This document shows positions 1-64,000 of a DNA stretch of 64,000 nt, piece after piece. Where the stretch lies: NCBI GenBank assembly GCA_027624315.1, contig JAQBXX010000004.1, positions 442 through 64,441 on the forward strand, given 5' to 3'. A model generated the notes under the pieces. That model saw only the letters and a list, made by a program, of their open reading frames with translations. It was not told where the DNA came from and ran no database searches. Origin of the DNA: Pseudomonadota bacterium. Lineage in GTDB: Bacteria; Pseudomonadota; Gammaproteobacteria; SURF-13. The translations under genes were made by a program, and so were the position numbers. How positions within the stretch are numbered: the first letter of the stretch is position 1; the number at the start of each line of letters is the position of its first letter.

Positions 1-14
1 AAACGCTCCTCGTT

Positions 15-40
15 ACTCGCTACTAGCCACTCGCCACTGT
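15..40. repeat. Heptamer inverted-array element, one arm only (other arm presumably before the window)
   Basis: ACTCGCT ACTAGCC ACTCGCC ACTGT, 2 nt from the ychF stop. Confidence 0.8.
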
Positions 41-42
41 TT

Positions 43-1134
43 TTAAACATTAAACCTGAAGTGCATCACGTCGCCGTCGTGCACTGTGTAATCCTTTCCT
101 TCCAGGCGCCACTTGCCGGCCTCTTTGGCGCCTGGTTCACCGTCATATTTAATGAAGTCGTCATAGGCGATGACTTCGGCGCGGATGAAGCCGTGTTCGA
201 AATCGCTGTGGATGACGCCTGCCGCCTGCGGCGCGGTCGCGCCGGCGGGGATGGTCCAGGCGCGCACTTCCTTTACGCCGGCGGTGAAGTAGGTGTGCAG
301 CCCCAGTAACTGGTGGCCCGCGCGGATCACGCGATTGAGGCCCGGCTCGTCCAGGCCAAGCTCCTTCAGAAAATCCGCCTTGTCTTCGTCCGCCAGCTCC
401 GCGATCTCGGCCTCGATGGCGGCGCATACCGGCACCAGCGCGGCGCCTTCGCGTGTGGCGTGGGCGCGCACCTGGTCGAGGTAGGGGTTGTTTGCGAAGC
501 CGTCCTCGGCCACGTTGGCGATGTACAGCGTCGGTTTCGCGGTGAGCAAATGCAGTTCGTGCAGGCGCTTCAGGTCATCCGCGGCGAGATTGAGCGAGCG
601 CACCGGCTGGCCGCTGTCGAGGTGTGCGTGCACGCGCTCGAGCAGGGTTTTTTGCGCCAGCGCGTCTTTGTCGCCCGCTCGCCCGGCCTTGCCGATGCGC
701 AACAGCGCCTTGTCCACCGTGTCGAGGTCGGCGAGTGCGAGCTCGGTGTGGATGACCTCGATGTCGTCTATTGGCGAGACCTTGCCCGCCACGTGCACGA
801 CGTTGTCGTCCACGAAGCAGCGCACGACGTGCGCGATGGCGTCCGTCTCGCGGATGTGGGCGAGGAATTTATTGCCCAGGCCTTCGCCCTTGGAGGCGCC
901 CGCCACCAGTCCCGCGATGTCCACGAACTCGATCACGGTCGGTATGACCTTTTGCGGTTTGACGATCGCGGCGAGCGCGTCGAGCCGCGGATCGGGCACC
1001 GGTACGATGCCGACGTTGGGCTCGATGGTGCAGAACGGATAATTTTCCGCCGCGATGCCCGCCTTGGTGAGCGCGTTGAATAAGGTGGACTTGCCTACGT
1101 TAGGCAGGCCGACGATGCCGCATTTAAAACCCAT
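43..1134 (-). CDS. ychF: Redox-regulated ATPase YchF (Obg family)
   Basis: [24 protein letters not shown]-terminal [11 protein letters not shown]; ATG at 1134 (the ORF-track extension runs through a MITE). Confidence 0.97.
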
Positions 1135-1284
1135 GGGTACCTCTAAAAATGCGTCTTTTGCTCCAATACTGTTGCAGCTTCGCCAGTTTACTATTGGGCT
1201 GCTCACATACTGACGTGTATGCTGCGCTGCTCGACGGCGCTGCGCCTTGTCTTGAAGCAAAATCCATCATTTTTAGAGGCACCC
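1135..1284. mobile_element. MITE family A, copy 1
   Basis: TIR GGGTACCTCTAAAAATG ... CATTTTTAGAGGCACCC; body matches copies at 3720, 21822, 57512. Confidence 0.85.
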
Positions 1285-1301
1285 ACATGTGTAATTCCTG
1301 A

Positions 1302-1904
1302 TTATTCCAAGTCCGGCTGCGCCTTCGAGGTGTGCAACTGCTGCATGGCTTTTTCCAGCTCGCCGCTCATGATCAGCGGCAGTGCGTTGAGCGCATCGGC
1401 GAGTGCGTCATCGAGCAGTTTTTGTTCCGCCGCCGGTGCGCGCTGCAGCACGTAACCCTCCACATCCCTGCCCTTGCCGGGATGGCCGATGCCGATGCGC
1501 AGGCGGACAAAGTCCGCGCCGATATGCGCAATAAGATCGCGCAGGCCGTTGTGGCCGCCGTGGCCGCCGCCCTGCTTCAGGCGTACGCTGCCTGCCGCAA
1601 GGTCGAGGTCGTCATGCGCCACCAGGATGTTTTCCGCCGCGATCTTGTAAAACGCGGCGAGGTCGGCCACCGCCTGCCCGCTCTTGTTCATGAAGGTGCG
1701 CGGTTTAAGCAGCCAGCACTCGCGCACGGGGGGCGAGGTGGGCGTGAATTTGGCGATCTCGGCGTGAAACCTGTGTTCGGTGCGGAACTGCGCGCCGTGA
1801 GCCTGCGCCACGGCGTCGACGAACCAGAACCCCGCATTGTGCCGCGTGTGAGCGTACTCCGGGCCCGGGTTGCCCAGGCCCACGATGAGTTCGATACGCG
1901 GCAA
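1302..1904 (-). CDS. pth: Peptidyl-tRNA hydrolase
   Basis: LIVGLGNPG, TRHNAGF, GGHNGL motifs; TTG start. Confidence 0.96.
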   Translation of the reverse strand: MPRIELIVGLGNPGPEYAHTRHNAGFWFVDAVAQAHGAQFRTEHRFHAEIAKFTPTSPPVRECWLLKPRTFMNKSGQAVADLAAFYKIAAENILVAHDDLDLAAGSVRLKQGGGHGGHNGLRDLIAHIGADFVRLRIGIGHPGKGRDVEGYVLQRAPAAEQKLLDDALADALNALPLIMSGELEKAMQQLHTSKAQPDLE

Positions 1905-1937
1905 GATGAGAGGCCCCGCCCCGGCGAGTAAAGGGGA

Positions 1938-2657
1938 TTAGCCCTTCTTGGCTTCCTTCGCGGGTTTGGTCGCTGCCGCAGGTTTGGCAGCGCCTTCCGC
2001 ACCGGGTGCCGCAGCGGCAGCAGCGGCTGTCTGTGCGGTGGCTTCCACCGCAGTGGGGGCAACCACCACCTCGGGCTCCACGACCACGCGCGGCATGTGG
2101 ATGTTCACCACCGGACGCGCACGTTCCGCGCCATGCGCGAGCGTCACGCCTTGCGGCAGCTTGAGGTCGGAGAGGTGCACCGTTTCGTTCAGATTGACCT
2201 CAGCCAGATCCACCCCGATGAATTCCGGCAGGTCTTTGCCCAGGCAGACGATTTCGATGTCGTTCATCAGATGCGATACGATACCGCCGCTCTGTTTGAC
2301 GCCCGGCGCGATGTCGGCGTTGGTGAAGTGCAGCGGCACGCGCATGCGGATTTTTTCCATCGGGCTCACGCGTTGCAGATCGAGATGCAGGATGCGCGGT
2401 TTGCAGGGGTGGCGATGCAGGTCACGCAGTACTGCCTTCGCCTCTTCCGCGCCGATCTTGACGGTGAGGATGTGCGAATAAAACGCCTCGTGTTCGAGGT
2501 GGCGCAGCAGGGCGTTGTGGTCGAGCGTGAGCGACTGTGCATCTTTGCCGCCGCCGTAAATGACGGCAGGCACCTTGCCGGCGTGACGCAGGCGGCGGCT
2601 CGCACCCTTCCCCTGATCGCTACGCGGTTCGGCAACTAGTTCAAAATCCATGGCCAT
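1938..2657 (-). CDS. rplY: 50S ribosomal protein L25/Ctc form with Ala-rich tail
   Basis: [23 protein letters not shown]; prs-rplY-pth order. Confidence 0.96.
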
Positions 2658-2684
2658 GTGGTTTCTCCAAAATAAAAGTACAAC

Positions 2685-2708
2685 GCCCGTTCCGCGACCA
2701 GAACAGGC
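2685..2708 (-). promoter_or_regulatory. rplY leader hairpin (putative L25 leader)
   Basis: GCCTGTTC-TGGTCGCG-GAACGGGC stem-loop about 30 nt upstream of the rplY start; resemblance to L25 leaders is from memory. Confidence 0.5.
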
Positions 2709-2747
2709 AAGCTCGTAAAACGCGCTATTTTATCCGAAAATGCCGGT

Positions 2748-3701
2748 TTAATCCATGAACAACGAGCTTACGGACTCTTCCCGGCTGATGCGGTGCATGG
2801 TTTCGGCCAGCATGGCGGCGATGCTGAGCTGGCGGATGCGCGGGCAGGCGGCGGCCTCGGGGCGCAGGGGGACGGTGTCGGTGACGACGATTTCGTCCAG
2901 ATCGGAGCCCATGATGTTGTCTACCGCCGGGCCTGACAGGATGGCATGCGTGCTATAGGCCACCACCTTGACGGCGCCATGCTCCTTGAGTGCGCGGGCC
3001 GCGTGACACAGCGTGCCGGCGGTGTCCACCATGTCGTCCACCAGGATGCAGACGCGGCCTTCGACGTCGCCGATCACGTTCATCACCTTGGCCTCGTTGG
3101 GACGCGGGCGGCGCTTGTCGATGATGGCGAGGTCGGCATCATCCAGATGTTTGGCCACTGCGCGCGCGCGCACCACGCCGCCGACGTCGGGCGATACCAC
3201 GATCAAGTTGGGGTATTTGTGTTTCCACACATCGCCCAGCAGCACTGGCGAGGCGTAGACGTTGTCCACCGGGATGTCGAAAAAGCCCTGAATCTGGTCG
3301 GCATGTAGGTCGACGGTGACCAGCCGGTCGGTGCCGACGCTTTCAATCATGTTGGCGACCACCTTGGCGGTGATCGGCACGCGCGCCGAGCGTGCGCGGC
3401 GGTCCTGGCGCGAATAACCGAGGTAGGGGATGACCGCGGTCACGCGGTAGGCCGAGGCGCGGCGCATGGCGTCCACCATCACCAGCAGTTCCATGAGGTT
3501 GGCGTCGGTGGGGGCAGAGGTCGGCTGCACGATGAAGACGTCCTTGCCGCGCACGTTTTCCATGATCTCGACCATCACTTCGCCGTCGCTGAAGCGACCC
3601 ACCACGGCCTTGCCGAGCGGCATGTTGAGGTAATTGGCGACGTTTTCCGCGAGCGGGCGGTTGGCGTTGCCGGAAAACACCATCATCTTACTATCGGCCA
3701 T
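2748..3701 (-). CDS. prs: Ribose-phosphate pyrophosphokinase
   Basis: [37 protein letters not shown]. Confidence 0.97.
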
Positions 3702-3719
3702 GCGACCCCCTTGTGACTG

Positions 3720-3916
3720 AAGAGCACCTCTAAAAATGCGTCTTTTGCTTCAATACTGCGTTACAGCTTGTCTGCGCTGCTCACATACTAACTTGTATGC
3801 TGTGCTGTACAGGGACGTACGAATGTCGCGGGCGCAGGACGCGCAGGAGCGACCGCTGCTCGCCTGCACTGCGCCTTGTCTTGAAGCAAAATCCATCATT
3901 TTTAGATGGTGCTCTT
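3720..3916. mobile_element. MITE family A, copy 2, carrying a nested 48-bp insert (3807-3854)
   Basis: AAGAGCACCTCTAAAAATG ... CATTTTTAGATGGTGCTCTT; about 50 bp longer than the other copies. Confidence 0.85.
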
Positions 3917-3924
3917 GAAGTATT

Positions 3925-3999
3925 TGGCTGGGGTGCCAGGATTCGAACCTGGGAATGCCGGAATCAAAATCCGGTGCCTTACCGCTTGGCGACACCCCA
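3925..3999 (-). tRNA. tRNA-Gln(UUG)
   Basis: TGGGGTGTCGCCAAGCGGTAAGGCACCGGATTTTGATTCCGG...GGTTCGAATCC...CCCCAGCCA; U1-A72, anticodon TTG, encoded CCA. Confidence 0.97.
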
Positions 4000-4084
4000 A
4001 TATAATTTCGCTACCGCGCGAAGTGAATTCGCGCGGGCGACCCAAGGGGAGAGCTGCGTCCCTGGGTGAGCCCTTTTGCTCTAA

Positions 4085-4187
4085 TGTAGGTTGGGTTAGC
4101 GACTTTATCGCGTAACCCAACAAACCCAAACTTCAACCCCGCTTTTGTTGGGTTACGGCGCAAAAAACGCGCCTAACCCAACCTACA
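4085..4187. repeat. GTAG-type REP doublet
   Basis: TGTAGGTTGGGTTAGCG..CGTAACCCAACA ... TGTTGGGTTACG..CTAACCCAACCTACA; overlaps the ispE stop. Confidence 0.75.
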
Positions 4188-5034
4188 TTTCACATAGCGG
4201 CGACAGGTTTCTGCCTTGGGCCACGAATCCCTGCCAGCCCGGAAGCCGGTCGAGCGCGAGGCGCTCTAATGTCTGTCGCGCTTGCGGCTCATGCGCGAAG
4301 GCGGCGAACACGCTGCTGCCGGTGCCAGTCATGCGCGCGGGCGCGAACGCCGCGAGGCGGGCCAGTGCATCGGCCACCTCCGGATAACGGCGGCAGACCG
4401 CGGCCTCGCAGTCGTTACGGTACGCCGACAATTGCTCGGCACGGAAGTCGCGCATTGTGAGCGGGGGGCTCGTGCGTGTCAAATCCGGGGCGCTGAATAT
4501 CGCGGCGGTGGAGATCCGGCACGGCGGCGTGATGACCACATACCACGGCTCGGGCAATGTCACGGGCGTAAGCTCATCGCCGACGCCCTCCGCCCATGCC
4601 GCTGCACCGTGCACAAATACCGGTACATCCGCGCCCAGTTGCAGGCCGAGCCGCGCCAGTGCATCTGGCGAAAGATTAGTCCGCCACAGCCGGTTCAGCG
4701 CCACCAGCGTGGTGGCGGCGTCGGAGCTGCCGCCGCCCAGCCCCGCACCCAGCGGGATGTGTTTTTCGAGGCGGATGTCGGCGCCCTGGGCGGTGCCGGT
4801 CGCGCGCTGTAACAGGCGTGCGGCGCGCACGGTGAGGTCCTGCTCTTCGCTTACGCCCGGCAACGCATGCACGGCGCGGATCACGCCATCGGCGCGCGAA
4901 GTGAAGCGCAGCTCGTCGCCGTAATCCAGAAACTGAAATACGGTTTGCAGGTTATGGTAACCGTCCGCGCGGCGCCCAGTGATGTGCAGAAACAGGTTGA
5001 GCTTGGCGGGTGCCGGCCAGGCACGTGTGTTCAT
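4183..5034 (-). CDS. ispE: 4-diphosphocytidyl-2-C-methyl-D-erythritol kinase
   Basis: WPAPAKLNLFLHI, GAGLGGGSSDAA, MTGTGS. Confidence 0.96.
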   Translation of the reverse strand: MNTRAWPAPAKLNLFLHITGRRADGYHNLQTVFQFLDYGDELRFTSRADGVIRAVHALPGVSEEQDLTVRAARLLQRATGTAQGADIRLEKHIPLGAGLGGGSSDAATTLVALNRLWRTNLSPDALARLGLQLGADVPVFVHGAAAWAEGVGDELTPVTLPEPWYVVITPPCRISTAAIFSAPDLTRTSPPLTMRDFRAEQLSAYRNDCEAAVCRRYPEVADALARLAAFAPARMTGTGSSVFAAFAHEPQARQTLERLALDRLPGWQGFVAQGRNLSPLCEM

Positions 5035-5077
5035 TGAATACTATTTTACCAGAAAGACGCGTGCCCTGACCGGGCGA

Positions 5078-5713
5078 CTATTCACTCCAGCGCTCGATGA
5101 TGAGGCGAATTTCGAGCGCGGTGTCGGTGCCAATAACAGCGCCGGTGCCGGCGCTGTTATTGGTAAGGAAGATTTTATCGGGTAACTCTAGCAGGCCGGC
5201 GGGCGCGTAGCGTTTGAATTCAATGTCCCACCCCGCTTGCCGGAGGTGCATGAGCCGGCCCGTTGCATCGAGAGCTTGGCCTTCGACCGGGGCACGTGTG
5301 TCGGGCAGCCCGCGCACCCAGTAGCGCAGGCCGCTCACCGGCAGGCGCCAGCCCAGATGCTGCTCCAGCAGGTCCTCGGCGCTCACGGCACTGAATTCGC
5401 CGTCGCTGGTGCGCAACACCACACCGGCGCGGTTGCCGCTGATTTCCGCTGCGCCCTGACCGAGCGGGGCATCGAGGTGGATATGGTACTCGCCGTCCTG
5501 CTCCATCCAGCGCACGCCCGCATGCCAGCCCTGCTGTGCGGTGAGCACGGCGATGCGTCCGTTCAGGGTCCAGGACTGCAAGGCCGTCAGCGCCAGCTGG
5601 CGCTGTTGCCAAAAAGTTTCGGCAGCGCCGTCCGCAGCGGGCGTAGGCGGGACAGGCAATGTGCTGCAAGCGCCGATAGCAAGCGCCAGGCCGATGAGGA
5701 GCGCTTGCTTCAT
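5078..5713 (-). CDS. lolB: Outer-membrane lipoprotein LolB
   Basis: Lipobox LAIGAC, LGWRLPVSGLRYWVRG; lolB-ispE synteny. Confidence 0.9.
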   Translation of the reverse strand: MKQALLIGLALAIGACSTLPVPPTPAADGAAETFWQQRQLALTALQSWTLNGRIAVLTAQQGWHAGVRWMEQDGEYHIHLDAPLGQGAAEISGNRAGVVLRTSDGEFSAVSAEDLLEQHLGWRLPVSGLRYWVRGLPDTRAPVEGQALDATGRLMHLRQAGWDIEFKRYAPAGLLELPDKIFLTNNSAGTGAVIGTDTALEIRLIIERWSE

Positions 5714-5812
5714 TTCCCTTCCCCCTGGAAGGGGGAAGGTGAGGATGGGGGTCGTAGGTCAGGCGTAAACATTGACCCCCACCCCAGCCCTCCCCCTGGA
5801 AGAGGGAGGGGA
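5714..5812. repeat. CCCTCTCCC-type palindromic doublet
   Basis: TTCCCTTCCCCCTGGAAGGGGGAAGG...ACCCCCACCCCAGCCCTCCCCCTGGAAGAGGGAGGG. Confidence 0.7.
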
Positions 5813-5849
5813 TTTATTAAGGGTGAGCCCATGTATTGTGAGCGGTCCT

Positions 5850-7631
5850 TCAGCGGCTGAAGCGTTGCATGGTGTTCAACAGCACCTCATTTTCGGAGTT
5901 TACCTTCAACCCCTGCTCCCAGATTTTGAGCGCGCCTTTCTGGTCGCCGGTGACCCACATCACCTCGCCGAGGTGCGCGGCGATTTCCGGGTCGTCGGCA
6001 AGATCGCGCGCGGTCTTCAGGTAACGCAGCGCCTCCTGATGGCGGCCGAGGCGGTAGAATACCCAACCCATGCTGTCGATGACGGACGGGTCCTGCGGCC
6101 TGAGTTGCAGTGCGCGCTCGATATAGCCAAGCGCCTCCTGATAACGCGCGGTGCGGTCGGCGAGGGTGTAACCGAGCGCGTTGAGGGCGGTGGCGTTTTC
6201 CGGCTCGCGCTCAATAACCGCGCGCAGGTCCTGCTCCAGCAGGTCGAGCCGGCCCATCTTTTCCGCCAGCATCGCGCGCGCGTAGAGCAGGTTGCTGTCG
6301 TTGGGTTGCTCGGTGAGCGCACTGTTGTACAGGTCCATCGTCTCATCGTACTGCTTCTGTTCGCTCAGCATGTCACCCTCGGCCATGATGAGCTGGACTT
6401 GCTGCTGCGGGTTTTGCAGCGGGATGGCATGCAGGTAGGCACGTCCCGCCGCGAGCCCGCTCTCTTTGGCGGTGAGGCGCGCGATGCGCAGTTGCGCGTC
6501 GAACCAGGCGTCGCCTTCGGTTACCTTTTGGTAGTGCTCGATGGCGGCGCACGGACGCTTTTTAGTTTCCGCAATCTGGCCGAGGTAATAGTGCGCCTCC
6601 GTCCCGCGTTTGCCGAGTTTGAGCACCTGGTTGAGGTAGCGCTCGGCATCGTCCTGCTGTTTGATTTGCATGGACACCAGGCCGAGGGCGAGCAGCACCT
6701 CGACGTTGCCCTTGGCCTGCTGCGCCATCACCCCGAATTGTGCGCGCGACTCTTTGATGCGGTTGCTGTCCACCAGCATGCGTGCATAGGCGAGCCGCAG
6801 CGGCAGGTCTTTGGGGAATTGCTTCACCGCCGCGCCGAGCGCGGTGATGGCCGCGCTGGTATTGCCCTGCGCCTGCAGGATGCGCGCGCGCAGCACCAGC
6901 GCGCTCGGCCAGTCGGGCTTACGTTGCAGTGCGGCGTCGGTGGCCGCTTGCGCGGCGCTGAGGTCGCCTGCGCTGAGGGCGAGATTGGCGTAGGCGAAGT
7001 GTGCCTCGGCATCGCTTTCGTGACGGGCGACGAAACGCTCCATGAGGCGCAGCGCGGAGGGTTTATCCTGTTCTGCGCCCAGCAGCGCGGCGATCTGCAT
7101 GAAGCCCTGCGCGGAGGCTCCGAGATCAAGGCTGAGATCGTTTGCAGAGGGCGCGGGTTTGGGTGCGGGCGCAGGGGCAGCGCGCACGGCGGCGAGGATG
7201 GTGTCCAGATGCGGCAGGGCCTCTTCGGACTGGCCGTTGCGCAGCAGGAACACCACGAGCCCCTGGCGCGCGTCCAGGCTGTCGGGGTCGATGTCTACCC
7301 ACAGGCGTGCGGCGGTGAGCGCCTTTTCCTTGTCGCGCATGAACACTGCGATTTGCATGGCGCGTTCGGCGGCGCGGCGGTCGCGCGTGCTGCGCGCTGC
7401 CTGCAGGTAGTGATCGAATGCTACGGCGTAGTCCCCGCGCTGGCCTGCGATCTCCGCCACCAGCAGGTCGTACATCGCATCAGCGCCGGGCGACGTTGGC
7501 GGGGGCGCGGCCTGTGCTTCGGCAGGGGGCTGCTTGTGTGGCAGTGCGCAGCCCGCCGCGAGTACGCTGGTCAGCAGGGCCATGCACAGCGGGAGTTTAT
7601 AGCGCCGCTGTGCGAGGGAAAGCCACTTCAT
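5850..7631 (-). CDS. TPR-repeat lipoprotein (conserved hemA/lolB neighbour)
   Basis: Lipobox LAAGC, ALNALGYTLADR, DSMGWVFYRLG; start at MKWLSL. Confidence 0.9.
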   Translation of the reverse strand: MKWLSLAQRRYKLPLCMALLTSVLAAGCALPHKQPPAEAQAAPPPTSPGADAMYDLLVAEIAGQRGDYAVAFDHYLQAARSTRDRRAAERAMQIAVFMRDKEKALTAARLWVDIDPDSLDARQGLVVFLLRNGQSEEALPHLDTILAAVRAAPAPAPKPAPSANDLSLDLGASAQGFMQIAALLGAEQDKPSALRLMERFVARHESDAEAHFAYANLALSAGDLSAAQAATDAALQRKPDWPSALVLRARILQAQGNTSAAITALGAAVKQFPKDLPLRLAYARMLVDSNRIKESRAQFGVMAQQAKGNVEVLLALGLVSMQIKQQDDAERYLNQVLKLGKRGTEAHYYLGQIAETKKRPCAAIEHYQKVTEGDAWFDAQLRIARLTAKESGLAAGRAYLHAIPLQNPQQQVQLIMAEGDMLSEQKQYDETMDLYNSALTEQPNDSNLLYARAMLAEKMGRLDLLEQDLRAVIEREPENATALNALGYTLADRTARYQEALGYIERALQLRPQDPSVIDSMGWVFYRLGRHQEALRYLKTARDLADDPEIAAHLGEVMWVTGDQKGALKIWEQGLKVNSENEVLLNTMQRFSR

Positions 7632-7799
7632 GGGGTGCTCCTGAATGTTGTGCGGCGCGAGGACGCTATTCCATGAGACTACTATACCTAAAAGTGGGTC
7701 AGCTTGGGGGCGGCGCCGGGCAAAACTTGTATTTCGGCGCCCCATCCCTCAGAATTTCCATGCTTGAATGTACGGGTTTGTCTGGATGGGTATCGGGGT

Positions 7800-9062
7800 A
7801 TGCCGTTATTTTCAGTGGGAGTCAATCACAAGACCGCGCCGGTGGAGATACGCGAACGGGTGGCGTTTGCGCCCGCGCGCCTGCAAGAGGCGCTGCGCGA
7901 GCTGACGGCGCAGCCCGGCGTGCACGAGGCGGCGATCCTCTCCACCTGCAACCGCACCGAGCTCTATTGCCACGCCGACGGTCCCGATGTCAGCGTCATC
8001 AGCGCCTGGCTTGCGCGCCACCACCAGCTTGCGCCGGACGCGATTCTGCCCTATCTCTATACCTTTGACGACCAATCCGCGGTGCGCCATATGCTGCGCG
8101 TGGCGAGCGGGCTCGACTCCATGGTGCTGGGTGAGCCGCAGATTCTGGGGCAGATCAAGGTGGCCTATAAGGATGCGCAGGAGGCGGGCACGGTCGGCGC
8201 GCTGCTGAGCCGTCTGTTTCAGCACACCTTCGCCGCCGCCAAACAGGTACGCACCGATACCGCTATCGGGGCAAGTCCGGTGTCGGTGGCGTTCGCTGCG
8301 GTCACACTGGCGAAACAGATTTTTGCCGACCTGCCCAGCCGCACTGCACTGTTGATCGGCGCGGGCGAGACGATTGAACTGGTGGCGCGCCACCTGCACG
8401 AGAGCGGCATCGGGCGCATGATCGTCGCCAACCGCACCGTGGATCGCGCCCATGCGCTGGCGAGCGAGTTCAACGGTTACGCCATTGCGTTGTCCGAAAT
8501 GCCGGCGCACCTGAGCGAGGCCGACATCGTCATTTCGTCCACCGCCAGCCAGTTGCCGATACTCGGCAAGGGCAGCGTGGAGAGTGCGCTCAAGGCGCGC
8601 AAGCATCGCCCGATGTTCATGGTGGACATCGCCGTGCCGCGTGACATCGAGCCGGAGGTGGGCGGACTTGCCGACGTGTATCTGTATACGGTGGATGATT
8701 TGCAAGAGGTGATTCAGGAAAGTCTAAAGTCGCGCAAGGCCGCCGCCGCGCAGGCCGAGGAGATCATCGACACCCAGGTCACGCACTTCATGGGCTGGCT
8801 GCAATCGCTCTCCGCTGTCTCCACCATTCGCGCCTACCGCAGTGAAGCTGAGCGCACGCGCGACGAGGAAATCGCCAATGCGCGGCGGCTGCTGGCGCAG
8901 GGGCGCGATCCCGAGCAGGTGATGTATCTGCTGGCGCGCTCGCTCACCAACAAACTCACGCACGCGCCCTGCATCCAGATGAAGCAGGCCGGTTTTGAAG
9001 GCCGCACGGAATTGCTGCTCGCCGCGCGCGAATTGTTTGAGCTGAAAGACACTGATAGTTAA
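7800..9062 (+). CDS. hemA: Glutamyl-tRNA reductase
   Basis: [32 protein letters not shown]. Confidence 0.97.
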
Positions 9063-9068
9063 CAACGA

Positions 9069-9167
9069 TCAACGCAAAGACGCTAAGACGCCAAGCAGGC
9101 GAAAGTTCTTTGAGAAGATTATTTTTTGGAAGTTATATACCTTGGCGTCTTAGCGTCTTTGCGTTGA
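9069..9167. repeat. Octamer inverted-array element, copy 1
   Basis: Perfect 27-bp arms TCAACGCAAAGACGCTAAGACGCCAAG / CTTGGCGTCTTAGCGTCTTTGCGTTGA around an AT-rich loop. Confidence 0.9.
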
Positions 9168-9185
9168 GTCGTAAGGAACACAACC

Positions 9186-10268
9186 GTGAAGCCATCGATC
9201 CGCAGCAAGCTGGAAAATCTCTCCGAACGCCTGCACGAAATAAGCGCCCTGCTCGCCGACGCCGGGGTGATCCGCGATCAGACACGTTTCCGCACCTACT
9301 CGATGGAGTATGCCGAGCTGCGCCCCATCGTCGAGTGTTTTCAGCGCTACCAGTCCACGCTGGCCGACCTCGACGCCGCGCAACAGATGCTGCGCGAGGA
9401 CGATCCCGAACTGCACGTGCTGGCGGAGGAGGAAGTGAAACAGGCGCAGGCCAGACAGCAGTCGCTGGAAACCGAATTGCAGCGTCTGCTGCTGCCCACT
9501 GATCCGCACGATGCAGGCAACATCTTTCTTGAAATCCGCGCCGGTACCGGCGGCGATGAAGCAGCGCTGTTCGCGGGCGATCTCGCGCGCATGTACACGC
9601 GCTACGCCGAGCTGCGCCGCTGGCAGGTGGAGATCATCACCAGCAGCGCGGGCGAACACGGCGGTTACAAGGAAATCATCCTGCGCGTGATCGGCCACGG
9701 CGCCTTTTCGCGCCTCAAGTTCGAGTCCGGCGGGCACCGCGTACAGCGCGTGCCGACGACCGAGACGCAGGGACGCATCCACACCTCGACCTGCACCGTG
9801 GCGGTGATGCCCGAGGTGGCGGAGGTGGACGAGATCAAGATCAACCCCGCCGACCTGAAAGTGGATACCTTCCGCGCCAGTGGCGCGGGCGGCCAGCATG
9901 TCAACAAGACCGACTCCGCGATCCGCATCACCCACATGCCCACCGGCACGGTGGTCGAGTGTCAGGATGAGCGCTCGCAACACAAAAACCGCGCGCGCGC
10001 GATGTCGCTGTTGCAGGCGCGCCTGCTCGCTGCCGAGCAGGCCAGACAGCACAAGGCGGAGTCCGAACTGCGGCGTGACCTGGTCGGCAGCGGCGAGCGT
10101 TCCGACCGCATCCGTACCTATAATTTTCCGCAGGGCCGGCTTACCGATCATCGCATCAACCTCACGCTGTATCAGCTCGACAGTATCCTGCAAGGCCAGC
10201 TCGATGCAGTGATCAACCCGCTCATCAACGAGTACCAGGCCGACCAGTTGGCGGCGCTGGCCGGCTGA
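9186..10268 (+). CDS. prfA: Peptide chain release factor 1
   Basis: GGQ motif ([13 protein letters not shown]), PTT tripeptide, GTG start. Confidence 0.97.
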
Positions 10269-11221
10269 TGGCCCACGCCGCCAGCGCATACGGTGTGGCG
10301 CAGGCGCTCACTGATGCACGCCTGCGCCTGCGGCATCACGACACCGCCACGCTCGATGCGGCATTGTTGCTGTGTCACGTGCTCGATCAGCCACGCTCAT
10401 TTCTGCACACCCACGTCGGGCAGGCGCTCACTGCCTCCCAATGCGTACAGTTCGAAAATCTCATCGAGCGCCGTGCGTGCGGCGAGCCGGTGGCCTATCT
10501 CACCGGTTCGCGCGGATTCTGGTCGCTGGAGTTGTGTGTGACGCAAGACACACTCATCCCGCGCCCGGAAACGGAGCTGCTGGTCGAGCAGGCGCTGGAG
10601 CGCGTCCCACCGGATGCGGTATGGCGTATCGCCGATCTTGGCACCGGTTCGGGCGCGATTGCACTTTCCATCGCGCATGAGCGTCCGCGCTGCCACATTA
10701 TGGCAACGGATATTTCTGCGGCGGCGCTGGAAATCGCGCGTGCCAACGCTGAGCGGCTGAACATCCGCAACATCGAATTTCGCTTGGGCACGTGGTTTGA
10801 TCCATTGCAAAACGAACGCTTCGATATGATTGTTTCCAACCCGCCTTACGTGAAGAGCGATGATCCGCATTTGATGGATTTGCGTTTTGAGCCGGAGCTT
10901 GCGCTGGTGGCGGGTGTGGATGGGTTGCAGCATTTGCGTGCCATTGCTGAGCGGGCGCGCGAACATTTCACCCTCACCCCAACGGCTTCGCCCCCCTCGC
11001 TTCGCTCTCCCCAAAGGGAGAGGGGGCATTTACGCCCTTCTCCCTCCGGGAGAAGGGCTGGGGATGAGGGAGGCTGGTTGCTGCTGGAACATGGTTATGA
11101 TCAAGGGCGTGAGATGATGCAGATGCTTGCTGATTTCGGCTATACCTGCGTGCAGGATTACGCTGATCTGGCCGGTATGCCGCGCACAACAGTTGCGCAG
11201 TGGGTGGCGCCACATGAATGA
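10268..11221 (+). CDS. prmC: Release factor glutamine methyltransferase with an in-frame repeat insertion
   Basis: LIPRPETE, DLGTGSG, NPPY; extra segment before GGWLLLEHG. Confidence 0.93.
   Translation: MAHAASAYGVAQALTDARLRLRHHDTATLDAALLLCHVLDQPRSFLHTHVGQALTASQCVQFENLIERRACGEPVAYLTGSRGFWSLELCVTQDTLIPRPETELLVEQALERVPPDAVWRIADLGTGSGAIALSIAHERPRCHIMATDISAAALEIARANAERLNIRNIEFRLGTWFDPLQNERFDMIVSNPPYVKSDDPHLMDLRFEPELALVAGVDGLQHLRAIAERAREHFTLTPTASPPSLRSPQRERGHLRPSPSGRRAGDEGGWLLLEHGYDQGREMMQMLADFGYTCVQDYADLAGMPRTTVAQWVAPHE
10971..11070. repeat. CCCTCTCCC-type palindrome inside prmC
   Basis: CCCTCACCCCA...CTCTCCCCAAAGGGAGAG...CCCTTCTCCCTCCGGGAGAAGGG..TGGGGATGAGGG. Confidence 0.8.
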
Positions 11222-11972
11222 CGAGCAACTGCAACGTTACAGCCGCCAGATTTTGTTGCCTCAGGTTGAACTGGAAGGGCAGCAAAAATTGCTGAGTGCA
11301 CGCGTGCTGATTATCGGTCTCGGTGGGTTAGGCTCGCCGCTGGCGATGTATCTCGCCGCCGCCGGTGTCGGCCATTTGGTGATGGCCGATGACGACACTG
11401 TAGATTTATCCAACCTGCAACGCCAGATCATCCATCGTACGCAGGACATCGGGCGCGCAAAAACAGATTCTGCGCGCGCAACATTGAGCGCGCTCAATCC
11501 GTCAGTAAAAATCACCGCCTACAATCATCGCTTGACGGAAGAGGAATTGACGCGCGAAGTCGCACAGGCTGATGTGGTGGCCGACGCGAGCGACAATTTC
11601 GCGACACGCTTCATGCTGAATGCGGTGTGCGTAAAAACCAGAAAGCCATTGGTCTCCGGCGCCGCCATCCGCATGGAGGGGCAGATCGCGGTATTCGATC
11701 ATCGCCGCGATGACAGTCCCTGCTACCGTTGTCTCTATCGCGATGATCCGGGCGCGGACGAAAGCTGTGCACAGTTGGGTGTGCTTGCGCCGCTGCCGGG
11801 CATCATCGGCAGTGTGCAGGCGGTGGAGGTCATCAAGTTATTGTTGAATATCGGCACGCCGCTCAATGGACGCTTGCTGTTACTCGATGCGCTGTCCATG
11901 GAGTGGCGCACGGTGGCGCTGCGCAAAGACCCGCATTGCCCGGTGTGTGCCGCCCGCCCGGTGGAGGGTTAG
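11214..11972 (+). CDS. moeB: MoeB/ThiF-family adenylyltransferase
   Basis: RYSRQ, GLGGLG, SNLQRQ, CYRC and CPVC zinc motifs. Confidence 0.88.
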   Translation: MNDEQLQRYSRQILLPQVELEGQQKLLSARVLIIGLGGLGSPLAMYLAAAGVGHLVMADDDTVDLSNLQRQIIHRTQDIGRAKTDSARATLSALNPSVKITAYNHRLTEEELTREVAQADVVADASDNFATRFMLNAVCVKTRKPLVSGAAIRMEGQIAVFDHRRDDSPCYRCLYRDDPGADESCAQLGVLAPLPGIIGSVQAVEVIKLLLNIGTPLNGRLLLLDALSMEWRTVALRKDPHCPVCAARPVEG

Positions 11973-12194
11973 GCATTTTTCAGGCTTTCCCGCCCAAAAT
12001 GTAAGGCTGTAGTTTCAGTTTGTGCATGTACTGAGCCCTGCCAGTGGGACTCTAAGTTGCTGTGAAACCTATTAAAAATCGGGTTGCACGCGGGCTCGCA
12101 GACGGTTTTATCTGCGGGCGGGCGGCGAACGCGTTAAAATACGTCCGTCTGTAATTCATTCCAATTCCAATCCATTACCGGTGAAGCAATTCTC

Positions 12195-13634
12195 ATGAAC
12201 AGTATTCTCGACACCGCGCAGCGCACCTTGCTGGCGCCCGGCGGCATGGATGAGCGCGCGCTCAGCCGCGTGCTCGATCAGCTTATGCAGCCCGGCATCG
12301 ACAGCGCCGAGCTTTATTTCCAGTTGAACCGCTCCGAGTTGTGGATGCTGGAAGACGGTATCGTCAAGGACGGCAGCCACAATATCGAGCAAGGCGTGGG
12401 CGTGCGCGCGGTGAGCGGCGAGAAAACCGGCTTCGCCTATTCGGATGAAATCGTGTTGCCCGCGCTGACGCAGGCGGCGCACGCCGCGCGTGCCATTGCG
12501 CAGAGCGGGCAGCAGAAAAGTCTACAGGCATGGAATAACGGCGCAGGTCACGCGCTCTACCTGCCGATGGATCCTGTCGCCACGCTTTCCGAAACTGAAA
12601 AAGTAACCCTGATGGAAACGCTCGACAAAGAGGCGCGCAGGCAGGATACGCGTGTGCAGCAGGTTATCGTGAGCCTCGCCGCCGAGCACGACGTGGTATT
12701 GGTGGCAGGCAGTGACGGCACGCTCGCCGCCGACGTGCGCCCGCTGGTGCGGCTGAACGTGAGCGTGATCGTGGAGCAGGACGGCCGGCGTGAGCAAGGC
12801 TCGTCAGGCGGTGGCGGGCGCGTCGGTTACCGGTATTTTCTCGAAGGCGAACGCGGCCTCGGCTACGCGCGCGAGGCGGTGCGGCTGGCGCTGGTCAATC
12901 TCGACGCCGTCGCGGCGCCGGCGGGCACCATGCAGGTGGTGCTCGGCCCCGGCTGGCCGGGCATTTTATTGCACGAGGCAATCGGCCACGGTCTGGAAGG
13001 CGACTTCAACCGCAAGGGCAGTTCCGCGTTCGCCGGGCGCATCGGCGAGCGTGTCGCGTCCGAGCAATGCACGGTGGTGGACGACGGCACGCTCGCCCAC
13101 CGGCGCGGCTCGCTCAACGTGGACGATGAAGGCACGCCCACGCAGTGCACGGTGCTGATCGAAAACGGCATCCTCAAGGGTTACATTCAGGACAAACTCA
13201 ACGCGCGCTTGATGGGCGTCGCGCCCACCGGCAACGGGCGGCGCGAATCGTACGCGCATCTGCCCATGCCGCGCATGACCAACACCTACATGCGCGCGGG
13301 AAAATATGCGCCGGAAGAAATTATCGCTTCGGTGGAGAAAGGCTTGTACGCCGTCAACTTCGGCGGCGGGCAGGTGGACATCACCTCCGGCAAATTCGTG
13401 TTTTCCGCGAGCGAGGCGTATCTGATCGAGAAAGGAAAAATCACGCGTCCGGTAAAGGGCGCGACCTTGATCGGCAACGGCCCCGACGTGCTCACGCGCG
13501 TCGCCATGGTCGGCAACGATTTGAAGCTCGATAGCGGCGTCGGCACCTGCGGCAAGGAGGGCCAGAGCGTGCCGGTGGGCGTCGGCCAGCCGACGCTGCG
13601 GATTGATGGCTTAACGGTGGGCGGCACCGCGTAG
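12195..13634 (+). CDS. tldD: Metalloprotease TldD
   Basis: [32 protein letters not shown]. Confidence 0.96.
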
Positions 13635-13645
13635 CGGCGACTAGA

Positions 13646-14548
13646 CTAGCTCACCAGCATTTCCAGCAGTGCCTTCTGCGCGTGCAGGCGATTTTCCGCT
13701 TCATCCCACACCACGCTTTGCGGGCCGTCGATCACGTCAGCGCTCACTTCTTCGCCGCGGTGCGCGGGCAAACAGTGCATGAACAGCGCGTCCGGTTTGG
13801 CGAGCGCCATGAGAGGTGTATTGACTTGATACTGCGCGAAGTCGCGCAGGCGCGCGGCCTGCTCCTGCTCCTGTCCCATGCTCGCCCACACATCGGTCGT
13901 CACCAGATCGGCGTCCCACACTGCATCTTGTGGCTTGTGTGTGAGCGTGGCATGGCCTGCAGAGGCCTTGAGCAGCGCGCTGTCCGGTTCGTAACCGGAT
14001 GGCGTGGAGATACGCAGCTCAAATTCAAACAGGCGCGCGGCTTCGATGTAAGAGTTGCACATGTTGTTGCCGTCGCCCACCCACGCCACGGTCTTGCCTT
14101 TGATGGCGCCGCGCTGTTCGACATAGGTCTGCAAGTCGGCAAGCAATTGGCACGGGTGATACTTATCGGTGAGCGCGTTGATGACGGGCACCGTGGAGTG
14201 CGCTGCAAAACGTTCAAGTTTTTCATGCTCGAAGGTGCGCACTACGATCACGTCCGACATGCGCGACAATACGCGTGCCGTGTCTTCCACCGGTTCGCCG
14301 CGCCCGAGCTGCGTGTCGCGCGGCGAGAGAAAGATCGCGCCGCCGCCGCACTGGATCATCGCGCTCTCGAACGACACGCGCGTGCGCGTGGAGGATTTCT
14401 CGAACAGCATGGCGAGCACTTTATTCTTGAGCGGTTCGTGGCGCAGGCCTTCACGCCGCATGGCCTTGAGTTCAATCGCGCGCGCCAGCACCCGCTCGAG
14501 TTCGGCCGGTGTGAAATCGCTCAGGGTGAGAAAGTGGCGTACGCTCAT
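13646..14548 (-). CDS. argF: Ornithine carbamoyltransferase
   Basis: SSTRTR, HPCQ, HCLP motifs. Confidence 0.96.
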
Positions 14549-14561
14549 GCTGGCTCCGGGG

Positions 14562-15740
14562 TCAGGCGGCCTTCACAAAGGCATTGACCAGCGCGGCCAC
14601 GCTGCGCGCAATCTGGCCGGCCTCGGCGTCATTGATGATGAGCGGCGGCAGCAGGCGGATGACGCGCTCGGCGGTGACGTTGATGAGCAGGCCTTGTGCC
14701 AGCGCAAGTTTGACCAGTTCGGTGCACGGATGAGCAAGCTCGATGGCGATCATGAGGCCGTGGCTGCGGATGTCGGCCACATTGTTATTGCCTGCGAGCA
14801 ACTGTGCCAGTTCCGTGTGGATGCGTTTGCCGAGCAGGGCCGCGCGCGCCGCGAGGTTTTCGTTTTCCATGGTTTTGATGACGGCGAGCGCCGCCGCGCA
14901 CACCAGCGGATTGCCGCCGAAGGTGGTGGCATGACTGCCGGGTTGGAACAGCTCCGCCGCCGCGCCGTGTGCGAGACAGGCGCCGATGGGCACGCCGTTG
15001 CCGAGCGCCTTGGCGAGCGTCATCACGTCCGGCATGATGCCGCTGTGCTGAAACGCAAACCACTTGCCGGTGCGGCACATCCCGGTCTGCACCTCGTCCA
15101 GCATCATGAGCCAGCCGTGCTCGTCGCACAACGCGCGCACACCTGGGAGATATTCCGCGTCTGGCACGTTAACGCCACCTTCACCCTGCACCGGCTCCAC
15201 CAGTACCGCCACGATGTTTGAATTTTTACCCGCGACGGCGGCGATGGTGGCGAGATCGTTGAACGGCACGCGCACGAAGCCCTGCACCTGCGGTTCGAAG
15301 CCCTGTTTTATTTTTGCGTTGCCGGTGGCAGCGAGCGTGGCCAGCGTGCGCCCGTGAAAGCTGCCCTCCATTACAATGATGGTCGGCAGCTCGATATTTT
15401 TGCGATGGCCGTGCAGGCGCGCGAGTTTGATCGCGGCCTCGTTGGCCTCCGCGCCGGAGTTGCAGAAAAACACCTTGTCCATACCCGACAGGCGCGCGAG
15501 CTGCGTGCCGAGCTCTTCCTGTTCTGCGATGCGAAAAACATTGGTGACATGCAGCAGACGGCTGGCCTGCGCGCACAGCGCCTGCGCCACCGCCGGGTGC
15601 GCATGACCCAGATTGCACACGGCAAGGCCGGCAAAGGCGTCGAGATATTTGCGCCCTTCCGTATCCCACAGCCACGCGCCCTCGCCACGCTCGAACGTGA
15701 CCGGAAGACGGTTGTGTGTATGCATCAGGCTATGGTCCAT
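14562..15740 (-). CDS. argD: Acetylornithine aminotransferase
   Basis: [27 protein letters not shown]; adjacent to argF. Confidence 0.92.
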
Positions 15741-15770
15741 GATTACGGGTAAAGAGTGCCCTAAAGCCAA

Positions 15771-15805
15771 AAACAAAAAGGCAGCCCCACCTTCGTGGGG
15801 CCGCC
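15771..15805 (-). terminator. Intrinsic terminator-like hairpin
   Basis: Minus strand GGCGGCCCCAC-GAAG-GTGGGGCTGCC followed by TTTTTGTTTTT. Confidence 0.6.
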
Positions 15806-15869
15806 GTGACAAAGAACATTCTAGCGCCTATGGCGCGTCAGGAAAAGCTGTTTTGACAACGGTGGGGCA

Positions 15870-16373
15870 TCAGCCAAACAAAGCCACGCCATGCGCGGAA
15901 GTGCCCATGAACAGCAGCATGGGAATCGACAACGCGGTGTTGACGCGCGAGGTGAGGAACGCCACGCGGCGCGCCGTGGCCTTTTCCGCATCGGTCGCGG
16001 GTTTCAGGCCCAGCACCTTTTTCTGGTTGGGCCAGATCACACCCCATACGAGCAGCAGCATAATAGTACCGAGCCACGCGCCGATGCCGATGATCACGTC
16101 ATTGCCCTGCAAGGTAAAGGCCGATACAAAATCCGGGCCGAGCAAGGCCGCGCCTGCGAGCCATGTGACCAGCGCCGCCCAGCGGAACCAGAACAGTGCC
16201 CGCGGCAATACGTATTTGGCGATACCCGCGCTGCCCGGGCCGCCATGGTCGGCATTGGCCGCTGCCATCGCGGGTGCCTGCACCAGGTTGAAATAATAGA
16301 GCAGGCCGATCCAGGTAATGCCCGCCAGGAAATGTATCCAGCGTGCGATGAGCGGTACCCATTCGTTTTCCAT
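15870..16373 (-). CDS. Four-TM membrane protein, PuuD (urate hydroxylase)-like family
   Basis: RWIHFLAGITWIGLLYYFN, WFRWAA, SRVNTALSIPML. Confidence 0.7.
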   Translation of the reverse strand: MENEWVPLIARWIHFLAGITWIGLLYYFNLVQAPAMAAANADHGGPGSAGIAKYVLPRALFWFRWAALVTWLAGAALLGPDFVSAFTLQGNDVIIGIGAWLGTIMLLLVWGVIWPNQKKVLGLKPATDAEKATARRVAFLTSRVNTALSIPMLLFMGTSAHGVALFG

Positions 16374-16601
16374 AATTTTATTCCTCTTGTTGGTGGGCGC
16401 TACAGTGAATGCTATACGAGGACATTGGCGATGAGCTCCAGAATCACCGTCAGCACCAAGCCTGATATAATCGTTCCTGCAATCGAATCAAGCGGATTTT
16501 TCATACATTTTTATCCTCATAGGATTGAGAACAACAGATGGGGGCAAGCCCAAAGAGTAAGGCAGTGCGCCTGACAATGCAACAGACAAAGTCCCCAAGC
16601 C

Positions 16602-18374
16602 GTGTGCGGCATTAGCGGCGAACTGCGTTTCGACGGGAGCGCGCCCGCGCGTGCGACGCTGACGCGCATGACGCAGCGGCTTGCGCGCCGTGGGCCGGAC
16701 GATGAAGGACTCTATTTTGACGGTCCGCTCGCCTTTGGGCAGCGGCGGCTTGCCGTCATCGACCTCTCCGCGCGCTCGCATCAGCCGATGGTGGATAAGG
16801 AGCTGCATCTCAGCATCGTCTTCAACGGCACGATATACAATTACGAATCACTGCGCACGGAATTGCAGGCGCAGGGCTACACCTTTTTTTCCGGTGGCGA
16901 CACCGAGGTGATACTCAAGGCCTATGCCGCGTGGGGCGAGCGTTGCGTGGAGCGCCTGCACGGCATGTTCGCCTTTGCCGTGTGGGACAGTAAAAAACAA
17001 ATGCTGTTTCTGGCGCGCGACCGCTTAGGGATAAAGCCGCTGTATTACGCGCAGCATAACAATCATTTCCGCTTCGCCTCCACGCCGCAGGCGCTGCTCG
17101 CGGCGGGCGAGGTGGATACGCGCATCGACCCCGTCGCGCTGCATCACCAGCTTACCTTGCACGCGGTAGTGCCCGCGCCGCACACCATACTGCAAGGCAT
17201 ACGCAAACTCGCACCCGCCACCACAATGACGCTGGATACGCGCGGCGGCATCACCACGCGCCGCTATTGGCAGCTCAACGCGCAACGTCCGGTGCAGGAA
17301 AAATCCGAGCAGGAATGGATAGAAGCGGTGCATCAAAGCCTGCGCGCGGCAGTGGAAAAGCGGCGCATGGTGGCCGATGTGCCGGTCGGCGTGCTGCTCT
17401 CCGGTGGCCTCGATTCCAGTTTGATCGTCGCACTGCTGGCGGAGTCCGGGCAGAAAAACCTGCTCACCTTTTCCATCGGCTTTGAAGATGTCGGCGGGGA
17501 AAAGGGCGGCGAATTTGAGTACTCCGATCAGGTCGCCGCGCGTTACGCGACCCAACATCAGCGCATTCTCATTCCCAACCGCGATGTACTCTCGCGCCTG
17601 CCGGAGTGTGTGCGCAACATGAGCGAGCCGATGGTGGCGCAGGATGCCGTCGCGTTTTATCTGCTCGCCGAGCGCGTATCAAAACACGTCAAGGTAGTGC
17701 AGAGCGGACAGGGCGCGGACGAGGTGTTTGGCGGTTATTTCTGGTATCCGCTCATGCAACAGGAATCAGGCAGCGATCTGGAGCGTTTTCAAAAACACTA
17801 TTTTGATCGCAGCCATGACGAATTTCTGGAAACGGTGAGTGCCGAATATCACGGCGCGGACCACACCTCACAACTCATCGAAACACTGCTCTCCGCACCC
17901 AGTGCCGACGCCTTTCTGGATCGGGTGCTGCGCATGGATGTGACCACGCTCATTGTGGATGATCCGGTAAAGCGCGTGGACAACATGACCATGGCCTGGG
18001 GGCTGGAGGCGCGCGTGCCGTTTCTCGATCACGAATTGGTGGAGCTGGCCGCGAGCATGCCGCCGGAACTGAAACTGAAAAGCCACGGCAAACATCCCTT
18101 GAAAACCATCGCGCGCGGCCTGCTGCCCGACGCCGTGATTGATCGCCCCAAGGGCTACTTCCCCATGCCCGCGCTCAAATACGTGCGCGGTGAATTTCTG
18201 GGCTTCATGCGCGAGGTGCTGAACTCCGAGGCGTGCCGCAGGCGCGGCCTGTTCCGGCGCGGGTACGTGGAAAAATTATTGGCCGCCCCGGAAAAATACA
18301 TGACGCCGCTCAACGGCAGCAAGCTGTGGCACCTCGCGCTGCTGGAGTATTGGCTACAGTTGCACGTGGATTGA
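16602..18374 (+). CDS. AsnB-family amidotransferase, N-acetylglutaminylglutamine amidotransferase type
   Basis: N-terminal MCGISGELRFDG, LSGGLDSS, GQGADE, RVDNMTMAWGLEARVPFLD; GTG start. Confidence 0.9.
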   Translation: MCGISGELRFDGSAPARATLTRMTQRLARRGPDDEGLYFDGPLAFGQRRLAVIDLSARSHQPMVDKELHLSIVFNGTIYNYESLRTELQAQGYTFFSGGDTEVILKAYAAWGERCVERLHGMFAFAVWDSKKQMLFLARDRLGIKPLYYAQHNNHFRFASTPQALLAAGEVDTRIDPVALHHQLTLHAVVPAPHTILQGIRKLAPATTMTLDTRGGITTRRYWQLNAQRPVQEKSEQEWIEAVHQSLRAAVEKRRMVADVPVGVLLSGGLDSSLIVALLAESGQKNLLTFSIGFEDVGGEKGGEFEYSDQVAARYATQHQRILIPNRDVLSRLPECVRNMSEPMVAQDAVAFYLLAERVSKHVKVVQSGQGADEVFGGYFWYPLMQQESGSDLERFQKHYFDRSHDEFLETVSAEYHGADHTSQLIETLLSAPSADAFLDRVLRMDVTTLIVDDPVKRVDNMTMAWGLEARVPFLDHELVELAASMPPELKLKSHGKHPLKTIARGLLPDAVIDRPKGYFPMPALKYVRGEFLGFMREVLNSEACRRRGLFRRGYVEKLLAAPEKYMTPLNGSKLWHLALLEYWLQLHVD

Positions 18375-18469
18375 GTCAATGTTACTCCCCTTGCAAACCG
18401 GGAGGAATCCATCATTGCCCCCGCCCCACACCGACGTCGCGCAGCGCCGCCTCATCGGGTCCGCGGCCC

Positions 18470-18871
18470 GCGCAGCAGTTGAAGGATTTGCTGGTGGGGC
18501 AAATACTGTGGGTGAGCTTCACGCAACTGCCGCCGGTAGCAGTGCTCAGCGCGGTCATACTGATGCTGTGGTTCGGCTTTGGCAAGCGCCTCGGCAGGCT
18601 GGGATTTTATTCCATGTTTGCCTGTGCGGTGACAGCGTCGGTGCAACTGGTCGGCGTGTATCTGGTGTTCGCCAGCCTGATTATTCCGGCGCTCGCCACG
18701 CGCCATTATGCGCCGCGCTGGCGGTTGTACGCAGGGTACGCCCTGGGCGCACTGGGCTATGCGCTGGGCTTGCTGGTCTCGGCGTTGTTCGATCTGCCGT
18801 CCGGCGCCGTGATTGTGTGGAGCCTGGCCCTGCTTGGCGTGTTGACGTATGCCGCGCAGGCGCGGCGCTGA
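18470..18871 (+). pseudogene. 3' half of a metal ABC transporter permease (ZnuB/MntB-like), 5' half absent
   Basis: LKDLLVGQILWV...VQLVGVYLVFASLIIPA...DLPSGAVIV with no upstream TM segments or ATG; left boundary approximate. Confidence 0.6.
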
Positions 18872-18890
18872 TTTGTTATCATTTCCACGG

Positions 18891-19934
18891 ATGAGCGCAC
18901 TACTCGAACTGCACGACATTGAATGCCGCTACCAGGCTCACACTGCGGTGCATGGGCTGTCGCTGCGTGTGCAGCAGGGCGAGCTGGTGTGTCTGCTCGG
19001 CCCCTCCGGCTGCGGCAAGACCACGGTGCTGCGCGCCGTGGCGGGCTTCGAGCCGCTGGTGCAGGGCGAGATCATCCTCAGCGGCCACAGCATCTCGCGC
19101 CCCGGTTTTTCGCTGCCGCCGGAGCAGCGCCAGATGGGCATGGTGTTTCAGGAGTACGCGCTGTTTCCGCACCTGAACGTCACCGATAACATCTGCTTCG
19201 GCCTGCGCGGCCTCACGCGCAAGGCGCGCGGCAACATGGCGATTCATCTGCTGGAGGTGGTCGGGCTCGAAGGGCTCGGGCATCGCTACCCGCACGAACT
19301 TTCCGGCGGCCAGCAGCAGCGCGTGGCGCTGGCGCGTGCGCTCGCGCCGCAGCCCGCGCTGATTCTGCTCGACGAGCCGTTCTCGAATCTCGACGTCGAT
19401 CTGCGTGAGCGCCTGAGCCAGGAGGTGCGCGCCATTCTCAAGGGGCAGGGCAGCACCGCGATTCTCGTCACCCACGATCAGCACGAGGCCTTCGCCTGGG
19501 GCGACCTGATCGGCGTGATGGCGGAAGGAAAAATCTTGCAGTGGGATACGCCCTACAATCTCTACCACGAACCCGCGAACCGTTTCGTCGCCGACTTCAT
19601 CGGCCAGGGCGTGCTCATGCGCGGCACGCTGCTCACGCCCGACACGGTGCAGACCGAGGTGGGCGCGATCAAGGGCAACCGCGCCTATCCGTGGCCGCAG
19701 GGCACGCCGGTAGAGGTGTTGCTGCGCCCGGACGACATCGTGCACGACGACGCCTCGGCATTGCGCGCCGAGGTATTGCACAAGGCATTCAAGGGCGCCG
19801 AGATCATGTACACGCTGCGCCTGCCCACCGGCGCGAAGGTGCTGTCACTGTTCCCCAGCCACCACGACCACGCCATCGGCGAGCAGGTGGGTATCCGTTA
19901 CGACGTCGACCACATGGTGGCGTTTCGCAGTTGA
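18891..19934 (+). CDS. ABC transporter ATP-binding protein, FbpC/PotA class
   Basis: [28 protein letters not shown]-terminal TOBE-like region. Confidence 0.92.
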   Translation: MSALLELHDIECRYQAHTAVHGLSLRVQQGELVCLLGPSGCGKTTVLRAVAGFEPLVQGEIILSGHSISRPGFSLPPEQRQMGMVFQEYALFPHLNVTDNICFGLRGLTRKARGNMAIHLLEVVGLEGLGHRYPHELSGGQQQRVALARALAPQPALILLDEPFSNLDVDLRERLSQEVRAILKGQGSTAILVTHDQHEAFAWGDLIGVMAEGKILQWDTPYNLYHEPANRFVADFIGQGVLMRGTLLTPDTVQTEVGAIKGNRAYPWPQGTPVEVLLRPDDIVHDDASALRAEVLHKAFKGAEIMYTLRLPTGAKVLSLFPSHHDHAIGEQVGIRYDVDHMVAFRS

Positions 19935-19942
19935 TGCAATAT

Positions 19943-20012
19943 GTAGGTCGGATCAAGCGCAGCGGATCCGACGAAACTGTGTCGGCTCCGCCTCCGGCTT
20001 GAGCCGACCTAC
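19943..20012. repeat. GTAG-type REP doublet
   Basis: GTAGGTCGGATCAAGCGCAGCGGATCCGAC ... GTCGGCTCCGCCTCCGGCTTGAGCCGACCTAC; same family as 41960-42030. Confidence 0.8.
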
Positions 20013-20093
20013 TTAACTGCGCTTCGCTCCGCCCGGAATGACGAATTAATCGGAGCTTCCCTGGTGCGAATGGCCCTGACTAGAAATAGCAGC

Positions 20094-20816
20094 TTAAGCC
20101 CCGCTGTCCTCGTGTAATTCCTTTTCGATCTGTTCCAGGCTGATGTGGCGCACGTCCTTGCCCTTCACCAGATAGATCACATATTCGCAGATGTTGCGGG
20201 CGTGGTCGCCGATGCGCTCCAGCGCGCGCGCGGCCCAGATTACGTTCAGCGCACGCGAGATGGTGCGCGGGTCTTCCATCATGAAGGTGATCATCTGGCG
20301 CATCAGGCCGTCGTATTCCTTGTCCACTTGCAGGTCTTCGCGCGCCACGCGCAGCGCGGCATCGGTGTCGAGGCGCGCGAAGGCGTCGAGCGCGTCGTGC
20401 ACCATGCTGCGCACGTGGTTGCCGAGGTACTGTATTTCCATGTAGTTGTTCTTGGGGCGCTCTTCATCCGCGAGCCGCACCGCCATGCGCGCGATCTTTT
20501 CCGCCTCGTCGCCGATGCGCTCCAGATCGCTGATGGTCTTGATGACCGCCATCACCAGGCGCAGGTCACTTGCCGCAGGCTGGCGGCGCGCGATGATCTG
20601 GTTGCACTCCTCGTCGATAGCGACTTCCATGCGGTTGACTTCGTAGTCTTGCGTGGCGACGTGGTTGGCAAGGTCCAGATCACCGTTGACCAGGGCTTGC
20701 AGGGCCTGGTCGATATGCTGTTCGACCAGGCCGCCCATGGCGAGTACGCGCGTGCGGATGTCCTCCAGCTCGGCGTTGTACTGACGTGAAATATGGCTGT
20801 GTATGTTGGATTTCAT
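20094..20816 (-). CDS. phoU: Phosphate signalling protein PhoU
   Basis: DLERIGDEA, ALERIGDHARNICE. Confidence 0.96.
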   Translation of the reverse strand: MKSNIHSHISRQYNAELEDIRTRVLAMGGLVEQHIDQALQALVNGDLDLANHVATQDYEVNRMEVAIDEECNQIIARRQPAASDLRLVMAVIKTISDLERIGDEAEKIARMAVRLADEERPKNNYMEIQYLGNHVRSMVHDALDAFARLDTDAALRVAREDLQVDKEYDGLMRQMITFMMEDPRTISRALNVIWAARALERIGDHARNICEYVIYLVKGKDVRHISLEQIEKELHEDSGA

Positions 20817-20907
20817 TTTAGTGTTCCTGTTTGCCTGTTCCGCTTTATGGCGCGATCAGAAGCCCGGCGCTGCCATCCATGGCGTGGCGTTTGGCCGCTT
20901 CGCGGCC

Positions 20908-21807
20908 TCACCCATACCGCCCGGTGATGTAGTCTTCGGTCTGTTTCTTCGACGGGTTGGTGAAGATGATGTCGGTGTCACCGAATTCGATCAGCTCGCC
21001 CAGATACATGAAGGCGGTGTAGTCCGATACACGCGCGGCCTGCTGCATGTTGTGGGTGACGATGATGATGGTGACGCGCTCCCTCAGCTCGGCGATCAGC
21101 TCCTCGATGCGCGCGGTGGCGATGGGGTCAAGCGCGGAGGTGGGTTCATCGAACAGCAATATCTCCGGGTCGGTGGCCAGCGCGCGCGCGATACATAGGC
21201 GCTGCTGCTGGCCGCCGGAGAGATTGAAGGCGAGGTCTTGCAGACGGTCTTTCACCTCGTCCCACAACGCCGCTTCCCGCAAGGCCTGCTCCACTTTTTC
21301 GTCGAGCACGCTGCGTTTGCGCACGCCGCGCACGCGCAGGCCGTAGGCGACATTTTCATAAATCGTCTTCGGGAACGGGTTCGCCTTCTGGAACACCATG
21401 CCGATACGCATGCGCACCTCGATGGGATCGACCTTGGGTCCGATGATGTTGATCTCATCCGGATAGAGCACGATCTCGCCTTCGTAGCGGTTGTTTGGGT
21501 AGAGGTCGTGCATGCGGTTGAAGCAGCGCAGATAGGTGGTCTTGCCGCAGCCGGAAGGGCCGATCAGCGCGGTGACGCGCTTCTCCGCGATGGAGAGGTT
21601 GACGTTCTTGAGCGCATGGGTTTCGCCGTAATAAAAATTGAGACCGGTGACGCGCGCCTTGAGTTTGGGCGCTTCCGCGCCATGCGCCGCCGGGGCTTCC
21701 GCGGCCGGCGCGCCGGAGGTCTGTTCCGTGGTGCCGCGCGGCACCTGAAAATTACTCGCCACGGGTCGGGCGGTGCGGGGCATGTCCGGTGTCAGGATAT
21801 TTTCCAT
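20908..21807 (-). CDS. pstB: Phosphate ABC transporter ATPase
   Basis: [31 protein letters not shown]. Confidence 0.96.
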
Positions 21808-21821
21808 GTTCGAGTTCTCTA

Positions 21822-21967
21822 TAGGGTGCTTCTAAAAATGATGGATTTTGCTTTAAGACAAGGCGCAGCGCCGTCGAGCAGCGCAGCATGCACGCCAGTA
21901 TGTGAGCAGAGGAGACAAGCTGCAACGCAGTATTGGGGCAAAAGACGCATTTTTAGAGGCGCCCTTA
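21822..21967. mobile_element. MITE family A, copy 3 (opposite orientation, TA flanks)
   Basis: TA-GGGTGCTTCTAAAAATG ... CATTTTTAGAGGCGCCCT-TA; right TA lies in the pstA stop codon. Confidence 0.85.
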
Positions 21968-22873
21968 CCATTTAATGCGTTTGCGGAAACGGTAGCGCAG
22001 ATAAATCGCGATACCGTTCATAAGCAGTGTCATCAGGAGCAGCACCAGGCCGGCGGCGGCGGCGTTGGCTTGAAACGCCTCCTGTGGACGCGACACCCAG
22101 TTGAACATCTGGATCGGCATCACGGTGTAGGGCGAGGTGATCCACTCAAACGAGACAAACGGCGGCACGGCCTGCAGCGGCGCGGGCGGCAGAAACGCAA
22201 TGAAGGTGAGCGCGCCGATGGTGATGACCGGCGCGCTCTCGCCGATGGCGCGCGACATGGCGATGATGACGCCGGTGAGAATGCCGCCCATTGAGTACGG
22301 CAGCACGTGGTCGCGGATGCTCTGCCACTGGGTGCCGCCGAGCGCGTACACCGCCTCGCGGATGTTGCGCGGAATGGAGCGCACCGACTCGCGCGTGGCG
22401 ATGATGACCATGGGCAGAATCAGCAGCCCCAGCGTGAGGCCGGCGGTAAGCACGGTCTGGCCAAGATTGAACTGGTAGATGAACAGCCCCAGCGCCATCA
22501 GGCCGTACACAATCGAGGGCACGCCCGCGAGATTGGCGATGTTGATCTCGATGATGTCGGTGACCCAGTGCTTCGGCGCGTATTCTTCGAGATAGGTGCC
22601 GGCGGCGATGCCGAGCGGCACGGCGCAGGCGGCGGTGACCAGCATCACCATGCAGGTGCCGACCCAGGCCGAGAGTATGCCAGCCTTGTCCGCAAAGCGC
22701 GACGGGAACGAAGTGAAGAATTGCCATGACAGGCGCGGCGCGCCGTGCAGCGCGAGGTCGACGATGAGCGCGAGCAGCGTACCGATACCGATGGACAGCG
22801 CGAGCAGGCCGAGCACGACGAAGATGCCGTCGGCAAGTTTGTTACGCGCGATGATTTTTTGCACGCTATGCAT
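21965..22873 (-). CDS. pstA: Phosphate ABC transporter permease PstA
   Basis: NIANLAGVPSIVYG, AIGESAP. Confidence 0.94.
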   Translation of the reverse strand: MHSVQKIIARNKLADGIFVVLGLLALSIGIGTLLALIVDLALHGAPRLSWQFFTSFPSRFADKAGILSAWVGTCMVMLVTAACAVPLGIAAGTYLEEYAPKHWVTDIIEINIANLAGVPSIVYGLMALGLFIYQFNLGQTVLTAGLTLGLLILPMVIIATRESVRSIPRNIREAVYALGGTQWQSIRDHVLPYSMGGILTGVIIAMSRAIGESAPVITIGALTFIAFLPPAPLQAVPPFVSFEWITSPYTVMPIQMFNWVSRPQEAFQANAAAAGLVLLLMTLLMNGIAIYLRYRFRKRIKW

Positions 22874-22875
22874 GA

Positions 22876-23793
22876 TCAGTAGGCCTGCCGGAAGCGGCGC
22901 TTAAGCATCTGGCCCACGATGTTGAACGCGAGTGTCAGCAGCAGCAGGGTGAAGCCCGCGGCGAAGATGGTCTGATAGCCGATGCTGCCGTGCGGCAAAT
23001 CGCCGAGACTCACCTGCACGATGTAGGTGGTGATGGTGGCGGCGGGTTCCATCGGATTCAGGGTGAGATTCGGCTGCATGCCGGCGGCGATGGCGACAAT
23101 CATGGTCTCGCCCACGGCGCGCGACATGCCGAGCACATAGGCCGCAGAGACGCCGGAGAGGGCGGCGGGAATCACTACGCTAAGCGCAGTGCGCAGGCGC
23201 GAGGCGCCCATCGCATACGAGCCTTCGCGCAACTGCATCGGCACCGCTTGGATCGCATCCTCGCTCAGCGAGCTCACGTACGGAATAATCATGATGCCCA
23301 TCACGAGGCCCGCGCTCAGCATGTTGAAGCCGGGCAGGCCGGGAAACAGCTTTTGCAGCAGCGGCGTCACGAACAGCAGGGCGAAATAGCCGTACACCAC
23401 CGTCGGCACACCGGAGAGCATTTCCAGTACGGGCTTGGCCACCTCGCGTACGCGGTACGGCGCATATTCACTTAAATAAATCGCGATGATGGTGCCGAGC
23501 GGGATGGCCACCAGCAGGGCGATCACGGTAGTGACCAGGGTGCCGCTGAGCAGCGGCAGAATACCGTAGTGCGCATCATCGAACAGCGGCGTCCACTGCG
23601 TGTCGGTGAGAAAGTCGACGAGCGGCACGTGCTGGAAAAAGCCGTAGGATTCATACGCCAGCACGCCCACAATCCCTGCGGTCACCGCCACCGACGACAG
23701 CGCGGCTAGAAACAGCACTAGTTCGATCGCCCGCTCGCGTATCCGGCGCAGCATGCGTGCGCGGGGCGACAGGACAGAGAGCAGGGTACTCAC
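22876..23793 (-). CDS. pstC: Phosphate ABC transporter permease PstC (start GTG 23793 or ATG 23754)
   Basis: TQWTPLF, LSGVPTVVYG, SRAVGETMIV; the ORF-track ATG at 23829 coincides with the predicted -10 box. Confidence 0.93.
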   Translation of the reverse strand: MSTLLSVLSPRARMLRRIRERAIELVLFLAALSSVAVTAGIVGVLAYESYGFFQHVPLVDFLTDTQWTPLFDDAHYGILPLLSGTLVTTVIALLVAIPLGTIIAIYLSEYAPYRVREVAKPVLEMLSGVPTVVYGYFALLFVTPLLQKLFPGLPGFNMLSAGLVMGIMIIPYVSSLSEDAIQAVPMQLREGSYAMGASRLRTALSVVIPAALSGVSAAYVLGMSRAVGETMIVAIAAGMQPNLTLNPMEPAATITTYIVQVSLGDLPHGSIGYQTIFAAGFTLLLLTLAFNIVGQMLKRRFRQAY

Positions 23794-23824
23794 GCGCTTG
23801 AATCTCCGGGCAGGAACTGCCGCC

Positions 23825-23858
23825 AGCATAGTCAGCCAATATGACAGTTATGTTACAG
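23825..23858 (-). promoter_or_regulatory. Pho box with -10 element ahead of pstC
   Basis: Minus strand CTGTAAC-ATAA-CTGTCAT (23858-23841), 10-bp spacer, then TATGCT. Confidence 0.8.
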
Positions 23859-23870
23859 GCCGGACCCAGA

Positions 23871-23898
23871 CAAAAAAGAAGGGCGCCCGCAGGCGCCC
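23871..23898 (-). terminator. Intrinsic terminator after pstS
   Basis: GGGCGCC-TGCG-GGCGCCC then TTCTTTTTTG. Confidence 0.75.
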
Positions 23899-23922
23899 CG
23901 ATGATCACAATTTAAACTTGCT

Positions 23923-24975
23923 CTAAAGTTTGCCTTCGCGCTTGAGTAGTTCATCGAGAAGGACGCCGACTTCATTCTTACCGGCAAAGCCCGTGCCCAG
24001 CTTCTTGCTGTTGAAGTTCTTGAGCGCCTGGTCGTAGTGCTGCTCGCCAAGCGGTACATAGCCCACTTCCTTGACCAGCTTCGTGGCATTCTTCAGGTAG
24101 AAGGTCACGAACGCCTTCACTTCCGGCTTTGCCATGGACTTGGCATTCACATAGATAAAGATCGGACGCGCCAGCGGCTGGTAGGTGCCCGCCATGACCG
24201 TCCCAAGCGAGGGCTCAACCGCCTTGGTGGCGCCCTTGGCGATAATCGGTACCGCCTTCAGCTTACCCTTGTTTTCCACGTAATAGGCCAGGCCGAAATA
24301 GCCGATCGCGTTGACGTCCTGCGACACGCCTTGCACCAGCACGTTGTCGTCCTCGGAGGCGGTGTAGTCGCCGCGGCTCGCTTTCTCCTTGCCGTTGATC
24401 GCGTCGGTGAAGTAGTCGAACGTGCCTGAGTCTGAACCAGCGCCGAACAGCTTGAGCGGCGCGTCCGGCCAAGCCGGATTGACTTGGTTCCACTTCGTAA
24501 TTTTCCCTTGGGCGGCCGGTTCCCACATCTTCTTCAGTTCCTCGACCTTGAACTCCTTGATCCAGTCGTTCTTCGGGTTCACAACCACGGTCAGGGCATC
24601 GAACGCCACCGGCAACTCGATGTACTCCACACCGTTGGGGCCAATGCGTGGGCCGCTGATCACTGACGTGCCATCAAAACCGGCCTTTTTGCAGGCCTCC
24701 ATCTCTTTCGCCAGGATCGGACGCGAGGCATTAGCAATGTCGATCTCGCCACGGCAGAATTTCTTGAGGCCGCCGCCGGTGCCGGAGATGCCCACCGTCA
24801 CCTGAATTTTACCTTTGCCCTCTTTTTGAAACTCCTCGGCCACCGCCTCGGTGATCGGATAAACGGTGCTGGAGCCGTCGATCTTTATGATCGTTCCCGC
24901 CGCGTGCGCAGAGAGCATCACTGCCAGCAGCGCCACGCCGCCTAAAATCTGTCTGGATATCCGTTGAGCTTGCAT
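23923..24975 (-). CDS. pstS: Phosphate-binding protein PstS
   Basis: Signal peptide, [22 protein letters not shown]. Confidence 0.95.
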
Positions 24976-25036
24976 CGAACATTGTCTCCTTAGGGTGAGC
25001 TGAACTTGAAAACCTGCGTCATGCTGTCAGAGAAAG

Positions 25037-25054
25037 ATGACAGTTTGATTAAAA
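25037..25054 (-). promoter_or_regulatory. Probable Pho box upstream of pstS
   Basis: Minus strand TTTTAAT-CAAA-CTGTCAT (one strong and one weak half-site). Confidence 0.55.
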
Positions 25055-25129
25055 CGCGCGCGAGATGGCTACGGCCGAGGCACAACTGCTCAAGGTAGGG
25101 GGCGTGCCAAGGGTGTAGAATCGGGCGCA

Positions 25130-26506
25130 ATGAATCCGATAGTTCCACTCATCATGCGCTGGCGGCTGGTGTACGCCGCTTTTTTCGCGCTGCTGGCACG
25201 GCGCTGGAATAGACGCCTTTACCTATATCTCGCGGGGCTTTTCATGGTGTTCGCGCTGGCCGATGCGGTGTATTTTCGTCTCACGGTGGAGATGCGTCAG
25301 ACGGCGTTCGACAGCATGGTGGGTTATCGCATCATCGTGCCAAAACCCGACCCCGACATTGTCATTGTCGATATCAACGAGGCGAGCCTTGCCGCAATGG
25401 CACAGGATTACGGCCGCTGGCCGTGGCCGCGTCAGGTGTTGGGTGAGTTTCTGGAGCAGATCGAAAAGCAGAAGCCCGCAGCGGTGGTATTCGATATCCT
25501 GTTCAGCGACGCCGATGTCTTCAACCCCGACAGCGACGCTTATTTCAACACCGCTATCGCCGCCACCAACAATACATTCTTTCCCATGCTGCGGCTCGAC
25601 CCGGCGAGCGACGGCCTGAGCCAGATCAAGCCGTCGCTGATCCCCGGCGTCGAGGCGCTGTCGAATGCGGCGCAGCAAGACGCGACCGTGGCGGTGGTGC
25701 TGCCGCATTTTCCGGCGGCACTAAGCGGCGGGCGCCTGGGGCTGCACAATATTTATCCCGATGACGATGGCGTGGTGCGCCAGTATCTCGCCTACCGTGA
25801 TGACTACGGCTGGAAGCTGCCCACGCTGCCGGCGCGCATCGGGCGCGAGCTGGGCTGGCCGGCGCCGCAGGCGCAGAACGTGCTGCTCAATTGGCGCGGC
25901 GCGCCGTTCACGTATCGCTATGTGAGCTTTGCCGATGTGTTTGAGGATTTGACCAGCAAGCACAAAAGCCGTGCGCAAAACGAATTCACCGGCAAAATCG
26001 TGATCATCGGTTCGACCGCGCCGAGCCTGCTGGATATCAAACCGACGCCGTTGAGTCAGATGCATCCCGGCGTGGAAATTCTCGCCACCGCGATTGACAA
26101 CTTCAAGCACAATGATTATCTGCGCTTTCCCGATGCGCGCATTGCCTATCTGTTGCTGGCGCTGACGATAGTCTGGCTCAGCGCGTGGGGTTTTTACCGT
26201 GACGTCGGACACGGCAAAATGGATGCGTGGTTCGCCGCGTCGCAATTTATTCTGATCGGTGTTTCCTACGCCAGCATCAACTTCAGCAACGTCTACATAA
26301 ACCTCACCGGCCCGGTGACACTGGCGCTGGAGTATTACGCCGTGGCGCGGGTTTACGCTGCCGCCACCGGCAAGGTGCTGGAGCGCAGCGCGTTGCGCGC
26401 CTCGCTTGAACACGATGGCGAATTGCGCGCGACGTTGTTGTTGATTCGCCTCAACTCGGCGTTGCTGACCGAAGCGCTGCTGGAAAAAATCCGCGCAATC
26501 AGGTAA
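25130..26506 (+). CDS. CHASE2-domain membrane protein with no recognisable output domain
   Basis: [45 protein letters not shown], then three TM segments. Confidence 0.8.
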
Positions 26507-26543
26507 AGTGCGGCTTCTCAACTTGTCTGCATCGGGAATGAAC

Positions 26544-27236
26544 ATGCCGGAATATCTGCCAGAGTATCTGATAGCCCCGTCGATACTGTCGGCGAACTTT
26601 GCGCGTCTGGGCGAAGAAGTCGACAACGTGCTCAAGGCGGGCGCCGACGTCGTGCACTTCGATGTGATGGACAACCATTACGTGCCCAATCTCACCATCG
26701 GTCCGCTGGTGTGCGAGGCGCTGCGCAAGCACGGCGTCACCGCGCCGATCGACGTCCACCTCATGGTGAAGCCGGTGGACCGCATTATCCCCGACTTCGC
26801 CAAGGCCGGCGCCACCTATATTACTTTTCACCCCGAGGCCACCGAACACATCGACCGCTCGCTGCAACTGGTGCGCAGCCTGGGCTGCAAATCCGGCCTG
26901 GTGTTCAATCCGGCCACGCCGCTCGATCACCTGAAATACGTCATGGACAAGATCGACATGATCCTGCTCATGTCGGTCAACCCCGGCTTCGGCGGGCAGA
27001 GCTTCATCCCCGCTACGCTGCCCAAGCTGCGCGAGGCGCGCAAACTGATAGACGCCAGCGGCTATGACATCCGTCTGGAAATAGACGGCGGGGTGAACAC
27101 CGCGAACATCCGCGAGATCGCGGCGGCGGGCGCGGATACCTTCGTCGCAGGCTCGGCCATTTTCAGCACGCCGGATTACAAAGCCACCATAGACAAGATG
27201 CGCGCGGAATTGGCCAAAGCGGGTAAGGCCTCCTAA
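26544..27236 (+). CDS. rpe: Ribulose-phosphate 3-epimerase
   Basis: [36 protein letters not shown]; start approximate. Confidence 0.96.
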
Positions 27237-27242
27237 AAATCC

Positions 27243-27360
27243 AACGCAAAGACGCGAAGACGCAAAGATATAGAATCTAATGATTGTTTCCGCACTTTAA
27301 GCACTCGGTGGCCCACCTTGCCACATGAATTATTCCTTTGCGTCTTCGCGTCTTTGCGTT
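27243..27360. repeat. Octamer inverted-array element, copy 2
   Basis: Perfect 25-bp arms AACGCAAAGACGCGAAGACGCAAAG / CTTTGCGTCTTCGCGTCTTTGCGTT. Confidence 0.9.
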
Positions 27361-27383
27361 AAGGCTTTTTTAAAATTAATCTC

Positions 27384-28085
27384 ATGACATTAAAAATTCC
27401 CAAGATGGTGTTGATAGACCTGGACGGCACGCTGGTCGACAGCGCGCCCGATCTCGCCTATTGCGTGGACGAAACGCTTAAACACCTGGGCCTGCCGCCG
27501 CAAGGATTGGCGCGCGTGCGCGACTGGGTCGGCAACGGCGTGGAAAAGCTCATGCGCCGCGCGCTCACCGGTGACATCGACGGTGAACCTGATGTCGCCC
27601 TGCTCAAACGCGCCATGCCGGTTTTCCTGGAGCTATATGAGGGCAACCTCGCGCAGCGTAGCCATTTATTTCCCGGCATACGCGAAGGTATCGCGCTGCT
27701 TAAGGCGCAAGGCATTGCGTTGGGTTGCGTCACCAATAAAATCGCGCGTTTCACCGAGCCGCTGTTGAAACAGCTCGGCGTGCGCGATGCCTTCGCCATC
27801 GTGGTCAGCGGCGACACGCTGCCACAGAAAAAACCGCATCCCGCGCCGCTGCTGCACGCGGCACAGTTTTTTAACGTGGCGCCGCACGAGTCGCTCATGG
27901 TGGGCGACTCGGTGCACGACGTGGAGGCCGCGCGCGCCGCCGGTTTTCAGGTGGTGTGCGTGAGCTACGGCTACAACCACGGCAGCGACATCCGCGCCGC
28001 CCAGCCTGACGCAGTGATAGATTCTCTGCTAGAATTACCGAAGCTGTTTGATGCGAGTGGCGAGTGGCTAGTAGCGAGTGGCTAG
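27384..28085 (+). CDS. gph: Phosphoglycolate phosphatase
   Basis: [19 protein letters not shown]; rpe-gph-trpE order. Confidence 0.94.
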
Positions 28086-28119
28086 GAAAAACGTTTTTCC
28101 CTCGCCACTGGCTACTCGC
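28053..28119. repeat. Heptamer inverted-array element
   Basis: GCGAGTGGCGAGTGGCTAGTAGCGAGTGGCTAG - GAAAAACGTTTTTCC - CTCGCCACTGGCTACTCGC. Confidence 0.85.
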
Positions 28120-28131
28120 TCCTGCCTTAAT

Positions 28132-29649
28132 ATGACACCGCAACTATTCGACGCCCTGGCCCGTCAGGGCTATAACCGTATCCCGCTGGTACGCGAGGTC
28201 TGCGCTGACCTCGACACGCCGCTCAGCGCCTATCTCAAGCTCGCAAATGAACCGTATTCGTATTTATTCGAATCGGTGCAGGGCGGCGAGAAGTGGGGGC
28301 GTTACTCCATCATCGGTCTGCCGTGCCGCACCATCGTGCGCGTCTCCGGTCACGACATCAGCGTGGAGAAAGACGGCGCGATGACCGAGCAGGTGAAAGA
28401 CAGCGATCCGCTGCGCTGGATTGAGCAATTTCAGGCGCGCTACAAGATCGCCCCCGCTGCCGGACTGCCACGTTTCACCGGCGGCCTGGTCGGCTATTTC
28501 GGCTACGACACGGTGTGCTACATCGAGCCGCGTCTGGCGGGGACGCATAAACCCGACGCGCTCGGCACGCCGGACATTCTGCTCATGGTGTCGGACGAGG
28601 TGGTGGTGTTCGACAACCTGAGCGGCAAGCTTTATCTGGTGATCCACGTCAACCCGGCGCTGGAAGATGCCTGGAGCAGGGCGCAGGCCAGACTCGACGA
28701 GCTCGTCGAACGCTTGCAGCGCGCCACACCGCATCCGCATGACGCCGCGCACGTGCTGCGCGCAGAGGATTTCGTGTCCGGCTTCACGCAGCAGGGTTTT
28801 GAACAGGCCGTCGCGCGCGCCAAGCACTACATCGTGGAAGGCGACATCATGCAGGTGGTGTTGTCGCAGCGCCTCAGCGCGCCGTATGCAGGCAGCGCGC
28901 TGAATTTTTACCGCGCGCTGCGCACGCTGAACCCGTCGCCGTATATGTATTATCTCGATCTCGGCGATTTTCACGTGGTCGGTTCCTCGCCCGAAATTCT
29001 CACGCGCCTGGAAGACGGCATCATCACCGTGCGCCCCATCGCCGGCACGCGCAAGCGCGGTAGCACCGAAGAGGAGGACCGCGCACTGGAGCAGGAACTG
29101 CTCGCCGATCCGAAAGAGCGCGCCGAGCATTTGATGTTGATAGACCTGGGCCGCAACGACGTGGGGCGCGTGGCCGAGACCGGCAGCGTCCAGCTCACCG
29201 AGAAAATGCTGGTGGAGCGCTACTCGCACGTGATGCACATCGTGTCCAACGTCACGGGGCGGTTGCAAAAAGGCATGACGGCGCTGGACGCCCTGCGCGC
29301 CACCTTCCCGGCGGGCACGGTGAGCGGCGCGGCCAAAATCCGCGCCATGGAAATCATTGATGAGCTGGAGCCGGTGAAGCGCGGTATTTACTCCGGCGCG
29401 GTGGGCTATCTCGGCTGGAACGGCAACATGGATACCGCGATTGCGATCCGCACCGCCGTGCTCAAGGACGGCCTGCTGCACGTGCAGGCGGGCGCGGGCA
29501 TCGTCGCCGACTCGGTGCCGCGCACGGAATGGGAGGAGACCATGAGCAAGGCGCGCGCGTTGGTAAGTGCAGCGGTGACGGCATCCAGAGGTCTCGATGT
29601 CACCCCCGTCACAGTGCCGGAGATCGTTGAGGTTAGGCCATGCTCCTGA
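28132..29649 (+). CDS. trpE: Anthranilate synthase component I
   Basis: [32 protein letters not shown]. Confidence 0.96.
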
Positions 29650-30227
29650 TGATCGACAACTACGATTCCTTCACCTACAACCTGGTGCAATATCTGGGCG
29701 AGCTGGGCGCGGACGTGCGCGTGTTCCGCAACGACCGGATATCCACCGCCGAAATCAAAAAACTCGCGCCCGCGCAGATCGTCATCTCGCCGGGGCCGTG
29801 CACGCCGAATGAGGCGGGCGTGTCGGTGGATGCGATCAAGCAGTTCGCGGGGAAAATCCCGCTGCTCGGCGTCTGCCTTGGTCACCAGAGCATCGGCCAG
29901 GCGTTCGGCGGCAAGATCATCCACGCACGCGAACTGATGCACGGCAAGACCTCAATGATTTATCACACGGGCAAGGGTGTGTTTAAAGGTTTGCCGAGCC
30001 CGTTCGAGGCGACGCGCTATCACTCGCTGGTGATTGAAAAAGAAACGCTGCCGGACTGTCTGGAGATCACCGCGTGGACGCAGGACGCGCAAGGCAAGCT
30101 GGACGAGATCATGGGCGTGCGCCACAAGACACTCAATGTTGAGGGTGTACAGTTTCACCCGGAGTCCATACTCACGCAGTATGGGCACGATTTACTGAAG
30201 AATTTTTTACAAGCAAGTGGCGAGTAG
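29640..30227 (+). CDS. trpG: Anthranilate synthase component II (glutamine amidotransferase)
   Basis: [26 protein letters not shown]. Confidence 0.95.
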
Positions 30228-30283
30228 CGAGTGGCTAGGGAAAAACACTTTTACTCGCCACTAGCCACTCGCAACTAGCTACT
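30216..30283. repeat. Heptamer inverted-array element
   Basis: AGTGGCGAGTAGCGAGTGGCTAG - GGAAAAACACTTTT - ACTCGCCACTAGCCACTCGCAACTAGCTACT. Confidence 0.85.
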
Positions 30284-30292
30284 GAGATAACC

Positions 30293-31312
30293 ATGGACAT
30301 GCAAACCGCCATCCGCGCCGTGGTCGAGCGGCGTAATTTATCCGGGGACGAGATGACCGCGGTGATGGAGACCATCATGAGCGGTGCCGCCACCCCGGCG
30401 CAGATCGCAGGCTTTCTTATCGGGCTGCGCATGAAGGGCGAAACTATCGAGGAGATCGCCGCCGCCGCGCGCGTGATGCGCGAGCTGTGCACCAGGGTCG
30501 AGGTGCATGCGGAGCATCTGGTGGACACCTGCGGCACGGGCGGCGACGGCGCACACAGCTTCAATATCTCCACCGCCGCCGCGCTGGTGGCCGCCGCCGC
30601 GGGCGCGGTGGTCGCCAAGCACGGCAACCGCTCGGTGTCCAGTAAGTCCGGCAGCGCCGACGTGCTCGAGGCGGCGGGCGTCAATCTCGATCTCACGCCG
30701 GAGCAGGTCGCGGCGTGCATCGAAAAAATCGGCGTAGGATTTTTGTTCGCGCCCAGACATCACGGCGCGATGAAGCATGCCGCCGCGCCGCGCCGCGAGA
30801 TGGGCGTGCGCACGCTGTTTAATCTGCTCGGGCCGCTCACCAATCCCGCCGGTGCGCGCAACCAGGTGCTCGGTGTGTGGGGCGCCGAGTGGCTGGAGCC
30901 GCTCGCCTCCGCGCTGGCGCGCCTTGGCAGCCGCCATGTGCTGGTGGTCAACGCCGAAGACGGCATGGACGAGATCAGCATCGCCTCGCCCACGCACGTC
31001 GCGGAACTCAAGGACGGCGCCATTGTGACGTATGTCATTGTGCCGGAGGAATTCGGCATGACGCGCACCGACGGTGCGAGTCTGGTGGTGGCGAGTCCGC
31101 AGCAAAGTCTGGATGTCATCCACACGGTGCTGGACGGCACGCCGGGCCCTGCCGCCGACATCGTGGCGCTTAATGCCGGCGCGGCCATTTACGTCGCGGG
31201 TCTCGCGCCGACACTGGAGCAAGGCGTACGCAAGGCGCAGGCCGTGATCGCCAGCGGCGCGGCACGCAAAAAGCTTGCCGCATTAATCAACTTCACTCAG
31301 AATTTTAAATAA
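30293..31312 (+). CDS. trpD: Anthranilate phosphoribosyltransferase
   Basis: [28 protein letters not shown]. Confidence 0.97.
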
Positions 31313-31317
31313 AAAAC

Positions 31318-31469
31318 CAACGCAAAGACGCGAAGACGCAGAGAATACGAAGACGGTATGGTTCAAGAAGTTATGATTAGATCATTTCCGCCTTCTACTC
31401 TGCCTGGAGCAATCCCCAGTGGGACTTTAGCAGCCAAAAAAATCTTTGCGTCTTGGCGTCTTTGCGTTG
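31318..31469. repeat. Octamer inverted-array element, copy 3
   Basis: CAACGCAAAGACGCGAAGACGCAGAGA ... TCTTTGCGTCTTGGCGTCTTTGCGTTG, about 100-bp loop. Confidence 0.88.
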
Positions 31470-31483
31470 AGACTTGTTGATAC

Positions 31484-32311
31484 ATGACAGCGCAGCCCGA
31501 CATCCTGCAAAAAATACTCAAGCGCAAGGCGGAAGAAGTCACCGAGCGCAGTGCGGCATTGCCGTTGCGTGAGATGAGTCAACGCGCCGCCGCCGCGCCC
31601 GCACCACGTGGCTTCGCCGCTGCACTGGAGGCAACAATACAGCGTGGCGAAGCCGCCGTGATTGCCGAAATAAAAAAGGCCTCACCGAGCCGCGGCGTGA
31701 TGCGCGCCGATTTCCGCCCTGTCGAGATCGCGCAGGCCTACGAGCGTGCGGGCGCGGCGTGCCTGTCGGTGCTGACTGACCGGGATTTTTTTCAGAGCGA
31801 CGACGGTTACCTGGAGCAGGCGCGCGCGGCAACGAAGCTTCCCGTGCTGCGCAAGGATTTCACCATAGACGCTTACCAGATCTATGAGGCGCGGGCGCTG
31901 GGTGCGGATTGCATCCTGCTCATTGTCGCCGCGCTGGGGGATGCGCAGTTGCGCGAATTCTCCGGCCTCGCCGCGCACCTCGACATGGATGTGCTGGTGG
32001 AGGTGCACGATGATGACGAGTTGGAGCGCGCGCTCCAACTCGATGCGCGACTCATCGGCGTCAACAATCGCAACCTGCGCACCTTTGAGACCACGCTTTC
32101 CGTCACGCTCGATCTGCTCGATAACATTCCTTACGACCATATCGTGGTCACCGAGAGTGGCATCCGCACGCAGGAGGATGTCGCCCTGATGCGCAAGCAC
32201 GGCGTGCACGCCTTTCTTGTCGGCGAGGCGTTCATGGTGGCGCCCGATCCCGGTGCGGCGCTCGCCGCCCTGTTTTCCAGTCCGAAAAACACGCATAATG
32301 TTCCCCTATGA
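31484..32311 (+). CDS. trpC: Indole-3-glycerol phosphate synthase
   Basis: [26 protein letters not shown]. Confidence 0.97.
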
Positions 32312-32727
32312 AGGCGCGCGTGAAATGGGTGGAGAACAGCACGTTTGTCGCACAAAGCGGCAGCGGTCACTCCGTGGTGCTGGACGGCCCGCCGGAGGCG
32401 GGCGGGCAGAATCTCGGCGTGCGGCCGATGGAGATGGTGCTGCTGGGGCTGGGCGGCTGCACCGCGTTTGACGTGGTGGACATCCTCAGGAAAAAGCGCG
32501 AGACCATCAGCGATTGCGTGGTCGAGATCAGCGCCGAGCGCGCCGACACCGTGCCCAAGGTGTTCACCAAGATACACCTGCACTACATTGTGCGCGGCAG
32601 CAACGTGAAGGAAGAATCGGTGAAGCGCGCGGTGGAGTTGTCGGCGGAAAAATACTGCTCGGTGTCGATGATGCTGAACAAGAGCGTCGCGATGACGCAC
32701 GACTATGAAATTGTAAAGACTGACTAA
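32308..32727 (+). CDS. OsmC/YhfA-family protein
   Basis: [24 protein letters not shown]. Confidence 0.9.
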
Positions 32728-32730
32728 AAG

Positions 32731-32873
32731 CTCAACGCAAAGTCGCCAAGACGCCAAGACGCCAGGGTTTATGATAAGTAATCCGATTCAACCAAGGTAC
32801 CCATTCTCGCCTGAAATGCCTGCTGCCTTGACCGGCAGCAGTAATGTTTTTGGCGTCTTTGCGTCTTTGCGTT
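32731..32873. repeat. Octamer inverted-array element, copy 4
   Basis: CTCAACGCAAAGTCGCCAAGACGCCAAGACGCCA ... TGGCGTCTTTGCGTCTTTGCGTT. Confidence 0.85.
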
Positions 32874-32897
32874 AGATTTTGTCAGAGCTATAAGCCC

Positions 32898-33293
32898 ATG
32901 GCTAAACCCAGCCCCATCGTAGGCCTGCGCCACCTCGCCCTCAAGGTGCATGACCTCGCCGCGTGCGAGCGTTTCTATGTGGACCTGATTGGCATGCAGG
33001 TGGACTGGCGGCCGGACGCCAGCAATCTCTATCTCACCTCCGGCAGTGACAATCTGGCCTTGCACCATAATCCCGCCGCGTTTGACCCGCCGGCGCATCA
33101 GCGCCTCGATCACCTGGGCTTCGCGCTCGAAACCCCCGATCAGGTAGACGCCTGGCATGTCTATCTGAGCGATCAGGGCGTGGTCATCAAGGCCGCGCCG
33201 CGCACGCACCGCGACGGCTCGCGCAGCTTTTACTGCACGGATCCGGACGGCAACACGGTACAATTCATTTGTTTGCCGGTGCCCAGGAGATAG
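32898..33293 (+). CDS. VOC/glyoxalase-family protein
   Basis: [29 protein letters not shown]. Confidence 0.88.
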
Positions 33294-33300
33294 TCGCGGC

Positions 33301-34185
33301 ATGGTGAAGCAACTCAAGAAGCTCAGACTGCAAGGGTTTAACAACCTGACCAAGACCCTCAGCTTCAACATCTACGATATCTGCCACACCACGTCGCTGA
33401 AACAGCGCCGTGAATATATCGAATACATCGACGAGGTCTATAACGCCGAGCGGCTGACACACATCCTGACCGAGGTGTGCAATCTGATCGGCGCCAACAT
33501 CCTCAACATCGCGCATCAGGACTATGATCCGCAGGGCGCGAGCGTCACCATGCTGATCTCCGAGGAGCCGACCCTGGCGCGCGACATGAGCAACGCCGAG
33601 ACGCCCGGCCCGTTGCCGGAGGCGGTGGTCGGGCATCTCGACAAGAGTCACATCACGGTGCACACCTATCCGGAGAGCCACCCCGGCAACGGCATCAGCA
33701 CCTTCCGCGCCGACATCGACGTCTCCACCTGCGGACGCATCTCGCCGCTACGCGCCTTGAACTACCTGGTGCACAGCTTTGACTCCGACATCGTCATCAT
33801 GGACTACCGCGTGCGCGGCTTTACCCGCGATGTCTCCGGCAAGAAGTACTTCATCGACCACCGCATCAATTCGATCCAGAACTTCATCGCCAAGCCGACG
33901 CGCGACCGCTACCAGATGATCGACGTCAACGTCTATCAGGAGAACACCTTTCACACCAAGATGTTGCTCAAGGAATTCGATCTCAACAATTATCTGTTCG
34001 GCGCCACCAAGGAAGGGCTCGATCCGGATGAGCGCAAACTCGTCAAGCAGAGCCTGAAGCATGAGATGGCGGAGATTTTCTACGGACGCAACATACCCAA
34101 GATGGGGCGCTTGAGAAAAGTGAGCAAAACGAAAAAAAGAAGAAGAAAAAGACGGGCAGCTAGTAGTCTGCTCTGGAGTTCATGA
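33301..34185 (+). CDS. speD: S-adenosylmethionine decarboxylase proenzyme (E. coli type)
   Basis: [35 protein letters not shown]. Confidence 0.95.
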
Positions 34186-34225
34186 ATCTTATATTGACGA
34201 CCCGCCGTATTCGTTAACGGCGCGT

Positions 34226-34873
34226 CTACACCCAATACGCCGTGCGCGTCATCACCTGTGCGGTCAGGCGCATCAGCGCCTTGACGGGAGGCGGCAATTC
34301 CGCCGCCCCGGCCTCGACCGCCTGGGTTGCATGTGCGGCCTCGTCCACACGCATCTGTTCCAGAATCGCACGACTTTGCGTATCCGCTTCGGGCAGGCGC
34401 GCGAGATGACCGTCGAGATGCTGCACCACCTGGCGCTCGGTCTCCGCGACAAATCCCAGGCTCCATCGGTCGCCCGCCAGACCCGTCACCACGCCCAGCG
34501 CAAACGAGCCCGCATACCAGAGCGGATTCAAGACACTGGTATGGCTGCCCAACGCATGCACGCGCTGCTCGCACCAGGCGAGGTGATCGTTCTCCTCCCT
34601 GGCCGCGCGCTCCATCTGTACACGCACGGCGGGAGAGGACGCGCTGAGCGCATGACCACGGTACAACGCCTGTGCGGCGACTTCGCCCGCATGGTTGACG
34701 CGCATCAGCCGCGCCGCCGCGGCCTTTTGCTGCGCACTGATGTCGGCCTCACTCACGCCCGCGGCGGGTGAGGCGCGCTCGCCGTGCGCCGGAGCACACA
34801 CGGTACGCAGCGCCTGATCCAGCCCGGTGATGAAACGATCCAGCGGCGATATTCTTCGGGTGTCCACAAACAC
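34226..34873 (-). CDS. coq7: Demethoxyubiquinone hydroxylase Coq7
   Basis: MRVNHAGEVAAQALY, EENDHLAWC, ETERQVVQHL, DEAAH. Confidence 0.93.
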   Translation of the reverse strand: MFVDTRRISPLDRFITGLDQALRTVCAPAHGERASPAAGVSEADISAQQKAAAARLMRVNHAGEVAAQALYRGHALSASSPAVRVQMERAAREENDHLAWCEQRVHALGSHTSVLNPLWYAGSFALGVVTGLAGDRWSLGFVAETERQVVQHLDGHLARLPEADTQSRAILEQMRVDEAAHATQAVEAGAAELPPPVKALMRLTAQVMTRTAYWV

Positions 34874-34941
34874 AGTTTAATTCTTTTTGGGCTAGATTCG
34901 TCAGGTATAATTTGGCGCATGTCTCCCCGAGGAAGCCGGAC

Positions 34942-35256
34942 GTGAGCGAGCCCTACTACCGTCATCACATATTTTTCTGCACCAACCAGCGCGAAGGCGG
35001 TGCGGCCTGCTGCAATAATTGCGGCGCGCAGGCCATGCGCGACTATGCCAAGGAGCGCACCAAGGCGCTGCAAATCGCGGGCAAGGGCGGCGTGCGCATC
35101 AACAACGCCGGGTGTCTGGATCGCTGCGAGGAAGGCCCGGTGATCGTGGTCTACCCTGAGGGCGTGTGGTACACCTACGTGGATCAGGAAGACATCGACG
35201 AGATCATCGACGAGCACCTCGTGCACGGGCGCGTGGTCGAGCGCTTGAAGATTTAG
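34942..35256 (+). CDS. Thioredoxin-like [2Fe-2S] ferredoxin
   Basis: HIFFCTNQR, GCLDRCEEGPVIVVYPEGVWY. Confidence 0.9.
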   Translation: MSEPYYRHHIFFCTNQREGGAACCNNCGAQAMRDYAKERTKALQIAGKGGVRINNAGCLDRCEEGPVIVVYPEGVWYTYVDQEDIDEIIDEHLVHGRVVERLKI

Positions 35257-35257
35257 C

Positions 35258-36172
35258 ATGACAGCAACGGTGCAGGCGCTGGGCCTCACCAAGGTCTATA
35301 GCGGACAGACGGTGGTGGACGGCATTGAGCTTGCCGTTTTTCCGGGCGAGTGCTTCGGCCTGCTGGGGCCCAACGGCGCGGGCAAGACCACCACGTTGCG
35401 CATGTTGCTCGGACAGACTCCGCCCGACGCCGGCAGCCTCACCGTGCTCAACCACCGCATACCCGAAGATGCGCGGGACATGCGCGCGCGCGTCGGCCTC
35501 GTGCCGCAGCAGGACAATCTCGACCCCGATTTTACCGTACTCGAAAACCTGCGCGTGTATGCCAGTTACTTCGGCTTGTCCGGCCCCGCGTTGCAGCGCC
35601 GCATCGACGAGCTGCTCGGCTTCGTGCAGCTGGAGGCCAAGGCGCAGGCCGGCATCAGCACACTCTCCGGCGGCATGAAGCGCAGGCTCACGCTCGCGCG
35701 CGCACTCATCAATCAGCCCGACCTGCTCATTCTCGACGAACCCACCACCGGTCTCGATCCGCAGGCGCGCCAGATCATCTGGCAGCGGCTGCGCTCGCTG
35801 CTCGCGCAGGGCAGGACGCTGATCCTCACCACGCATTACATGGAAGAGGCTGAGCGCCTGTGCGACCGCGTGGCGATCATGGATCACGGCCGCATACTGG
35901 CCTGCGGCAGTCCGCACGCACTCATCAAACAATACATCGAGCCGCATGTGTTGGAGGTGTACGGGCCGGAGGTCGAGACCTGGCAGGAGGACGTGGCGCG
36001 GCAGCACGCACGCCGCACCGAGCGCGTGGGCGAAACGGTGTTCTGTTACGCCGAGGACGAGGGTGCGCTGCTCGATGATCTGCGCCGCCGACCGCAACTG
36101 CGTTTCATGCACCGCCCCGGCAATCTGGAAGACGTGTTTTTAATACTCACCGGACGGGAGCTGCGAGAGTGA
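35258..36172 (+). CDS. ABC-2 ATP-binding protein (NodI-like)
   Basis: GPNGAGKT, LSGGMKRRL, LDEPTTGLDPQAR. Confidence 0.9.
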   Translation: MTATVQALGLTKVYSGQTVVDGIELAVFPGECFGLLGPNGAGKTTTLRMLLGQTPPDAGSLTVLNHRIPEDARDMRARVGLVPQQDNLDPDFTVLENLRVYASYFGLSGPALQRRIDELLGFVQLEAKAQAGISTLSGGMKRRLTLARALINQPDLLILDEPTTGLDPQARQIIWQRLRSLLAQGRTLILTTHYMEEAERLCDRVAIMDHGRILACGSPHALIKQYIEPHVLEVYGPEVETWQEDVARQHARRTERVGETVFCYAEDEGALLDDLRRRPQLRFMHRPGNLEDVFLILTGRELRE

Positions 36173-36185
36173 AGGGATACAAAGA

Positions 36186-36267
36186 CTCAACACAAAGCCG
36201 CCAAGACGCGAAGGTTTTTAGGCTATGTCTCTTTGCGTTCTCTGCGCCTTAGCGGCTTTGCGTTGAG
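36186..36267. repeat. Octamer inverted-array element, copy 5 (degenerate)
   Basis: CTCAACACAAAGCCGCCAAGACGCGAAG ... GCGCCTTAGCGGCTTTGCGTTGAG. Confidence 0.75.
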
Positions 36268-36287
36268 CATTTTATAAATTTTAAGCC

Positions 36288-37064
36288 ATGAACCACACAC
36301 TGCCCACCATCAGTCTGCGCTGGATACCCGTCTGGCGGCGCAACTTTCTGGTCTGGCGCAAACTGATCGGGCCCGCGCTGCTCGGCAATTTCGGCGAGCC
36401 GCTGCTCTACCTGCTCGCGCTCGGTTACGGCCTCGGCAGCTTCGTGGGCGAGGTCGGCGGCTTGTCTTACAGCGTGTTCCTCGCCGCCGGCATCGTCTGC
36501 GGCAGCGCCATGAACACCGCCACCTTCGAGGGTCTCTATTCCGCCTACACCCGCATGGCGCACCAGCAGACCTGGGGCGGCATGCTGGCCACGCCGCTCA
36601 GCGTGGATGACATCGTGCTGGGCGAGATGATCTGGGCCGGCACTAAGAGCCTACTCTCGGCGGCCCCCATCCTGCTGGTCGCGGCGCTGCTCGGCCTGGT
36701 GCACGGCTGGGCCGCGCTGTGGGTGCTGCCCGTGGTGCTGCTGGCTGGCGTCTGTTTCGGCGCGCTCGCGCTGGTGGTGACCGCGCTGGCGAAGAGCTAC
36801 GACTTCTTTCTGTATTACTTCACGCTCATCGTGACACCGATGTTTCTGTTCAGCGGCGTATTTTTCCCGCTCGACGGCATGCCCATGGCGGTGCAATGGG
36901 GCGCGCAGGTGCTGCCGCTCACCCATGCCATTGCCATCGTGCGCCCGCTCATGACCGGCCAGCCGCTGCCCCACCTCCTGCCGCACCTGCTGGTGCTGCT
37001 GGGGTATGGCGCTGTCGCCTTTTATCTCGCCATCGGCCTGTTGCGGCGACGCTTGTTGGCCTGA
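36288..37064 (+). CDS. ABC-2 permease (NodJ-like)
   Basis: VWRRNFLVW, EPLLYLLALGYGLG, PMFLFSGVFFP. Confidence 0.9.
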   Translation: MNHTLPTISLRWIPVWRRNFLVWRKLIGPALLGNFGEPLLYLLALGYGLGSFVGEVGGLSYSVFLAAGIVCGSAMNTATFEGLYSAYTRMAHQQTWGGMLATPLSVDDIVLGEMIWAGTKSLLSAAPILLVAALLGLVHGWAALWVLPVVLLAGVCFGALALVVTALAKSYDFFLYYFTLIVTPMFLFSGVFFPLDGMPMAVQWGAQVLPLTHAIAIVRPLMTGQPLPHLLPHLLVLLGYGAVAFYLAIGLLRRRLLA

Positions 37065-37101
37065 CCCGCGCCCGGCATACGCACAGGAAAGGGCATACGC
37101 C

Positions 37102-37130
37102 TTGCCGCGGATGGGCATATCCTGTATTAT
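37102..37130 (+). promoter_or_regulatory. Sigma70-type promoter of rplM-rpsI
   Basis: TTGCCG-N17-TATTAT. Confidence 0.6.
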
Positions 37131-37184
37131 TTCAGACCTTTCGTGCCGTGCCTTGCCTTGTTATATTTTTAGGAGCAGCTTTAC

Positions 37185-37613
37185 ATGAAGACCTTCAACG
37201 CCAAGCCGGAAACCGTGCAGCGCGACTGGTATGTGATGGACGCCACCGGCAAGACCCTGGGCCGGCTCGCCGTCGAAATCGCGCGCCGTCTGCGCGGCAA
37301 GCACAAGGCCGAGTTCACGCCCCATGTCGATACCGGCGACTACATCGTGGTCGTCAACGCCGAGCAGGTGCGGGTGAGCGGCAACAAGCTGGCCGACAAG
37401 CTGTACCAGCATCACACCGGCACCATCGGCAACCTGAAGACCACCACCCTGGGCAAGCTGCTCGTCAAGGCCCCGGAGCGCGTACTGGAAAAGGCGGTCA
37501 AAGGCATGCTGCCGAAAAATCCGCTCGGACGCGCCATGTTCCTCAAGCTCAAGGTCTACAAGGGCGCCACGCACCCGCATGCCGCGCAGCAGCCGCGCCC
37601 GCTCGACTTCTAA
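37185..37613 (+). CDS. rplM: 50S ribosomal protein L13
   Basis: [25 protein letters not shown]. Confidence 0.98.
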
Positions 37614-37637
37614 TTCAAATTCAATACGGATTCCCTC

Positions 37638-38030
37638 ATGACAGACAACATACATTACAGCACCGGGCGCCGCAAAAGTGCGACCGCGCGCGTGTTTCTC
37701 AAGCCCGGCAAGGGCGTGATCACGGTCAACAACCGTACCCTGGAAAACTACTTCGGGCGCGAGACCTCGCGCATGATGGTGCGCCAGCCGCTGGAAAGTG
37801 TGCAGCTCGGTGACCGGTTTGAAATCAACGTCACCGTCAGTGGCGGCGGCGCCACCGGTCAGGCTGGCGCTATCCGCCACGGCATCACCCGCGCCCTCAT
37901 GTCCTACGACGAAAGCCTGCGCCCGGTATTGCGCAAGGCCGGCTTCGTCACCCGCGATGCGCGTGAAGTAGAGCGCAAGAAAGTCGGCCTGCACAAGGCA
38001 CGCAAGGCGCCGCAGTATTCGAAGAGATAG
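37638..38030 (+). CDS. rpsI: 30S ribosomal protein S9
   Basis: [25 protein letters not shown]. Confidence 0.98.
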
Positions 38031-38436
38031 TAGCGAGTTGCTAGTAGCTAGTTGCTAGCAACGACATGGAGGCGCTTGAGAGGCTGGAGGTATGGAAGCG
38101 CAGCAGTCGCCTCTGTGTTGATATCTACAAGAACTTTGATAAGTGCACCCATTACGGATTCAAAGATCAAATAAGCCGCGCCGCTTTATCAATACCCTCC
38201 AACATTGCTGAAGGTTATGAACGTGATTTCCGAAAGGAACGCATCCGCTTCCTGAGAATAGCCAAAGGCTCTTGTGGCGAGCTTTGGACACAGCTTAACA
38301 TCGGTATAGCGGCGGAATTTATAGAAAAGGCAGTGGGTCTGGCCTTAGCCCAAGAAGCAGCAGAGTTATCGAAAATGCTGCAAGGGCTGATTAAATACTA
38401 CCAAAAAGCGGATAGTCCCTAGCTACTCGCTACTGT
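38029..38436. mobile_element. Heptamer inverted-array element carrying a four-helix-bundle gene
   Basis: Left arm AGTAGCG AGTTGCT AGTAGCT AGTTGCT AGC (38029-38059); right arm CTAGCTACTCGCTACTGT (38419-38436). Confidence 0.75.
38066..38422 (+). CDS. Four helix bundle protein (23S-rRNA-IVS-protein/TIGR02436-like family)
   Basis: LEVWKRS, FKDQISRAALSIPSNIAEG, FLRIAKGSCGELWTQL; more AT-rich than its flanks. Confidence 0.9.
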   Translation: MEALERLEVWKRSSRLCVDIYKNFDKCTHYGFKDQISRAALSIPSNIAEGYERDFRKERIRFLRIAKGSCGELWTQLNIGIAAEFIEKAVGLALAQEAAELSKMLQGLIKYYQKADSP

Positions 38437-38442
38437 TTTTAT

Positions 38443-38516
38443 TGGGGGATCGTCTAGCGGTAGGACTACGGACTCTGACTCCGTTAACCGAGGTTCGAAT
38501 CCTCGTCCCCCAGCCA
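38443..38516 (+). tRNA. tRNA-Gln(CUG)
   Basis: TGGGGGA/TCCCCCA acceptor stem, ACGGA-CTCTGAC-TCCGT anticodon arm, GGTTCGAATCC, CCA end. Confidence 0.96.
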
Positions 38517-38523
38517 TACAACT

Positions 38524-38598
38524 ACAGTGGCTAGTGGCGAGTGGCTAGTAGCTAGGAACAACCAACCTCGCCACTCGCTACTCGCTACTCGCCACTGT
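38524..38598. repeat. Heptamer inverted-array element (empty)
   Basis: ACAGTGGCTAGTGGCGAGTGGCTAGTAGCTAG - 11 nt - CTCGCCACTCGCTACTCGCTACTCGCCACTGT. Confidence 0.9.
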
Positions 38599-38601
38599 CT
38601 T

Positions 38602-39180
38602 TCAAGTCCACAACGCCTCACCCCGCGCCGCGCGCGCCGCGATCTCCTGCTGAAACGCCGGCGGCCCGAAGCCGAACCACTGCCCCCCCGACGAGTAGAT
38701 AAACGGGCGGACGTGCTTGATGGAATAGGCCTCATACCAGTCCAGCATGCGCTGGTCCGGGTCGCGTCCGGCGGACACCAGCACATCCACCGGTTTGCCG
38801 CGCCAGATCGAGCGGCCGGTGAGCACGATCACGCTGCACTGCTCGGGCTTCATCCACTCCGGCAAATGGCTGCCCGCCTCGGCCCAGCCGCAGAAGAAGA
38901 CGCGGCACGGGTCTTCCGGGCGCTTTTCATGAATGGTGCAGCGATGGCCGTCGCTGTACGGGCAGGGATGGCCGAGGGAGATGTCATTCCCCAGCACGCG
39001 CGTCTTCAGCCAGCCGTCGCAGCACAGCGAGCAGTCGCCGCAGGGGCGGATGGCGGTGGTCGCGGTGGTGGGCGCAGAGGCTGCCGGTGTGGCAGCGCCG
39101 TGGCATTTTTTGTATTTCAGGCCGCTGCCGCACGGGCAGGGGTCGTTGCGTCCGGGGGTGTTCAGGATGGCCTCATCAGC
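38602..39180 (-). pseudogene. SEC-C motif plus Cys-cluster protein lacking an evident start codon
   Basis: Frame reads [28 protein letters not shown]...[13 protein letters not shown]...CP...[17 protein letters not shown]; no in-frame ATG found before the SEC-C motif. Confidence 0.6.
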
Positions 39181-39234
39181 TTGACAACATGTCAGATCAT
39201 TATAAACTAGATAAACTAGTCTGCAAACCAGACT
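39181..39234 (+). promoter_or_regulatory. Promoter and operator of the phd-vapC module
   Basis: TTGACA-N16-TAAACT, then inverted repeat AGTCTG-CAAAC-CAGACT. Confidence 0.6.
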
Positions 39235-39251
39235 GAATGGAGGGGTGTGTC

Positions 39252-39491
39252 ATGAAAACCGTCGGCGCCTTTGAAGCAAAAACCCATTTGTCCCGCCTGC
39301 TGGATAAAGTCGAACAGGGGGAAAAGATTACCATAACCCGGCACGGAGCGCCCGTCGCCAGGCTGGTGCCGGTTGAAACGGAGGAAAAGCCCGACGTTAA
39401 AAAGGTGATTGAGGAAATCCGGGCCTTTCGCAAAGGTAACAAACTGAGGGGCCTTTCGCTGCGTAAAATGATTGAAGAAGGGCGGGCTTGA
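39252..39491 (+). CDS. Phd/YefM-family antitoxin
   Basis: MKTVGAFEAKTHLSRLLDKVEQGEKITITRHG. Confidence 0.92.
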   Translation: MKTVGAFEAKTHLSRLLDKVEQGEKITITRHGAPVARLVPVETEEKPDVKKVIEEIRAFRKGNKLRGLSLRKMIEEGRA

Positions 39492-39907
39492 TGCCGAAGC
39501 TGGTTCTGGATTGTTCGGTTACCATGGCGTGGGCGTTTGATGATGAAAATGATGCCTACGCTGATGGCATACTTACTCTGCTTGAGCAAGGCCAGGCACT
39601 GGCGCCATCCATCTGGCCTTTAGAGGTTGCCAATACGCTATTGATGGGAGAGCGAAGAGGGCGGCTTACCGAGGCGAAAACACGCTGGTTTATAGGCAAG
39701 CTCAAAGGCTTGCGGGTAACGGTTGACGCAGTTGGGCCGAACCAGATTTTTGGCACCCTGTTGAGCCTCGCGCGCGAGCATAAACTTTCCAGCTACGATG
39801 CCGCTTATCTTGATCTAGCCCTGCGCGAAGGGCTACCGCTCGCTACCCGCGACCAAAAGCTGCGTCTGGCCGCGCGCCACTGCGGTGTACCCTTGGCGGG
39901 GAAATGA
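39488..39907 (+). CDS. vapC: VapC PIN-domain toxin
   Basis: LVLDCSVTMAW, WPLEVAN, YDAAYLDLA, LATRD; overlaps the antitoxin stop. Confidence 0.9.
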   Translation: MMPKLVLDCSVTMAWAFDDENDAYADGILTLLEQGQALAPSIWPLEVANTLLMGERRGRLTEAKTRWFIGKLKGLRVTVDAVGPNQIFGTLLSLAREHKLSSYDAAYLDLALREGLPLATRDQKLRLAARHCGVPLAGK

Positions 39908-39962
39908 GCTTCTTGAGCCTCATGTCACTCGGTCAAGCCCTGGGGATGGTTGCCGAGCAAAC

Positions 39963-40135
39963 TTAGGGAACCTCTGATTTAATCAGAGGTTCCTGCGGTG
40001 CAGGGATGCACCGCCATTTTTCAAACACGGAAGTGTTTGAAAAATGAAGAAAAGCACCATAAATAATCTTATGGCCACGTTTTTGCTTTTCGTGCTCTGA
40101 GAAGTCCAGGATGGACTTATTCAGAGCTTCCTTAG
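39963..40135. mobile_element. MITE-like family B multi-hairpin element
   Basis: Imperfect TIR TAGGGAACCTCTGATTTA / TTATTCAGAGCTTCCTTA; internal hairpins with AGGGAT, GGAA and AGGAT loops. Confidence 0.7.
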
Positions 40136-40210
40136 GTCACGTTGCGTAAGCTACGTGACGGAGCTGCGAAGCCGCGCATCCTGTCAGGCAGCTTACGCAG
40201 CCTGACCTAC
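40133..40210. repeat. GTAG-type REP-like element abutting MITE B
   Basis: TAGGTCACGTTGCGTAAGCT ... AGCTTACGCAGCCTGACCTAC. Confidence 0.6.
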
Positions 40211-40374
40211 AATTGCCCGGTGTGTTGCTTTTTAGCAACACCGACGCAAGAACTGTAGTTTTTTTAATAAAAAGTGTTGCAGGGCCGCTAAAGGCGTGAT
40301 ACGTTTCGCATGTCAATTGACGTCAATCGACACCTGTAACACAACTTTCGATCTTTTCGATAAGGAGATAATGA

Positions 40375-41328
40375 ATGAACAAGAAAATTCTTGCAGTAGC
40401 CATTGCAAGCGCGATGGCAGCCCCGTTCGCGATGGCCGACGAAGGTAGCGTCACCATCAGCGGCAACGTGGGTGCAGCCGTCACCTCGATAAAGAATAAT
40501 GACGACACGAGAGCCTCCGATGTCGATGCGGGCGGTTCAGATCTGTCCATTTCCGGCTCTGAGAACATCGGCAACGGCCTGAAGGCCGTGTTCGTGCTGA
40601 AGAGCTGGCTCAATGTCACTGGAAACGCGGATCAGCCACCAGCTTCCTCGCTGCTGTTTGGTAATAACAAGGACGCCTTCGTGGGTCTGGCCGGTAACTT
40701 CGGCACCATAGCCCTCGGCGCCCATGGCCAGCCCTACAAGACGGCCACCGGCGGTCTGGAACTGTTCGGCGACACCATCGGCGACGCCCGTGGCTCCGTC
40801 ACCAACGGCCAAGGCAGCTTCCACTCCGGCATCGGCGATGCTGTGATCTGGTTCCTGCCCAACATGAACGGCTTCAGCGGCCACGTGCAGATAGGCTCTG
40901 AAAATAACACGAATAACGGCGCACAGAAGCGCGGTGCACAGTTTAATTACAGCAACGGCCCGCTGTATATGACCTATGCCTATGCCGATGATGACGCTAC
41001 GGCCAATGAAACAGGCAACAAGTTCGGCGTCGGCTACGGCTTCGGCGACACCAAGATCAACGTCGTCGCTGAACGCACCAAGGTGCAGGATGGTACAGCC
41101 ATAAGCGCCTACTCCGTGGGCTTGGCGCATAAATTCGGCGCCAACACCGCGAAAATCCAGTTTGCCAGCAACGATTCTGGCGCGGCTGATGTAAGCATCT
41201 GGGCGGTGGGTCTGGATCATGCGTTGTCCAAGCGCACCGGTCTGTACGCTGTGTACGCCGATGGCGACAACCTGGCGTCAACGGAGATGGATAACGGGTT
41301 AGAAGTGGGTATAGGCCACAGCTTCTAA
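40375..41328 (+). CDS. Gram-negative trimeric porin
   Basis: Signal peptide MNKKILAVAIASAMAAPFAMA, GSENIGNGLKA, LDHALSKRT, C-terminal GIGHSF. Confidence 0.9.
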   Translation: MNKKILAVAIASAMAAPFAMADEGSVTISGNVGAAVTSIKNNDDTRASDVDAGGSDLSISGSENIGNGLKAVFVLKSWLNVTGNADQPPASSLLFGNNKDAFVGLAGNFGTIALGAHGQPYKTATGGLELFGDTIGDARGSVTNGQGSFHSGIGDAVIWFLPNMNGFSGHVQIGSENNTNNGAQKRGAQFNYSNGPLYMTYAYADDDATANETGNKFGVGYGFGDTKINVVAERTKVQDGTAISAYSVGLAHKFGANTAKIQFASNDSGAADVSIWAVGLDHALSKRTGLYAVYADGDNLASTEMDNGLEVGIGHSF

Positions 41329-41356
41329 GCAGTTAATAAATATTAAAGTTGTTTCG

Positions 41357-41384
41357 ACGGGCGCCTTCGGGCGCCCGTTTTTTA
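41357..41384 (+). terminator. Intrinsic terminator after porin
   Basis: ACGGGCGCC-TTC-GGGCGCCCGT followed by a T-run. Confidence 0.85.
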
Positions 41385-41443
41385 TGTGCGCCTGAAATTT
41401 GGTATCATGTACACCGCACTTATGGCTAATGGCGGAGGTGGCT

Positions 41444-41689
41444 ATGCTCTATTCCATTTTATACGAAAGGATTAACGACCCTTCCCTGCCTGAAGGATAT
41501 TATTACGCCCATATACCTGTGCTTGACTTGACAACGCACGGCAAGGGCATTGATGGCGCTAAAGCAGCGGCATTGGATTTGTTGCAGCTGTGGGTTGATG
41601 AGAAGCGCGCAAATGGAGAGGCTGTTCCTGTTGAGCAAGAGGCGTTTTTTTCACAGATAGAAATTAACGATGCCGTTCTCAGCGCGTGA
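41444..41689 (+). CDS. hicB: HicB-family antitoxin (short, no DNA-binding tail)
   Basis: [28 protein letters not shown]; GGAGG SD before ATG 41444. Confidence 0.75.
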
Positions 41690-41876
41690 GATAACGACCA
41701 AGCTGATGCGCGCCGGGTTTGAGGTGAAGCGACAATCCGGCTCACACAAAATTCTTCGACACCTTGATGGTAGGCAGACTTATGTCGCGATGCATCCGGG
41801 TGATGTCCCGGAAGGCACATTCCGTAAAATTCTAAAGCAGGCAGGGCTGTCGATTGATGAGTTCAGGCGGCTCTGA
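41670..41876 (+). CDS. hicA: HicA-family toxin
   Basis: [29 protein letters not shown]. Confidence 0.88.
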
Positions 41877-41959
41877 TATCACTCCCAGGCGACCCCCCCG
41901 ATAGCCATGCAAAGAAGGATCAGTGCCCAAGAAGGATCAGGGTCTAGCTAAATAGCATC

Positions 41960-42030
41960 GTAGGTCTGTTCAATCCGAAGTCGGAACCGACACACCAAAC
42001 GTCGGATCCGCTGCGCTTGATCCGACCTAC
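41960..42030. repeat. GTAG-type REP doublet
   Basis: GTAGGTC...GTCGGATCCGCTGCGCTTGATCCGACCTAC; right unit is the reverse complement of the 19943 unit. Confidence 0.8.
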
Positions 42031-42044
42031 GCCGCTACACATAA

Positions 42045-43289
42045 TTAAACCGCTGCTATCATCCCCGCCGCGACGGTGTTGTTGGTGTGTTCGTCGATGA
42101 CGATGAAGGCGCCGCTGGCGCGGTTATTGCGATAGACATCACACACCAAGGGCCGTTGCACCTTGATCAGCACGCGGCCAATTTCATTCATCTTCAGCTC
42201 GCTCGCCTCGCCTGTGGCGAGCGTGTTGATGTCCACCTTGTGTTCGATCTCCTGCACGACGGCCTTCGCCGTATGCGTGGTGTGCTTGATGAGATATTTG
42301 CCGCGCGGCTGCAAGGGCTGCTCGCTCATCCAGCACAGCATGGCATGAAATTCGTGCGCGCTGCGCGGGGGGTTTTCCGGGTGAACAATCATGTCGCCGC
42401 GCGAGATGTCGATGTGGTCTTCCAGCGTAAGCGTAACCGACTGCGGCGCGCACGCCTCGGTGATATTGCCGTCGTAAGTGACGATGTGCTTGATGCGCGA
42501 GCGATGGCCCGAAGGCAGCACGACAATCTCATCGCCCGCGCGGACAGAACCGGACTCGATGCGCCCCATGTAGCCGCGAAAGTCCGGCCGGCCCGATATC
42601 TGCGGGCTGCACACGAGCTGCACCGGAAAACGGAAGTCGCGCAGGTTGATGTCGTGCTGGATGTGGATGCCCTCCAGCGTGTTGAGCAGGGTGTCACCTG
42701 TGTACCATGGCATGTGCGCACTTCTGTCCACCACGTTATCGCCGTGCAGCGCCGAAATCGGTATGAAGCTTACATCGCGCGCGCCGAGTTGGGTGCAGAA
42801 CGCGCTGAATTCGGTTTTTATGGTGTGATATATCGCCTCTGAATAATCGACCAGATCCATTTTGTTGATGGCGGCGATCAGGTGTGGAATGCCGAGCAGT
42901 TGTGCAATGTAGGCATGACGGCGCGACTGCGTGAGCACGCCCTTGCGCGCGTCGATCAGCACAATGGCGAGATTCGCAGTAGAGGCGCCGGTGACCATGT
43001 TGCGCGTGTACTGTTCATGGCCCGGGGTGTCGGCGATGATGAACTTGCGCCTGGGAGTGGCGAAATAACGGTAGGCGACGTCAATCGTGATGCCTTGCTC
43101 ACGCTCGGCCTGCAGACCATCGGTGAGCAGTGACAGATCGACGCCGGTGCCGCCGCGCCGCTCGGTGCTGCGCTCCATGGCCTGCAACTGGTCTTCGAAG
43201 ATGGACTTGGCGTCATAGAGCAGGCGCCCGATGAGCGTGCTCTTGCCGTCGTCCACGCTGCCTGCGGTGGTGAAGCGTAATAGATCCAT
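42045..43289 (-). CDS. cysN: Sulfate adenylyltransferase subunit 1 (no APS-kinase domain)
   Basis: LRFTTAGSVDDGKST, EREQGITIDVAYRYF, DTPGHEQYTRNM. Confidence 0.95.
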   Translation of the reverse strand: MDLLRFTTAGSVDDGKSTLIGRLLYDAKSIFEDQLQAMERSTERRGGTGVDLSLLTDGLQAEREQGITIDVAYRYFATPRRKFIIADTPGHEQYTRNMVTGASTANLAIVLIDARKGVLTQSRRHAYIAQLLGIPHLIAAINKMDLVDYSEAIYHTIKTEFSAFCTQLGARDVSFIPISALHGDNVVDRSAHMPWYTGDTLLNTLEGIHIQHDINLRDFRFPVQLVCSPQISGRPDFRGYMGRIESGSVRAGDEIVVLPSGHRSRIKHIVTYDGNITEACAPQSVTLTLEDHIDISRGDMIVHPENPPRSAHEFHAMLCWMSEQPLQPRGKYLIKHTTHTAKAVVQEIEHKVDINTLATGEASELKMNEIGRVLIKVQRPLVCDVYRNNRASGAFIVIDEHTNNTVAAGMIAAV

Positions 43290-43310
43290 TAGCATAAATA
43301 CCGATAAAAA

Positions 43311-43376
43311 CTCAACGCCAAGCCGCCAAGACGCAAAGCAGGAACAGAAAATAAATCTTTGCGTCTTCGCGTTGAG
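43311..43376. repeat. Octamer inverted-array element, copy 6
   Basis: CTCAACGCCAAGCCGCCAAGACGCAAAG ... CTTTGCGTCTTCGCGTTGAG. Confidence 0.82.
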
Positions 43377-43407
43377 CAGTTAAACATCCTGGCGTTAGAC
43401 TCCAGCA

Positions 43408-44307
43408 TCAGAAATACCCCTCGCGCTTGCGCAGCTCCATGGAGGCCTCTGAAGTCCTGTCGTCCATGCGCGTGGCGCCGCGCTCGGTGATGCGCGAGCC
43501 GGCGGTTTCGAGGATGATGGCTTCCGCTGTGGCGGCGTCTGATTCCACCGGGCAGGTACAGCTCATGTCGCCCACGGTGCGGAAGCGCACCATGATATTT
43601 TTTACTTCCTCGCCTTCCCTGGGCTGCACCAGGTGCGATACCGGCAGCCAGCCGCCACGCCACACCACGTCACGCCGGTGCGCGTAGTAAATGGAGGGCA
43701 CCGCGAGTTTCTCGCGCGCGATGTGCTGCCAGATGTCCATCTCGGTCCAGTTGCTGAGCGGAAACACGCGCATGTGTTCGCCCGGATGCACGCGCGTGTT
43801 GTACAAATCCCACAGTTCGGGGCGCTGGTTTTTCGGATCCCACTGGCCGAACTCGTCGCGGAACGAAAAGATACGCTCCTTCGCGCGCGCCTTTTCCTCG
43901 TCACGGCGTGCGCCGCCGAAGCAGGCGTCGAAGCCGAATTCCTGAATGGCGTCGAGCAGCGTCACAGTCTGCATCACATTGCGGCTTTCATTTTCGTGGC
44001 GGAGCTTGATGCGGCCACGGTCGATGGAATCCTGCACCGAGCGCACGATGAGCCGCTCGCCGAGTTCGGCGGCGCGCTTGTCGCGGAATGCGATCACTTC
44101 CGGAAAGTTGTGCTCGGTGTCGATGTGCATTAGCGGAAACGGGAAGCGCCCGGGGCGGAATGCCTTTTCCGCGAGGCGCAGCATGACGATGGAGTCCTTG
44201 CCGCCGGAAAATAGTAACACCGGATTTTTACATTCCGCCGCCACTTCGCGCATGATATGGAGCGCTTCGCTCTCCAGTACATCGAGATGGCTCAAGCGGG
44301 CAGGCAT
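43408..44307 (-). CDS. cysD: Sulfate adenylyltransferase subunit 2
   Basis: LFSGGKDS, GGARRDEEKARAKER, RFRTVGD. Confidence 0.96.
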   Translation of the reverse strand: MPARLSHLDVLESEALHIMREVAAECKNPVLLFSGGKDSIVMLRLAEKAFRPGRFPFPLMHIDTEHNFPEVIAFRDKRAAELGERLIVRSVQDSIDRGRIKLRHENESRNVMQTVTLLDAIQEFGFDACFGGARRDEEKARAKERIFSFRDEFGQWDPKNQRPELWDLYNTRVHPGEHMRVFPLSNWTEMDIWQHIAREKLAVPSIYYAHRRDVVWRGGWLPVSHLVQPREGEEVKNIMVRFRTVGDMSCTCPVESDAATAEAIILETAGSRITERGATRMDDRTSEASMELRKREGYF

Positions 44308-44354
44308 AATCCGACCTGCACTGAGCACGCGCTCAGGGAGTAAGGGTGGTGACA

Positions 44355-45053
44355 TCAGGGTGTGTTTCCCGCAGATTTCTTGGGGTGCAAGCCACATTCC
44401 TTGAGGTCTTCATGTTCCCACCACCAGCGCCCGGCGCGGACGTCTTCGCCCGCGGTGATGGCGCGTGTGCATGGCGCGCAGCCGATGCTGGGATAACCCT
44501 TGTCGTGCAGCGTATTATACGGCACATCGAAGCGGCGGATGTAGTCCCACACCTCCTGCTCCGTCCACTCGATCAGCGGGCTGAACTTCTGCATGCGGTT
44601 GTCTGCGTCCCGCTCCTGCACCTGCGCGTCCTTGCGCGTGGCCGCTTGCGCGCGGCGCAGGCCGGTGACCCACGCCTTGTGGCCCGCGAGTGCGCGCCGC
44701 AGCGGCTCGATCTTGCGGATGTAGCAGCAGTGTTTGCGCAGCGCCACGCTCTCATAAAATGCGTTGGGACCGTGGCTGCTGACAAATTCCTCCACCGCCT
44801 CATGCTGCGGGAAATGCACGCGCAGCGGCAGGCCGTAGCGCTCGCGCACGCGCTGTATCAGTTGATAAGTCTCTTCCGGCAGGCGCCCGGTGTCGAGCGT
44901 GAACAGGCCGATGCCCGGCGCGTGCTTGCAGATCAGATCGGTCAGCACCATGTCTTCCGCGCCCAGGCTGCTGGCGAAGGTCGCGGGCGCGTAGTCTGAC
45001 GCGATGGTCTTGAGCAGATTCGCGGCCTGCGTGATTTTATCGTCGAGTATCAT
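44355..45053 (-). CDS. cysH: APS reductase (Fe-S type CysH)
   Basis: SSLGAED, CCYIRKIEPL, YPSIGCAPC, ECGLH. Confidence 0.93.
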   Translation of the reverse strand: MILDDKITQAANLLKTIASDYAPATFASSLGAEDMVLTDLICKHAPGIGLFTLDTGRLPEETYQLIQRVRERYGLPLRVHFPQHEAVEEFVSSHGPNAFYESVALRKHCCYIRKIEPLRRALAGHKAWVTGLRRAQAATRKDAQVQERDADNRMQKFSPLIEWTEQEVWDYIRRFDVPYNTLHDKGYPSIGCAPCTRAITAGEDVRAGRWWWEHEDLKECGLHPKKSAGNTP

Positions 45054-45057
45054 GGAT

Positions 45058-47376
45058 TCAGGCAGGCTGTCCGGCGGTGGCCTCATGCTTTTTCTGCACG
45101 CGCACACGCGTGTGGGCGCCTTGCCCCTCCGAGGACAGGATGCGGTGCCCGTCCTTGGTAAGGCTCTCCGTGACCTGATGCGCGGGCTCGCCCTCTTCCA
45201 GCAGGAAGTCGATCTCCTCGCCCGAGGCGAGCTTGCCGATCTCGATCCGAGCCTTCATGTAATGTACCGGGCAGCCGTAGCTGGAGAGATCGACGAGCAC
45301 GACGGGGTGCTGCGCCTTGATCGCGGGCACCCGGCGGGGCAGCGAGGCGGTGAGATCAAGCTGGCTGTCTGCCGCCTGGCACACTGCGGCGCTGGCGCGG
45401 GTCCAGTCGTCCAGCTCCGCCATCAGGCGGGTGAACGCCGCTTCGTCATGGTTGTTTGCCTTGAGTGCATCGATACCCTGCGTGAGCGCCGCGAGACGTT
45501 GCGCGAGCGCGGCGTTTTCCGGGCGCAGGCCGGGCAGCACGCGGGCAATCTCCGCCACGTCGTCCAGCTTTTTCTGCCCGGAGATGAACAGCAGCGACTG
45601 GCCGATCAGACGCAGAATCGCCTCGGCGCATTCCAGCGCCTCGCCGTATTTGTGCTGTGAGGCAAAGGCGTTGCGGCAGTCGCGCTCGTAGGCCGCTTCG
45701 GAGAATTGTGACGCGACCAGCTCCTGCGCTGCGCCCGCGCATTCGCCGCCGCCCAGTTGCAGCACCTTGAAGCCGGAGGCTTCGCCGTGGTCGTTCAGCA
45801 CCAGCGGCAGTTGCTCCGCGGTGACAGTGGTGAGGTCGGCGAGTAATTCGGTGAACGATTCCTTGCCGCGGCGGCGCGTCCACTGGAAGAAGGTCTCGCC
45901 GTCGCCGCGCTCCTGCAAAAAGGTTTCCTGCACGCGCGTCACCGCCGTTTCGATGCGCGCTGACGGCACGGAGGGGCCTTTGAGCGCCAAGCCGCCACTC
46001 GCGCGTCCGTCACCGCCGAAATACATCTGATAATGCGGTATCAGCTTGCCGTGCATGCGCTTGCCTTCACCGTAGATGCCGATGTCGCCGGTCTCCGGTT
46101 GCGCGCAGCCGTTGTGGCAGCCGCTGGCGCGGATGCGCAGATCGGCGCTGCCGCCGCTCAGTTTCGGGCCGATGATCTTCGATGACGTGATGCCGAGGCG
46201 GCAGGTGGAGGTGCCGGGGCAGGCGACGACGTCATCGCCGGTTTTGGGTGTGCCGAGGCCGAGCGGCGCGAGCGCGCTGCGTATCGCGTCGATGCGCGCA
46301 TTGGGCACGTTCATCAGCATCAGGTTTTGATCCTGCGTGGTGCGGATGTCGGTGAGCCCCTCGTCCTGCATCAGTTGCGCGATGCCGCGCAACTGAGGAC
46401 CGGTGATGTCGCCGATGGGTACGCTGATCGGAAACACGGACAGCCCCGGCTGCTTCTGCGCGAATACGGTGCGCGGTGCGCCTATGCCACAGGCCTCTCC
46501 CGGCGTGTTATCCACCCAGTCACCCTTGGGGTAGTCGCGGCCCGCAAACGCTGCCTTGGTGCGCGCGTATTCTTCCTTGTATTTTTCCACGAAACCTTCG
46601 GCGCCGAAGCGGTCGACCAGGAATTTGATGCGCGCCTTGGCGCGCTTCACTCGATCCGAATAGCGGTGATGCAGCGAGACGATGGCCTCCATACTGGGCA
46701 GCAAATCCTGCTCTTCGATGAATTCCTCGACCGTGATCGCCTCGCGCGGCTTGTGGCCCAGGCCGCCGCCGGCCACAATCTTGTAACCATAGCGCCCATC
46801 CTTCTTCGCCGCGATCACGCCCAGGTCATGCATCATGCCTTGCGCGCAATCGTGCTCGCAGCCGGAGAAGCTGATCTTGAATTTGCGCGGCAGGTGCTGG
46901 GTGAGCGGATGACGCAGGAAATGTGCGACCGCGCCGTCCATCACCGGGATGATGTCGAGATGTTCGCGCGGGCATACGCCGGAGAGCGGGCAGGCGGTGA
47001 TGTTGCGCACCGTGTTGCCGCACGCCTCGCGCGTGGTGAGGCCGGCCTCGGCCAGGCGGCTCATAGCCGCAGGGGTGTGCGCGAGCGGCACGTAATGAAT
47101 CTGGAAATCCTGGCGCGTGGTGATGTGCACCACGGGATGATCGACATAGCGCTCCAGCACGTCGGCGAGGGCGGTCAGTTGCTCCGGCAATAACTTTCCG
47201 CCGGGAATCTTGACGCGCATCATGTTTACGCCGTCCTGGCGCTGGCCGTACACGCCCTGCTGCAGACGCGCGGACATGAAGCGGTCGGCGTCCAGTTGCA
47301 GACCGAGGTAGGCCTGTACCGATTGTTCGTAGCGCACGATCTCGTCGTGCTTGACCAGAGTATCTGTCTTGTTCAC
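45058..47376 (-). CDS. Siroheme sulfite/nitrite reductase hemoprotein with a C-terminal TusA-like domain
   Basis: TTRQD, CPGTSTCRLG, SGCHNGC; tail VDLSSYGCPVHYMKAR...EEGEP. Confidence 0.88.
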   Translation of the reverse strand: MNKTDTLVKHDEIVRYEQSVQAYLGLQLDADRFMSARLQQGVYGQRQDGVNMMRVKIPGGKLLPEQLTALADVLERYVDHPVVHITTRQDFQIHYVPLAHTPAAMSRLAEAGLTTREACGNTVRNITACPLSGVCPREHLDIIPVMDGAVAHFLRHPLTQHLPRKFKISFSGCEHDCAQGMMHDLGVIAAKKDGRYGYKIVAGGGLGHKPREAITVEEFIEEQDLLPSMEAIVSLHHRYSDRVKRAKARIKFLVDRFGAEGFVEKYKEEYARTKAAFAGRDYPKGDWVDNTPGEACGIGAPRTVFAQKQPGLSVFPISVPIGDITGPQLRGIAQLMQDEGLTDIRTTQDQNLMLMNVPNARIDAIRSALAPLGLGTPKTGDDVVACPGTSTCRLGITSSKIIGPKLSGGSADLRIRASGCHNGCAQPETGDIGIYGEGKRMHGKLIPHYQMYFGGDGRASGGLALKGPSVPSARIETAVTRVQETFLQERGDGETFFQWTRRRGKESFTELLADLTTVTAEQLPLVLNDHGEASGFKVLQLGGGECAGAAQELVASQFSEAAYERDCRNAFASQHKYGEALECAEAILRLIGQSLLFISGQKKLDDVAEIARVLPGLRPENAALAQRLAALTQGIDALKANNHDEAAFTRLMAELDDWTRASAAVCQAADSQLDLTASLPRRVPAIKAQHPVVLVDLSSYGCPVHYMKARIEIGKLASGEEIDFLLEEGEPAHQVTESLTKDGHRILSSEGQGAHTRVRVQKKHEATAGQPA

Positions 47377-47405
47377 GGTACTTAAACTCCTTCAATAATG
47401 TTGCA

Positions 47406-48176
47406 TCAGTGTGCAATAAATTTGATGCCGATCAGCATCAGCATGCTCGCCAGCGCTCCGCGCAGGATCGTCTCCGGAATTTTCACGCTCATGTGGCTGC
47501 CGATATAAATGCCGGGCAAGGAGCCGAACAGCAGACTGCCGAGCAGTATGAAGTCCACATTACCCATTTGCATATGGCCGAGGCCCGCCACCAGGGTGAG
47601 CGGCACGGCGTGCGCGATGTCGCTGCCTACGATGCGCACCGTCGGCAGCAGCGGGTAGAGCAGGAACAGCACCACCACGCCGATGGCGCCCGCGCCGATC
47701 GAGGTGAGCGTGACGAGTGTACCCAGTACGACGCCGGTCGTCACTGCGGCGATCGTCAGCTTGCGACCCTGCAGGCCGTGCTTGAACCAGACGTGACGCT
47801 GCAACTGGGTTTTGAAGACCAGCGCGAGCGCGGTCAAGATCACGGCCACGCCGATGAGGGGTATGAGCAGCGCATCCAGTTTCCAGCCCTGCTCTCCCAC
47901 ATAGTGCAGGAACAGCAAGGTGAGCAAGGATGCCGGCAGGCTGCCCGCCGCCAGCAGGCCAACGATCTTCCAGTCAATAGTACCGCGCCGCCCGTGTACC
48001 CACACGCCACCGGCCTTGGTAATAGAGGCGAACAGCAGATCGGTGCCGACCGCTTTCACCGGCGGGATGCCAAACAGTATCAGCAGCGGCGTCATGAGCG
48101 AACCGCCACCGACGCCGGTGAGCCCGACCAAGGTGCCGACCAGCAGGCCGGAGAGTATGTAGGCGATTAAGTCCAT
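47406..48176 (-). CDS. TauE/SafE-family sulfite exporter
   Basis: GLTGVGGGSLMTP, AVGTDL, IVGSDIAHAVPL. Confidence 0.9.
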   Translation of the reverse strand: MDLIAYILSGLLVGTLVGLTGVGGGSLMTPLLILFGIPPVKAVGTDLLFASITKAGGVWVHGRRGTIDWKIVGLLAAGSLPASLLTLLFLHYVGEQGWKLDALLIPLIGVAVILTALALVFKTQLQRHVWFKHGLQGRKLTIAAVTTGVVLGTLVTLTSIGAGAIGVVVLFLLYPLLPTVRIVGSDIAHAVPLTLVAGLGHMQMGNVDFILLGSLLFGSLPGIYIGSHMSVKIPETILRGALASMLMLIGIKFIAH

Positions 48177-48319
48177 GAAATTCCAGGGTATTCCAGTCTG
48201 GCCAACGCGCGTGACCGGTGTATGCCATATCAGTCCAAGGCGCGCACTGTAGCACTTTCGTATATTCCTTTCTAATAATATTATTCTATTTGCATATAAT
48301 GTAATGGCATAATGAGGTT

Positions 48320-49258
48320 ATGAATCTCCAGCAACTGCGTTATATCTGCGAGGTCGAGCGCCAGGGCCTCAGCATATCGCTCGCCGCGCACAGCCTGCAC
48401 ACCTCGCAGCCCGGCGTCAGTAAGCAGATACACCTGCTGGAAGATGAGCTGGGCGTACTCATCTTCGAGCGCAGCGGCAAGCGGCTGACGGGCATTACCC
48501 CGCCGGGGCGCGCCATCATCGCGCAGGCCAGGGAGGTGCTGCGTGATGTGCAGAATATCAAGCAGGTCGGCAGCGAGTTCACCAACGAGATCGCCGGCAG
48601 CCTGTCGATTGCCACCACGCACACCCAGGCGCGTTACATGCTGCCCAGGACGATCAAGAAATTCACGCAACGCTATCCGCAGGTCAACCTGCACATCCAT
48701 CAAGGCAATCCGACGCAGATCGCCGCCATGGTGGAGCAGGGCGAAGCGGATGTCGGGATTGCCACCGAGGCACTGGCCCAGCATCAGGGGCTGGTGGTGC
48801 TGCCGTGCTATCAATGGAACCGCTGCGTGGTGGCGCCGCCCGGGCACCCGGTGCTGAAGGAGAAACCGCTCACGCTGAAGGCGCTGGCGCGCTATCCCAT
48901 CATCACCTACGACTTCGCCTTCGCCGGCCGCTCGCTCATCAATCAGGCGTTCGAGGCCAAGGGCCTCAAGCCCAACATCGTGCTCACCGCGCTCGACTCG
49001 GATGTCATCAAGACCTATGTCGAGCTGGGGCTGGGCGTCGGCCTGCTTGCCAAGATGGCGTTTGAACCCGTGCGCGACAAGAATTTACGCATGGTGGACG
49101 CCGCGCATTTATTTGCCACCAGCACCACCTATATCGCCGTGCGGCGCGGCATGTTTCTGCGCGGTTATTTGTACGCCTTCATCGAATTATTTGCGCCGCA
49201 CTTGACGCGCGCGGCGGTGGATAAAGCGTTGTCGCCGGCCAACCGTCCCTCTCCCTAA
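48320..49258 (+). CDS. cysB: LysR regulator CysB/Cbl
   Basis: MNLQQLRY, TSQPGVSKQI, ATTHTQARY; divergent from the cys operon. Confidence 0.92.
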   Translation: MNLQQLRYICEVERQGLSISLAAHSLHTSQPGVSKQIHLLEDELGVLIFERSGKRLTGITPPGRAIIAQAREVLRDVQNIKQVGSEFTNEIAGSLSIATTHTQARYMLPRTIKKFTQRYPQVNLHIHQGNPTQIAAMVEQGEADVGIATEALAQHQGLVVLPCYQWNRCVVAPPGHPVLKEKPLTLKALARYPIITYDFAFAGRSLINQAFEAKGLKPNIVLTALDSDVIKTYVELGLGVGLLAKMAFEPVRDKNLRMVDAAHLFATSTTYIAVRRGMFLRGYLYAFIELFAPHLTRAAVDKALSPANRPSP

Positions 49259-49286
49259 CCCTCTCCCCGCAAGCGGGGCGAGGGGA
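49249..49286. repeat. CCCTCTCCC-type palindrome at the cysB/topA convergence
   Basis: CCCTCTCCCTAACCCTCTCCCCGCAAGCGGGGCGAGGGG. Confidence 0.65.
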
Positions 49287-49303
49287 TATCAGGGGTAAAC
49301 GCA

Positions 49304-51652
49304 TCAACTTGCTTCAGCAGGCTGTTCCGGCATCTCATACGGTTCGGCGTAGCCGCATTCTTTCTGCGGGCACACCTTTTCCGTGCCGCGGCGCTTGGTG
49401 GTTTTGATGGTGAGGAGGGGCCACTGGCACTTGGGGCAGGGTTCGACGATGGGCTCGTTCCACACCGCGTAGGTGCATTTTGGGTACGTCGCGCAGGAAT
49501 AAAAAATCTTGCCGTAGCGCGATTTGCGTTTTAACAGATTCCCCGCGTGACACAGCGGGCATTCGACGCCGGTGTCAGCGGGTTTTTCCAGCGGCTCGAT
49601 GTGCTTGCAGTTGGGATAATTGCTGCAGCCGATGAACTTGCCGTAGCGGCCGCGCTTGATGATGAGCTGGCTCTGGCACTCCGGGCAGTTGCGGCCTTCC
49701 ACCACTTCCGGCACGGCGTCAGGGGCATCGTCGAGGTTGCGCGTGTAGTCGCAGTCGGGATAGGCGGTGCAGCCGATGAACTTCCCGCGCCGGCCCAGGC
49801 GGATGGAGAGCGGTTTGCTGCACTTGGGGCAGGCCTCGTCCATGGCCTCCTGCGTGACGTCCTTGCGCAGCACGGTTTCGTCTTTGGTGGTGACCTGTTT
49901 GTGGAACGGTTTCCAGAATTTCTCCATTACCGGCGCCCATTCCTTTTCACCGCGCGCGATGGCGTCGAGCTCGTCCTCAAGCTTGGCGGTAAAGTCGTAA
50001 TCGACGTATTGGGTGAAGTGCTGGGTGAGGAATCTGCTCACCACGCTCCCGACATCGGTGGGGGTGAAGCGGTGTTTTTCGAGCGTGACATACTCGCGCG
50101 CGACCAGCGTGGAGATGATGTTCGCGTAGGTGGAGGGGCGGCCGATGCCGTACTCTTCCAGGGTTTTGACCAGACTCGCCTCGGTGTAACGCGGCGGCGG
50201 CTCGGTGAAGTGCTGTTCGCTGCGGATGGCGAGCAGCGTGACGGTTTCGCCTTCCTTGAGCGGCGGCAGTATGCGCTCGTCGTCTTCCGCTTTGGTGTCG
50301 TCGCTGCCTTCCTGGTACACCGCCATGAAGCCGGGGTCGACGACCGTGGAGCCGTTGGCGCGGAACAGGTGGGTCTCTGCGGTCGCTCCCGGCGTCCTGC
50401 CTCCCGCGACACTAGTACGTCCCTGTACGTCGCCTGCCGCGAGATCGACGCCTACCGTGTCGATGGTGGCGTGTATCATCTGGCAGGCGACGGTGCGTTT
50501 CCAGATCAGTTGATAGAGCTTGATCTGGTCGGGGGAAAGGTGGGCCTTGATGGCTTCCGGCGTGCGCTCGACCGAGGTCGGGCGGATGGCCTCGTGCGCC
50601 TCCTGCGCGTTTTTCGCGCGTGTCTTGTACACCTGCGGCTGTTTGGGCAGGTTGTGTTCGCCGTAACGCTGCGCGATGAAGGCGCGGATTTCGGCAATGG
50701 CCTCCTGCGCAAGATTCACCGAATCGGTACGCATGTAACTGATGAGGCCGACCGCGCCTTCACCGGTGTCCATGCCTTCGTAGAGTTGTTGCGCGGTGCG
50801 CATGGTGCGTTGCGCGCCGAAGCCGAGCTTGCGCGCCGCTTCCTGTTGCAGCGTGGAGGTGGTGAACGGCGCGGCGGGATTGAGTTTTCGGCTTTTCTTT
50901 TCCACCTTGACCACGGTGAGTTTGCCTGCGGCCGCTTTTTCCAGCGCCTTCTGCGCCGCATGCGCGGCAGCGGTGTCGGTGATGCTGAACTGTTCCTGCT
51001 TATTGCCCTGATACACGTTGAGTCTGGCGCTGAAGGCATGCTTGTCTTTGGCGAGATCGGCCTCGATGCTCCAGTATTCGCGCGCCACGAATTTTTCGAT
51101 TTCTTCCTCGCGCTCCACGATCATGCGCAGCGCCGGGCTCTGCACGCGGCCGGCGGAGAGTCCGCGCCGGATTTTGGTCCACAACAGCGGCGAGAGATTG
51201 AAGCCCACCAGATAATCGAGTGCGCGCCGCGCCTGCTGTGCGTTGATGAGCTCCATCGACAGCTCGCGCGGGTGCTGCACCGCCTCGTTTACCGCGCGGT
51301 TGGTAATTTCGTGGAACACCACGCGCTGCACCAGCTTGCCCTTGAGCGCTTTGCGTTCCTTGAGAATTTCGTACAGGTGCCAGGAGATGGCCTCGCCCTC
51401 GCGGTCAGGGTCGGTGGCGAGGTAGAGCGTGTCGGCCTTCTTCATCGCCTTGGCGATGGCGTCCACGTGTTTTTCGTTTTTCTCGATGAGCTGATACTTC
51501 ATGGCGAAGCCGTGCGCCGTGTCCACTGCGCCCTCCTTGGGCAGCAGGTCGCGCACGTGACCGTACGAGGCCAGCACCTCGAAGTCCTTGCCGAGGTACT
51601 TCTTGATGGTCTTGGCCTTGGCCGGCGACTCAACGACGATGAGATGTTTCAT
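49304..51652 (-). CDS. topA: DNA topoisomerase I with zinc-ribbon tail and an in-frame insertion
   Basis: VESPAKAKTI, ATDPDREGEAI, SAGRVQS, ISYMRTDS, C4 zinc ribbons. Confidence 0.97.
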   Translation of the reverse strand: MKHLIVVESPAKAKTIKKYLGKDFEVLASYGHVRDLLPKEGAVDTAHGFAMKYQLIEKNEKHVDAIAKAMKKADTLYLATDPDREGEAISWHLYEILKERKALKGKLVQRVVFHEITNRAVNEAVQHPRELSMELINAQQARRALDYLVGFNLSPLLWTKIRRGLSAGRVQSPALRMIVEREEEIEKFVAREYWSIEADLAKDKHAFSARLNVYQGNKQEQFSITDTAAAHAAQKALEKAAAGKLTVVKVEKKSRKLNPAAPFTTSTLQQEAARKLGFGAQRTMRTAQQLYEGMDTGEGAVGLISYMRTDSVNLAQEAIAEIRAFIAQRYGEHNLPKQPQVYKTRAKNAQEAHEAIRPTSVERTPEAIKAHLSPDQIKLYQLIWKRTVACQMIHATIDTVGVDLAAGDVQGRTSVAGGRTPGATAETHLFRANGSTVVDPGFMAVYQEGSDDTKAEDDERILPPLKEGETVTLLAIRSEQHFTEPPPRYTEASLVKTLEEYGIGRPSTYANIISTLVAREYVTLEKHRFTPTDVGSVVSRFLTQHFTQYVDYDFTAKLEDELDAIARGEKEWAPVMEKFWKPFHKQVTTKDETVLRKDVTQEAMDEACPKCSKPLSIRLGRRGKFIGCTAYPDCDYTRNLDDAPDAVPEVVEGRNCPECQSQLIIKRGRYGKFIGCSNYPNCKHIEPLEKPADTGVECPLCHAGNLLKRKSRYGKIFYSCATYPKCTYAVWNEPIVEPCPKCQWPLLTIKTTKRRGTEKVCPQKECGYAEPYEMPEQPAEAS
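50381..50428 (-). repeat. 48-bp GGA-loop module inside topA
   Basis: GTACAGGGACGTACTAGTGTCGCGGGAGGCAGGACGCCGGGAGCGACC; matches 3807-3854. Confidence 0.85.
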
Positions 51653-51658
51653 ATCAAT

Positions 51659-51861
51659 ACAGTGGCTAGTGGCGAGTAGCTAGTGGCGAGAAAAGGAATG
51701 GATACCTCGTCACCGCCTTTATTAAAGCAAAGCCCGCTGGACGCGGGCTTAAAAGTTTTTGAAGCAACTTTAAGTGCTGCTTAATTTCCATAATTGATAA
51801 AATATCTACACATGTTTATTCGTAAGTTTTGCGTTGCTAGCCACTCGCTACTAGCTACTGT
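51659..51861. repeat. Heptamer inverted-array element with an about 146-bp AT-rich loop
   Basis: ACAGTGGCTAGTGGCGAGTAGCTAGTGGCGAG ... CTAGCCACTCGCTACTAGCTACTGT. Confidence 0.85.
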
Positions 51862-51863
51862 CT

Positions 51864-52343
51864 TTAATGCAGATTCCCCGCCGTTTCGTCGAACACGATG
51901 TTCTTCATCCACGCAAACGCCGCTTCCTGGCCGGGGCGGTTGAACAGCACCATGAGCACGACCCATTTCAATTCTTCCAGGCTGATCTCTTCCGCGCCCA
52001 GGGCCATGACGCGATCGATGACGAGCTCGCGCGCAATCGGATCGAGCACGCCGCTGTGCTGCAGGAATTGCAGGTAGCCGCAACCCGCCACGTCGAGTTT
52101 GGCGATCTCCTGGTCGGTGAAGATGCGCAGCGACGGATTGACCTGTGTGGCATACGGCACGGGCTGATCCTGCAGCAACGCCAGCCCTTCGAGCCAGTCG
52201 AGGGCCTTGTCGATCTCGGTGTGCGGGAAACCGGCCTCCATCAGCTCGAGCTTGAGTGATTCCTGGTCCGGATTGACGTCGACTTCCTCGTCCATATAGC
52301 TTTCGAAGAGATACATCAGCACATCCAGTACGTTTTCCTTCAT
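51864..52343 (-). CDS. smg: Smg/DUF494 protein
   Basis: MKENVLDVLMYLFE, AGF, ELVIDRVMAL, LKWVVLMVLF. Confidence 0.92.
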   Translation of the reverse strand: MKENVLDVLMYLFESYMDEEVDVNPDQESLKLELMEAGFPHTEIDKALDWLEGLALLQDQPVPYATQVNPSLRIFTDQEIAKLDVAGCGYLQFLQHSGVLDPIARELVIDRVMALGAEEISLEELKWVVLMVLFNRPGQEAAFAWMKNIVFDETAGNLH

Positions 52344-53476
52344 GTCATCTCCTTCATGCCAACCCGGATGTAGCGCCCACCCGCGGACGATGTCACGTAC
52401 CCCTGCAGCTCCAAGGTCAAGAGAATGGAGGAAACCACCTCCGGCGTCAACCCGCTGCGCCTGATTAGTGTATCGACCGCTGCGGGCTCGAAGCTTAGGC
52501 AGTCGAGCAAGACTTTTTGTTCGACCGTGAGATGCACTGGTTCGTTCCCTGCCGCAGCCGCAACGCCAGATTTGCCCGCCGCCAGCGCGGCGGATGCCCC
52601 GGCCAGCGGGCCCAGCTCTTCCATGACGTCCTGCGCCGTTTCGACCAGTTTGGCGCCTTGCCGCAGCAGGGCGTGACAGCCGCGCGCGAGCGGGTTGTGG
52701 ATCGAGCCGGGGATGGCGAACACCTCGCGCCCCTGTTCGGTGGCGAGCCGCGCGGTGATGAGCGAGCCGCTGCTGGCCGCTGCCTCCACGACCAGCGTGC
52801 CGAGGCTGAGGCCGCTGATGATGCGGTTACGGCGCGGGAAGTGATCGGGCAGCGGCGGCGTGCCCAGCGGCAGTTCGGAGACCAGTGCGCCGTGTTCCGC
52901 GATTTCATGCGCCAGTGCGCGATGGCGTGCGGGGTAGACGCGGTCGAGCCCGGTGCCCGCGACAGCGACGGTGAAGCCGCCGCTTTCGAGTGCGCCACGG
53001 TGGCTGGCGGCGTCGATGCCGAGCGCGAGCCCGCTGGTGATGACCAGCCCGGCCTGGGCGAGGTGGCGGGCAAAGGCGTGAGCGGTTTCGGCCCCGCCGG
53101 CGGTGGGGTTGCGGCTGCCGACGATGGCGAGCTGGGGGTGCGCCAGCAGCGCCGGATCGCCGTGTACGAACAGCACCGGCGGCGGGTCGGCAATCTCGCG
53201 CAACAGCGCCGGGTAGTCCGGGCTGTGCAGCGTGAGGGCATGGTGCTGCGGCTGATCCAGCCAAGCGAGGTCGCGCTCCACCGAGTCCCAGTCGGGCTGG
53301 GCGAGGTAGTCCAGCGTGGCGCGTGCGAGCCCCAGCTTGGCGCGCTGTGCGGTGCTGGCCTCAAACAGCGTGCGCGGTGCGGGGAGGTGGTGCAGCACAT
53401 CGCGGAAGGTGGCCGGCCCGATGCCCGGTGCGCGCAGCAGGGCCAGCCAGTAGGCGATGTCGCGGCGGTCAGTCAA
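52340..53476 (-). CDS. dprA: DNA-processing protein DprA
   Basis: AIVGSR, SGLALGID, FPRRNRIISG, GSLITA. Confidence 0.96.
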   Translation of the reverse strand: MTDRRDIAYWLALLRAPGIGPATFRDVLHHLPAPRTLFEASTAQRAKLGLARATLDYLAQPDWDSVERDLAWLDQPQHHALTLHSPDYPALLREIADPPPVLFVHGDPALLAHPQLAIVGSRNPTAGGAETAHAFARHLAQAGLVITSGLALGIDAASHRGALESGGFTVAVAGTGLDRVYPARHRALAHEIAEHGALVSELPLGTPPLPDHFPRRNRIISGLSLGTLVVEAAASSGSLITARLATEQGREVFAIPGSIHNPLARGCHALLRQGAKLVETAQDVMEELGPLAGASAALAAGKSGVAAAAGNEPVHLTVEQKVLLDCLSFEPAAVDTLIRRSGLTPEVVSSILLTLELQGYVTSSAGGRYIRVGMKEMT

Positions 53477-53477
53477 T

Positions 53478-54599
53478 TTAAGGATTTTTCACCATATCGT
53501 AGCGGTGCATCGGCCCCTTCGCCTGCATCACCAGGGCATAGCTCACGCGCTCGAAAGTGCGGAATACCATCACCGTGCCGACACGTTCGTCGGGCAGCTT
53601 GGTGCTGTCACCGCGCGTCTTGCTGTAGGGGTCGCTCATTTGTTTGCCGGTCTGATAGACGGCAAGCATGTGGCCGGTTTCGATGCCCTGCTGGGTGCCG
53701 ATATTGAGCACGACGATGTTGCCCTGGCCAATGCGCGATACGCCGTTGACCACCGCAATGATGCGGCCTGAGACGTCCGCCGCCGGGGCGTGCGGCTGGT
53801 AGGCCTGCTCCAGTTCCTGCTCAACGCTCGGCAGCAGGCGGTCGCCGCTGCGCACCTCGCTGTTGGAGCGGACGATGCCGAACGTGGCTGGGTCGCCGGC
53901 CTGCTCCAGTTTGGCGTCGCCCACGTAAATGGCTTCGTAGCCGAGGATGTCCGCGTCCGAGGTGGAGGCCGTTTCCGAAGACGCGTTGTGGTAGGCGTCA
54001 CCCAGGCGATAAATCATGAAGCGCGGAATGTCGGATTGCGTGATGCCGCGCACATAGACTCTGTCGCCGGCAGCGGCCATGACATGTTCGTCGGCGGCCG
54101 CCACGATGTAGGGCGCGCCGGTCATTTCCTCCTTGCGCACCACGCGCGGCTGGGTGAGGAACTGGCGTATGCTTTCCACCGGTATCGTGGGTATGGCGCG
54201 GGCGATGCCGCTGCTGCGCACCTCGGGTGAGAGTTTGACGGTAGAACCGCGCGCGCCGGCTTGGGTCTCGCCGCTGGCCGAGCCGCGCTCCACGTGCAGT
54301 TCCGGTGTGCCGTGGTTATAGCGCAGTACGATCACGTCGCCCGGATAAATCAGGTCCGGATTTTTGATTGCGGGGTTGGCCTTCCATACCTCGTGCCAGC
54401 GCCACGGGTCGCGCAGAAAGCGGCCCGCCACGCCCCACAGGGTGTCGTGCGGTACCACCGTATAGCGCTGCGGCGGATTCGCATTGAGCGCGACATCATC
54501 CGCCGCTGCATGGATGGAAATGAGCGCAAGCCACACGCTGAAGACATACGCCGCGCCGCGTAACATACGATTCGCTTGCATCCGCATGGAGTCTCCCAT
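53478..54599 (-). CDS. LysM-domain protein
   Basis: YTVVPHDTLWGVA, NPDLIYPGD; def-LysM-dprA synteny. Confidence 0.9.
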   Translation of the reverse strand: MGDSMRMQANRMLRGAAYVFSVWLALISIHAAADDVALNANPPQRYTVVPHDTLWGVAGRFLRDPWRWHEVWKANPAIKNPDLIYPGDVIVLRYNHGTPELHVERGSASGETQAGARGSTVKLSPEVRSSGIARAIPTIPVESIRQFLTQPRVVRKEEMTGAPYIVAAADEHVMAAAGDRVYVRGITQSDIPRFMIYRLGDAYHNASSETASTSDADILGYEAIYVGDAKLEQAGDPATFGIVRSNSEVRSGDRLLPSVEQELEQAYQPHAPAADVSGRIIAVVNGVSRIGQGNIVVLNIGTQQGIETGHMLAVYQTGKQMSDPYSKTRGDSTKLPDERVGTVMVFRTFERVSYALVMQAKGPMHRYDMVKNP

Positions 54600-54737
54600 T
54601 AGTTCAGCCCCGCTGAAACAGCCCGTCGGTGGCGGATAGCGCCTGCCATCCGTTATAATGTCATGTCAAAATCGTCGCGGTTCGACTCTACCTTGAGCGC
54701 CGACGTTTGCCAAATCAAGCCGCCCGCCTGCTGAGGC

Positions 54738-55246
54738 ATGGATGTTATGGCCTTACTTAATATACTGCATTTTCCCGACCCGCGCCTGCGCAACAAGGCG
54801 CTGCCGGTAGCCCAGGTCGATGATGCCGTCCGCACACTGGTGGATGACATGCTGGAGACGATGTACGACGCTCCGGGTATCGGTCTCGCAGCGACGCAGG
54901 TCAATGTGGCAAAGCGCGTGGTGGTGATGGATCTCTCGCTCGAAAAAAACGCACCGTTGTGTCTCATCAACCCGGAAATCGTGAGCCGCAGCGGAACGGA
55001 GGAAATGGAAGAGGGCTGCCTCTCGGTGCCGGGCGTGTATGAGACGGTGCAGCGCGCCGAGCGCGTCACGGTGCGCGCGCTGGATCGTGACGGCAAACCG
55101 TTCGAGCTCGACAGCGACGGCCTGCTCGCGGTGTGCATCCAGCACGAGATCGACCACCTGGAGGGCAAGCTGTTTGTGGACTATCTCTCGGAACTGAAGC
55201 GCACCCGCGTGCGCAAGCGCATGGAGAAGGTGCGGCAGCACACCTT

Positions 55247-55250
<4 letters not shown>
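54738..55250 (+). CDS. def: Peptide deformylase
   Basis: [19 protein letters not shown]. Confidence 0.97.
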
Positions 55251-56200
<950 letters not shown>

Positions 56201-56207
56201 CGGCGCA

Positions 56208-57524
56208 ATGACGGCCAATACCCGGACGGTGGTGGCGTACACGCTGGTGCAGGTGCTGGAGCAGCGCAAATCGCTGAGCGAGGTGCTCGCGCCGCAATTG
56301 GCGCACATCTCCGCCCCGCGCGAACGCAGCCTCGCGCAGGAGATCTGCTACGGCGTGCTGCGCTGGCACCTGCGGCTGGAGGCCGTGCTGGGGCGCCTGT
56401 TGCGTGCGCCGTTCAAGGAGCGGGACAAGGACATCCATTGCCTGCTGCTCGCCGGTCTGTACCAGCTGATCTATCTGCGCCTGCCCGCGCATGCCGCGGT
56501 GGACGCCACGGTGGAGGCCACGCTCGCGCTCGACAAGGGCTGGGCCAGGGGCGTGGTGAATGCGGTGCTGCGCCATTATCTGCGCGACAGTGAGCGCCTG
56601 CTGGCGGCGGCGGATGCAGACGAGTGCGCGCGCCTCGCGCATCCCACCTGGCTGCTGGAGCTGCTCAAGCAGGCGTGGCCCCACGGCCATAATCTCCCAT
56701 CGTGGCAGGCCATCGCCGCGGCCAATAACGAACGTGCGCCGATGTGCCTGCGCGTGAACATGCGGCGCACCACGCGCGCGGAGTATCTGGCACAGTTGCA
56801 GGCCTCCGGTATCGCCGCGCACGCTACCTTATATAGCCCGCAAGGCGTGACGCTGGAGAAGCCGGCGGGCGTCGAAGGCCTGCCCGGTTTTGCCGCAGGC
56901 GAGATGTCCGTGCAGGACGAGGGCGCGCAGCTTGCTGCCGGCCTGCTTGCGGCCGAGCCCGGCGAGCGCGTGCTGGATGCCTGTAGTGCGCCGGGCGGCA
57001 AGGCCTGCCATATCCTCGAAACCACGCCCGCTCTGCTAGAATTGGTGGCGCTCGACAATTCCGCTGCGCGCCTCGCGCGCGTGCAGGAAAATCTCGATCG
57101 TCTGGGGCTGGCTGCTACGCTGGTGGAGGGCGATGCCGGCGCGCCGCAGACCTGGTGGGACGGCCGGCCGTTTGACCGCATCCTGCTCGATGCACCGTGT
57201 TCGGGCACCGGCGTGATCCGCCGCCACCCCGACATCAAGTGGCTGCGCCGGGCCACGGATATCGCCGCGGCGGCACAGGCACAGCAGCGCTTGTTGCGCG
57301 CACTGTGGCCGTTGCTGAAACCGGGCGGTGTGCTGCTGTATGCAGTCTGTTCGGTGCTGCCGCAGGAGGGCGAACATCAGGTGCGCGACTTTATGGCAGG
57401 ACAGCCGAATGCGCGCGCCGAGCCGCTCGCGCTGCCCGCAGACGCAGAAGGCGGTACTATCCTCACCGGCAGTCACGGGATGGATGGGTTTCATTATGCG
57501 CGCTTACGCAAAGGGTACCTCTAA
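56208..57524 (+). CDS. rsmB: 16S rRNA m5C967 methyltransferase
   Basis: NusB-like N-terminus, VQDEGAQ, DACSAPGGK, DAPCSGTG. Confidence 0.95.
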   Translation: MTANTRTVVAYTLVQVLEQRKSLSEVLAPQLAHISAPRERSLAQEICYGVLRWHLRLEAVLGRLLRAPFKERDKDIHCLLLAGLYQLIYLRLPAHAAVDATVEATLALDKGWARGVVNAVLRHYLRDSERLLAAADADECARLAHPTWLLELLKQAWPHGHNLPSWQAIAAANNERAPMCLRVNMRRTTRAEYLAQLQASGIAAHATLYSPQGVTLEKPAGVEGLPGFAAGEMSVQDEGAQLAAGLLAAEPGERVLDACSAPGGKACHILETTPALLELVALDNSAARLARVQENLDRLGLAATLVEGDAGAPQTWWDGRPFDRILLDAPCSGTGVIRRHPDIKWLRRATDIAAAAQAQQRLLRALWPLLKPGGVLLYAVCSVLPQEGEHQVRDFMAGQPNARAEPLALPADAEGGTILTGSHGMDGFHYARLRKGYL

Positions 57525-57654
57525 AAATGCGTCTTTTGCTCCAATACTGCGTTGCAGCTTGTCTCCGCTGCTCACATACTAACTCGTATGCTGCGCTGCT
57601 CGACGGCGCTGCGCCTTGTCTTGAAGCAAAATCCATCATTTTTAGAGGTACCCT
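57512..57654. mobile_element. MITE family A, copy 4
   Basis: AGGGTACCTCTAAAAATG ... CATTTTTAGAGGTACCCT; contains the rsmB stop. Confidence 0.87.
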
Positions 57655-58243
57655 AAACTCTAGCCGGCAGCACGTCTGGCTGGCAGTAGTGACCGGCCTG
57701 TGGCTGGGCATCTCCGCGCCTGCAGCGCAGGCCGAGCCCAATCGCCCCGACATTGGCAAGCTCAGCGTGCAGGGCGGTGCGGTGCGACTGGTGGATGAGG
57801 TTTACGTGCTGGATGCGCAGATCGACTACCAGTTCAGCGTGTCGGTGCTGGAGGCGCTCGAAAACGGCGTACCGCTGGTCATCGAGTTGCAGATCGAGGT
57901 GGCGCGCCACCGCACGTGGTTGTGGAATGAGCAGAAGACAAGTCTCGCCCAGCGTTACCAGTTGAGCTATCACGCGCTCACCGAACAGTATCTGGTGAAA
58001 AACCTGAACAGTGCCGTGCAGCAGAACCTGCCGAGCGCCGAGGCCGCAATTGATGTGCTCGGCCGGGTGACGGACCTGCCGCTGCTCGACAAGCGGCTGC
58101 TCGCCGCCGGCGAAAATTATACGGTGCGGCTGCGCGTACGGCTCGACCTCGACGCGCTGCCGACGCCGCTGCGGCTGCCGGCCTATTTCTCACCGCAGTG
58201 GCGCCTTACCAGCGAGTGGTACACATGGCCATTACAGCCCTGA
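57527..58243 (+). CDS. DUF4390-family protein (start uncertain; the first in-frame ATG after the rsmB stop lies in the MITE)
   Basis: EALENGVPL, RYQLSYHALT, DLDALPTPL; rsmB-DUF4390-ntrY synteny. Confidence 0.8.
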   Translation: MRLLLQYCVAACLRCSHTNSYAALLDGAAPCLEAKSIIFRGTLNSSRQHVWLAVVTGLWLGISAPAAQAEPNRPDIGKLSVQGGAVRLVDEVYVLDAQIDYQFSVSVLEALENGVPLVIELQIEVARHRTWLWNEQKTSLAQRYQLSYHALTEQYLVKNLNSAVQQNLPSAEAAIDVLGRVTDLPLLDKRLLAAGENYTVRLRVRLDLDALPTPLRLPAYFSPQWRLTSEWYTWPLQP

Positions 58244-60417
58244 AACGCCCCGCCTCCGGCGTCGCACTCATGGTCGCGCTGTTCGCGCTCCTGCTCGTGT
58301 CGCTGTATCAGATGAGCGCGATCACGGAAAACTCCGCGCAATTCGGGCGGCTGTTCCTGCAACTGCTGGTGGTCAATGCGCTCGGTCTGCTGGTGCTCGC
58401 GGTGCTGATCGCCGTCAACCTCGTGCGCCTCATGCGGCAATACCGTGCGGGCGTTGCAGGCTCACGCCTCACGCTACGCCTGCTGGTGATGTTCATCGTG
58501 CTGGCCGTGGCGCCGGTGTCCGTGGTGTTTTATTTTTCGGTCGGCTTTTTGCATCGCGGCATCGACAGCTGGTTCGATGTGCGCGTCGAGCAGGCGCTCG
58601 GCAACGCGCTCGATCTTTCCCGCGCCGCGCTCGACATGCGCATGCGCGAACTGCTCAAACAAACCGAACGTGCGGCGCAGGAGCTGACCAGCGTGGCAGA
58701 TGCCGAAGCGGCGGTGCCGCTGAATGACCTGCGTGCACGCAGCGGCGCCGATGAATTGACTTTGCTCACACAGAAGGGCCGTGTCATCGCCTCCAGCAGT
58801 TTCGACGCATCGGCGCTGGTGCCCGACCTGCCACGCGAGGCCATACTGCTGCAATTGCGCCAGGGCAAGAACTACGTGGGGCTGGACCCGGTGCGCGACA
58901 GCGGGCTGCACGTGCGTGTCGCCGTGGCAACGCCCGCGGGCACGCCCACCGCTGAAGGCCGCGTGTTGCAGGCCCTGTTTCCGGTCGCCGAACGCATGAG
59001 CAGGCTCGCCGACACAGTGCAGTCGGCCTACGCCCAATACAAACAGCTCGCCTATCTGCGCACGCCGCTGAAATACAGCTTCACGCTCACGCTCTCGCTG
59101 GTGCTGGCGTTCAGTCTGCTCGCCGCGCTGTGGGCGGCGTTTTTTTCCGCGCGGCGGCTGGTGGCGCCGATCCGCGATCTCGCCGAAGGTACGCGCGCGG
59201 TGGCGGCGGGCAATTACGACACGCGCCTGCCGGTGCCCGGTAACGATGAGTTGGGATTTCTGGTGCAGTCGTTCAACGACATGACGCGGCGCGTGGCGCT
59301 CGCGCGCGACGATGTGAAGCTCAGCCAGCAACTGGCGGAGGCGCAGCGCGCCTATCTCGCGACATTGCTGGAGCGTCTGTCCTCGGGCGTTATGACCGTG
59401 GACCGGCAGGGCATGCTGCGCACCGCCAATGCCGCCGCAGGCCACTTGCTGGGGGTTGATCTCAGCGCCGGCGGCACACTGGCGCGCCTCGCCGACGAGC
59501 AGCCGCAGTTGCAACCGTTTGTGGACACGCTGCGTCAGCACGTGCAGGCGCCGGACACGGAGTGGCGCGCGGAGATTATTCTGCCAACGGCGGGTGCGGG
59601 GCAGCGCGTGTTTGTGTGCCGCGGCACGCCGCTGCCCGGCGTAGGGACGGCGCCCGCCGATCATCTGGTGGTGTTCGACGATGTGACCACGCTGGTGCAG
59701 GCGCAGCGTGACGCGGCGTGGGGCGAGGTGGCGCGGCGTCTGGCGCACGAATTCCGCAATCCGCTCACGCCGATCCAGCTCTCCGCCGAGCGCCTGCGCC
59801 ACAAATATCTCAAGACCATGGATGCGAAGGACGCCGAAGTGCTGGACCGGCTCACCCACACCATCGTGCAGCAGGTGGAGGTGATGAAGGAGATGGTGAA
59901 CGCCTTCGCCGAATACGCGCGCACGCCGCAGATGCACCCGCGCCTGCTCGATCTCAATCAGCTGGTGAGCGAGGTGCTCGATCTCTATCGCGGCGACACC
60001 CGCGGCGCGCAGTTCGAGACACACCTCGACGCAGGCCTGCCGCAGATCGAGGCCGATAACGGCCGCCTGCGCCAGTTGCTGCACAATCTCATCAAGAACT
60101 CGCTTGAGGCCATGGCCGGTGTGCACATCAGCGTGAGCACGCGGTGCGCGGAAGACACGCGCTGCCGCACCGTCGAACTGTGTGTGCAGGACAGCGGGCC
60201 CGGTATTCCCGAGGAGATCCGCGCGCAGTTGTTCGAGCCCTACGTGACCACCAAGCCCAAGGGGACCGGCCTCGGGCTCGCCATCGTGAAAAAGATCGTG
60301 GAGGAGCACGGCGGCACGCTGATCGCGGACAGCCCGCCCGAGGGCGGCACCCGCATGATCGTGCGTCTGCCGGTGGCGGCGGGCGATGCAGGCCTCATGC
60401 GGGAAGGCGCGGCATGA
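58225..60417 (+). CDS. NtrY-like sensor histidine kinase (HAMP-PAS-HisKA-HATPase)
   Basis: AWGEVARRLAHEFRNPLTPIQLSAERL, DSGPG, GTGLGL. Confidence 0.92.
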   Translation: MAITALKRPASGVALMVALFALLLVSLYQMSAITENSAQFGRLFLQLLVVNALGLLVLAVLIAVNLVRLMRQYRAGVAGSRLTLRLLVMFIVLAVAPVSVVFYFSVGFLHRGIDSWFDVRVEQALGNALDLSRAALDMRMRELLKQTERAAQELTSVADAEAAVPLNDLRARSGADELTLLTQKGRVIASSSFDASALVPDLPREAILLQLRQGKNYVGLDPVRDSGLHVRVAVATPAGTPTAEGRVLQALFPVAERMSRLADTVQSAYAQYKQLAYLRTPLKYSFTLTLSLVLAFSLLAALWAAFFSARRLVAPIRDLAEGTRAVAAGNYDTRLPVPGNDELGFLVQSFNDMTRRVALARDDVKLSQQLAEAQRAYLATLLERLSSGVMTVDRQGMLRTANAAAGHLLGVDLSAGGTLARLADEQPQLQPFVDTLRQHVQAPDTEWRAEIILPTAGAGQRVFVCRGTPLPGVGTAPADHLVVFDDVTTLVQAQRDAAWGEVARRLAHEFRNPLTPIQLSAERLRHKYLKTMDAKDAEVLDRLTHTIVQQVEVMKEMVNAFAEYARTPQMHPRLLDLNQLVSEVLDLYRGDTRGAQFETHLDAGLPQIEADNGRLRQLLHNLIKNSLEAMAGVHISVSTRCAEDTRCRTVELCVQDSGPGIPEEIRAQLFEPYVTTKPKGTGLGLAIVKKIVEEHGGTLIADSPPEGGTRMIVRLPVAAGDAGLMREGAA

Positions 60418-61805
60418 CGGCGGCGTATATCCTGGTGGTGGATGACGAGCCGGACATCCGCCGTCTGGTGCAGGAAATCCTGCAAGACGAAGGTTACGAG
60501 GTGAGCGTGGCCGAAAGCGGTTCGGCGGCCCGGGAGGCGCGGCGCGCGCGGCGGCCCGATCTCACGCTGCTCGACATCTGGATGCCGGACATCGACGGCA
60601 TCTCACTGCTCAAGGAATGGGGCGAAGGCGGCGTGTTGTCGTCGCCGGTCATCATGATGTCCGGTCACGGCACCGTGGAGACGGCGGTGGAGGCGACGCG
60701 CCTCGGCGCCTACGACTTCATCGAAAAACCGTTGTCGATGGCAAAGCTGCTGCTCACGGTCGAGCGTGCGCTCGAGGCCGACCGCCTGCGCCGGGAAAAC
60801 ATCGGCCTGCGCCGCCATGCGCAGCCGGTCGCCGAACCGCTCGGCAAGAGCGCGGTGATGCAGCAACTGCGCGAACAGGTGCGGCGCATCGCGCAGCATG
60901 AGACCTGGGTGCTGGTCACCGGTGAGCCGGGCAGCGGCAAGGAAGTAGCGGCGCGCTATCTGCACATGCAGAGCCCGCGCCGCGCGGGGCCGTTCGTCGA
61001 GGTGGGCGTCGCCGCCATCGCGCGCGAAAATTCCGCAGTCGAGCTGTTCGGCAGCGAGGCGGGCGACAAGATTCACTTCGGCCATCTGGAGCAGGCGAGC
61101 GGCGGCACGCTGTTTCTGGACGAGATCGGCGACATGGACAGCGCCACGCAGGCGCGCCTGTTGTCCGCGCTGGAAAACCGCACCTTCCTGCGCGTCGGCG
61201 GCACGCAGCCGGTGGCGGTGAACGTCCGCGTCGTCGCCGCCACGCATCGAGACTTGCAGCAGGAGGTGCAGGCCGGGCGCTTCCGCGAAGATTTGTACTA
61301 TCACCTCAACGTGGTGCCGTTGCGCGTGCCTGCGTTGCGCGAGCACAGCGAGGATGTGCCGGAGCTGCTGAATTACTACGTCAACGGGTTCGTCAATCAG
61401 GAGGGCCTGCCCTACCGCAGCTTCAGCGTCGCCGCGCAGAACCGCTTGCGCAATTACCCGTGGCGGGGCAATATCCGCGAACTGCGCAATCTGGTGCAGC
61501 GCCTGCTGATTCTTGGCAGCGGCGCCGAGATTGCCCTGGAAGAGGTAGAGGTGGCGCTGGGCGCAGCCCCGCGCGCGCCGGCAGGAACGCCGCCGCTCTT
61601 CAGCGCGAAAGACGATTTTGATCTGCCGCTGCGCGAAGCGCGCGACCAGTTTGAAAAGGCCTACTTCGAACATCAATTGCGCAAAACCGGCGGCAGTATC
61701 GGCAAGGTGGCGACGCTGGCCGGCATGGAGCGTACGCATTTGTACCGCAAATTGCGCGCGCTCGGCATTGATGTGCGGCAGTTGAAAGAACCAGAGCAAA
61801 AATAA
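60414..61805 (+). CDS. NtrX-like response regulator (REC-AAA-HTH)
   Basis: [39 protein letters not shown]. Confidence 0.92.
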
Positions 61806-61818
61806 TGGGCACCTCGAC

Positions 61819-63192
61819 ATGAAAATTATTATTCTAGGCGCGGGCCAGGTCGGTTCCTCAGTCGCCGCCAATCTGGTGAGTGAGGCCAACGACATCACCG
61901 TGGTGGACAGTGACGCCAAACGCCTGCAGGAACTTCAGGTGCGCTTCGATCTGCGCACGGTGCAGGGGCATGCCTCGCATCCGGAGGTATTGCAGCGCGC
62001 CGGGGCGGAGGACGCGGACATCCTCCTCGCCGTCACCAACAGCGATGAAACCAATATGGTGGCCTGTCAGGTGGCGCATACCCTGTTTCATACGCCCACC
62101 AAGATCGCGCGTGTGCGCGCCCAGGAATATCTTTCTTATCCGCAGCTCTTCACGCCGAAGGCGTTTCCCATAGATGTGCTCATCAGCCCCGAGCGGCTCG
62201 TTACCGATTATGTGCAACACCTGATCGAATATCCCGGCGCGCTGCAAGTGCTCGATTTCGCCGGTGGGCGCGTGCAGCTGGTCGCGGTCAAGGCGTACTA
62301 CGGCGGCCCCCTGGTCGGGCGCGAACTGCGCGAACTGCGCGAGCACATGCCGAATGTGGAGACGCGCGTGGTGGCGATCTACCGGCGCGGCCAGTCCGTG
62401 GTGCCGCAGGGCGTCACCGTGATCGAGGCCGATGACGAGGTGTTTTTCATCGCGGCGACCCAGCACTGCCGCGCCGTGATGAGCGAGCTGCGCCGCCTCG
62501 ACCAGCCCTACAAGCGCATCATGATTGCGGGCGGCGGCAACATCGGCAAGCGTCTCGCCACCGTGCTGGAGAATGACTATCAGGTCAAGCTCATTGAGCA
62601 CAATCCGACACGTGCGCGTGCCATTTCCGAGGAACTGCACAACACCACGGTGCTTGAGGGCGATGCCACTGACGAAGAGCTGCTGCTGCAGGAGAATATC
62701 GAGGACATCGACATTTTCTGCGCGCTCACCAACGACGATGAGGACAACATCCTCTCCGCCATGCTTGCCAAGCGCATGGGCGCGCGCAAGGTGATGGCGC
62801 TCATCAATCGCGCGAGCTATGTGGACTTGATGGAAAGCGGCAGCATTGATATTGCGATCTCGCCGCAGCAGGCGATGATCGGAACCCTGCTGGCGCATGT
62901 GCGGCGTGGTGACGTCGCTGTGGTGCATTCGCTGCGGCGCGGCGCGGCAGAGGCCATCGAGGCGGTGGCGCATGGCGACAGCCGTTCCTCCAGGGTGGCG
63001 GGCCGCTCCATCGAAGACATCAAGCTGCCGGCCGGCACCACCATCGGCGCCATTGTGCGCGGCGACGAGGTGATCATCGCGCACCATGACACCGTGATCC
63101 AGCCGGAAGACCATGTGATCCTGTTTCTGGTCGACAAAAAACGCATCTCCGAAGTCGAGCGCCTGTTCCAGGTGGGTGTGACGTTTATTTAA
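61819..63192 (+). CDS. trkA: Trk potassium uptake protein TrkA
   Basis: [30 protein letters not shown]. Confidence 0.96.
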
Positions 63193-63193
63193 T

Positions 63194-63313
63194 GCAGTGG
63201 CGAGTAGCTAGTGGCGAGTTGCGAGTAATGAGGATTTATTGTTCATGGATATTCCTGATGAATAAGCTTGGGAAGCAGTCCCTCGCTACTAGCCACTAGC
63301 TACTAGCCACTGC
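63194..63313. repeat. Heptamer inverted-array element
   Basis: GCAGTGGCGAGTAGCTAGTGGCGAGTTGCGAGT ... CTCGCTACTAGCCACTAGCTACTAGCCACTGC. Confidence 0.87.
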
Positions 63314-63317
63314 CTTT

Positions 63318-64000
63318 ATGCAATTCACCGTCATTCAACGCATCATGGGCCTGCTGCTGATGCTGTTCAGCATCACCATGCTGCCGCCGCTGCTGCTTGC
63401 CTGGTTCCGTTATGACGGGACGATAGAGGCCTTTTTGTGGTCGTACGGCATTACGCTCGTCAGCGGTTTGCTGCTGTGGCTGCCGGTGCGCGCCGTTAAA
63501 AAAGAGCTGCGCCTGCGCGATGGCTTTGTGATCGTGAGCCTGTTCTGGGCGCTGCTCGCCTTGTTCGGTGCGCTGCCGTTCATGTTCGCGCACGATACGG
63601 CAACATTTGCCGACGCCTACTTTGAAACCATGTCCGGTCTGACCACCACCGGCTCCACTGTGCTGGTCGGGCTGGATCAGTTGCCCATATCTATCAATCT
63701 GTGGCGCGGGATTTTGCAGTTTCTGGGCGGCATGGGCATCGTGGTATTGGCGGTGGCCATCCTGCCCATGCTGGGTGTGGGCGGTATGCAGCTTTACAAG
63801 GCCGAAACGCCGGGCCCGATGAAGGACAGCAAACTCACGCCGCGCATCAAGGAAACCGCCAAGGCGCTGTGGTATATCTACGTCGGCCTCGTGGTGTTGT
63901 GTGCCGCCGCCCTCTGGCTCGCGGGCATGACGCCGTTCGACGCCATTTTTCACAGCTTCACGGCGGTGGCGACCGGCGGCTTTTCCACCCACGATGCGGG
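63318..64000 (+). CDS. trkH: Trk potassium uptake permease TrkH (partial, runs off the window)
   Basis: In-frame FETMSGLTTTGST, QFLGGMGI, KLTPRIKETAK, ATGGFS. Confidence 0.93.
   Translation, partial: MQFTVIQRIMGLLLMLFSITMLPPLLLAWFRYDGTIEAFLWSYGITLVSGLLLWLPVRAVKKELRLRDGFVIVSLFWALLALFGALPFMFAHDTATFADAYFETMSGLTTTGSTVLVGLDQLPISINLWRGILQFLGGMGIVVLAVAILPMLGVGGMQLYKAETPGPMKDSKLTPRIKETAKALWYIYVGLVVLCAAALWLAGMTPFDAIFHSFTAVATGGFSTHDA

Follow-up and report, generated by a model that had tools for sequence, protein, structure and literature searches.

Six octamer-armed hairpins in operon spacers: probable gene-less members of a palindromic GxxExxY cassette family

Introduction

Six spacers between operon genes in the DNA stretch analyzed here (64,000 nt from an uncultured gammaproteobacterium, hereafter the window) contain long inverted repeats, and the question arises what these elements are and how they came to lie there. 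An earlier note, made from the sequence alone, had regarded them as empty copies of a cassette and had mentioned similar arms around GxxExxY genes. The analyses described below led to the view, held with a probability of roughly 0.7, that the six elements belong, in gene-less form, to a palindromic cassette family that has spread horizontally and in its full form contains a GxxExxY gene (TIGR04256/PF13366, PD-(D/E)XK nuclease fold). The octamer-armed cassette is a hardly studied selfish DNA with a small nuclease gene between its arms, and it occurs in bacteria of many phyla. A literature search found no paper describing an octamer-armed GxxExxY cassette system.

Results and Discussion

Six inverted octamer arrays in operon spacers

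The six octamer arrays reported earlier were all found. Their arms are built from AAGACGCN octamers and have the outer end (C/T)CAACGC. Element 1 (9069-9167, plus strand) has two 27-nt arms (9069-9095 and 9141-9167, TCAACGCAAAGACGCTAAGACGCCAAG) that are 100% complementary (perfect 27 bp) and enclose a loop of 45 nt with 31% G+C (9096-9140); the hemA stop codon (9060-9062) precedes it, and the GTG start codon of prfA (9186) follows. Element 2 (27241-27364, plus strand) is located between the rpe stop codon (27234-27236) and the gph ATG (27384), and its 30-nt core arms (27243-27272 and 27331-27360) are 93% complementary, with a loop of about 68 nt. The same degree of complementarity was found for the 27-nt arms (31318-31344 and 31443-31469) of element 3 (31317-31471, plus strand), which surround a loop of about 100 nt between the trpD stop codon (31310-31312) and the trpC ATG (31484). 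Between the stop codon of osmC (32725-32727) and the ATG of a glyoxalase-family gene (32898), element 4 (32731-32875, plus strand) has 24-nt arms with 92% complementarity (32734-32757 and 32850-32873) and a loop of about 90 nt that includes an inner mini-hairpin (32820-32841). The last two elements are decayed. Element 5 (36186-36267, plus strand), with 29-nt arms of 83% complementarity, lies between a nodI-like ABC ATPase gene (stop codon 36170-36172) and a nodJ-like permease gene (ATG 36288), while the short element 6 (43311-43376, minus strand; loop of 18 nt) separates cysD (stop codon 43408-43410) from cysN (start 43295) in a minus-strand operon.

Every element thus occupies a short spacer, flanked by operon genes that point the same way, as had been noticed before, and the gene pairs named then (hemA-prfA, rpe-gph, trpD-trpC and cysD-cysN) were confirmed. 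The distance from the upstream stop codon is 3-13 nt for elements 1-5, again in agreement with the first description, and 31 nt for element 6 (cysD stop). On the other side, 14-22 nt separate each of the six from the start codon that follows. With up to two mismatches AAGACGCNAAGACGC had 12 matches in the window, every one in the six loci, compared to 0.87 expected, and none of 100 shuffles reached this number; CAACGCAAAG with at most one mismatch had 20 matches compared to 6.6 expected. The loops are indeed AT-rich and unique: their G+C content is 28-46%, compared to 62% for the whole window, and a comparison of the six with one another revealed no mutual similarity. The parallel heptamer family is represented in the window by three hairpins (30216-30283, 38526-38596 and 63191-63316).

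When all six reading frames of the window were searched with the TIGR04256/PF13366 profiles, nothing was found (best E-value 0.8), and therefore the window copies are the gene-less form. The six loops also had no significant similarity to any fetched cassette and contained no detectable GxxExxY remnant; among their properties, the low G+C content alone agrees with an interior derived from a cassette. Since they resemble neither the cassettes nor each other, an origin by deletion is putative for these six copies; it is their arms, their position and their relatives that point to a derivation from the cassette.

The arms recur in many phyla and enclose GxxExxY genes

The 21-nt arm pattern AACGCAAAGACGCNAAGACGC, for which our own arithmetic gives a chance expectation of about one in 596 Gb, has a wide taxonomic distribution: more than 119 genome contigs contain it, and these belong to Acidobacteriota, Verrucomicrobiota, Chlamydiota, Chloroflexota, Planctomycetota, Bacteroidales and Gammaproteobacteria. 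Of the matches, 85 are paired hairpins of 57-530 nt. Intact TIGR04256 genes were found within the same arms at the loci L028 and L056 (E-values of 1e-40 and 5e-38) and in the loop of L207, a syntenic relative, and L006 contains a decayed GxxExxY remnant inside its arms. Gene-bearing copies therefore exist, and the objection that the earlier note had raised against its own proposal, a lack of such copies anywhere, does not apply. At 80 metagenomic GxxExxY loci, period-8/9 NCGCNRAG arrays were nearby in at least 77 cases, F-gene-R being the commonest layout, in agreement with the similar arms that the earlier note had mentioned around these genes. One formula, two or more NCGCNRAG units with a period of 8, sometimes 9, and the outer end TCA(A)CGC, describes the six window elements as well as 37 cassette arms and the layouts of the 80 loci, with 2 to 8 units per arm. 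Arms and genes co-diverge: protein identity and arm identity are correlated with r = 0.43, a value that was reached by 0 of 500 permutations. The four-helix-bundle genes that the earlier note had proposed to look for were indeed seen (PF05635), solely with other arm types, in L121; octamer arms contained none.

The placement behind stop codons is also a property of the family. Hairpins of all phyla adjoin the stop codon of an ORF (100 aa or longer) in 53 of 89 cases, compared to 7.3 ± 2.7 for random placement. In 26 of 34 cases either the ORF enters the arm or its stop codon precedes the first arm unit by 6-31 nt. The cassette genes appear to lack a promoter of their own; 37 of them run in the direction of the upstream host gene and 8 in the opposite one. 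This placement directly behind or overlapping a host stop codon, usually in the same direction, makes transcription within the host operon likely, and judged from the sequence the elements are probably transcribed as part of it. A full-length member consists of inverted arrays of the octamer NCGCNAAG, with TCA(A)CGC facing outward, and an apparently promoter-less GxxExxY gene in the loop. In another genome (L001) empty copies have multiplied like MITEs: four have homologous loops, and three of them are found directly behind the stop codons of consecutive genes.

Presence and absence in syntenic relatives

The elements are polymorphic among syntenic relatives. Element 2 has an orthologue in L121 (1131-1248) with an almost identical loop; the loops of elements 2 and 4 are well conserved in L121, where the flanking genes are about 90% identical, and this leaves room for some constraint on the loops. 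Element 3 has a loop that is about 85 nt shorter in L121, is degenerate in L123 and is absent from L125 and L207. Element 4 is present in L121 and absent from L123, L125 and L207, and strains that are 96-97% identical have 49-54 nt instead (runs X3 and X8). Element 5 is absent from L123, where the spacer comprises 2 nt.

The trpG-trpD spacer contains an intact cassette in L206 and L207; in L121 the cassette at this site has a nonsense mutation, and L123 has an empty octamer hairpin there. A hairpin of the heptamer family is a further kind of occupant of this spacer. The finding of an empty hairpin in the spacer that elsewhere contains the gene-bearing cassette (L121, L206 and L207) fits the earlier view that the hairpins are empty copies of a sister cassette. 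The hairpin loop in L206 is similar to the 5′ end of the cassette (Smith-Waterman score of 46 compared to 16.8 ± 2.4) and to its codons 38-46 approximately (30 compared to 17.6 ± 2.6). By these alignments the interior of the L206/L121 hairpin comes from a cassette, and it is one clear case of an internally deleted cassette. In general, empty copies would arise in two ways, through internal deletion of cassettes with a gene and through the copying of hairpins that have already lost it. A truncated arm in L206 resembles slippage between units. Neither a target-site duplication nor a clean filled/empty junction was definable at the spacers compared between relatives, because the spacer flanks vary as well.

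The palindromes might also have arisen on site by octamer slippage and inverted duplication, with no mobile element involved. This would be in accordance with the variable unit number per arm, with the slippage-like arm in L206 and with the heptamer hairpin at trpG-trpD, which overlaps native coding sequence, L125 retaining only a 12-nt palindrome. However, the identical 21-nt arm and outer end in many phyla bring this explanation close to refutation already, and the co-divergence of the arms with the linked gene and the foreign base composition of the interiors (cassette genes 43-45% G+C, host 64%) also speak against it. Slippage accounts for the variation in unit number, not for the origin of the elements, and a purely local origin is very improbable.

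Arm pairing and the host transcript

Very stable RNA folds were predicted for elements 1-4 (-57 to -69 kcal/mol, z-scores of -5.4 to -9.3), and the values for elements 5 and 6 are about -40 kcal/mol with z-scores of -2.9 and -3.5. In the transcript the arms could form a stem of 25-30 bp. The loops comprise 17-100 nt. An assignment as intrinsic terminators (short G+C-rich stem, loop of 3-8 nt, U-tract) was rejected, given stems of 24-30 bp that are not immediately followed by a canonical U-tract.

It had been suggested that selection or conversion maintains the pairing of the arms. This was not borne out: variable arm positions pair with their partner in 253 of 435 cases, compared to 240 ± 7 for shuffled partners, G·U is not preferred to A·C on the sense strand (38 compared to 41), and the proposed check of arm covariation revealed hardly any compensatory changes across the family. 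These data bear on the possibility that the hairpins are stabilizers, processing sites or attenuating terminators that the host has selected for tuning cistron expression, the link to GxxExxY being incidental. The stability of the folds and the precise position between stop codon and next start codon would be expected in this case, the A-rich and T-rich flanks lengthen the palindrome and give it the look of a two-way terminator, and elements 2 and 4 are kept with their loops in the relative with about 90% identical flanking genes. But G·U pairs are not in excess and compensatory covariation is nearly absent, close relatives differ in whether an element is there, even strains of 96-97% identity, and elements 5 and 6 as well as the L123 copy of element 3 have decayed. 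A terminator scan called only the inner mini-hairpin of element 4 and fragments at arm ends, never a whole element. At the cysD/cysN and ABC ATPase/permease sites, which split the subunits of one enzyme or transporter, termination would be harmful, and one arm sequence in many phyla is poorly explained by local structural selection alone. Host selection is thus an improbable explanation; most likely the host merely tolerates the six copies as passengers and has not selected them as regulators.

An alternative with more in its favor, though still unlikely, is that the arms serve mainly for the removal of the insert from the host transcript by RNase III, that horizontal transfer and recombination or host functions are responsible for the spread, and that the role of GxxExxY is unrelated to the arms. 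Intervening sequences (IVS) of 23S rRNA offer a precedent, being bounded by inverted repeats, carrying a small ORF and being excised by RNase III (PMC4990558). The cassettes resemble the IVS with an S23p/four-helix-bundle ORF of Coxiella and Leptospira (PMC4990558) in having a small, apparently promoter-less ORF, co-directional with the upstream gene, within inverted repeats in a host transcript, and in horizontal acquisition followed by vertical inheritance with a tendency of the ORF to decay. Furthermore, an analogous cassette with periodic arms follows rpsI in L121 and contains an IVS-type PF05635 ORF, and the syntenic GxxExxY gene is vertically inherited under purifying selection (dN/dS of 0.14-0.18). 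Unlike IVS, which are inserted in helix 25 or 45 of 23S rRNA, all six elements are situated between protein-coding cistrons; moreover, the ORF belongs to the GxxExxY instead of the S23p family, and excision by RNase III is putative here. An exact-match search detected no 23S rRNA motifs in the fetched loci. The need for a double-stranded RNA stem alone predicts free sequence and kept pairing, while the data are the opposite, a conserved motif whose variable positions are free of constraint on pairing. In addition, the multiplication of empty copies within the L001 genome requires a copying mechanism at the DNA level. That the stem is an RNase III substrate as in the IVS, so that the cassette mRNA would be freed and the host cistrons would remain functional, is by analogy a somewhat doubtful part of the favored reading as gene-less cassette members.

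Comparison with other repeats and the putative role of the GxxExxY protein

Correia/NEMIS elements of Neisseria and ERIC/IRU elements of enterobacteria are bacterial MITEs that are transcribed within operons; for Correia elements cutting by RNase III and TA target duplications have been reported. The six elements share with the Correia/ERIC MITEs a size of 60-150 bp, terminal inverted repeats, a location between co-transcribed genes, as those of the window probably are, and long RNA hairpins. In contrast to the homogeneous interiors of these MITEs, the window loops are unrelated and no duplication is visible, and the autonomous partner would be the nuclease cassette instead of an IS transposase. 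Like REP/BIME stabilizers of mRNA 3′-ends and intrinsic terminators, the elements are stable stem-loops directly after stop codons, but the stems are far longer, the loops are large and nothing points to selection for pairing of the RNA.

Integron attC sites, which occur in cassette arrays beside intI, combine imperfect inverted repeats, variable centers and promoter-less genes, and the hairpins could be read as attC-like recombination sites of integron-type GxxExxY cassettes. By our own reading the outer ends resemble RYYYAAC...GTTRRRY in four of the six copies; since the GTTGAG part is fixed by the family consensus, only one position of this match is free. However, the GxxExxY gene lies inside the inverted repeat and not beside it, the copies are single and scattered in housekeeping operons instead of being arrayed, and their long, periodic arms are almost perfect and lack the extrahelical bases that attC sites typically have. 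This is the least probable of the explanations considered and hardly credible.

The likeliest model for the movement of the elements resembles REPIN/RAYT systems, in which REP doublets in inverted orientation form hairpins and the gene of a REP-associated tyrosine transposase has REPs of its own on both sides (PMC3116915, PMC3337134, PMC5581495). Common features are short non-coding hairpins dispersed in intergenic positions, one protein gene that itself lies between inverted copies of the repeats, vertical inheritance and purifying selection of the gene, no evident target-site duplication, and co-divergence of repeat and gene. The differences concern the protein, which has a PD-(D/E)XK fold (125 aa, PF13366/TIGR04256) and is not an HUH/Y1 (IS200/IS605-like) transposase, and the repeats: the cassette arms are tandem octamer arrays that are not themselves palindromic and are common to many phyla, whereas a REP is a single imperfect palindrome of 20-40 bp with a lineage-specific sequence. 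An action of the GxxExxY protein on the repeats is putative.

The full-length cassette gene has about 125 codons and an intact catalytic E...D...ExK motif, and the residues E28, D68, E78 and K80 do not vary among 46 sequences. An AlphaFold2 model of the protein had a pLDDT of 95.9, and a Foldseek search with this model retrieved two proteins of PD-(D/E)XK fold, Cas4 and lambda exonuclease, as weak matches (E-values of about 1e-3, TM-scores of 0.46-0.59). By analogy to RAYTs, we tentatively propose that the octamer arms, in the form of folded single-stranded DNA or of a cruciform, might be the target of the nuclease, which might mobilize or maintain the copies in trans. It is equally conceivable, though speculative, that GxxExxY cassettes constitute an uncharacterized class of autonomous mobile elements, in which the PD-(D/E)XK nuclease recognizes its own arms and copies or homes the cassette and its gene-less derivatives behind the stop codons of transcribed genes. 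If this were true, expression of the cassette would come from read-through of the host operon, and the six hairpins and the heptamer family would be its MITE-like progeny. One carrier is a cultured organism, represented by the Thioalkalivibrio locus L077.

Six Octamer-Armed Inverted Repeats Lie Between Genes of the Window

Six inverted repeats (el1 to el6), whose arms consist of tandem AAGACGCN octamers with the outward end (C/T)CAACGC, were found by direct reading and by an unbiased inverted-repeat search, all of them at the places between co-directional genes that an earlier note had claimed. El1 (9069-9167; 27-nt arms, 100% complementary) is located between hemA and prfA, el2 (27241-27364; 30-nt arms, 93% complementary) between rpe and gph, el3 (31317-31471; 27-nt arms, 93%) between trpD and trpC, el4 (32731-32875; 24-nt arms, 92%) between osmC and a glyoxalase-family gene, and el5 (36186-36267; 29-nt arms, 83%) between the genes for a NodI-like ABC ATPase and a NodJ-like permease. 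El6 (43311-43376), between cysD and cysN on the minus strand, is short and decayed. A search with AAGACGCNAAGACGC and up to two mismatches yielded 12 matches, all within the six elements, compared to 0.87 expected, and none of the shuffles reached 12. Five elements start 3–13 nt past the upstream stop codon, the same gaps as noted earlier, and el6 starts 31 nt past it; the distance from the element end to the next start codon was 14–22 nt in all six cases.

The loops have a G+C content of 28–46%, compared to 62% for the window, and a comparison of the six loops with one another revealed no similarity. RNA folding predicted very stable structures for el1 to el4 (-57 to -69 kcal/mol, z -5.4 to -9.3) and weaker ones for el5 and el6. 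Rfam at gathering thresholds detected two tRNAs in the whole window and no family for the elements. In one mangrove metatranscriptome 5% of the sampled words were present, and this data set was left aside; a search for RNA-seq runs from Thioalkalivibrio (locus L077) retrieved none. The el4 loop contains an 8-bp mini-hairpin followed by TAATGTTTTT (32820-32841), which was terminator-like in a scan; compared to L121, a contig of a syntenic relative, the mini-hairpin has one compensatory change from T-A to C-G and two broken pairs at its base.

Octamer Arms Flank GxxExxY Genes

In the earlier note the elements were taken to be empty copies of a sister cassette, and similar arms were tentatively placed around GxxExxY-family genes. 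Both proposals were borne out by a search for arms that flank ORFs. The two largest paired elements among the matches listed, L028:5735-6264 and L056:2326-2799 from other genomes, contain intact loop ORFs of 126 and 134 aa, respectively, both of which belong to the GxxExxY family TIGR04256 (E 1e-40 and 5e-38). A gene within arms is also present in the syntenic relative L207, and the loop of a further locus (L006) contains a decayed GxxExxY remnant. Arrays of NCGCNRAG with a period of 8/9 were present within 450 nt of the gene at no fewer than 77 of 80 metagenomic GxxExxY genes. The commonest layout at these 80 loci is a left array, the gene, and an inverted array; the left array begins about 30–50 nt ahead of the start codon, and 5–20 nt separate the stop codon from the right array. 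In further layouts the gene has a complete hairpin on one side or on both. Similarity between arms rises with similarity between proteins (r = 0.43, reached in 0 of 500 permutations), indicating that the arms and the gene evolve as one unit.

At 26 of 34 gene-bearing cassettes an upstream ORF either stops 6–31 nt short of the first arm unit or enters the arm, and cassette gene and upstream host gene are co-directional in 37 cases and opposed in 8, counts that are based on crude, ORF-based gene calls. This fits a promoter-less cassette gene that rides on host transcription.

It was shown that el1 to el6 are gene-less members of an octamer-armed GxxExxY cassette family, of which they are ordinary representatives. 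A profile search of the six-frame translation found no GxxExxY remnants in the window, and the loops matched neither 83 cassette DNAs (blastn-short) nor the cassette of the relative L206 (Smith-Waterman) better than shuffles did. We infer that the loops are deletion remnants of cassettes, without detectable similarity to them. By eye, 11 nt of the el2 loop suggested a match to the tail of the L121 cassette, yet this match was not significant and was rejected.

The Arms Are Distributed Across Phyla

When one genome per species was scanned, AACGCAAAGACGCNAAGACGC was present in at least 119 contigs; by our own arithmetic, 20 specified bases should match about once by chance in 596 Gb. The matches listed include Acidobacteriota, Verrucomicrobiota, Chlamydiota, Chloroflexota, Planctomycetota, Bacteroidales, Wenzhouxiangella, Thioalkalivibrio, and others. 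As judged from these matches, the octamer arms are not local to the window organism. It is thus very improbable that they arose locally by slippage, which accounts for the variation in unit number and for nothing else. AttC sites, for which the layout is wrong, were rejected.

The arm usually has an inverted partner, forming at least 85 elements of 57–530 nt, mostly about 60–240 nt. Placement was quantified by stop adjacency, as a gene-orientation heuristic is unreliable in this high-G+C DNA: 53 of 89 hairpins among the matches listed, from several phyla, abut (-3 to +20 nt) a stop codon that ends an ORF of 100 aa or more, whereas random placement within these loci gives 7.3 ± 2.7. The acidobacterial contig L001 contains four empty copies with a common interior of about 140 nt and 83% column identity, and three of the four follow directly on the stop codons of consecutive genes. 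This indicates that empty copies also multiply as such. No target-site duplications were visible in the flanks of the elements of the window, L001, and L207; these flanks tend to lengthen the palindrome by an A-run and a T-run. Viral contigs yielded four arm matches and no GxxExxY gene, and thus there is no case for phage carriage. One IMG/VR contig classed as viral (L208) contains at least four octamer-array hairpins at about 2288-10544 and, over the 10.9 kb examined, lacks a GxxExxY gene.

Arm Sequence Rather Than Pairing Is Conserved

Positions 10, 14, 18, 22, and 23 of the arm are variable. The earlier note had suggested that selection or conversion maintains pairing; the measured covariation was only marginal: the two arms of one element agreed at variable positions in 253 of 435 cases, compared to 240 ± 7 for shuffled partners (z ~2). 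Transition mismatches on the sense strand were equally distributed (38 G·U versus 41 A·C), so that the expected asymmetry was absent as well. The orientation heuristic is crude, and at least one L121 copy was mis-oriented. These results indicate that a sequence motif on both arms is conserved, and not base pairing as such, a pattern more in line with a protein that recognises the octamers, or with descent and decay, than with an RNA helix under selection.

A cassette of a purely intervening-sequence type, devoid of self-mobility, would be compatible with the co-orientation of cassette and host genes. It would leave both the conserved sequence with free pairing and the multiplication of empty copies unexplained, and an exact-match search found 23S rRNA motifs in none of the loci examined; we regard it as unlikely.

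Elements Come and Go Among Close Relatives

The window organism stems from an aquatic metagenome, and its TrpC is closest to uncultured Gammaproteobacteria. In L121 (TrpC 82%) el2 and el4 are orthologous with nearly the same loops, and el3 has the same arms and a loop that is about 85 nt shorter. In L123 el3 is degenerate and el4 and el5 are absent, leaving spacers of 6 and 2 nt; L125 and L207 have neither el3 nor el4. Strains in two sequencing runs (X3 and X8) that are 96–97% identical have 49 and 54 nt in place of the window's 207 and 212 nt around el4. The elements are thus gained and lost over short evolutionary times.

The hairpins could alternatively be stabilisers or terminators selected by the host, a role that their stable RNA folds and their positions would suit. 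Turnover between strains that are nearly identical, copies that are decaying, the lack of selection on pairing, an unfavourable terminator scan, and copies that separate subunits of one enzyme or transporter speak against it, and this explanation was judged to be improbable.

In contigs of X3, X4, and X8 that cover window positions 26500-33500, short new loops connect the left arm of one element with the right arm of another, e.g., 32759>31440 via AAATCC. This indicates further copies with the same arms and other loops in the genomes of these related populations. In L125 two small ORFs (2319-2725), which by eye look like a HicB/HicA-type toxin-antitoxin pair, lie between trpC and osmC, genes that overlap in the window.

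The trpG-trpD Spacer Contains Cassettes, Hairpins, or Neither

In the trpG-trpD spacer, L207 has a clean cassette (arm, intact GxxExxY gene, arm), L206 a cassette with an adjoining hairpin, and L121 the same arrangement with an in-frame TGA in the GxxExxY gene. L123 has a gene-less octamer hairpin whose left arm is the same (24/25 nt), L125 only the 12-nt palindrome GCGGCTAGCCAC, and the window a hairpin of the heptamer family (30216-30283), which includes the trpG stop codon. Therefore, two arm families alternate at this site. The hairpin loop in L206 consists of a diverged copy of the first ~36 nt of the cassette, including the start codon (Smith-Waterman score 46 versus 16.8 ± 2.4), and a piece like codons ~38–46 (30 versus 17.6 ± 2.6); on these alignments the hairpin is an internally deleted cassette. 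The called trpG genes of L121 (3698-4309) and L207 (2-592) run into the left cassette arm and encode 203 aa, compared to 195 in the window. Cassette insertion appears to have replaced the native trpG stop codon and added a short C-terminal tail, a warning for annotation that upstream ORFs can extend into arms.

The GxxExxY Protein Is a Predicted Nuclease That May Act on the Arms

GxxExxY (PF13366) comprises thousands of proteins across bacteria and is listed as a family of unknown function (PMC3424549). The family is named in NCBIfam and Pfam, and a full-text literature search yielded three papers naming "GxxExxY" and no description of the octamer arms or the cassette. In 46 diverse sequences E28, D68, E78, and K80 are invariant. 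No sequence match was found in the PDB or in PADLOC. With a confident AlphaFold2 model (pLDDT 95.9), Foldseek retrieved Cas4 and lambda exonuclease as nearest solved folds, weak matches (E ~1e-3) of generic PD-(D/E)XK type. The protein is thus predicted to have this fold, and none of its close relatives is characterised. Among orthologues at the trpG-trpD site dN/dS is 0.14–0.18, indicating that the protein has stayed functional while being inherited vertically. The cassette interior (43–45% G+C in a 64% host) is foreign by its base composition, in agreement with the AT-rich window loops.

By analogy to RAYT and REPINs (PMC3116915, PMC5581495), the nuclease might act on the arms and mobilise copies in trans, to which we assign a probability of about 0.35. 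Somewhat more tentatively, RNase III could cleave the RNA stem, as it does in the intervening sequence of Coxiella (PMC4990558). Among described systems, REPIN/RAYT and rRNA intervening sequences that bear an ORF come closest; the GxxExxY cassettes differ from the former in nuclease type and arm architecture, and from the latter in insertion context. Should the nuclease indeed act on the arms, REPIN-like elements would have a second route of origin, independent of HUH enzymes, and the protein would be a compact structure- or sequence-specific nuclease. An orphan protein family, now tied to inverted octamer arrays, stop-adjacent placement, host co-orientation, and abundant gene-less copies, is thereby joined with an unexplained class of intergenic hairpins in one testable system, and the cassette family accounts for long palindromes within essential operons.

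Other Hairpins and Arm Types

Hairpins of the heptamer family, with GTGGCGA/GTAGCTA units, are present in the window at 30216-30283, 38526-38596, and 63191-63316. The second follows a tRNA gene (38443-38513) within about 12 nt, and in L121 (11440-11590) a tRNA gene and a periodic-arm hairpin with AAGGGCA units are likewise about 12 nt apart; thus periodic-arm hairpins also sit behind RNA genes. The earlier note had also named four-helix-bundle genes as candidates. Such a gene (PF05635, 23S_rRNA_IVP; E 2e-32) is present in L121 (11023-11391) directly behind rpsI, and it is flanked by a third arm type with GATACAAG-like units instead of octamers. Two other inverted repeats were found in the window, one at 40133-40209 with 27-nt arms of 85% complementarity that are 23 nt apart, and one at 57512-57654 with perfect 18-nt arms (AGGGTACCTCTAAAAATG) that are 107 nt apart.

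Follow-up and report, generated by a model that had tools for sequence, protein, structure and literature searches.

A four-helix-bundle gene within inverted heptamer arrays between rpsI and tRNA-Gln: a possible intervening-sequence-type cassette in an mRNA/tRNA operon

Why does a small gene lie between a ribosomal protein gene and a tRNA gene, enclosed on either side by inverted arrays of seven-nucleotide units? The question touches two puzzles. To our knowledge, the four-helix-bundle family encoded in intervening sequences (IVSs) has had no known function since 1993, and yet it is among the most widespread small "hypothetical" families and recurs inside cas operons and rRNA genes. Heptamer tandem repeats, for their part, are over-represented in bacteria.

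In the window, the whole 64-kb stretch of DNA that was analysed, the element occupies the gap between rpsI and tRNA-Gln (Table 1). As originally noted, its left array begins in the rpsI stop codon: the TAG at 38028-38030 overlaps the first heptamer, and four tandem AGTWGCK units fill positions 38029-38056 at the 5' end of the element. Likewise, the reverse-complement array on the right, CTAGCTACTCGCTACT at 38419-38434, contains the stop codon of the four-helix-bundle ORF (TAG, 38420-38422). An inverted-repeat search finds terminal arms of 16 nt, 94% complementary, enclosing the ORF, and the element ends are CAG...CTG. The gene has a GC content of 47.6%, against 61.8% for the window. A search of Rfam over positions 36500-39500 returns the tRNA as its sole match, and the element stands outside 23S rRNA. 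Reading the sequences beside the arms at all seven array sites of the window revealed no direct repeat that could be a target-site duplication. The closest relatives of the window protein are encoded at loci L200 (94% identical) and L001 (87% identical). The neighbours, besides rpsI and tRNA-Gln, are an ORF without a Pfam match, in whose L200 counterpart a SEC-C motif is present, and a PhdYeFM/PIN pair.

Table 1. Features of the rplM-rpsI-tRNA-Gln locus and array sites elsewhere in the window
Feature	Position	Strand	Remarks
Promoter-like site, only one upstream of rplM	37102..37130	+	consensus scan only
rplM (ribosomal protein L13), first gene of host operon	37185..37613	+	ORF; PF00572 in orthologous loci
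rpsI (ribosomal protein S9)	37638..38030	+	ORF; PF00380 in orthologous loci
Left (5', G-rich) arm, AGTAGCG AGTTGCT AGTAGCT AGTTGCT AG plus inner end CAACG	38029..38062	+	
Four-helix-bundle gene, PF05635 / TIGR02436, 118 aa	38066..38422	+	
Right (3', C-rich) arm, CTAGCTACTCGCTACTG	38419..38435	+	pairs with 38029-38044
tRNA-Gln(CTG)	38443..38516	+	7 nt (TTTTTAT) separate right arm from tRNA
C-rich arm of empty hairpin, cut by window edge	9..39		
Empty heptamer-array hairpin, HAD hydrolase gene / trpE gap	28053..28124		stop of upstream ORF in left arm
Empty heptamer-array hairpin, trpG / trpD gap	30213..30284		trpG stop TAG 30225-30227 in left arm
Empty heptamer-array hairpin directly after tRNA-Gln	38524..38598		33-nt arms, 82% complementary, 9-nt loop
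Heptamer arms around 145-nt AT-rich non-coding cargo	51660..51860		between DUF494 (smg) and topA, minus strand
Heptamer arms around 53-nt cargo	63195..63312		between trkA and next gene

The assignment of the protein to its family is upheld by matches to PF05635 (E 3.5e-32; 111.2 bits, cut-off 33.8), which is its only Pfam match, to TIGR02436, "four helix bundle protein" (E 4.2e-32; 110.6 bits, cut-off 24), and to NF008912 (161.3 bits, cut-off 124). An AlphaFold2 model (pLDDT 95) places helices at residues 8-23, 30-52, 56-82 and 88-114. Its best Foldseek matches are Xcc0516 (2GSC, TM 0.88), BT_0352 (2RLD, TM 0.80) and the DGR protein Avd (4DWL, TM 0.78), the last of which bears out the proposed structural kinship to Avd; the entries of the two other relatives each hold five chains. 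The RxxxSxxxNxxE motif (Lin 2006; Zhang 2013; quoted in PMC3936711) is present as R38, S42, N46 and E49 in ...QISRAALSIPSNIAEG..., at columns that show full or almost full conservation in alignments A2 and A4; a first broad alignment, A1, was too divergent for the locus scan, for which A2 was used instead. The protein is under purifying selection, with dN/dS between 0.03 and 0.14, about 0.1. Searches with Pfam, TIGR02436, Foldseek, PADLOC and PHROGs revealed no fold or motif by which a nuclease, recombinase or transposase could be recognised. Given that a phage tblastn found no match, nor did PADLOC or PHROGs, a phage or defence assignment is without support.

The arrays extend well beyond this gene. 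The window contains 26 matches to the heptamer-array pattern; the expectation from shuffles is 0.12, and none of 100 shuffles reaches 26. Gene-less heptamer hairpins fill many intercistronic gaps. In accordance with the original observation the same arms occur at six other places, at none of which a six-frame hmmsearch detects a PF05635 relative, and the 64 kb hold one loaded, gene-bearing copy. The two arms of the hairpin that directly follows tRNA-Gln evolve in concert in L200. For annotation it is of note that host ORFs (rpsI, trpG and the HAD hydrolase gene) terminate within arrays. The cargos of the two larger empty hairpins were considered as degraded remnants of PF05635 genes, and none is detectable at the protein level. 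Short identities alone are seen in these two hairpins, at their inner boundaries. The window also holds a second array-hairpin family, built of 8-nt units, which encloses no gene there.

Is the enclosure a peculiarity of this copy? We find that the same bracketing encloses the PF05635 family across phyla. When the flanks of homologues were checked for inverted heptamer arrays, as had been suggested, such arrays (inverted flank score of 12 or more) were found at 59% of 78 PF05635 genes from about 20 phyla and at 3% of 113 neighbouring control genes. Of 93 array-bearing flanks, 81 (87%) have a period of 7, and the flanking arrays are typically 4-5 units long. Their unit sequence depends on the lineage, and a comparison of units across phyla found no heptamer core common to all; across the clade the unit combines a fixed C[GT]AG core with three free positions, and 82 of 100 spacings between successive cores are exactly 7 nt. 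The same arrangement is found on plasmids, at homologues from Nostoc, Geminocystis, Picosynechococcus, Riemerella and Azospirillum. In a minority of homologues (L033, L037, L038) the flanking repeats are direct or absent. Cassettes interrupt operons between nuoC and nuoD, cas10 and cmr3, and fabD and fabG. This query alone matched 5611 clusters, and of 40 diverse homologues checked none lies in rRNA. The idea that the arrays supply stop codons in all frames fits TAG-containing units and was rejected, as the units of many lineages (GGCAGTC, GGGGTGT) have no stops.

The history of the rpsI-linked copy can be followed through its neighbours. The order rplM-rpsI-four-helix-bundle gene-tRNA-Gln is conserved across a gammaproteobacterial clade: rpsI lies upstream in 23 of 23 close homologues and in three further ortholog clusters, in two of which rplM-rpsI is called upstream, and tRNA-Gln(CTG) comes next after the gene in 23 of 23 genome loci, that is, in every locus reaching far enough. 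Distances among the four-helix-bundle proteins correlate with those among the RpsI proteins (rho 0.58, p 2e-16), and this copy has been inherited vertically. The proposed comparison of rpsI-tRNA-Gln sites in relatives yielded 20 empty loci, in which rpsI, a spacer of 9-129 nt and tRNA-Gln follow one another with neither the gene nor arrays. Arms and gene thus behave as one unit, as had been supposed, with neither gained or lost at this site without the other. The 20 empty and more than 23 filled sites belong to different deep lineages, a pattern that fits a single ancient gain or loss. Synteny, the correlation with RpsI and the low dN/dS together contradict the description of this copy as a mobile cassette on any recent time scale; it is not recently mobile, and the cassette is best read as a long-standing resident of the rplM-rpsI-tRNA-Gln spacer of the clade. 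Copies between nuoC and nuoD in Alphaproteobacteria are likewise old syntenic residents.

Whether the arms pair as RNA is a separate question. The predicted RNA fold lengthens the arm pairing to about 21 bp, and the arms are paired in both the MFE and the centroid structure; the region as a whole folds with no significant gain in stability over shuffles (z = -1.5). Mean arm-pairing energy is -46.0 kcal/mol for cognate, -35.0 for non-cognate and -27.6 for shuffled arms, and in some orthologues (L005, L019, L021) the cognate pairing has no advantage over a non-cognate one. Mismatches occupy about 18% of arm positions. G:U-type mismatches (78) are no commoner than A:C-type mismatches (87), a test that neither proves nor excludes an RNA stem, and this balance therefore gives no pointer specifically to selection on a sense-strand RNA stem. 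What the idea of a looped-out RNA stem does have is a precedent: in the 23S IVS of Coxiella, three GACAGAT heptamers that belong to a 28-bp terminal stem precede the S23p ORF, and this stem is cut by RNase III, with cleavage mapped experimentally at the first repeat (PMC4990558). Part of the mechanism has therefore already been described, contrary to the earlier statement that no mechanistic description of such a system was known. Except for a note on strain variation in Coxiella, no link in the literature between the PF05635 family and heptamer arrays was found.

Our best explanation, which we offer tentatively and regard as somewhat short of probable, is that the locus is an intervening-sequence-type cassette, a PF05635 gene within inverted arrays of about four 7-nt units that is resident in an mRNA/tRNA operon. 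A consensus scan detects neither a promoter-like nor a terminator-like site between rpsI and the tRNA, and the four-helix-bundle gene would have no promoter of its own and depend on readthrough from rplM. Once transcribed, the arms would pair with each other as an imperfect duplex of about 21 bp, which would place the rpsI stop codon beside the tRNA leader and loop out the four-helix-bundle ORF. RNase III would cut the arm duplex, as it does in the 23S IVS of Coxiella, which is built on the same plan, and release the rplM-rpsI mRNA, a separate four-helix-bundle mRNA and a tRNA-Gln precursor; since the cut would free three separate RNAs, the host operon would be left unharmed by the insert. The protein probably binds array hairpins, both its own and the empty ones, given its kinship to Avd, a protein that contacts stem-loops of RNA within the DGR ribonucleoprotein (bioRxiv 10.1101/2023.10.23.563531). 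Over time the arrays may drift in length and sequence through slippage and inter-arm correction. We infer both the binding of the arms by the protein and the mobility of the cassette.

A rather doubtful reading is that the arms are ordinary host-wide intercistronic array hairpins, comparable to REP elements and cyanobacterial STRR repeats, that serve as mRNA stabilisers, terminators or processing sites. PF05635 genes and genes for GxxExxY proteins (nuclease-like, PD-(D/E)XK) would merely lodge there, selfish or domesticated genes entering or surviving in such hairpins because an insert is insulated in them, and the function of the protein would be unrelated to the arms. The abundance of the arrays argues in this direction: more than 119 places, spread over many phyla, carry the type AGTRGCK x3, and only one of 118 array-selected 8-kb loci contains a PF05635 gene, 7 kb away from the array. 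Arrays greatly outnumber PF05635 genes, and the arms need not be specific to the four-helix-bundle protein; at the level of adjacency the link is one-way. Hairpins of the 7-nt and 8-nt families occupy successive intercistronic gaps of the gph-trpE and trpG-trpD-trpC region, the units are highly diverse with no cross-phylum core, and other cargo exists. Of 10 metagenome loci, 4 have a GxxExxY gene enclosed by 8-nt arrays; on plasmids such genes are flanked by 9-nt arrays or direct repeats. The 8-nt arms, about 370 nt apart, had been considered as brackets of a PF05635 paralogue, a candidate that was dropped, the other loci of the ten holding non-coding repeats. Mere lodging does not explain, however, why within the same loci PF05635 genes are bracketed about 20 times oftener than other genes, nor why period 7 tracks PF05635 whereas the GxxExxY examples have periods of 8-9. 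Empty rpsI-tRNA-Gln sites, moreover, hold no hairpin to lodge in, and gammaproteobacterial rpsI neighbourhoods that lack the gene are almost free of heptamer arrays.

Another reading, which we consider unlikely, is a repeat system at the DNA level like REP/RAYT (a "REPtron") or like MITEs with an autonomous master. The PF05635 gene would be the master copy, and its protein would act in trans on the arrays by recognising, spreading or maintaining them or by recruiting host enzymes, for example a reverse transcriptase, as Avd does. Inverted copies of a genome-dispersed repeat flank the PF05635 gene, as with RAYT genes, and at L044, L049, L059, L089 and L095 the arrays scattered near a PF05635 gene are built of the same unit as the local arms. 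In gammaproteobacteria, off-cassette period-7 arrays number 12 in 96 kb with the rpsI-linked gene versus 2 in 257 kb of rpsI neighbourhoods without it (p 8e-6, uncorrected for phylogeny). The regularly spaced C[GT]AG core resembles a recognition motif, the symmetric mismatch spectrum is as expected of a DNA-level repeat, and PF05635 genes in CPR rRNA insertions occupy sites otherwise held by homing endonucleases. Against such a system stand the lack of any recognisable nuclease, recombinase or transposase fold or motif in the protein, the missing target-site duplication at the seven sites, and the age and synteny of both the rpsI copy and the alphaproteobacterial copies, which are not recent insertions. 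The single loaded copy in 64 kb and the absence of a gene from the 8-nt family of the window point the same way. Finally, a chance resemblance or annotation artefact, a spurious ORF amid unrelated low-complexity repeats, has nothing in its favour except that short inverted repeats are, in general, common enough to call for caution, and it is refuted with near certainty by the excess of array matches over shuffles, the strong Pfam and NCBIfam matches, the confident structural model, the low dN/dS and the recurrence of the arrangement in isolates and complete genomes of many phyla.

A bolder extension, improbable in our estimation, is that PF05635 pentamers are the missing trans-acting partner of bacterial heptamer arrays, rings that read the units in a REP/RAYT-like or TRAP-like manner. 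About one 7-nt unit may correspond to each subunit, which would fit arrays of 4-5 units; the gene may lie inside a pair of its own sites, and the empty operon hairpins may be further targets. If this were true, PF05635 genes would form, together with GxxExxY genes in their 8-9-nt arrays, a new class of array-bracketed mini-elements in intercistronic spacers and rRNA helices. The bracketing across the family, the IVS as a special case and the empty hairpins combine into one testable hypothesis for both of the puzzles named at the outset.

How does the cassette compare with known systems? Like free-standing homing-endonuclease genes and MITEs, it has a small gene wedged between conserved co-directional host genes and gene-less derivatives that outnumber loaded copies, and in CPR bacteria LAGLIDADG and GIY-YIG genes use the same rRNA insertion sites as PF05635; unlike these systems, it has no nuclease motif, target-site duplication or sign of recent movement. 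With REPtrons it has in common one gene flanked by inverted short repeats and many gene-less, lineage-specific copies in intergenic or intercistronic regions. The product, however, is a four-helix bundle of 118 aa in place of the HUH/Y1 (IS200/IS605-like) transposase of REPtrons, and the repeat is a tandem array of 7-nt units whereas REP is a single palindrome. The TAACTGA heptamer repeats of Beggiatoaceae, Cyanobacteria and Bacteroidetes (MacGregor 2015; PMC4679880) and cyanobacterial STRRs are also intergenic tandem 7-nt units, abundant, lineage-specific and present in the same phyla, but they are mainly direct arrays upstream of genes, and the searchable literature yielded no tie between them and PF05635 or gene-bracketing inverted pairs. 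Avd shares the fold, has relatives that form pentamers and binds RNA stem-loops adjoining its own gene; it differs in sequence (identity about 12%) and in its setting, as no reverse transcriptase adjoins the four-helix-bundle gene and Avd is not reported with heptamer-array bracketing.

The nearest counterparts are the 23S rRNA intervening sequences with an S23p/four-helix-bundle ORF of Coxiella burnetii and Leptospira (Ralph & McClelland 1993; Warrier et al. 2016, PMC4990558). These differ from the rpsI element in several respects. They are inserted in helix 25 or 45, whereas the rpsI element follows an mRNA cistron and precedes a tRNA; the ORF of Coxiella is undergoing decay and is probably not translated, whereas the ORF here is under purifying selection; the same arms are here also dispersed as empty hairpins; and RNase III cleavage is experimental for the Coxiella stem, whereas the rpsI element has a predicted duplex. 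The design is nonetheless the same in its main parts: the loop encodes a protein of the PF05635 family, inverted repeats at the two ends make up a stem of about 20-30 bp, tandem heptamers, whose copy number in Coxiella varies among strains, immediately precede the ORF, and the element lies within a stable-RNA or ribosomal transcription unit and is inherited vertically within the lineage. Seen from the family as a whole, the rRNA IVS is a special case of a cassette that lives mostly in mRNA operons.

The 118-amino-acid ORF between rpsI and tRNA-Gln matches PF05635, '23S rRNA-intervening sequence protein' (E 3.5e-32, profile search), and also TIGR02436, 'four helix bundle protein'. AlphaFold2 models it as four long helices (pLDDT 95), and structural matches to the model are Xcc0516 (TM 0.88), BT_0352 (TM 0.80) and Avd, the accessory protein of diversity-generating retroelements (DGR; TM 0.78). 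On the left lie four heptamers, AGTAGCG, AGTTGCT, AGTAGCT and AGTTGCT, followed by AG, the first of which shares bases with the rpsI stop codon, and on the right a reverse-complement array, CTAGCTACTCGCTACTG, holds the stop codon of the ORF itself. The original prediction of a four-helix-bundle ORF between inverted AGT(A/T)GC(G/T) arrays with stop codons inside, and of six further sites lacking the gene, is correct in every particular. The 16-nt arms are 94% complementary, and in the predicted RNA fold their pairing is lengthened to about 21 bp and encloses the ORF. No promoter-like or terminator-like site was found between rpsI, the ORF and the tRNA, which fits read-through transcription from rplM. 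The GC content of the ORF is 47.6% versus 61.8% for the window; its orthologues are also GC-poor relative to their own loci, though vertically inherited. Downstream of the cassette lies a PhdYeFM antitoxin/PIN-domain toxin pair (39237-39907), conserved in L200, the closest relative.

Features of the cassette locus and array sites of both families in the window
Feature	Position	Strand	Remark
rplM	37185-37613	+	
rpsI	37638-38030	+	stop TAG 38028-38030
118-aa ORF, PF05635/TIGR02436	38066-38422	+	stop TAG 38420-38422
tRNA-Gln(CTG)	38443-38516	+	
Heptamer-array site	9-39		
Heptamer-array site	28053-28124		
Heptamer-array site	30213-30284		
Heptamer-array site	38524-38598		
Heptamer-array site	51660-51860		
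Heptamer-array site	63195-63312		
8-nt-unit hairpin	9070-9167		
8-nt-unit hairpin	27243-27361		
8-nt-unit hairpin	31321-31470		
8-nt-unit hairpin	32733-32873		
8-nt-unit hairpin	36195-36258		possible

Is such bracketing particular to this locus? A profile-guided genome scan yielded 80 loci from about 20 phyla, in which bracketing was scored as the best ungapped inverted match between 130-nt flanks. Scores of at least 12 were reached by 59% of 78 PF05635 genes versus 3% of 113 non-PF05635 genes of these loci, and strict tandem arrays on at least one side accompany 41% of PF05635 genes versus 6% of controls. With a tolerant detector, the period is 7 in 81 of 93 array-bearing flanks and 8 in nine, and the usual length is 4-5 units (median 4.5). 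In base composition the 5' arm favours G over C (35% versus 14%), and the 3' arm mirrors this. Plasmid-borne homologues in Nostoc, Geminocystis, Picosynechococcus (cas10/cmr3 junction), Riemerella and Azospirillum lie between inverted arrays whose short unit is particular to each (GGGAAAA, GGAGATAA, AAGGTTC, GGACAGA); in Pseudanabaena (cas6/cas4 junction) and Gemmatirosa the arrays run in direct orientation. In about 80% of cases both neighbouring genes point the same way, and the gaps to them have medians of 57 and 50 nt; the wedged-in cassette thus occupies the entire intercistronic space. An rRNA-gene location was found in none of the 40 PF05635 loci checked. The rRNA site behind the family name is the exception, and bracketing is a property of the whole family.

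PF05635 cassettes split conserved operons at cas6-cas4 (Pseudanabaena) and cas10-cmr3 (Picosynechococcus), the plasmid loci L033 and L035, and at a genomic site in Bosea (L042) where the gene downstream of the cassette starts with the NuoD motif NFGPQHPAAHGVLR. In the genomes of Rhizobium (L046) and Parvularculaceae (L057) cassettes stand behind the same upstream gene end and may share that site; heptamer units differ among the cassettes of these five L-numbered loci. Very long pure heptamer arrays also occur near PF05635 genes (L016:205-300; L095:3435-3646; L045:3387-3411), examples being at least 13 CCTAGAA units and about 30 GGTCAGT/GGCAGTC units, and a Patescibacteria contig has three copies of AGGGTTT, the plant-type telomere repeat.

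The window holds a second array family, hairpins of the form CAACGCAAAG ACGCNAAG ... CTTNGCGT CTTTGCGTTG, in which the 8-nt unit AAGACGCN forms inverted arrays (12 matches in the window versus 0.87 expected), with ends CAACGC...GCGTTG and AT-rich cargos of 45-90 nt. Jointly with the heptamer hairpins they fill each intercistronic gap inspected, among gph, trpE, trpG, trpD and the gene after it; the junction where trpE and trpG overlap lacks a hairpin. A gapped metagenome scan for 8-nt arms 355-385 nt apart gave ten loci. The cargo in four of them (L320, L321, L323, L328) is a GxxExxY protein (TIGR04256; PF13366, PD-(D/E)XK superfamily) in place of a four-helix bundle; one of the ten also has a PF05635 gene, flanked by heptamer arrays GGAGATC / GATCTCC. 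Eight plasmid GxxExxY genes (L330-L337) sit between host genes, such as fabD and fabG or radA and the next gene, and repeats flank most of them. In Bacteroides and Bernardetia these are inverted arrays of 9-nt units, Sphingomonas has an array of 8-nt units, and the repeats of Prevotella and a fusobacterium are direct. The GxxExxY loci look like a parallel cassette type. Mini-cassettes bracketed by arrays thus carry no fewer than two unrelated cargos, PF05635 and GxxExxY, which weakens the idea of the arms solely as binding sites for the four-helix-bundle protein.

A two-unit degenerate heptamer pattern has 26 matches in the window versus 0.12 expected, distributed over the cassette and six further heptamer sites; no relative of the four-helix-bundle protein was found in those six. 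Two of these empty hairpins, 51660-51860 and 63195-63312, have larger cargos (145 nt, with a terminator-like hairpin inside, and 53 nt). Their inner boundaries, GCTAGCAACG and AGTCCCTCGCTACT, differ little from the boundaries in the loaded cassette, GCTAGCAACG and AGTCCCTAGCTACT, a hint that they may be internal-deletion derivatives of it; no protein-level remnant was detectable in either cargo. Heptamer arrays supply the stop codons of three host ORFs, rpsI, trpG (30225-30227) and a HAD hydrolase (28083-28085), and in the latter two the last few codons as well.

A genome scan yielded 23 close homologues, at 57-87% identity, in gammaproteobacterial MAGs and Thiohalophilus thiocyanatoxydans. 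All 23 have tRNA-Gln(CTG) within a few tens of bases 3' of the gene, and rpsI precedes it wherever the flank is long enough. Three more ortholog clusters share this layout, two with rplM, rpsI and the four-helix-bundle gene, and the third (P0023), whose contig ends short of rpsI, with the downstream porin gene common to the other two. L200, at 94% identity, retains downstream synteny too (SEC-C, PhdYeFM/PIN). Pairwise distances between the four-helix-bundle proteins track those between RpsI proteins (Spearman 0.58, p 2e-16), and dN/dS in close pairs is 0.03-0.14; the protein is accordingly functional and vertically inherited. One orthologue (L023:3001-3400) has a premature stop and is a probable pseudogene, its left heptamer arm and tRNA-Gln being kept. 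An RpsI scan gave 20 gammaproteobacterial loci without the gene (Steroidobacteraceae, Allochromatium, Methylococcaceae, Salinisphaera, Rhodanobacter and others), in which rpsI is followed by 9-129 nt, the same tRNA-Gln and a terminator; heptamer arrays too are absent from all 20. At this site arms and gene thus occur jointly or not at all. One ancient gain in the ancestral rpsI/tRNA-Gln spacer is the simplest history, and the window copy is of long residence rather than recently inserted. Given synteny and vertical inheritance, the mobility originally proposed for the cassette is unsupported for this copy on recent time scales.

Arrays flank the gene on both sides in every orthologous locus, with lineage-specific units (AGTAGCG, CTAGGNN, CGAGGNN and others). 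When flank windows of fixed size are compared over the clade, two 4-mers lead in frequency, CGAG with 7.7-fold and CTAG with 44-fold enrichment, and successive C[GT]AG cores are spaced by exactly 7 nt in 82 of 100 cases; the clade-wide unit thus has a fixed 4-nt core and, after it, three free positions. Compared with the window (38400-38440), the right arm of L200 (430-560) has a 49-nt insertion, an extra nested array hairpin at the gene's 3' end that alters the C-terminus of the protein; in the L200 hairpin after the tRNA, CGAG/CTAG has changed to CAAG, in concert on both arms. Mean pairing energies are -46.0 kcal/mol for cognate, -35.0 for non-cognate and -27.6 for shuffled arms, and in some orthologous loci cognate arms have no pairing advantage. 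The arms evolve fast, yet remain related.

The most economical reading, which we hold tentatively, is an IVS-type cassette (after the 23S rRNA intervening sequence) resident in an mRNA/tRNA operon and not in rRNA. The gene would ride on host transcription; the arms could anneal to a duplex of about 21 bp, which by analogy with the Coxiella design is probably an RNase III site; and a cut would excise the insert's mRNA, sparing rpsI mRNA and the tRNA precursor. The protein probably binds nucleic-acid hairpins. Of the two main rivals, a lodger in generic host hairpins seems doubtful and a DNA-level system resembling REP/RAYT unlikely.

The array type AGTRGCK x3 was found at more than 119 places, spread over many phyla. 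The reverse association, from array to PF05635 gene, fails: 1 of 118 8-kb loci so selected has the gene, 7 kb off the array, and empty arrays therefore vastly outnumber loaded ones. Period-7 arrays outside the cassette number 12 in 96 kb in the gene-carrying gammaproteobacterial clade (0.68 per 10 kb in diverse PF05635 loci) versus 2 in 257 kb of gammaproteobacterial rpsI neighbourhoods without the gene (p 8e-6). Both sets have few arrays of period 6 or 8, and the unit of a dispersed array is often the one found in the local arms. Mismatched arm positions are of G:U type in 78 cases and of A:C type in 87 (24 and 23 in the gammaproteobacterial clade alone). With G:U no commoner than A:C, there is no signature of selection for a sense-strand RNA stem, and the arms, with 18% mismatches, behave as a DNA-level inverted repeat.

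PF05635 genes within cas loci were noted, unexplained, by Zhang et al.; in CPR bacteria the family and homing endonucleases have rRNA insertion sites in common; and MacGregor (2015) described plentiful TAACTGA heptamer repeats in Beggiatoaceae, Cyanobacteria and Bacteroidetes, giving no mechanism. A full-text literature search found no paper tying the PF05635 family in general to flanking heptamer arrays, nor any account of the prevalence of sites outside rRNA, of empty hairpins in dispersed positions or of GxxExxY cassettes as a parallel type. Avd, the structural relative of the four-helix-bundle protein, binds RNA stem-loops in the DGR ribonucleoprotein. In the 23S intervening sequence of Coxiella burnetii, the S23p ORF is looped out by a 28-bp stem of terminal inverted repeats; GACAGAT heptamers, two to three in tandem plus one degenerate copy, lie directly 5' of the ORF in strain-variable copy number, and both RACE and in vitro work placed an RNase III cut where the first repeat begins (PMC4990558). 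The window cassette has the same anatomy, so the idea of an RNA stem cut by RNase III has experimental precedent.

Follow-up and report, generated by a model that had tools for sequence, protein, structure and literature searches.

Small repeats that are inserted in frame in protein-coding genes have been described as Rickettsia palindromic elements (RPEs) (PMC10969869). RPEs and QMITE1 of Coxiella are palindromes dispersed inside unrelated genes, with a length that is divisible by three, and are read through as peptide (PMC10969869). For the insertion sequence IS5, a 4-bp YTAR target duplication is a documented signature (PMC5009759). The binding consensus of the regulator CsrA is RUACARGGAUGU, in which ACA and GGA are fully conserved and the GGA is preferably located in a hairpin loop (PMC4347634). 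Two repeats with GGA-loop hairpins, element B and a module of 51 nt, were analysed in the window (the whole stretch of DNA studied here, 64,000 nt) and compared with these systems (Table 1).

Both repeats are mobile DNA. The first-pass annotation had proposed this, and the proposal is strongly supported: both have defined ends and a dispersed distribution over many genomes, and the module site is empty in relatives. Element B belongs to a known class of MITEs and the module is the in-frame palindromic-element phenomenon in a new form. In the searchable literature we found no description of element B or of the 51-nt module, and nothing relevant on CsrA in combination with MITEs. All GGA-loop hairpins listed in the first-pass annotation were recovered in place, and its statements on orientation were correct, topA and prs being encoded on the - strand and vapBC and the gene for the porin on the + strand.

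Table 1. Positions of the repeats, their ends and their hairpins in the window
Feature	Position	Strand	Remarks
Element A copy, MITE-like, hosts module	3722-3914		Ends GAGCACCTCTAAAAATG / CATTTTTAGATGGTGCTC resemble B end GGAACCTCTGA
Module copy in element A	3804-3854	+	51 nt; subtype GCT-GTACAGGGACGTAC-GAA-TGTCGCGGGCGCAGGACGCGCAGGAGCGACC; antisense to tRNA-Gln and prs
Left target-site duplication TTAG	39963-39966		Same 4 nt at 40132-40135
Element B, 165-bp non-autonomous transposon (MITE), IS5 type	39967-40131	+	Between vapC and porin gene
Left terminal palindrome of element B	39967-39993		Inverted-repeat end GGAACCTCTGA (39967-39977) and inverted copy (39983-39993); pairs kept in most copies
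Hairpin 1 of element B	39995-40014	+	GCGGTGC-AGGGAT-GCACCGC, then run of five T (CATTTTT)
Hairpin 2 of element B	40016-40045	+	ATTTTTCAAACAC-GGAA-GTGTTTGAAAAAT; stem conserved, loop variable
A/T-rich hairpin of element B	40050-40090	+	AAAAGCA...TGCTTTT
Extra nested hairpin	40057-40074	+	CCATAA-ATAATC-TTATGG; missing from most B copies (alignment)
Right terminal hairpin of element B	40094-40127	+	GCTCTGA...TCAGAGC; encloses hairpin 3
Hairpin 3 of element B	40102-40118	+	AAGTCC-AGGAT-GGACTT
Right terminal inverted repeat of element B	40121-40131		TCAGAGCTTCC; conserved in copies
Right target-site duplication TTAG	40132-40135		Matches left duplication
Module copy in topA	50381-50431	-	51 nt, in frame, 17 codons DVQGRTSVAGGRTPGAT

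Element B is an IS5-type MITE, as follows from its inverted ends, its 4-bp YTAR-type duplications and its dispersed copies. Within the window the 11-bp ends GGAACCTCTGA and TCAGAGCTTCC agree at 10 of 11 positions, and the element contains no ORF or transposase gene. Its neighbours are all on the + strand, the genes for a Phd/YefM antitoxin and a PIN protein (VapC) being located upstream and a porin gene downstream. Within the window element B is single-copy, and its repeat status is known from metagenome contigs only. On contigs of three public metagenomes the depth over 39961-40164 climbed from 14 in the flanks to 57-131, an increase by a factor of 4-9. The metagenome contigs broke at 39967/39994 and at 40131-40135, and then ran into unrelated flanks.

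A scan of JGI metagenome contigs, in which the search pattern was placed outside the loops, and further copies in other loci yielded about 25 unique copies of B with a size of 150-165 bp and unrelated flanks. Every complete copy had the ends GGAASCTCTGA ... TCAGAGSTTCC, and ten independent copies were flanked by their own matching 4 nt (TTAG, CTAA, CTAG, TTAA and one ATAG; NTAR). A second subfamily had different ends (CAGGMTGTTGAAAA), with the core and the TTAG duplication unchanged.

With IS5-family MITEs element B thus shares its short size, the lack of an ORF, terminal repeats that start with GGAA, a 4-bp (C/T/A)TA(A/G) duplication and a high number of copies. It differs from them in three respects. 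No parent IS was found: the 0.7 Mb of fetched loci contained no autonomous IS with the ends of B, and BLAST of B against the PLSDB plasmids gave no match. The interior of B consists of conserved, strand-specific hairpins that are common to two subfamilies with different ends, and each end pairs with its own inverted copy further inside the element. The B pattern had 0 matches in viral contigs. When an empty site was sought, the look-up of vapC returned no record and that of the porin gene returned the same sample only.

The module is a separate unit that is far more abundant than B and tolerates insertion in coding sequence. Its conserved unit is GAC-GTACAGGGACGTAC-TAR-TGTCGC GGGA GGC AGGAY GCC GGGA GCGAC-C, which measures 51 nt and not 48 bp, as had first been annotated; 73 of 80 copies were exactly 51 nt. 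The two copies in the window point in opposite directions. That at 3807-3854 (+) reads GTAC-AGGGAC-GTAC ... GCGC-AGGAC-GCGC, and in that at 50381-50428 (-) the second hairpin is GGC-AGGAC-GCC. The depth of the module was 540-1084 versus 14.5 for its flanks in a source-like sample and 5800-7900 versus 59 in a groundwater sample; in related metagenomes it exceeded the depth of the flanks by a factor of about 40-130.

Species-representative genomes were scanned for the module with a pattern that left the loops free. This gave 75 loci, almost all of them in MAGs of Gammaproteobacteria (Acidiferrobacterales, Sulfurifustaceae, Thiohalophilus, Methylomonas, Methylovulum and Muproteobacteria), and a few module-bearing MAGs were labelled outside this class. 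The module was also present in the isolates Rhodanobacter thiooxydans, Stenotrophomonas sp. and Thiohalophilus thiocyanatoxydans. Its nucleotide sequence remained conserved also in genomes with a G + C content of 37%. When the 0.7 Mb of fetched loci were searched less strictly with nhmmer, the number of matches rose to 115, representing 91 distinct insertion events. The variants found in this way included one of 69 nt and copies with GTGC/GCAC, GGAC/GTCC, GCAC/GTGC or GGGC/GCCC as the first stem.

Based on crude gene calls (ORF length plus GC3), 64 of the 91 events (about 70%) were located within ORFs. The module is open in four of the six reading frames, and it was these that were used (+0, +1, -0 and -1), the two frames containing TAA/TAG almost never. 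Frame +0 accounted for 29 events versus 8 for frame +1. In topA, the insert DVQGRTSVAGGRTPGAT lies in a loop and is read through. Contigs of relatives lacked 54 nt at this site, and TopA of one relative (L135, 78% identical) was 18 aa shorter at the same loop. Alignment with the best solved structure (PDB 6ozw) showed a gap of 19 residues at the insert. A Sulfurifustaceae MAG with a 71% identical TopA (L160) carried its own copy of the module in the same loop.

In being a dispersed palindrome inside unrelated genes that is read through in frame, the module resembles RPEs. This likeness is one of behaviour only, and membership of the same family is not claimed. RPEs are about 150 bp, whereas the module is three times shorter, is GC-rich and appears to have no sequence similarity to them; RPEs are found in one genus of intracellular bacteria and the module in many orders of free-living Gammaproteobacteria; and, unlike RPEs, the module also nests in other MITEs. 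A translational bypass or hop element was considered as well and was rejected, as the copies are located in open frames and are read through.

Apart from genes, where it was inserted in frame and in both orientations, the module was found between genes and inside MITEs (element A in the window, element B elsewhere). The uninterrupted copies of element A at 1135-1284 and 57513-57653 lacked exactly 51 nt at the module site. The composite of A and the module was also present in three other MAGs, and in one A-like MITE two module units faced each other. Comparison of the flanks revealed no inverted ends and no clear or consistent target duplication for the module. The base preceding the module was always a pyrimidine, and the base following it was a G in 44 of 79 events. 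A 3-bp GCT duplication at the copy in element A was rejected as target duplication, because other copies had no matching flanks. The module was also considered as the excision footprint of a larger element, and no larger version was present in the loci. The 14-mer GTACAGGGACGTAC had 111 matches in viral contigs, all of which were chance matches, none being accompanied by the rest of the module.

With REP/REPIN sequences and their RAYT, and with other IS200/IS605-derived elements, the module has in common two similar hairpins in direct orientation, strand-specific motifs, a very small unit and a very high abundance, as well as the lack of inverted ends and of a clear duplication. It differs from REP sequences in having no GTAG/GGAG head and in being located mostly inside genes rather than extragenically. 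In contrast to both types of element, the module has so far not been connected with a Y1/HUH transposase gene, and its orientation showed no bias with respect to GC skew (47:35, p = 0.33).

The first-pass annotation had noted from the repeats in the window that the loops were kept while the stems differed. This holds beyond the window, and the resemblance is stronger than two repeats could show. In 58 distinct copies of the module, loop 1 was A (54), N (G 43, T 8, A 5), G (57), G (58), A, C, of which the final A and C were fixed by the search pattern; among the looser nhmmer matches the last base was often A or T too. Loop 2 in the 58 copies was A (49), G (52), G (55), A (55), N (T 27, C 20, A 9, G 2). 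The inner stem of the second hairpin occurred in the compensatory variants GGC/GCC, GAC/GTC, GCC/GGC and CGC/GCG. The 51-nt unit folds as proposed, yet no better than shuffled sequences (z about -1), and its structure therefore rests on covariation. Of the two strands of the module, one carries about four GGA motifs and the other lacks them.

For element B, 19 copies were aligned and checked for covariation. Compensatory changes were found at 20 pairs versus 6.5 +/- 1.9 in shuffles (0 of 500 shuffles reached 20), and 90.7% of the cells in the helices were paired versus at most 48.7% with slid partners. The loop A-x-G-G-A of hairpin 1 was invariant in all 19 copies, with compensatory changes at 4 of the 7 pairs of its stem. 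The A/T-rich hairpin was 99% paired and showed such changes at 5 of 7 pairs. In hairpin 3 most copies had a loop of the type (A)NGGAN (AGGAT, TGGAC, AGGAG, GGGAC, ATGGAT, ACGGAC, TTGGAA), the exception being one copy (L208) with ATGAAT. This loop type occurred on four different stems, which covaried (for instance AAGCCC/GGGCTT and AAGACC/GGTCTT). The loop of hairpin 2 was variable (GGAA, GCAA, GAAA, CAAA, GCTAA, GCCGTAG and a flipped TTCC). Over both repeats, the same type of GGA loop was present on at least five stems (GTAC, GTGC/GCAC, GGAC/GTCC, GGGC/GCCC and GCGGTGC). The A(N)GGAN loops with their covarying stems are a genuine, strand-specific and conserved property of the elements, and the loops are conserved whatever the orientation of a copy to genes.

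These results bear on an explanation without any selection on the loops, by which the loops would be shared owing to the common descent of young copies and would resemble CsrA sites by chance. Many copies are indeed near-identical. A 12-mer with one mismatch to the CsrA consensus is expected 0.30 times per window, and two were found, which count as one independent event since both are from one repeat family. GGA-loop hairpins as a class were not enriched in the window (28 versus 31 +/- 5 in Markov simulations), so that the phenomenon is limited to these repeats. However, the stems have changed with compensation while A, G, G and A of the loop stayed fixed and the adjacent N stayed free, and the same loop recurs on at least five different stems. 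We therefore regard this explanation as improbable. The region 39960-40140 folded far better than shuffled sequences on both strands (z = -10.7 and -12.0), as is expected of DNA palindromes.

The two repeats had been taken to be unrelated, which does not hold. Module-family units were nested inside five copies of B elsewhere, and hairpin 1 of B (GTGCAGGGATGCACC) is identical at 14 of 15 positions to hairpin 1 of a module variant.

The GGA in the hairpin loops of both repeats fits A(N)GGA and the CsrA consensus. As had been annotated, GTACAGGGACGT has one mismatch to RTACARGGATGT, the DNA form of the SELEX consensus, and GUACAGGGACGU is also one base off this consensus. The first-pass annotation had proposed mobile modules for CsrA binding or titration. 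The resemblance of the motif and the mobility of the repeats were borne out; the orientation of the copies argued against a role at the RNA level. Functional CsrA/RsmA-binding modules would have sense copies that bind CsrA dimers through two A(N)GGAN loops 24 nt apart. They might act as a distributed sponge that titrates CsrA, or might place host mRNAs under CsrA control, and selection for binding would keep the loops. A fit of the loops to RUACARGGAUGU with ACA and GGA conserved (PMC4347634), variation at the loop N, covarying stems and the strand asymmetry of GGA (about four per module versus none opposite) are all consistent with such a function. The hosts are Gammaproteobacteria, and sequences of B were present in metatranscriptome assemblies, joined to unrelated flanks on contigs without strand information.

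Among the module insertion events in genes, 39 were sense and 25 antisense, a modest sense excess that was not significant (p = 0.10), with about 40% of the insertions being antisense. Retention of GGA was the same for sense (63 of 68 loops), antisense (41 of 44) and intergenic copies (44 of 46; Fisher p = 1.0). Copies of which the GGA strand cannot be part of the mRNA thus keep the motif equally well, and loop retention is independent of the transcript strand. Mismatches in the stems showed no asymmetry either (8 G.U on the GGA strand versus 7 on the other strand). The orientation of B to neighbouring ORFs was mixed (based on crude ORF calls, seven copies sense only, about twelve antisense only and three both), and one of its three GGA loops is not conserved. 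The preference of the module for frame +0 over +1 is not attributable to RNA binding.

The GGA in hairpin loops is shared with CsrB/CsrC, RsmX/Y/Z and CsrA targets, CAGGAYG matches the CsrB repeat, and several candidate sites in B and the module are located within 25-100 nt of each other. In contrast to CsrB/CsrC and RsmX/Y/Z, neither repeat is a discrete sRNA gene with promoter and terminator architecture, and the copies are mobile, occur in both orientations and are found inside ORFs. No sigma-70-like promoter for an autonomous sRNA was found in 39400-40500. When the window as a whole and the two regions were compared with Rfam (gathering threshold, and E-value up to 10), the only matches were tRNAs and noise, and none was to CsrB/Rsm. 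With E. coli CsrA and P. aeruginosa RsmA as queries, tblastn found no homologue in the window, in agreement with the first-pass annotation, or in the 0.7 Mb of related loci, a result that is uninformative on the rest of the host genome. CsrA is common in Gammaproteobacteria, so that absence of csrA from the host is unlikely to be what decides against the proposed role.

A dedicated CsrA-binding role is possible but is not supported, since the hairpins are located inside mobile elements in both orientations to genes; functional binding modules appear unlikely to us. In hosts with CsrA, incidental binding of the protein to sense transcripts, as a side effect, is plausible from the match of the loops.

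A role in transcript ends was also considered. The repeats could be tolerated or co-opted as terminators or stabilisers of mRNA 3' ends, as for REP, ERIC and SPRITE elements. Hairpin 1 of B with its T-run and the A/T-rich hairpin would then end or protect neighbouring transcripts, and the GGA would serve to form compact, stable loops closed by G...A. Hairpin 1 with the adjoining CATTTTT has a terminator-like score and B is located directly 3' of vapC, although many copies elsewhere are upstream of genes, in mixed orientation. The loops of hairpin 2 are mostly GNRA-like (GGAA, GCAA, GAAA) and GAA loops are among the exceptions to GGA (ATGAAT in L208, AGAAT in L143). The T-run was part of the pattern with which the JGI contigs were scanned, so that its apparent conservation is biased. 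Moreover, the module is left unexplained, being located mostly inside genes and having no T-run, and there seems little chance that this explanation accounts for the loops. In the minimum-energy fold, two of the loops are narrowed by additional A-T pairs to a GGGA tetraloop and a GGA triloop.

On balance, we think it probable, with considerable room for doubt, that both repeats are selfish mobile elements and that the hairpins are an intrinsic feature of these elements, with CsrA binding as a by-product and not the reason for the loops. All copies would stem from transposition-competent source copies with intact hairpins, by which the loops would be kept, and their retention would not be due to each inserted copy acting as a CsrA site. 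Most likely, the machinery that moves the 51-nt unit would recognise the hairpins in folded, single-stranded DNA, following the same logic as for the ends of IS200/IS605, REP/RAYT and integron attC sites. Element B may have acquired its hairpins from the 51-nt module family. A weak point of this reading is that an end-acting DDE transposase cannot explain the conservation of the core of B, since this core is common to two subfamilies with different ends.

Some observations stand against the preferred reading of selfish elements with intrinsic hairpins. A mobilising enzyme was not found when an IS with the ends of B was sought in the 0.7 Mb of loci and in plasmids, and the module lacks the GC-skew bias that a mechanism like that of IS200/IS605 might predict. 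The retention of A, G, G and A with a free N is exactly what recognition by CsrA predicts, and GUACA(G/A/U)GGA(C/A/U)GU lies near the SELEX optimum.

The most far-reaching form of the CsrA explanation is that, in the 51-nt elements and in the MITEs that captured their hairpins, the loops have evolved into mimics of the optimal CsrA/RsmA ligand, so that every new insertion would plant a putative high-affinity site in a transcript. We give this little credence. If true, it would be new in kind, and would imply a mobile, copy-number-dependent sponge or a rewiring of the Csr/Rsm regulon in environmental Gammaproteobacteria. To our knowledge, these would then be the first bacterial transposable elements that spread sites of a global post-transcriptional regulator.

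If instead the elements are selfish, with hairpins of their own, the module would be an undescribed and very successful mobile unit of 51 nt, common to orders of free-living Gammaproteobacteria, by which essential genes such as topA gain 17 codons. The RPE phenomenon would then extend beyond Rickettsia, at one third of the RPE size, and it would be worthwhile to find what moves the module. On either reading, the repeats break metagenome assemblies, and they can be mistaken for conserved protein insertions or for regulatory RNAs.

The module, a dispersed 51-nt repeat with two GGA-loop hairpins, lies at 50381-50431 (minus strand) in frame in topA. A Sulfurifustaceae MAG (L160, among the loci fetched from other genomes and metagenomes) carries its own copy in the same TopA loop (1104-1154), with only 71% identity between the two topA genes. 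The module is absent from topA of a 78%-identical relative (L135) and from that of the ~92%-identical metagenome relatives, so either a permissive loop has received the module repeatedly or some lineages have lost it.

Other orthologous genes also hold the module. In three genomes of 37-47% GC (L114, L124 and L132) it lies inside one orthologous gene, where the GC-rich copies are almost unchanged (~95% identity), with no A/T drift at synonymous sites within the unit; the flanking coding sequence is only ~80% identical. Loop 2 has CGA in place of GGA in all three. A Colwellia MAG of 37% GC (L155) contains a GC-rich copy truncated at the first hairpin; the gene that holds it has non-matching flanks. 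In L120 and L144 the module occupies the identical site in orthologous genes, and its inner stem is GCC/GGC in one versus GAC/GTC in the other, either through compensatory change after insertion or through independent insertions of different variants. The long variant of the module (see table) holds 18 additional nt, AGCGGCAGCGAAGGGTTC, in the first hairpin, and its length, like that of the 51-nt unit, is divisible by three.

Features and their positions (window coordinates unless a locus is named)
Feature	Position	Description
GGA-loop hairpin	51730-51750	AAGCCCGC-TGGAC-GCGGGCTT, upstream of topA
Long module variant	L138:6250-6317; also L133, L196, L159	~69 nt
Element A copies	1135-1284, 3722-3914, 57513-57653	MITE-like repeat, ~150 bp
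Heptamer-array class 1	8-47, 28045-28132, 30198-30285, 38011-38054, 38515-38605, 51650-51868, 63185-63320	intergenic
Heptamer-array class 2	9062-9175, 27234-27370, 31310-31478, 32725-32883, 36180-36274, 43305-43391	inverted repeat

The ends of element A are GGGTACCTCTAAAAATG and CATTTTTAGAGGTACCC, to which the end GGAACCTCTGA of element B, the IS5-type MITE, is similar. One of the element A copies in the window has the 51-nt module nested in it, and this composite recurs in other MAGs (L118, L125, L134). A MITE related to element A, with two modules in opposite orientations, was likewise found in other MAGs (L113, L139, L162, L167, L174 and L181).

Element B also varies. At L187:4211-4516 two copies stand in tandem, sharing one terminal repeat, with a single TTAG duplication outside the pair. 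The window copy contains an additional small hairpin, CCATAA-ATAATC-TTATGG (40057-40074), within its A/T hairpin. Absent from most copies, it has a nearly identical counterpart in the copy of L195, and those of L210 and L211 have other small hairpins at the matching position. It looks like another tiny nested insertion.

Heptamer-array class 1 is a distinct repeat class with heptamer periodicity. Its segments often adjoin gene ends or tRNA-Gln. Arrays of 7-nt units in inverted orientation flank each segment: GCGAGTG/GCTAGTG/GCTAGTA at one end, the complement at the other. The arrays of class 2 (AACGCAAAGACGCGAAGACGCAAAGA ... CTTTGCGTCTTCGCGTCTTTGCGTT) bracket intergenic segments of 60-100 nt at six sites in the window. 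The GGA-loop hairpin upstream of topA sits within a class 1 segment (51650-51868), and its stem is similar to those of variants of the third hairpin of element B, e.g. AAGCCC-ACGGAC-GGGCTT (L200).

Follow-up and report, generated by a model that had tools for sequence, protein, structure and literature searches.

A repeat of 51 nt, equal to 17 codons and composed of two small hairpins, forms a widespread family in environmental Gammaproteobacteria, where it resides within many essential genes. Two copies are present in the window, i.e., the 64,000-nt stretch of DNA analysed here: one on the minus strand within topA (50382–50432), and the other on the plus strand within a MITE (3803–3853). We consider it likely that the repeat is a non-autonomous element, moved in trans and tolerated in Gly-rich loops of proteins.

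The Element and Its Two Copies

The topA copy has the composition CGAC-GTACAGGGACGTAC-TAGT-GTCGCGGGAGGCAGGACGCCGGGAGCGAC and is read in the topA frame as DVQGRTSVAGGRTPGAT. The MITE-borne copy, TGCT-GTACAGGGACGTAC-GAAT-GTCGCGGGCGCAGGACGCGCAGGAGCGAC, is stop-free in all six frames, as is the whole subtype with GAAT, while otherwise four of the six frames of the element are free of stops. The 14-mer GTACAGGGACGTAC, common to both copies, has two exact matches in the window vs. 0.09 expected from shuffles. A covariance model detected only these two copies in the window, with 81.5 and 67.5 bits, the next match scoring 10.4 bits (E = 1.1). The original prediction described a module of 48 bp and 16 codons, and the 48-mer is indeed located at 50381–50428 on the minus strand within topA, with the in-frame reading VQGRTSVAGGRTPGAT; the real unit, however, has 51 nt and 17 codons. 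Compared with the 48-mer it gains four bases at the 5′ end (CGAC in one copy, TGCT in the other) and stops at ...GAGCGAC.

In the topA copy, hairpin 1 (50411–50432, minus strand; element nt 1–22) has the stem GTAC/GTAC, the loop AGGGAC, and the additional pairs 1:21 and 3:19. Hairpin 2 (50382–50410, minus strand; element nt 23–51) comprises an outer stem, GTCGC/GCGAC, and an inner one, GGC/GCC, with an internal loop GGGA/GGGA and a terminal loop AGGAC in the predicted fold. The unit contains four GGA motifs, two of them in the internal loop of hairpin 2. The ends of the element, YGMY... and ...GAGCGAC, are not mutual inverted repeats, and each hairpin is confined to one half of the unit.

The Insertion in topA

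The host gene of the first copy, topA (49304–51652, minus strand), encodes DNA topoisomerase I of 782 aa, with PDB matches at E-values down to 9e-147. The position of the insert in the TopA structure was mapped from the PDB alignment, in which the solved structures are gapped opposite the insert; judged from this alignment, the copy would form a 17-residue loop within a beta-hairpin of domain II, at a predicted distance from the active site. The closest orthologue, TopA of locus L119 (93% identical), lacks exactly the 17 codons of DVQGRTSVAGGRTPGAT, and its empty site, GCAGG|AGCAGAG, contains neither CGAC nor any repeat. Among 80 TopA orthologues nearly all are devoid of the segment, as the original prediction had anticipated.

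The idea that the segment is native to TopA or selected at the protein level, with no insertion involved, can be practically dismissed. It draws on the in-frame position of the segment within a loop, but the orthologues and solved structures listed above do without it, and the DNA of the element is found outside coding regions as well, uses four different frames, and occurs in either orientation. Moreover, all three codon positions are conserved in the element, which indicates a constraint at the nucleotide level.

The Composite MITE

Four MITE copies are present in the window. Three of them have no insert: copy 1 (1135–1284, plus strand), with the empty site TATGCTG|CGCTGCTCG, copy 3 (21824–21966, minus strand), and copy 4 (57513–57653, plus strand), whose fold consists of a long terminal stem and a central multibranch. 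MITE copy 2 (3722–3913, plus strand), located between a tRNA gene on one side and the start of a minus-strand gene on the other, is a composite, with the second copy of the element in its central single-stranded junction. The alignment of the four MITEs gives a net gain of 51 nt in copy 2, and the three other copies lack exactly 51 nt at this place. The relative of the 48-mer reported at 3807–3854 (plus strand) inside MITE copy 2, and missing from the other three, was found as described. The independence from the MITE that had been deduced from it applies to the family but probably not to this particular copy. Related genomes have several occurrences each of this composite of MITE and element, at different loci and with an identical GCGC-AGGAC-GCGC variant; hence, the copy at 3803–3853 most likely arrived by hitch-hiking within an amplified composite MITE.

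The anatomy suggested at the outset, a 48-bp MITE-like module duplicating a 3-bp target, GCT, has very little probability. In MITE copy 2 the 48-mer is literally flanked by GCT at either end, but reading this as a duplicated target requires an additional C>T change in the MITE. No such duplication is seen at the topA site, nor in hsdM or in the nested copies discussed below, and the first and third of the four extra bases are engaged in the pairs 1:21 and 3:19 of the element.

Distribution and Host Genes

Species-representative genomes yielded no fewer than 118 loci in a search with a 23-position pattern, and the covariance model gave 148 matches in 703 kb of loci. The carriers include Acidiferrobacterales, Sulfurifustaceae, Muproteobacteria, Sedimenticola, Methylococcales, Woeseiaceae, Marinobacterium, and others. 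Among the cultured carriers are Marinobacterium sedimentorum, M. profundum, Sedimenticola hydrogenitrophicus SB48, Pseudohalioglobus lutimaris, and Lonsdalea populi N-5-1. The further copies called for by the original prediction are numerous, and more of them lie in other genomes than in the window. No match was obtained in viral contigs or in complete E. coli genomes, and among plasmids a single copy was found, in the primase gene of Lonsdalea populi.

Of the 118 copies, at least 29 are clearly situated within coding frames, in host genes confirmed by Pfam. The proteins concerned include TopA, MurC, ClpB, RecG, PcnB, Lon, IleRS, ValRS, TypA, ThiC, RsmB, PolA, CoaE, and a MiaB-like protein. 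The coding strand was called by GC3 together with Pfam; the G1-C1 statistic was dropped, as it misassigned topA. The in-gene copies use both orientations and all four stop-free frames, with approximately 20 sense vs. 9 antisense cases, which are partly non-independent; the antisense hosts include PolA, CoaE, an ABC ATPase, and a MiaB-like protein.

No description of the family was found. Rfam contains no family for the element at either the E-value or the gathering thresholds (queried with 14 loci, the topA site, and the window in full), and a search of the literature for the 14-mer, as read from each strand, returned nothing.

Insertion Sites and Junctions

The element inserts precisely between G and YG, without target duplication, and has done so repeatedly. 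Four kinds of comparison between empty and filled sites (topA, the MITE, hsdM, and nested copies) show no target duplication, and an insertion of 51 nt without duplication explains them all. Most hsdM orthologues have an unoccupied site (GACGG|TGGC), and in the filled ones three subfamilies of the element share the identical point. In the nested copies the element is inserted in its own inverted copies, at the junction CCCG|CGAC. Another difference in occupancy is seen in the sulfite reductase gene, which contains the element at locus L056 and not in the window. Among 104 copies the base at −1 is G in 57, that at +1 is C in 82 (79%), and that at +2 is G in 59 (57%), CG alone being conserved next to hairpin 2. 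In every resolved pair the dinucleotide YG marks the 5′ and the 3′ junction alike, i.e., G|CG...GAC|CG in topA, G|TG...GAC|CG in the MITE, and G|TG...GAC|CG or TG in hsdM. It is also worth adding that copies lie directly after the T-tracts of terminators at 10 inspected loci; further settings are the loops of other palindromes, other repeats, and the centres of MITEs.

These junctions could also be ascribed to a site-specific recombinase with a short shared core, either an IS110-type DEDD enzyme or a tyrosine recombinase, although such a mover is quite improbable. The YG at the 5′ end and the YG following the 3′ end would then be the core at which a circular intermediate and the target cross over. 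The regular occurrence of YG in the resolved pairs fits this proposal, as does the orientation-specific insertion with no target-site duplication; some IS110-family elements favour palindromic repeats as targets. On the other hand, such enzymes need a non-coding RNA or long recombination sites, for which 51 nt is too short, and no enzyme of this kind was found nearby. In addition, base 1 shows covariation with a base inside the element, and thus is a part of the element's own structure.

Proposed Mode of Transposition

According to the explanation that we favour, an HUH/Y1 enzyme that recognises hairpins, of the IS200/IS605 TnpA or the REP-associated TnpA type, would move the element in trans in the form of single-stranded DNA. 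Read on the C-rich strand, the order would be the conserved CG flank, hairpin 2 as the left end, and then hairpin 1 as the right end, with the terminal tetranucleotide of hairpin 1 presumably pairing with the tetranucleotide across the hairpin foot. In the IS200/IS605 family the right end terminates in a tetranucleotide that pairs with a guide tetranucleotide at the hairpin foot, and the left end is flanked by a conserved target tetranucleotide (PMC6006769). Foot pairing of this kind is present in the element (1:21 and 3:19) and is equally readable as a plain extension of the stem. No position of the element showed specific covariation with the flanking bases, the mutual information being diffuse and not exceeding 0.27 bits. 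Mobilisation in the single-stranded state fits the preference for the loops of palindromes, the centres of MITEs, and the DNA following terminator T-tracts. The copies in genes persist because a length of 17 codons and stop-free frames are tolerated in Gly-rich surface loops, in either orientation.

No partner transposase was linked to the element in the 1.2 Mb of DNA examined, and no autonomous long version was present among the variants examined; the insertions within hairpin 2 considered as candidates for such a version contained no ORF and consisted of additional GGA hairpins or of other REPs. A tblastn search, for which approximations of the IS608 TnpA and the E. coli RAYT served as queries, detected a sole Y1/RAYT gene in this 1.2 Mb, at loci L004 and L036, near two copies of the element. 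This gene has GTAG REPs of its own on its flanks and had inserted at the 3′ end of hsdM with a duplication of 48 nt, so it was rejected as the partner.

Conservation of the Hairpins and a Possible RNA Function

Both hairpins are upheld by compensatory changes. The pair 1:21 of hairpin 1 is always of the Watson–Crick type (UA in 39 copies, CG in 19, unpaired in none), and the pair 3:19 is so in 45 of 58 copies (AU in 30, CG in 15). In the inner stem of hairpin 2 one pair appears as GC 38 times, and as AU and CG 9 times each, and the outer stem is changed in a compensated manner to GCCGC/GCGGC in locus L195 and to CCTGC/GCAGG in Marinobacterium. Hairpin 1 is near-invariant across orders, its stem variants elsewhere being GCAC/GTGC, GGTC/GACC, GGGC/GCCC, and GGAC/GTCC. 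The GGA motif stays in the hairpin loops while the stems vary, with the exception of about 7 of some 120 hairpin 2 loops, and this also applies to the extra hairpins of the long variants. In these, the additional sequence consists solely of further GGA-loop hairpins, amounting to 48 nt, gained in frame, in hsdM of locus L061. Seemingly solo copies of hairpin 2 were rejected, as each proved to have a variant stem of hairpin 1, and head-to-head doublets of the element occur at loci L011, L033, and L003. A count of G.T vs. A.C wobble pairs, aimed at establishing which strand folds, provided too few informative cells.

Orthologous sense copies diverge by 8%, compared with 25% for the flanking coding DNA (p = 5e-6), a difference partly biased by the method of locus finding. 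Purely selfish persistence does not explain this low divergence, the near-invariance of hairpin 1, or the GGA in the loops. A rival reading, unlikely but not negligible in probability, is that the element is kept as a mobile CsrA/RsmA-binding module, which would tether or titrate a CsrA dimer and bring the host transcripts under Csr control. In the module so proposed, the G-rich sense RNA would expose two consensus GGA hairpins approximately 25 nt apart. Hairpin 1, ACAGGGACGU, agrees with the consensus (A/U)CANGGANG(U/A) at 10 of 10 positions and with RUACARGGAUGU at 11 of 12 (consensus sequences from PMC6849547). The four GGA per 51 nt, retained while the stems change, the composition of the long variants, and the low divergence of the orthologous sense copies point in the same direction. 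So do the tandem arrays of GGA hairpins in Muproteobacteria, one of them followed by an intrinsic terminator, and a weak match of RsmW, a member of the Csr/Rsm clan, on an array in locus L012.

Several observations oppose such a function. The Rfam RsmW score is 16.6 bits vs. the gathering threshold of 52, and the element itself gives no match. The antisense copies in real genes, i.e., those for PolA, CoaE, the ABC ATPase, and the MiaB-like protein, yield mRNA without the GGA motifs. Many copies are situated immediately after terminators, in places where transcription would be rare, the orientation bias within genes is modest, and some loops of hairpin 2 are devoid of GGA. The arrays are found at four loci in one genome, which means that they do not represent one sRNA gene, and the element, found in both orientations in genes and also after terminators, is no transcription unit of its own. 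The lack of csrA in the 1.2 Mb of examined DNA is uninformative either way. Broader still, and somewhat less probable, is the notion that the family acts as a mobile cassette, whose two consensus GGA hairpins introduce Csr/Rsm sites or sponge capacity into transcripts, also within the coding parts of essential genes. Selection on RNA function would then keep the orthologous copies, and the tandem arrays would be one of the routes to sponge RNAs of the Rsm type.

Significance

Selfish repeats surviving in frame in essential genes have so far been known mainly from Rickettsia. The same phenomenon is now seen in free-living oxidisers of sulfur, iron, and methane and in their relatives, with an element three times smaller than the Rickettsia palindromic elements (RPEs), which has crossed the boundaries of orders almost unchanged in sequence. 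With its 51 nt, two hairpins, and exact junctions, it offers a minimal substrate for seeking a new hairpin-directed transposition enzyme. From the practical point of view, the loops of 17 residues that the element adds to TopA, PolA, ClpB, Lon, and aminoacyl-tRNA synthetases make MAG proteins harder to annotate and align. Should the GGA hairpins bind CsrA, we know of no earlier transposable site of post-transcriptional regulation.

Comparison with Known Systems

The REP and REPIN sequences, in which a GT[AG]G tetranucleotide lies 0–2 nt 5′ of a single hairpin, resemble the element as short, structure-defined, high-copy hairpins with a conserved foot motif, compensated stems, and an arrangement in doublets or clusters (PMC6006769). 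However, the element has no GT[AG]G, its 5′ tetranucleotide being YGMY, its stem is GTAC, and its two hairpins are unlike each other. REPs are largely extragenic, whereas the element is often intragenic, and the RAYT near two of its copies has GTAG REPs of its own. With the IS200/IS605 family it shares subterminal hairpins at each end, the absence of target duplication, one-sided conservation of the flank, terminal tetranucleotides pairing at the hairpin foot, and an affinity for single-stranded places; it differs in having no tnpA/tnpB partner or long version found, and in a conserved flank limited to CG.

Classical MITEs are distinguished by terminal inverted repeats and target-site duplications, both absent from the element. 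The Coxiella QMITE1 and QMITE2 are small gammaproteobacterial repeats which also overlap ORFs and yield peptides or sRNAs (PMC5896051), but they measure 150–400 bp, have terminal inverted and direct repeats, and for the most part affect the 3′ ends of genes. Like the Csr/Rsm sponges (CsrB, RsmX/Y/Z/W; Rfam clan CL00106) and the CsrA sites of mRNAs, the element has A(N)GGA loops with C:G closing pairs and a GGA density of roughly 1 per 13 nt; it agrees fully with the RsmE consensus, and tandem arrays are known. Unlike the sponges, the element occurs inside genes and in either orientation, and remains under every Rfam threshold. The double-hairpin elements and GC clusters of fungal mtDNA are likewise tiny two-hairpin mobile elements, intergenic or in frame in protein genes, but they are organellar, unrelated in sequence, and possibly different in mechanism.

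The analogy with RPEs drawn in the original prediction holds as a way of working, with in-frame copies in unrelated proteins. RPEs are palindromic repeats dispersed in frame in unrelated housekeeping genes, where they add a peptide at tolerated places (PMC10969869), and the element is similarly dispersed in frame in genes of unrelated proteins. RPEs, however, are approximately 100–150 bp in length, form one long palindrome, fall into several families, and are restricted to Rickettsia. The element, by contrast, has 51 nt and two separate hairpins, can be read in four frames and in both orientations, and spans several orders of free-living Gammaproteobacteria.

The topA insertion and its boundaries

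A 48-bp mobile module was originally predicted to lie in frame in topA, and the minus strand of 50381-50428 (GTACAGGGACGTACTAGTGTCGCGGGAGGCAGGACGCCGGGAGCGACC) falls within a 782-aa ORF (49304-51652, -) encoding DNA topoisomerase I (PDB matches, E down to 9e-147). A search for relatives of TopA gave 80 loci, and the nearest of them (L119, 93% identical) has VDLAAG|AETHLF versus VDLAAG-DVQGRTSVAGGRTPGAT-AETHLF in the window and, at the DNA level, GCAGG|AGCAGAG versus GCAGG[CGACGTAC...GAGCGAC]CGCAGAG; the segment is also missing from nearly all other TopA orthologues and from solved structures. As predicted, a relative at 3807-3854 (+) is found inside a ~150-nt MITE that has four copies in the window; the other three lack it, and the alignment of the four gives net +51 columns (TGCT...GAGCGAC) between TATGCTG and CGCTGCTCG. 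The MITE alignment and the empty TopA site of L119 therefore define a unit of 51 nt, i.e., 17 codons, without target duplication. The in-frame insertion was confirmed, but not its proposed size of 48 bp or 16 aa: L119 lacks exactly 17 codons, and the unit takes in four bases 5' of the 48-mer. The postulated GCT duplication was dropped, since it needs an extra substitution and is seen at no other site. The element is a real, non-chance feature; a 14-mer common to both window copies occurs twice versus 0.09 expected, and a covariance model finds these two copies only in the whole 64 kb.

When aligned to 4RUL (catalytic Tyr chain index 321 = Y319), the topA insert falls at about residues 418-426 of the E. 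coli enzyme, a beta-hairpin in domain II of the 67-kDa structure. In the TopA of locus L195 (~70% identity), a partly decayed copy that is independent of the window's lies a few codons away from that site and has a compensated outer stem change (GCCGC/GCGGC). This copy, at about 2700-2770 of L195, a locus from a MAG labelled Burkholderiales, reads TGAC-GTACAGGGAAGTAC-CAAT-GCCGC...GCGGC.

The MITE copy and other repeats of the window

The MITE family (1135-1284, 3722-3913, 21824-21966 (-), and 57513-57653) has terminal inverted repeats GGGTACCTCTAAAAATG / CATTTTTAGAGGYACCC and folds into a long hairpin (z = -7.7). In relatives the MITE-element composite recurs at different loci 2-3 times per genome, the element being at an unchanged position and again of the GCGC-AGGAC-GCGC variant; most likely the nesting happened once and the composite was amplified afterwards, the copy at 3803-3853 probably not having inserted there by itself. 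In some relatives (L003, L073, L102, L111) another element copy occupies a second point of the MITE besides the same internal point.

Inverted pairs of tandem heptamers (GTGGCGA / GTAGCTA and complement) occupy intergenic positions 8-47, 28045-28132, 30198-30285, 38515-38605, 51650-51868, and 63185-63320; one begins at the topA start codon (51650-51693, partner 51829-51868), and in other genomes such structures with different heptamers often have the element in the middle. A second heptamer-repeat palindrome family, AACGCAAAGACGCGAAGACGCAAAG and CTTTGCGTCTTCGCGTCTTTGCGTT, forms six inverted pairs 60-130 nt apart (9062-9175, 27234-27370, 31310-31478, 32725-32883, 36180-36274, 43305-43391). The 31-nt sequence GTAGGTCGGATCAAGCGCAGCGGATCCGACG occurs twice, in perfect complementarity (19943-19973 and 42000-42030), and has the classical REP form, GTAG then a hairpin, which suggests that the genome harbors a REP/RAYT (REP-associated Y1 transposase) system distinct from the element. 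Within the intergenic gap 39908-40375, very stable stacked hairpins at 39960-40135 (+) (z = -7.9) have several GGA-containing loops (GCGGUGCA-GGGA-UGCACCGC, ...ACA-CGGA-AGU..., GUCC-AGGAU-GGAC). Rfam gives no match for this run and a promoter-like site is lacking; it may represent an sRNA of the Csr/Rsm type or simply terminators.

Anatomy and distribution of the family

Hairpin 1 (nt 1-22) has a GTAC/GTAC stem and an AGGGAC loop; in 58 distinct copies its Y1:R21 pair is UA in 39, CG in 19 and never unpaired, and M3:N19 is paired in 45. Hairpin 2 (nt 23-51) consists of an outer stem GTCGC/GCGAC, a GGGA/GGGA internal loop, an inner stem of 3-4 bp with compensatory variants (GGC/GCC, GAC/GTC, AGC/GCT, GCC/GGC, GCGC/GCGC), and an AGGAY loop. 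As the search pattern itself fixed the hairpin 1 stem and the hairpin 2 outer stem, their compensated variants, GCAC/GTGC, GGTC/GACC, GGGC/GCCC and GGAC/GTCC for the former and GCCGC/GCGGC and CCTGC/GCAGG for the latter, come from copies found by other routes. A(N)GGA is kept in the loops throughout, across stem variants. Sub-parts form tandem arrays or partial duplications (L012 1080-1295, L020 2990-3160, L113 1-140, L206, L112 6150-6260, L042), with unit boundaries always ...GAC|GTAC or ...GACC|GTAC, which hints at cutting and joining next to GTAC. L113 also holds an unrelated tandem glycine riboswitch (3935-4110; 58 and 42 bits).

Further copies were found in other genomes: pattern GTACAGGGACGTACNNNTGTCGC matches at least 118 loci in the species-representative genome collection, the matches listed being from Acidiferrobacterales, Sulfurifustaceae, Ca. 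Muproteobacteria, Sedimenticola, Thiohalophilus, Methylomonas/Methylovulum, Woeseiaceae, Porticoccaceae, and Chromatiaceae, with a few more in MAGs that carry other labels. The model derived from the 58 distinct copies gives 148 matches within 703 kb of pattern-found loci. An 11-kb plasmid of Lonsdalea populi, a cultured enterobacterium, carries a copy with the variant hairpin 1 stem GGAC/GTCC (L288 1501-1552 = NZ_CP072857.1 3584-3635); it lies antisense within a gene annotated as DNA primase and offers a convenient experimental handle. Neither IMG/VR viral contigs nor complete E. coli genomes yielded a copy, Rfam has no family for the element, and the family was not found in the searchable literature.

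Insertion sites

Flanking bases are weakly conserved (-1 G 55%, +1 C 79%, +2 G 57%), and empty sites, where resolved, are G|YG: CAGG|(C/A)G in topA, GCTG|CG in the MITE, ACGG|TGG or CGG in hsdM, and CCCG|CG at nested sites. A recombinase using the YG as core dinucleotide would be a lesser alternative to the enzyme type favored below. Many copies are nested within other structured repeats: the MITE centre (a single-stranded junction in the predicted fold), heptamer-repeat palindromes, the loops of REP-like hairpins in Woeseiaceae, and inverted copies of the element itself, which are entered between their two hairpins. All ten copies inspected in Marinobacterium, Woeseiaceae, Pseudohalioglobus, and others are immediately preceded by a same-strand intrinsic terminator and start where its T-tract ends.

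At least 29 of the 118 copies lie in clear coding frames (GC3-based frame call), using all four stop-free frames, and the predicted tolerance resembling that of Rickettsia palindromic elements (RPEs) is borne out by in-frame copies in many Pfam-confirmed genes. Sense hosts in the VQGRTSVAGG frame are MurC, ClpB, RecG, PcnB, Lon, IleRS, TypA, ValRS, ThiC, sulfite reductase, and a CheA-like protein with seven copies; RsmB is a sense host in another frame, and PolA, an ABC ATPase, a MiaB-like enzyme, and CoaE are antisense hosts. The CheA-like protein is a single ORF with three Hpt domains (L062 3537-8000), three of its seven copies having an 18-nt expansion within hairpin 1.

Insertion into hsdM affects a hypervariable Gly-rich linker that is empty in most of 80 orthologues; three subfamilies (TGAC/TAAT, whose loop is the rare ACGA, CGAT/AAGT, and GCAC...GTGC) have used precisely one and the same point. 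One copy bears a 48-nt in-frame expansion comprising two extra GGA hairpins. The rare loop variant common to the hsdM clade argues for inheritance of its copies.

A possible RNA-level role

Hairpin 1 (ACAGGGACGU) fits the RsmE consensus (A/U)CANGGANG(U/A) without a mismatch and agrees with 11 of the 12 positions of the CsrA SELEX consensus (consensus sequences from PMC6849547). Each unit has four GGA motifs, and GGA also occupies the loops of the hairpins that long variants add. Muproteobacteria contain 57-nt tandem arrays of hairpin 1 and another GGA hairpin; an intrinsic terminator follows one of them, and there is a weak match to RsmW. In four orthologous gene pairs the element differs by 8%, at positions outside those fixed by the pattern, while the coding DNA flanking it differs by 25% over 400 nt (Fisher p=5e-6); the pairs came from the pattern search, and sites are clearly re-used by new insertions. 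These properties are not explained by selfishness alone, and they would suit a putative CsrA-binding module in RNA; nevertheless, antisense copies in real genes, copies 3' of terminators, the occurrence of arrays at more than one locus of a genome, and an orientation bias that is only modest speak against a role at the mRNA level. CsrA binding is rather improbable.

Mobility and relation to known systems

Presence/absence data together with recurrent insertion demonstrate that the element is mobile; the predicted independent movement therefore holds for the module, but not for its MITE copy. Neither a partner enzyme in the retrieved loci, nor a long version among the variants and loci inspected, nor guide-target covariation with the flanks was detected. 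The one RAYT near element copies was rejected as a partner, having its own GTAG REPs. This RAYT gene, with three GTAGGATGGGCAAAGC-type REPs, is inserted at the hsdM 3' end in L036 (2000-2770; also L004), where the last 48 nt of hsdM are duplicated (1947-1994 and 2716-2763).

The element has precise ends, no duplication, one-sided flank conservation, and two subterminal hairpins, and its terminal tetranucleotide pairs with a tetranucleotide across the hairpin foot; with the C-rich strand taken as active, this is how IS200/IS605 ends and, in a looser sense, REPs have been described (PMC6006769). Mobilization in trans by an HUH/Y1-type enzyme is favored, because the end features are IS200/IS605-like and the preference for hairpin loops and terminators would fit a single-stranded target. 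The element may accordingly be filed as an in-frame-tolerated palindromic repeat with REP- or IS200-like ends: it shares with RPEs the tolerance of in-frame insertion in genes, with IS200/IS605 the ends, hairpins, flank, and tetranucleotide pairing, provided that the C-rich strand is the active one, and with REPs a looser likeness of these end features.
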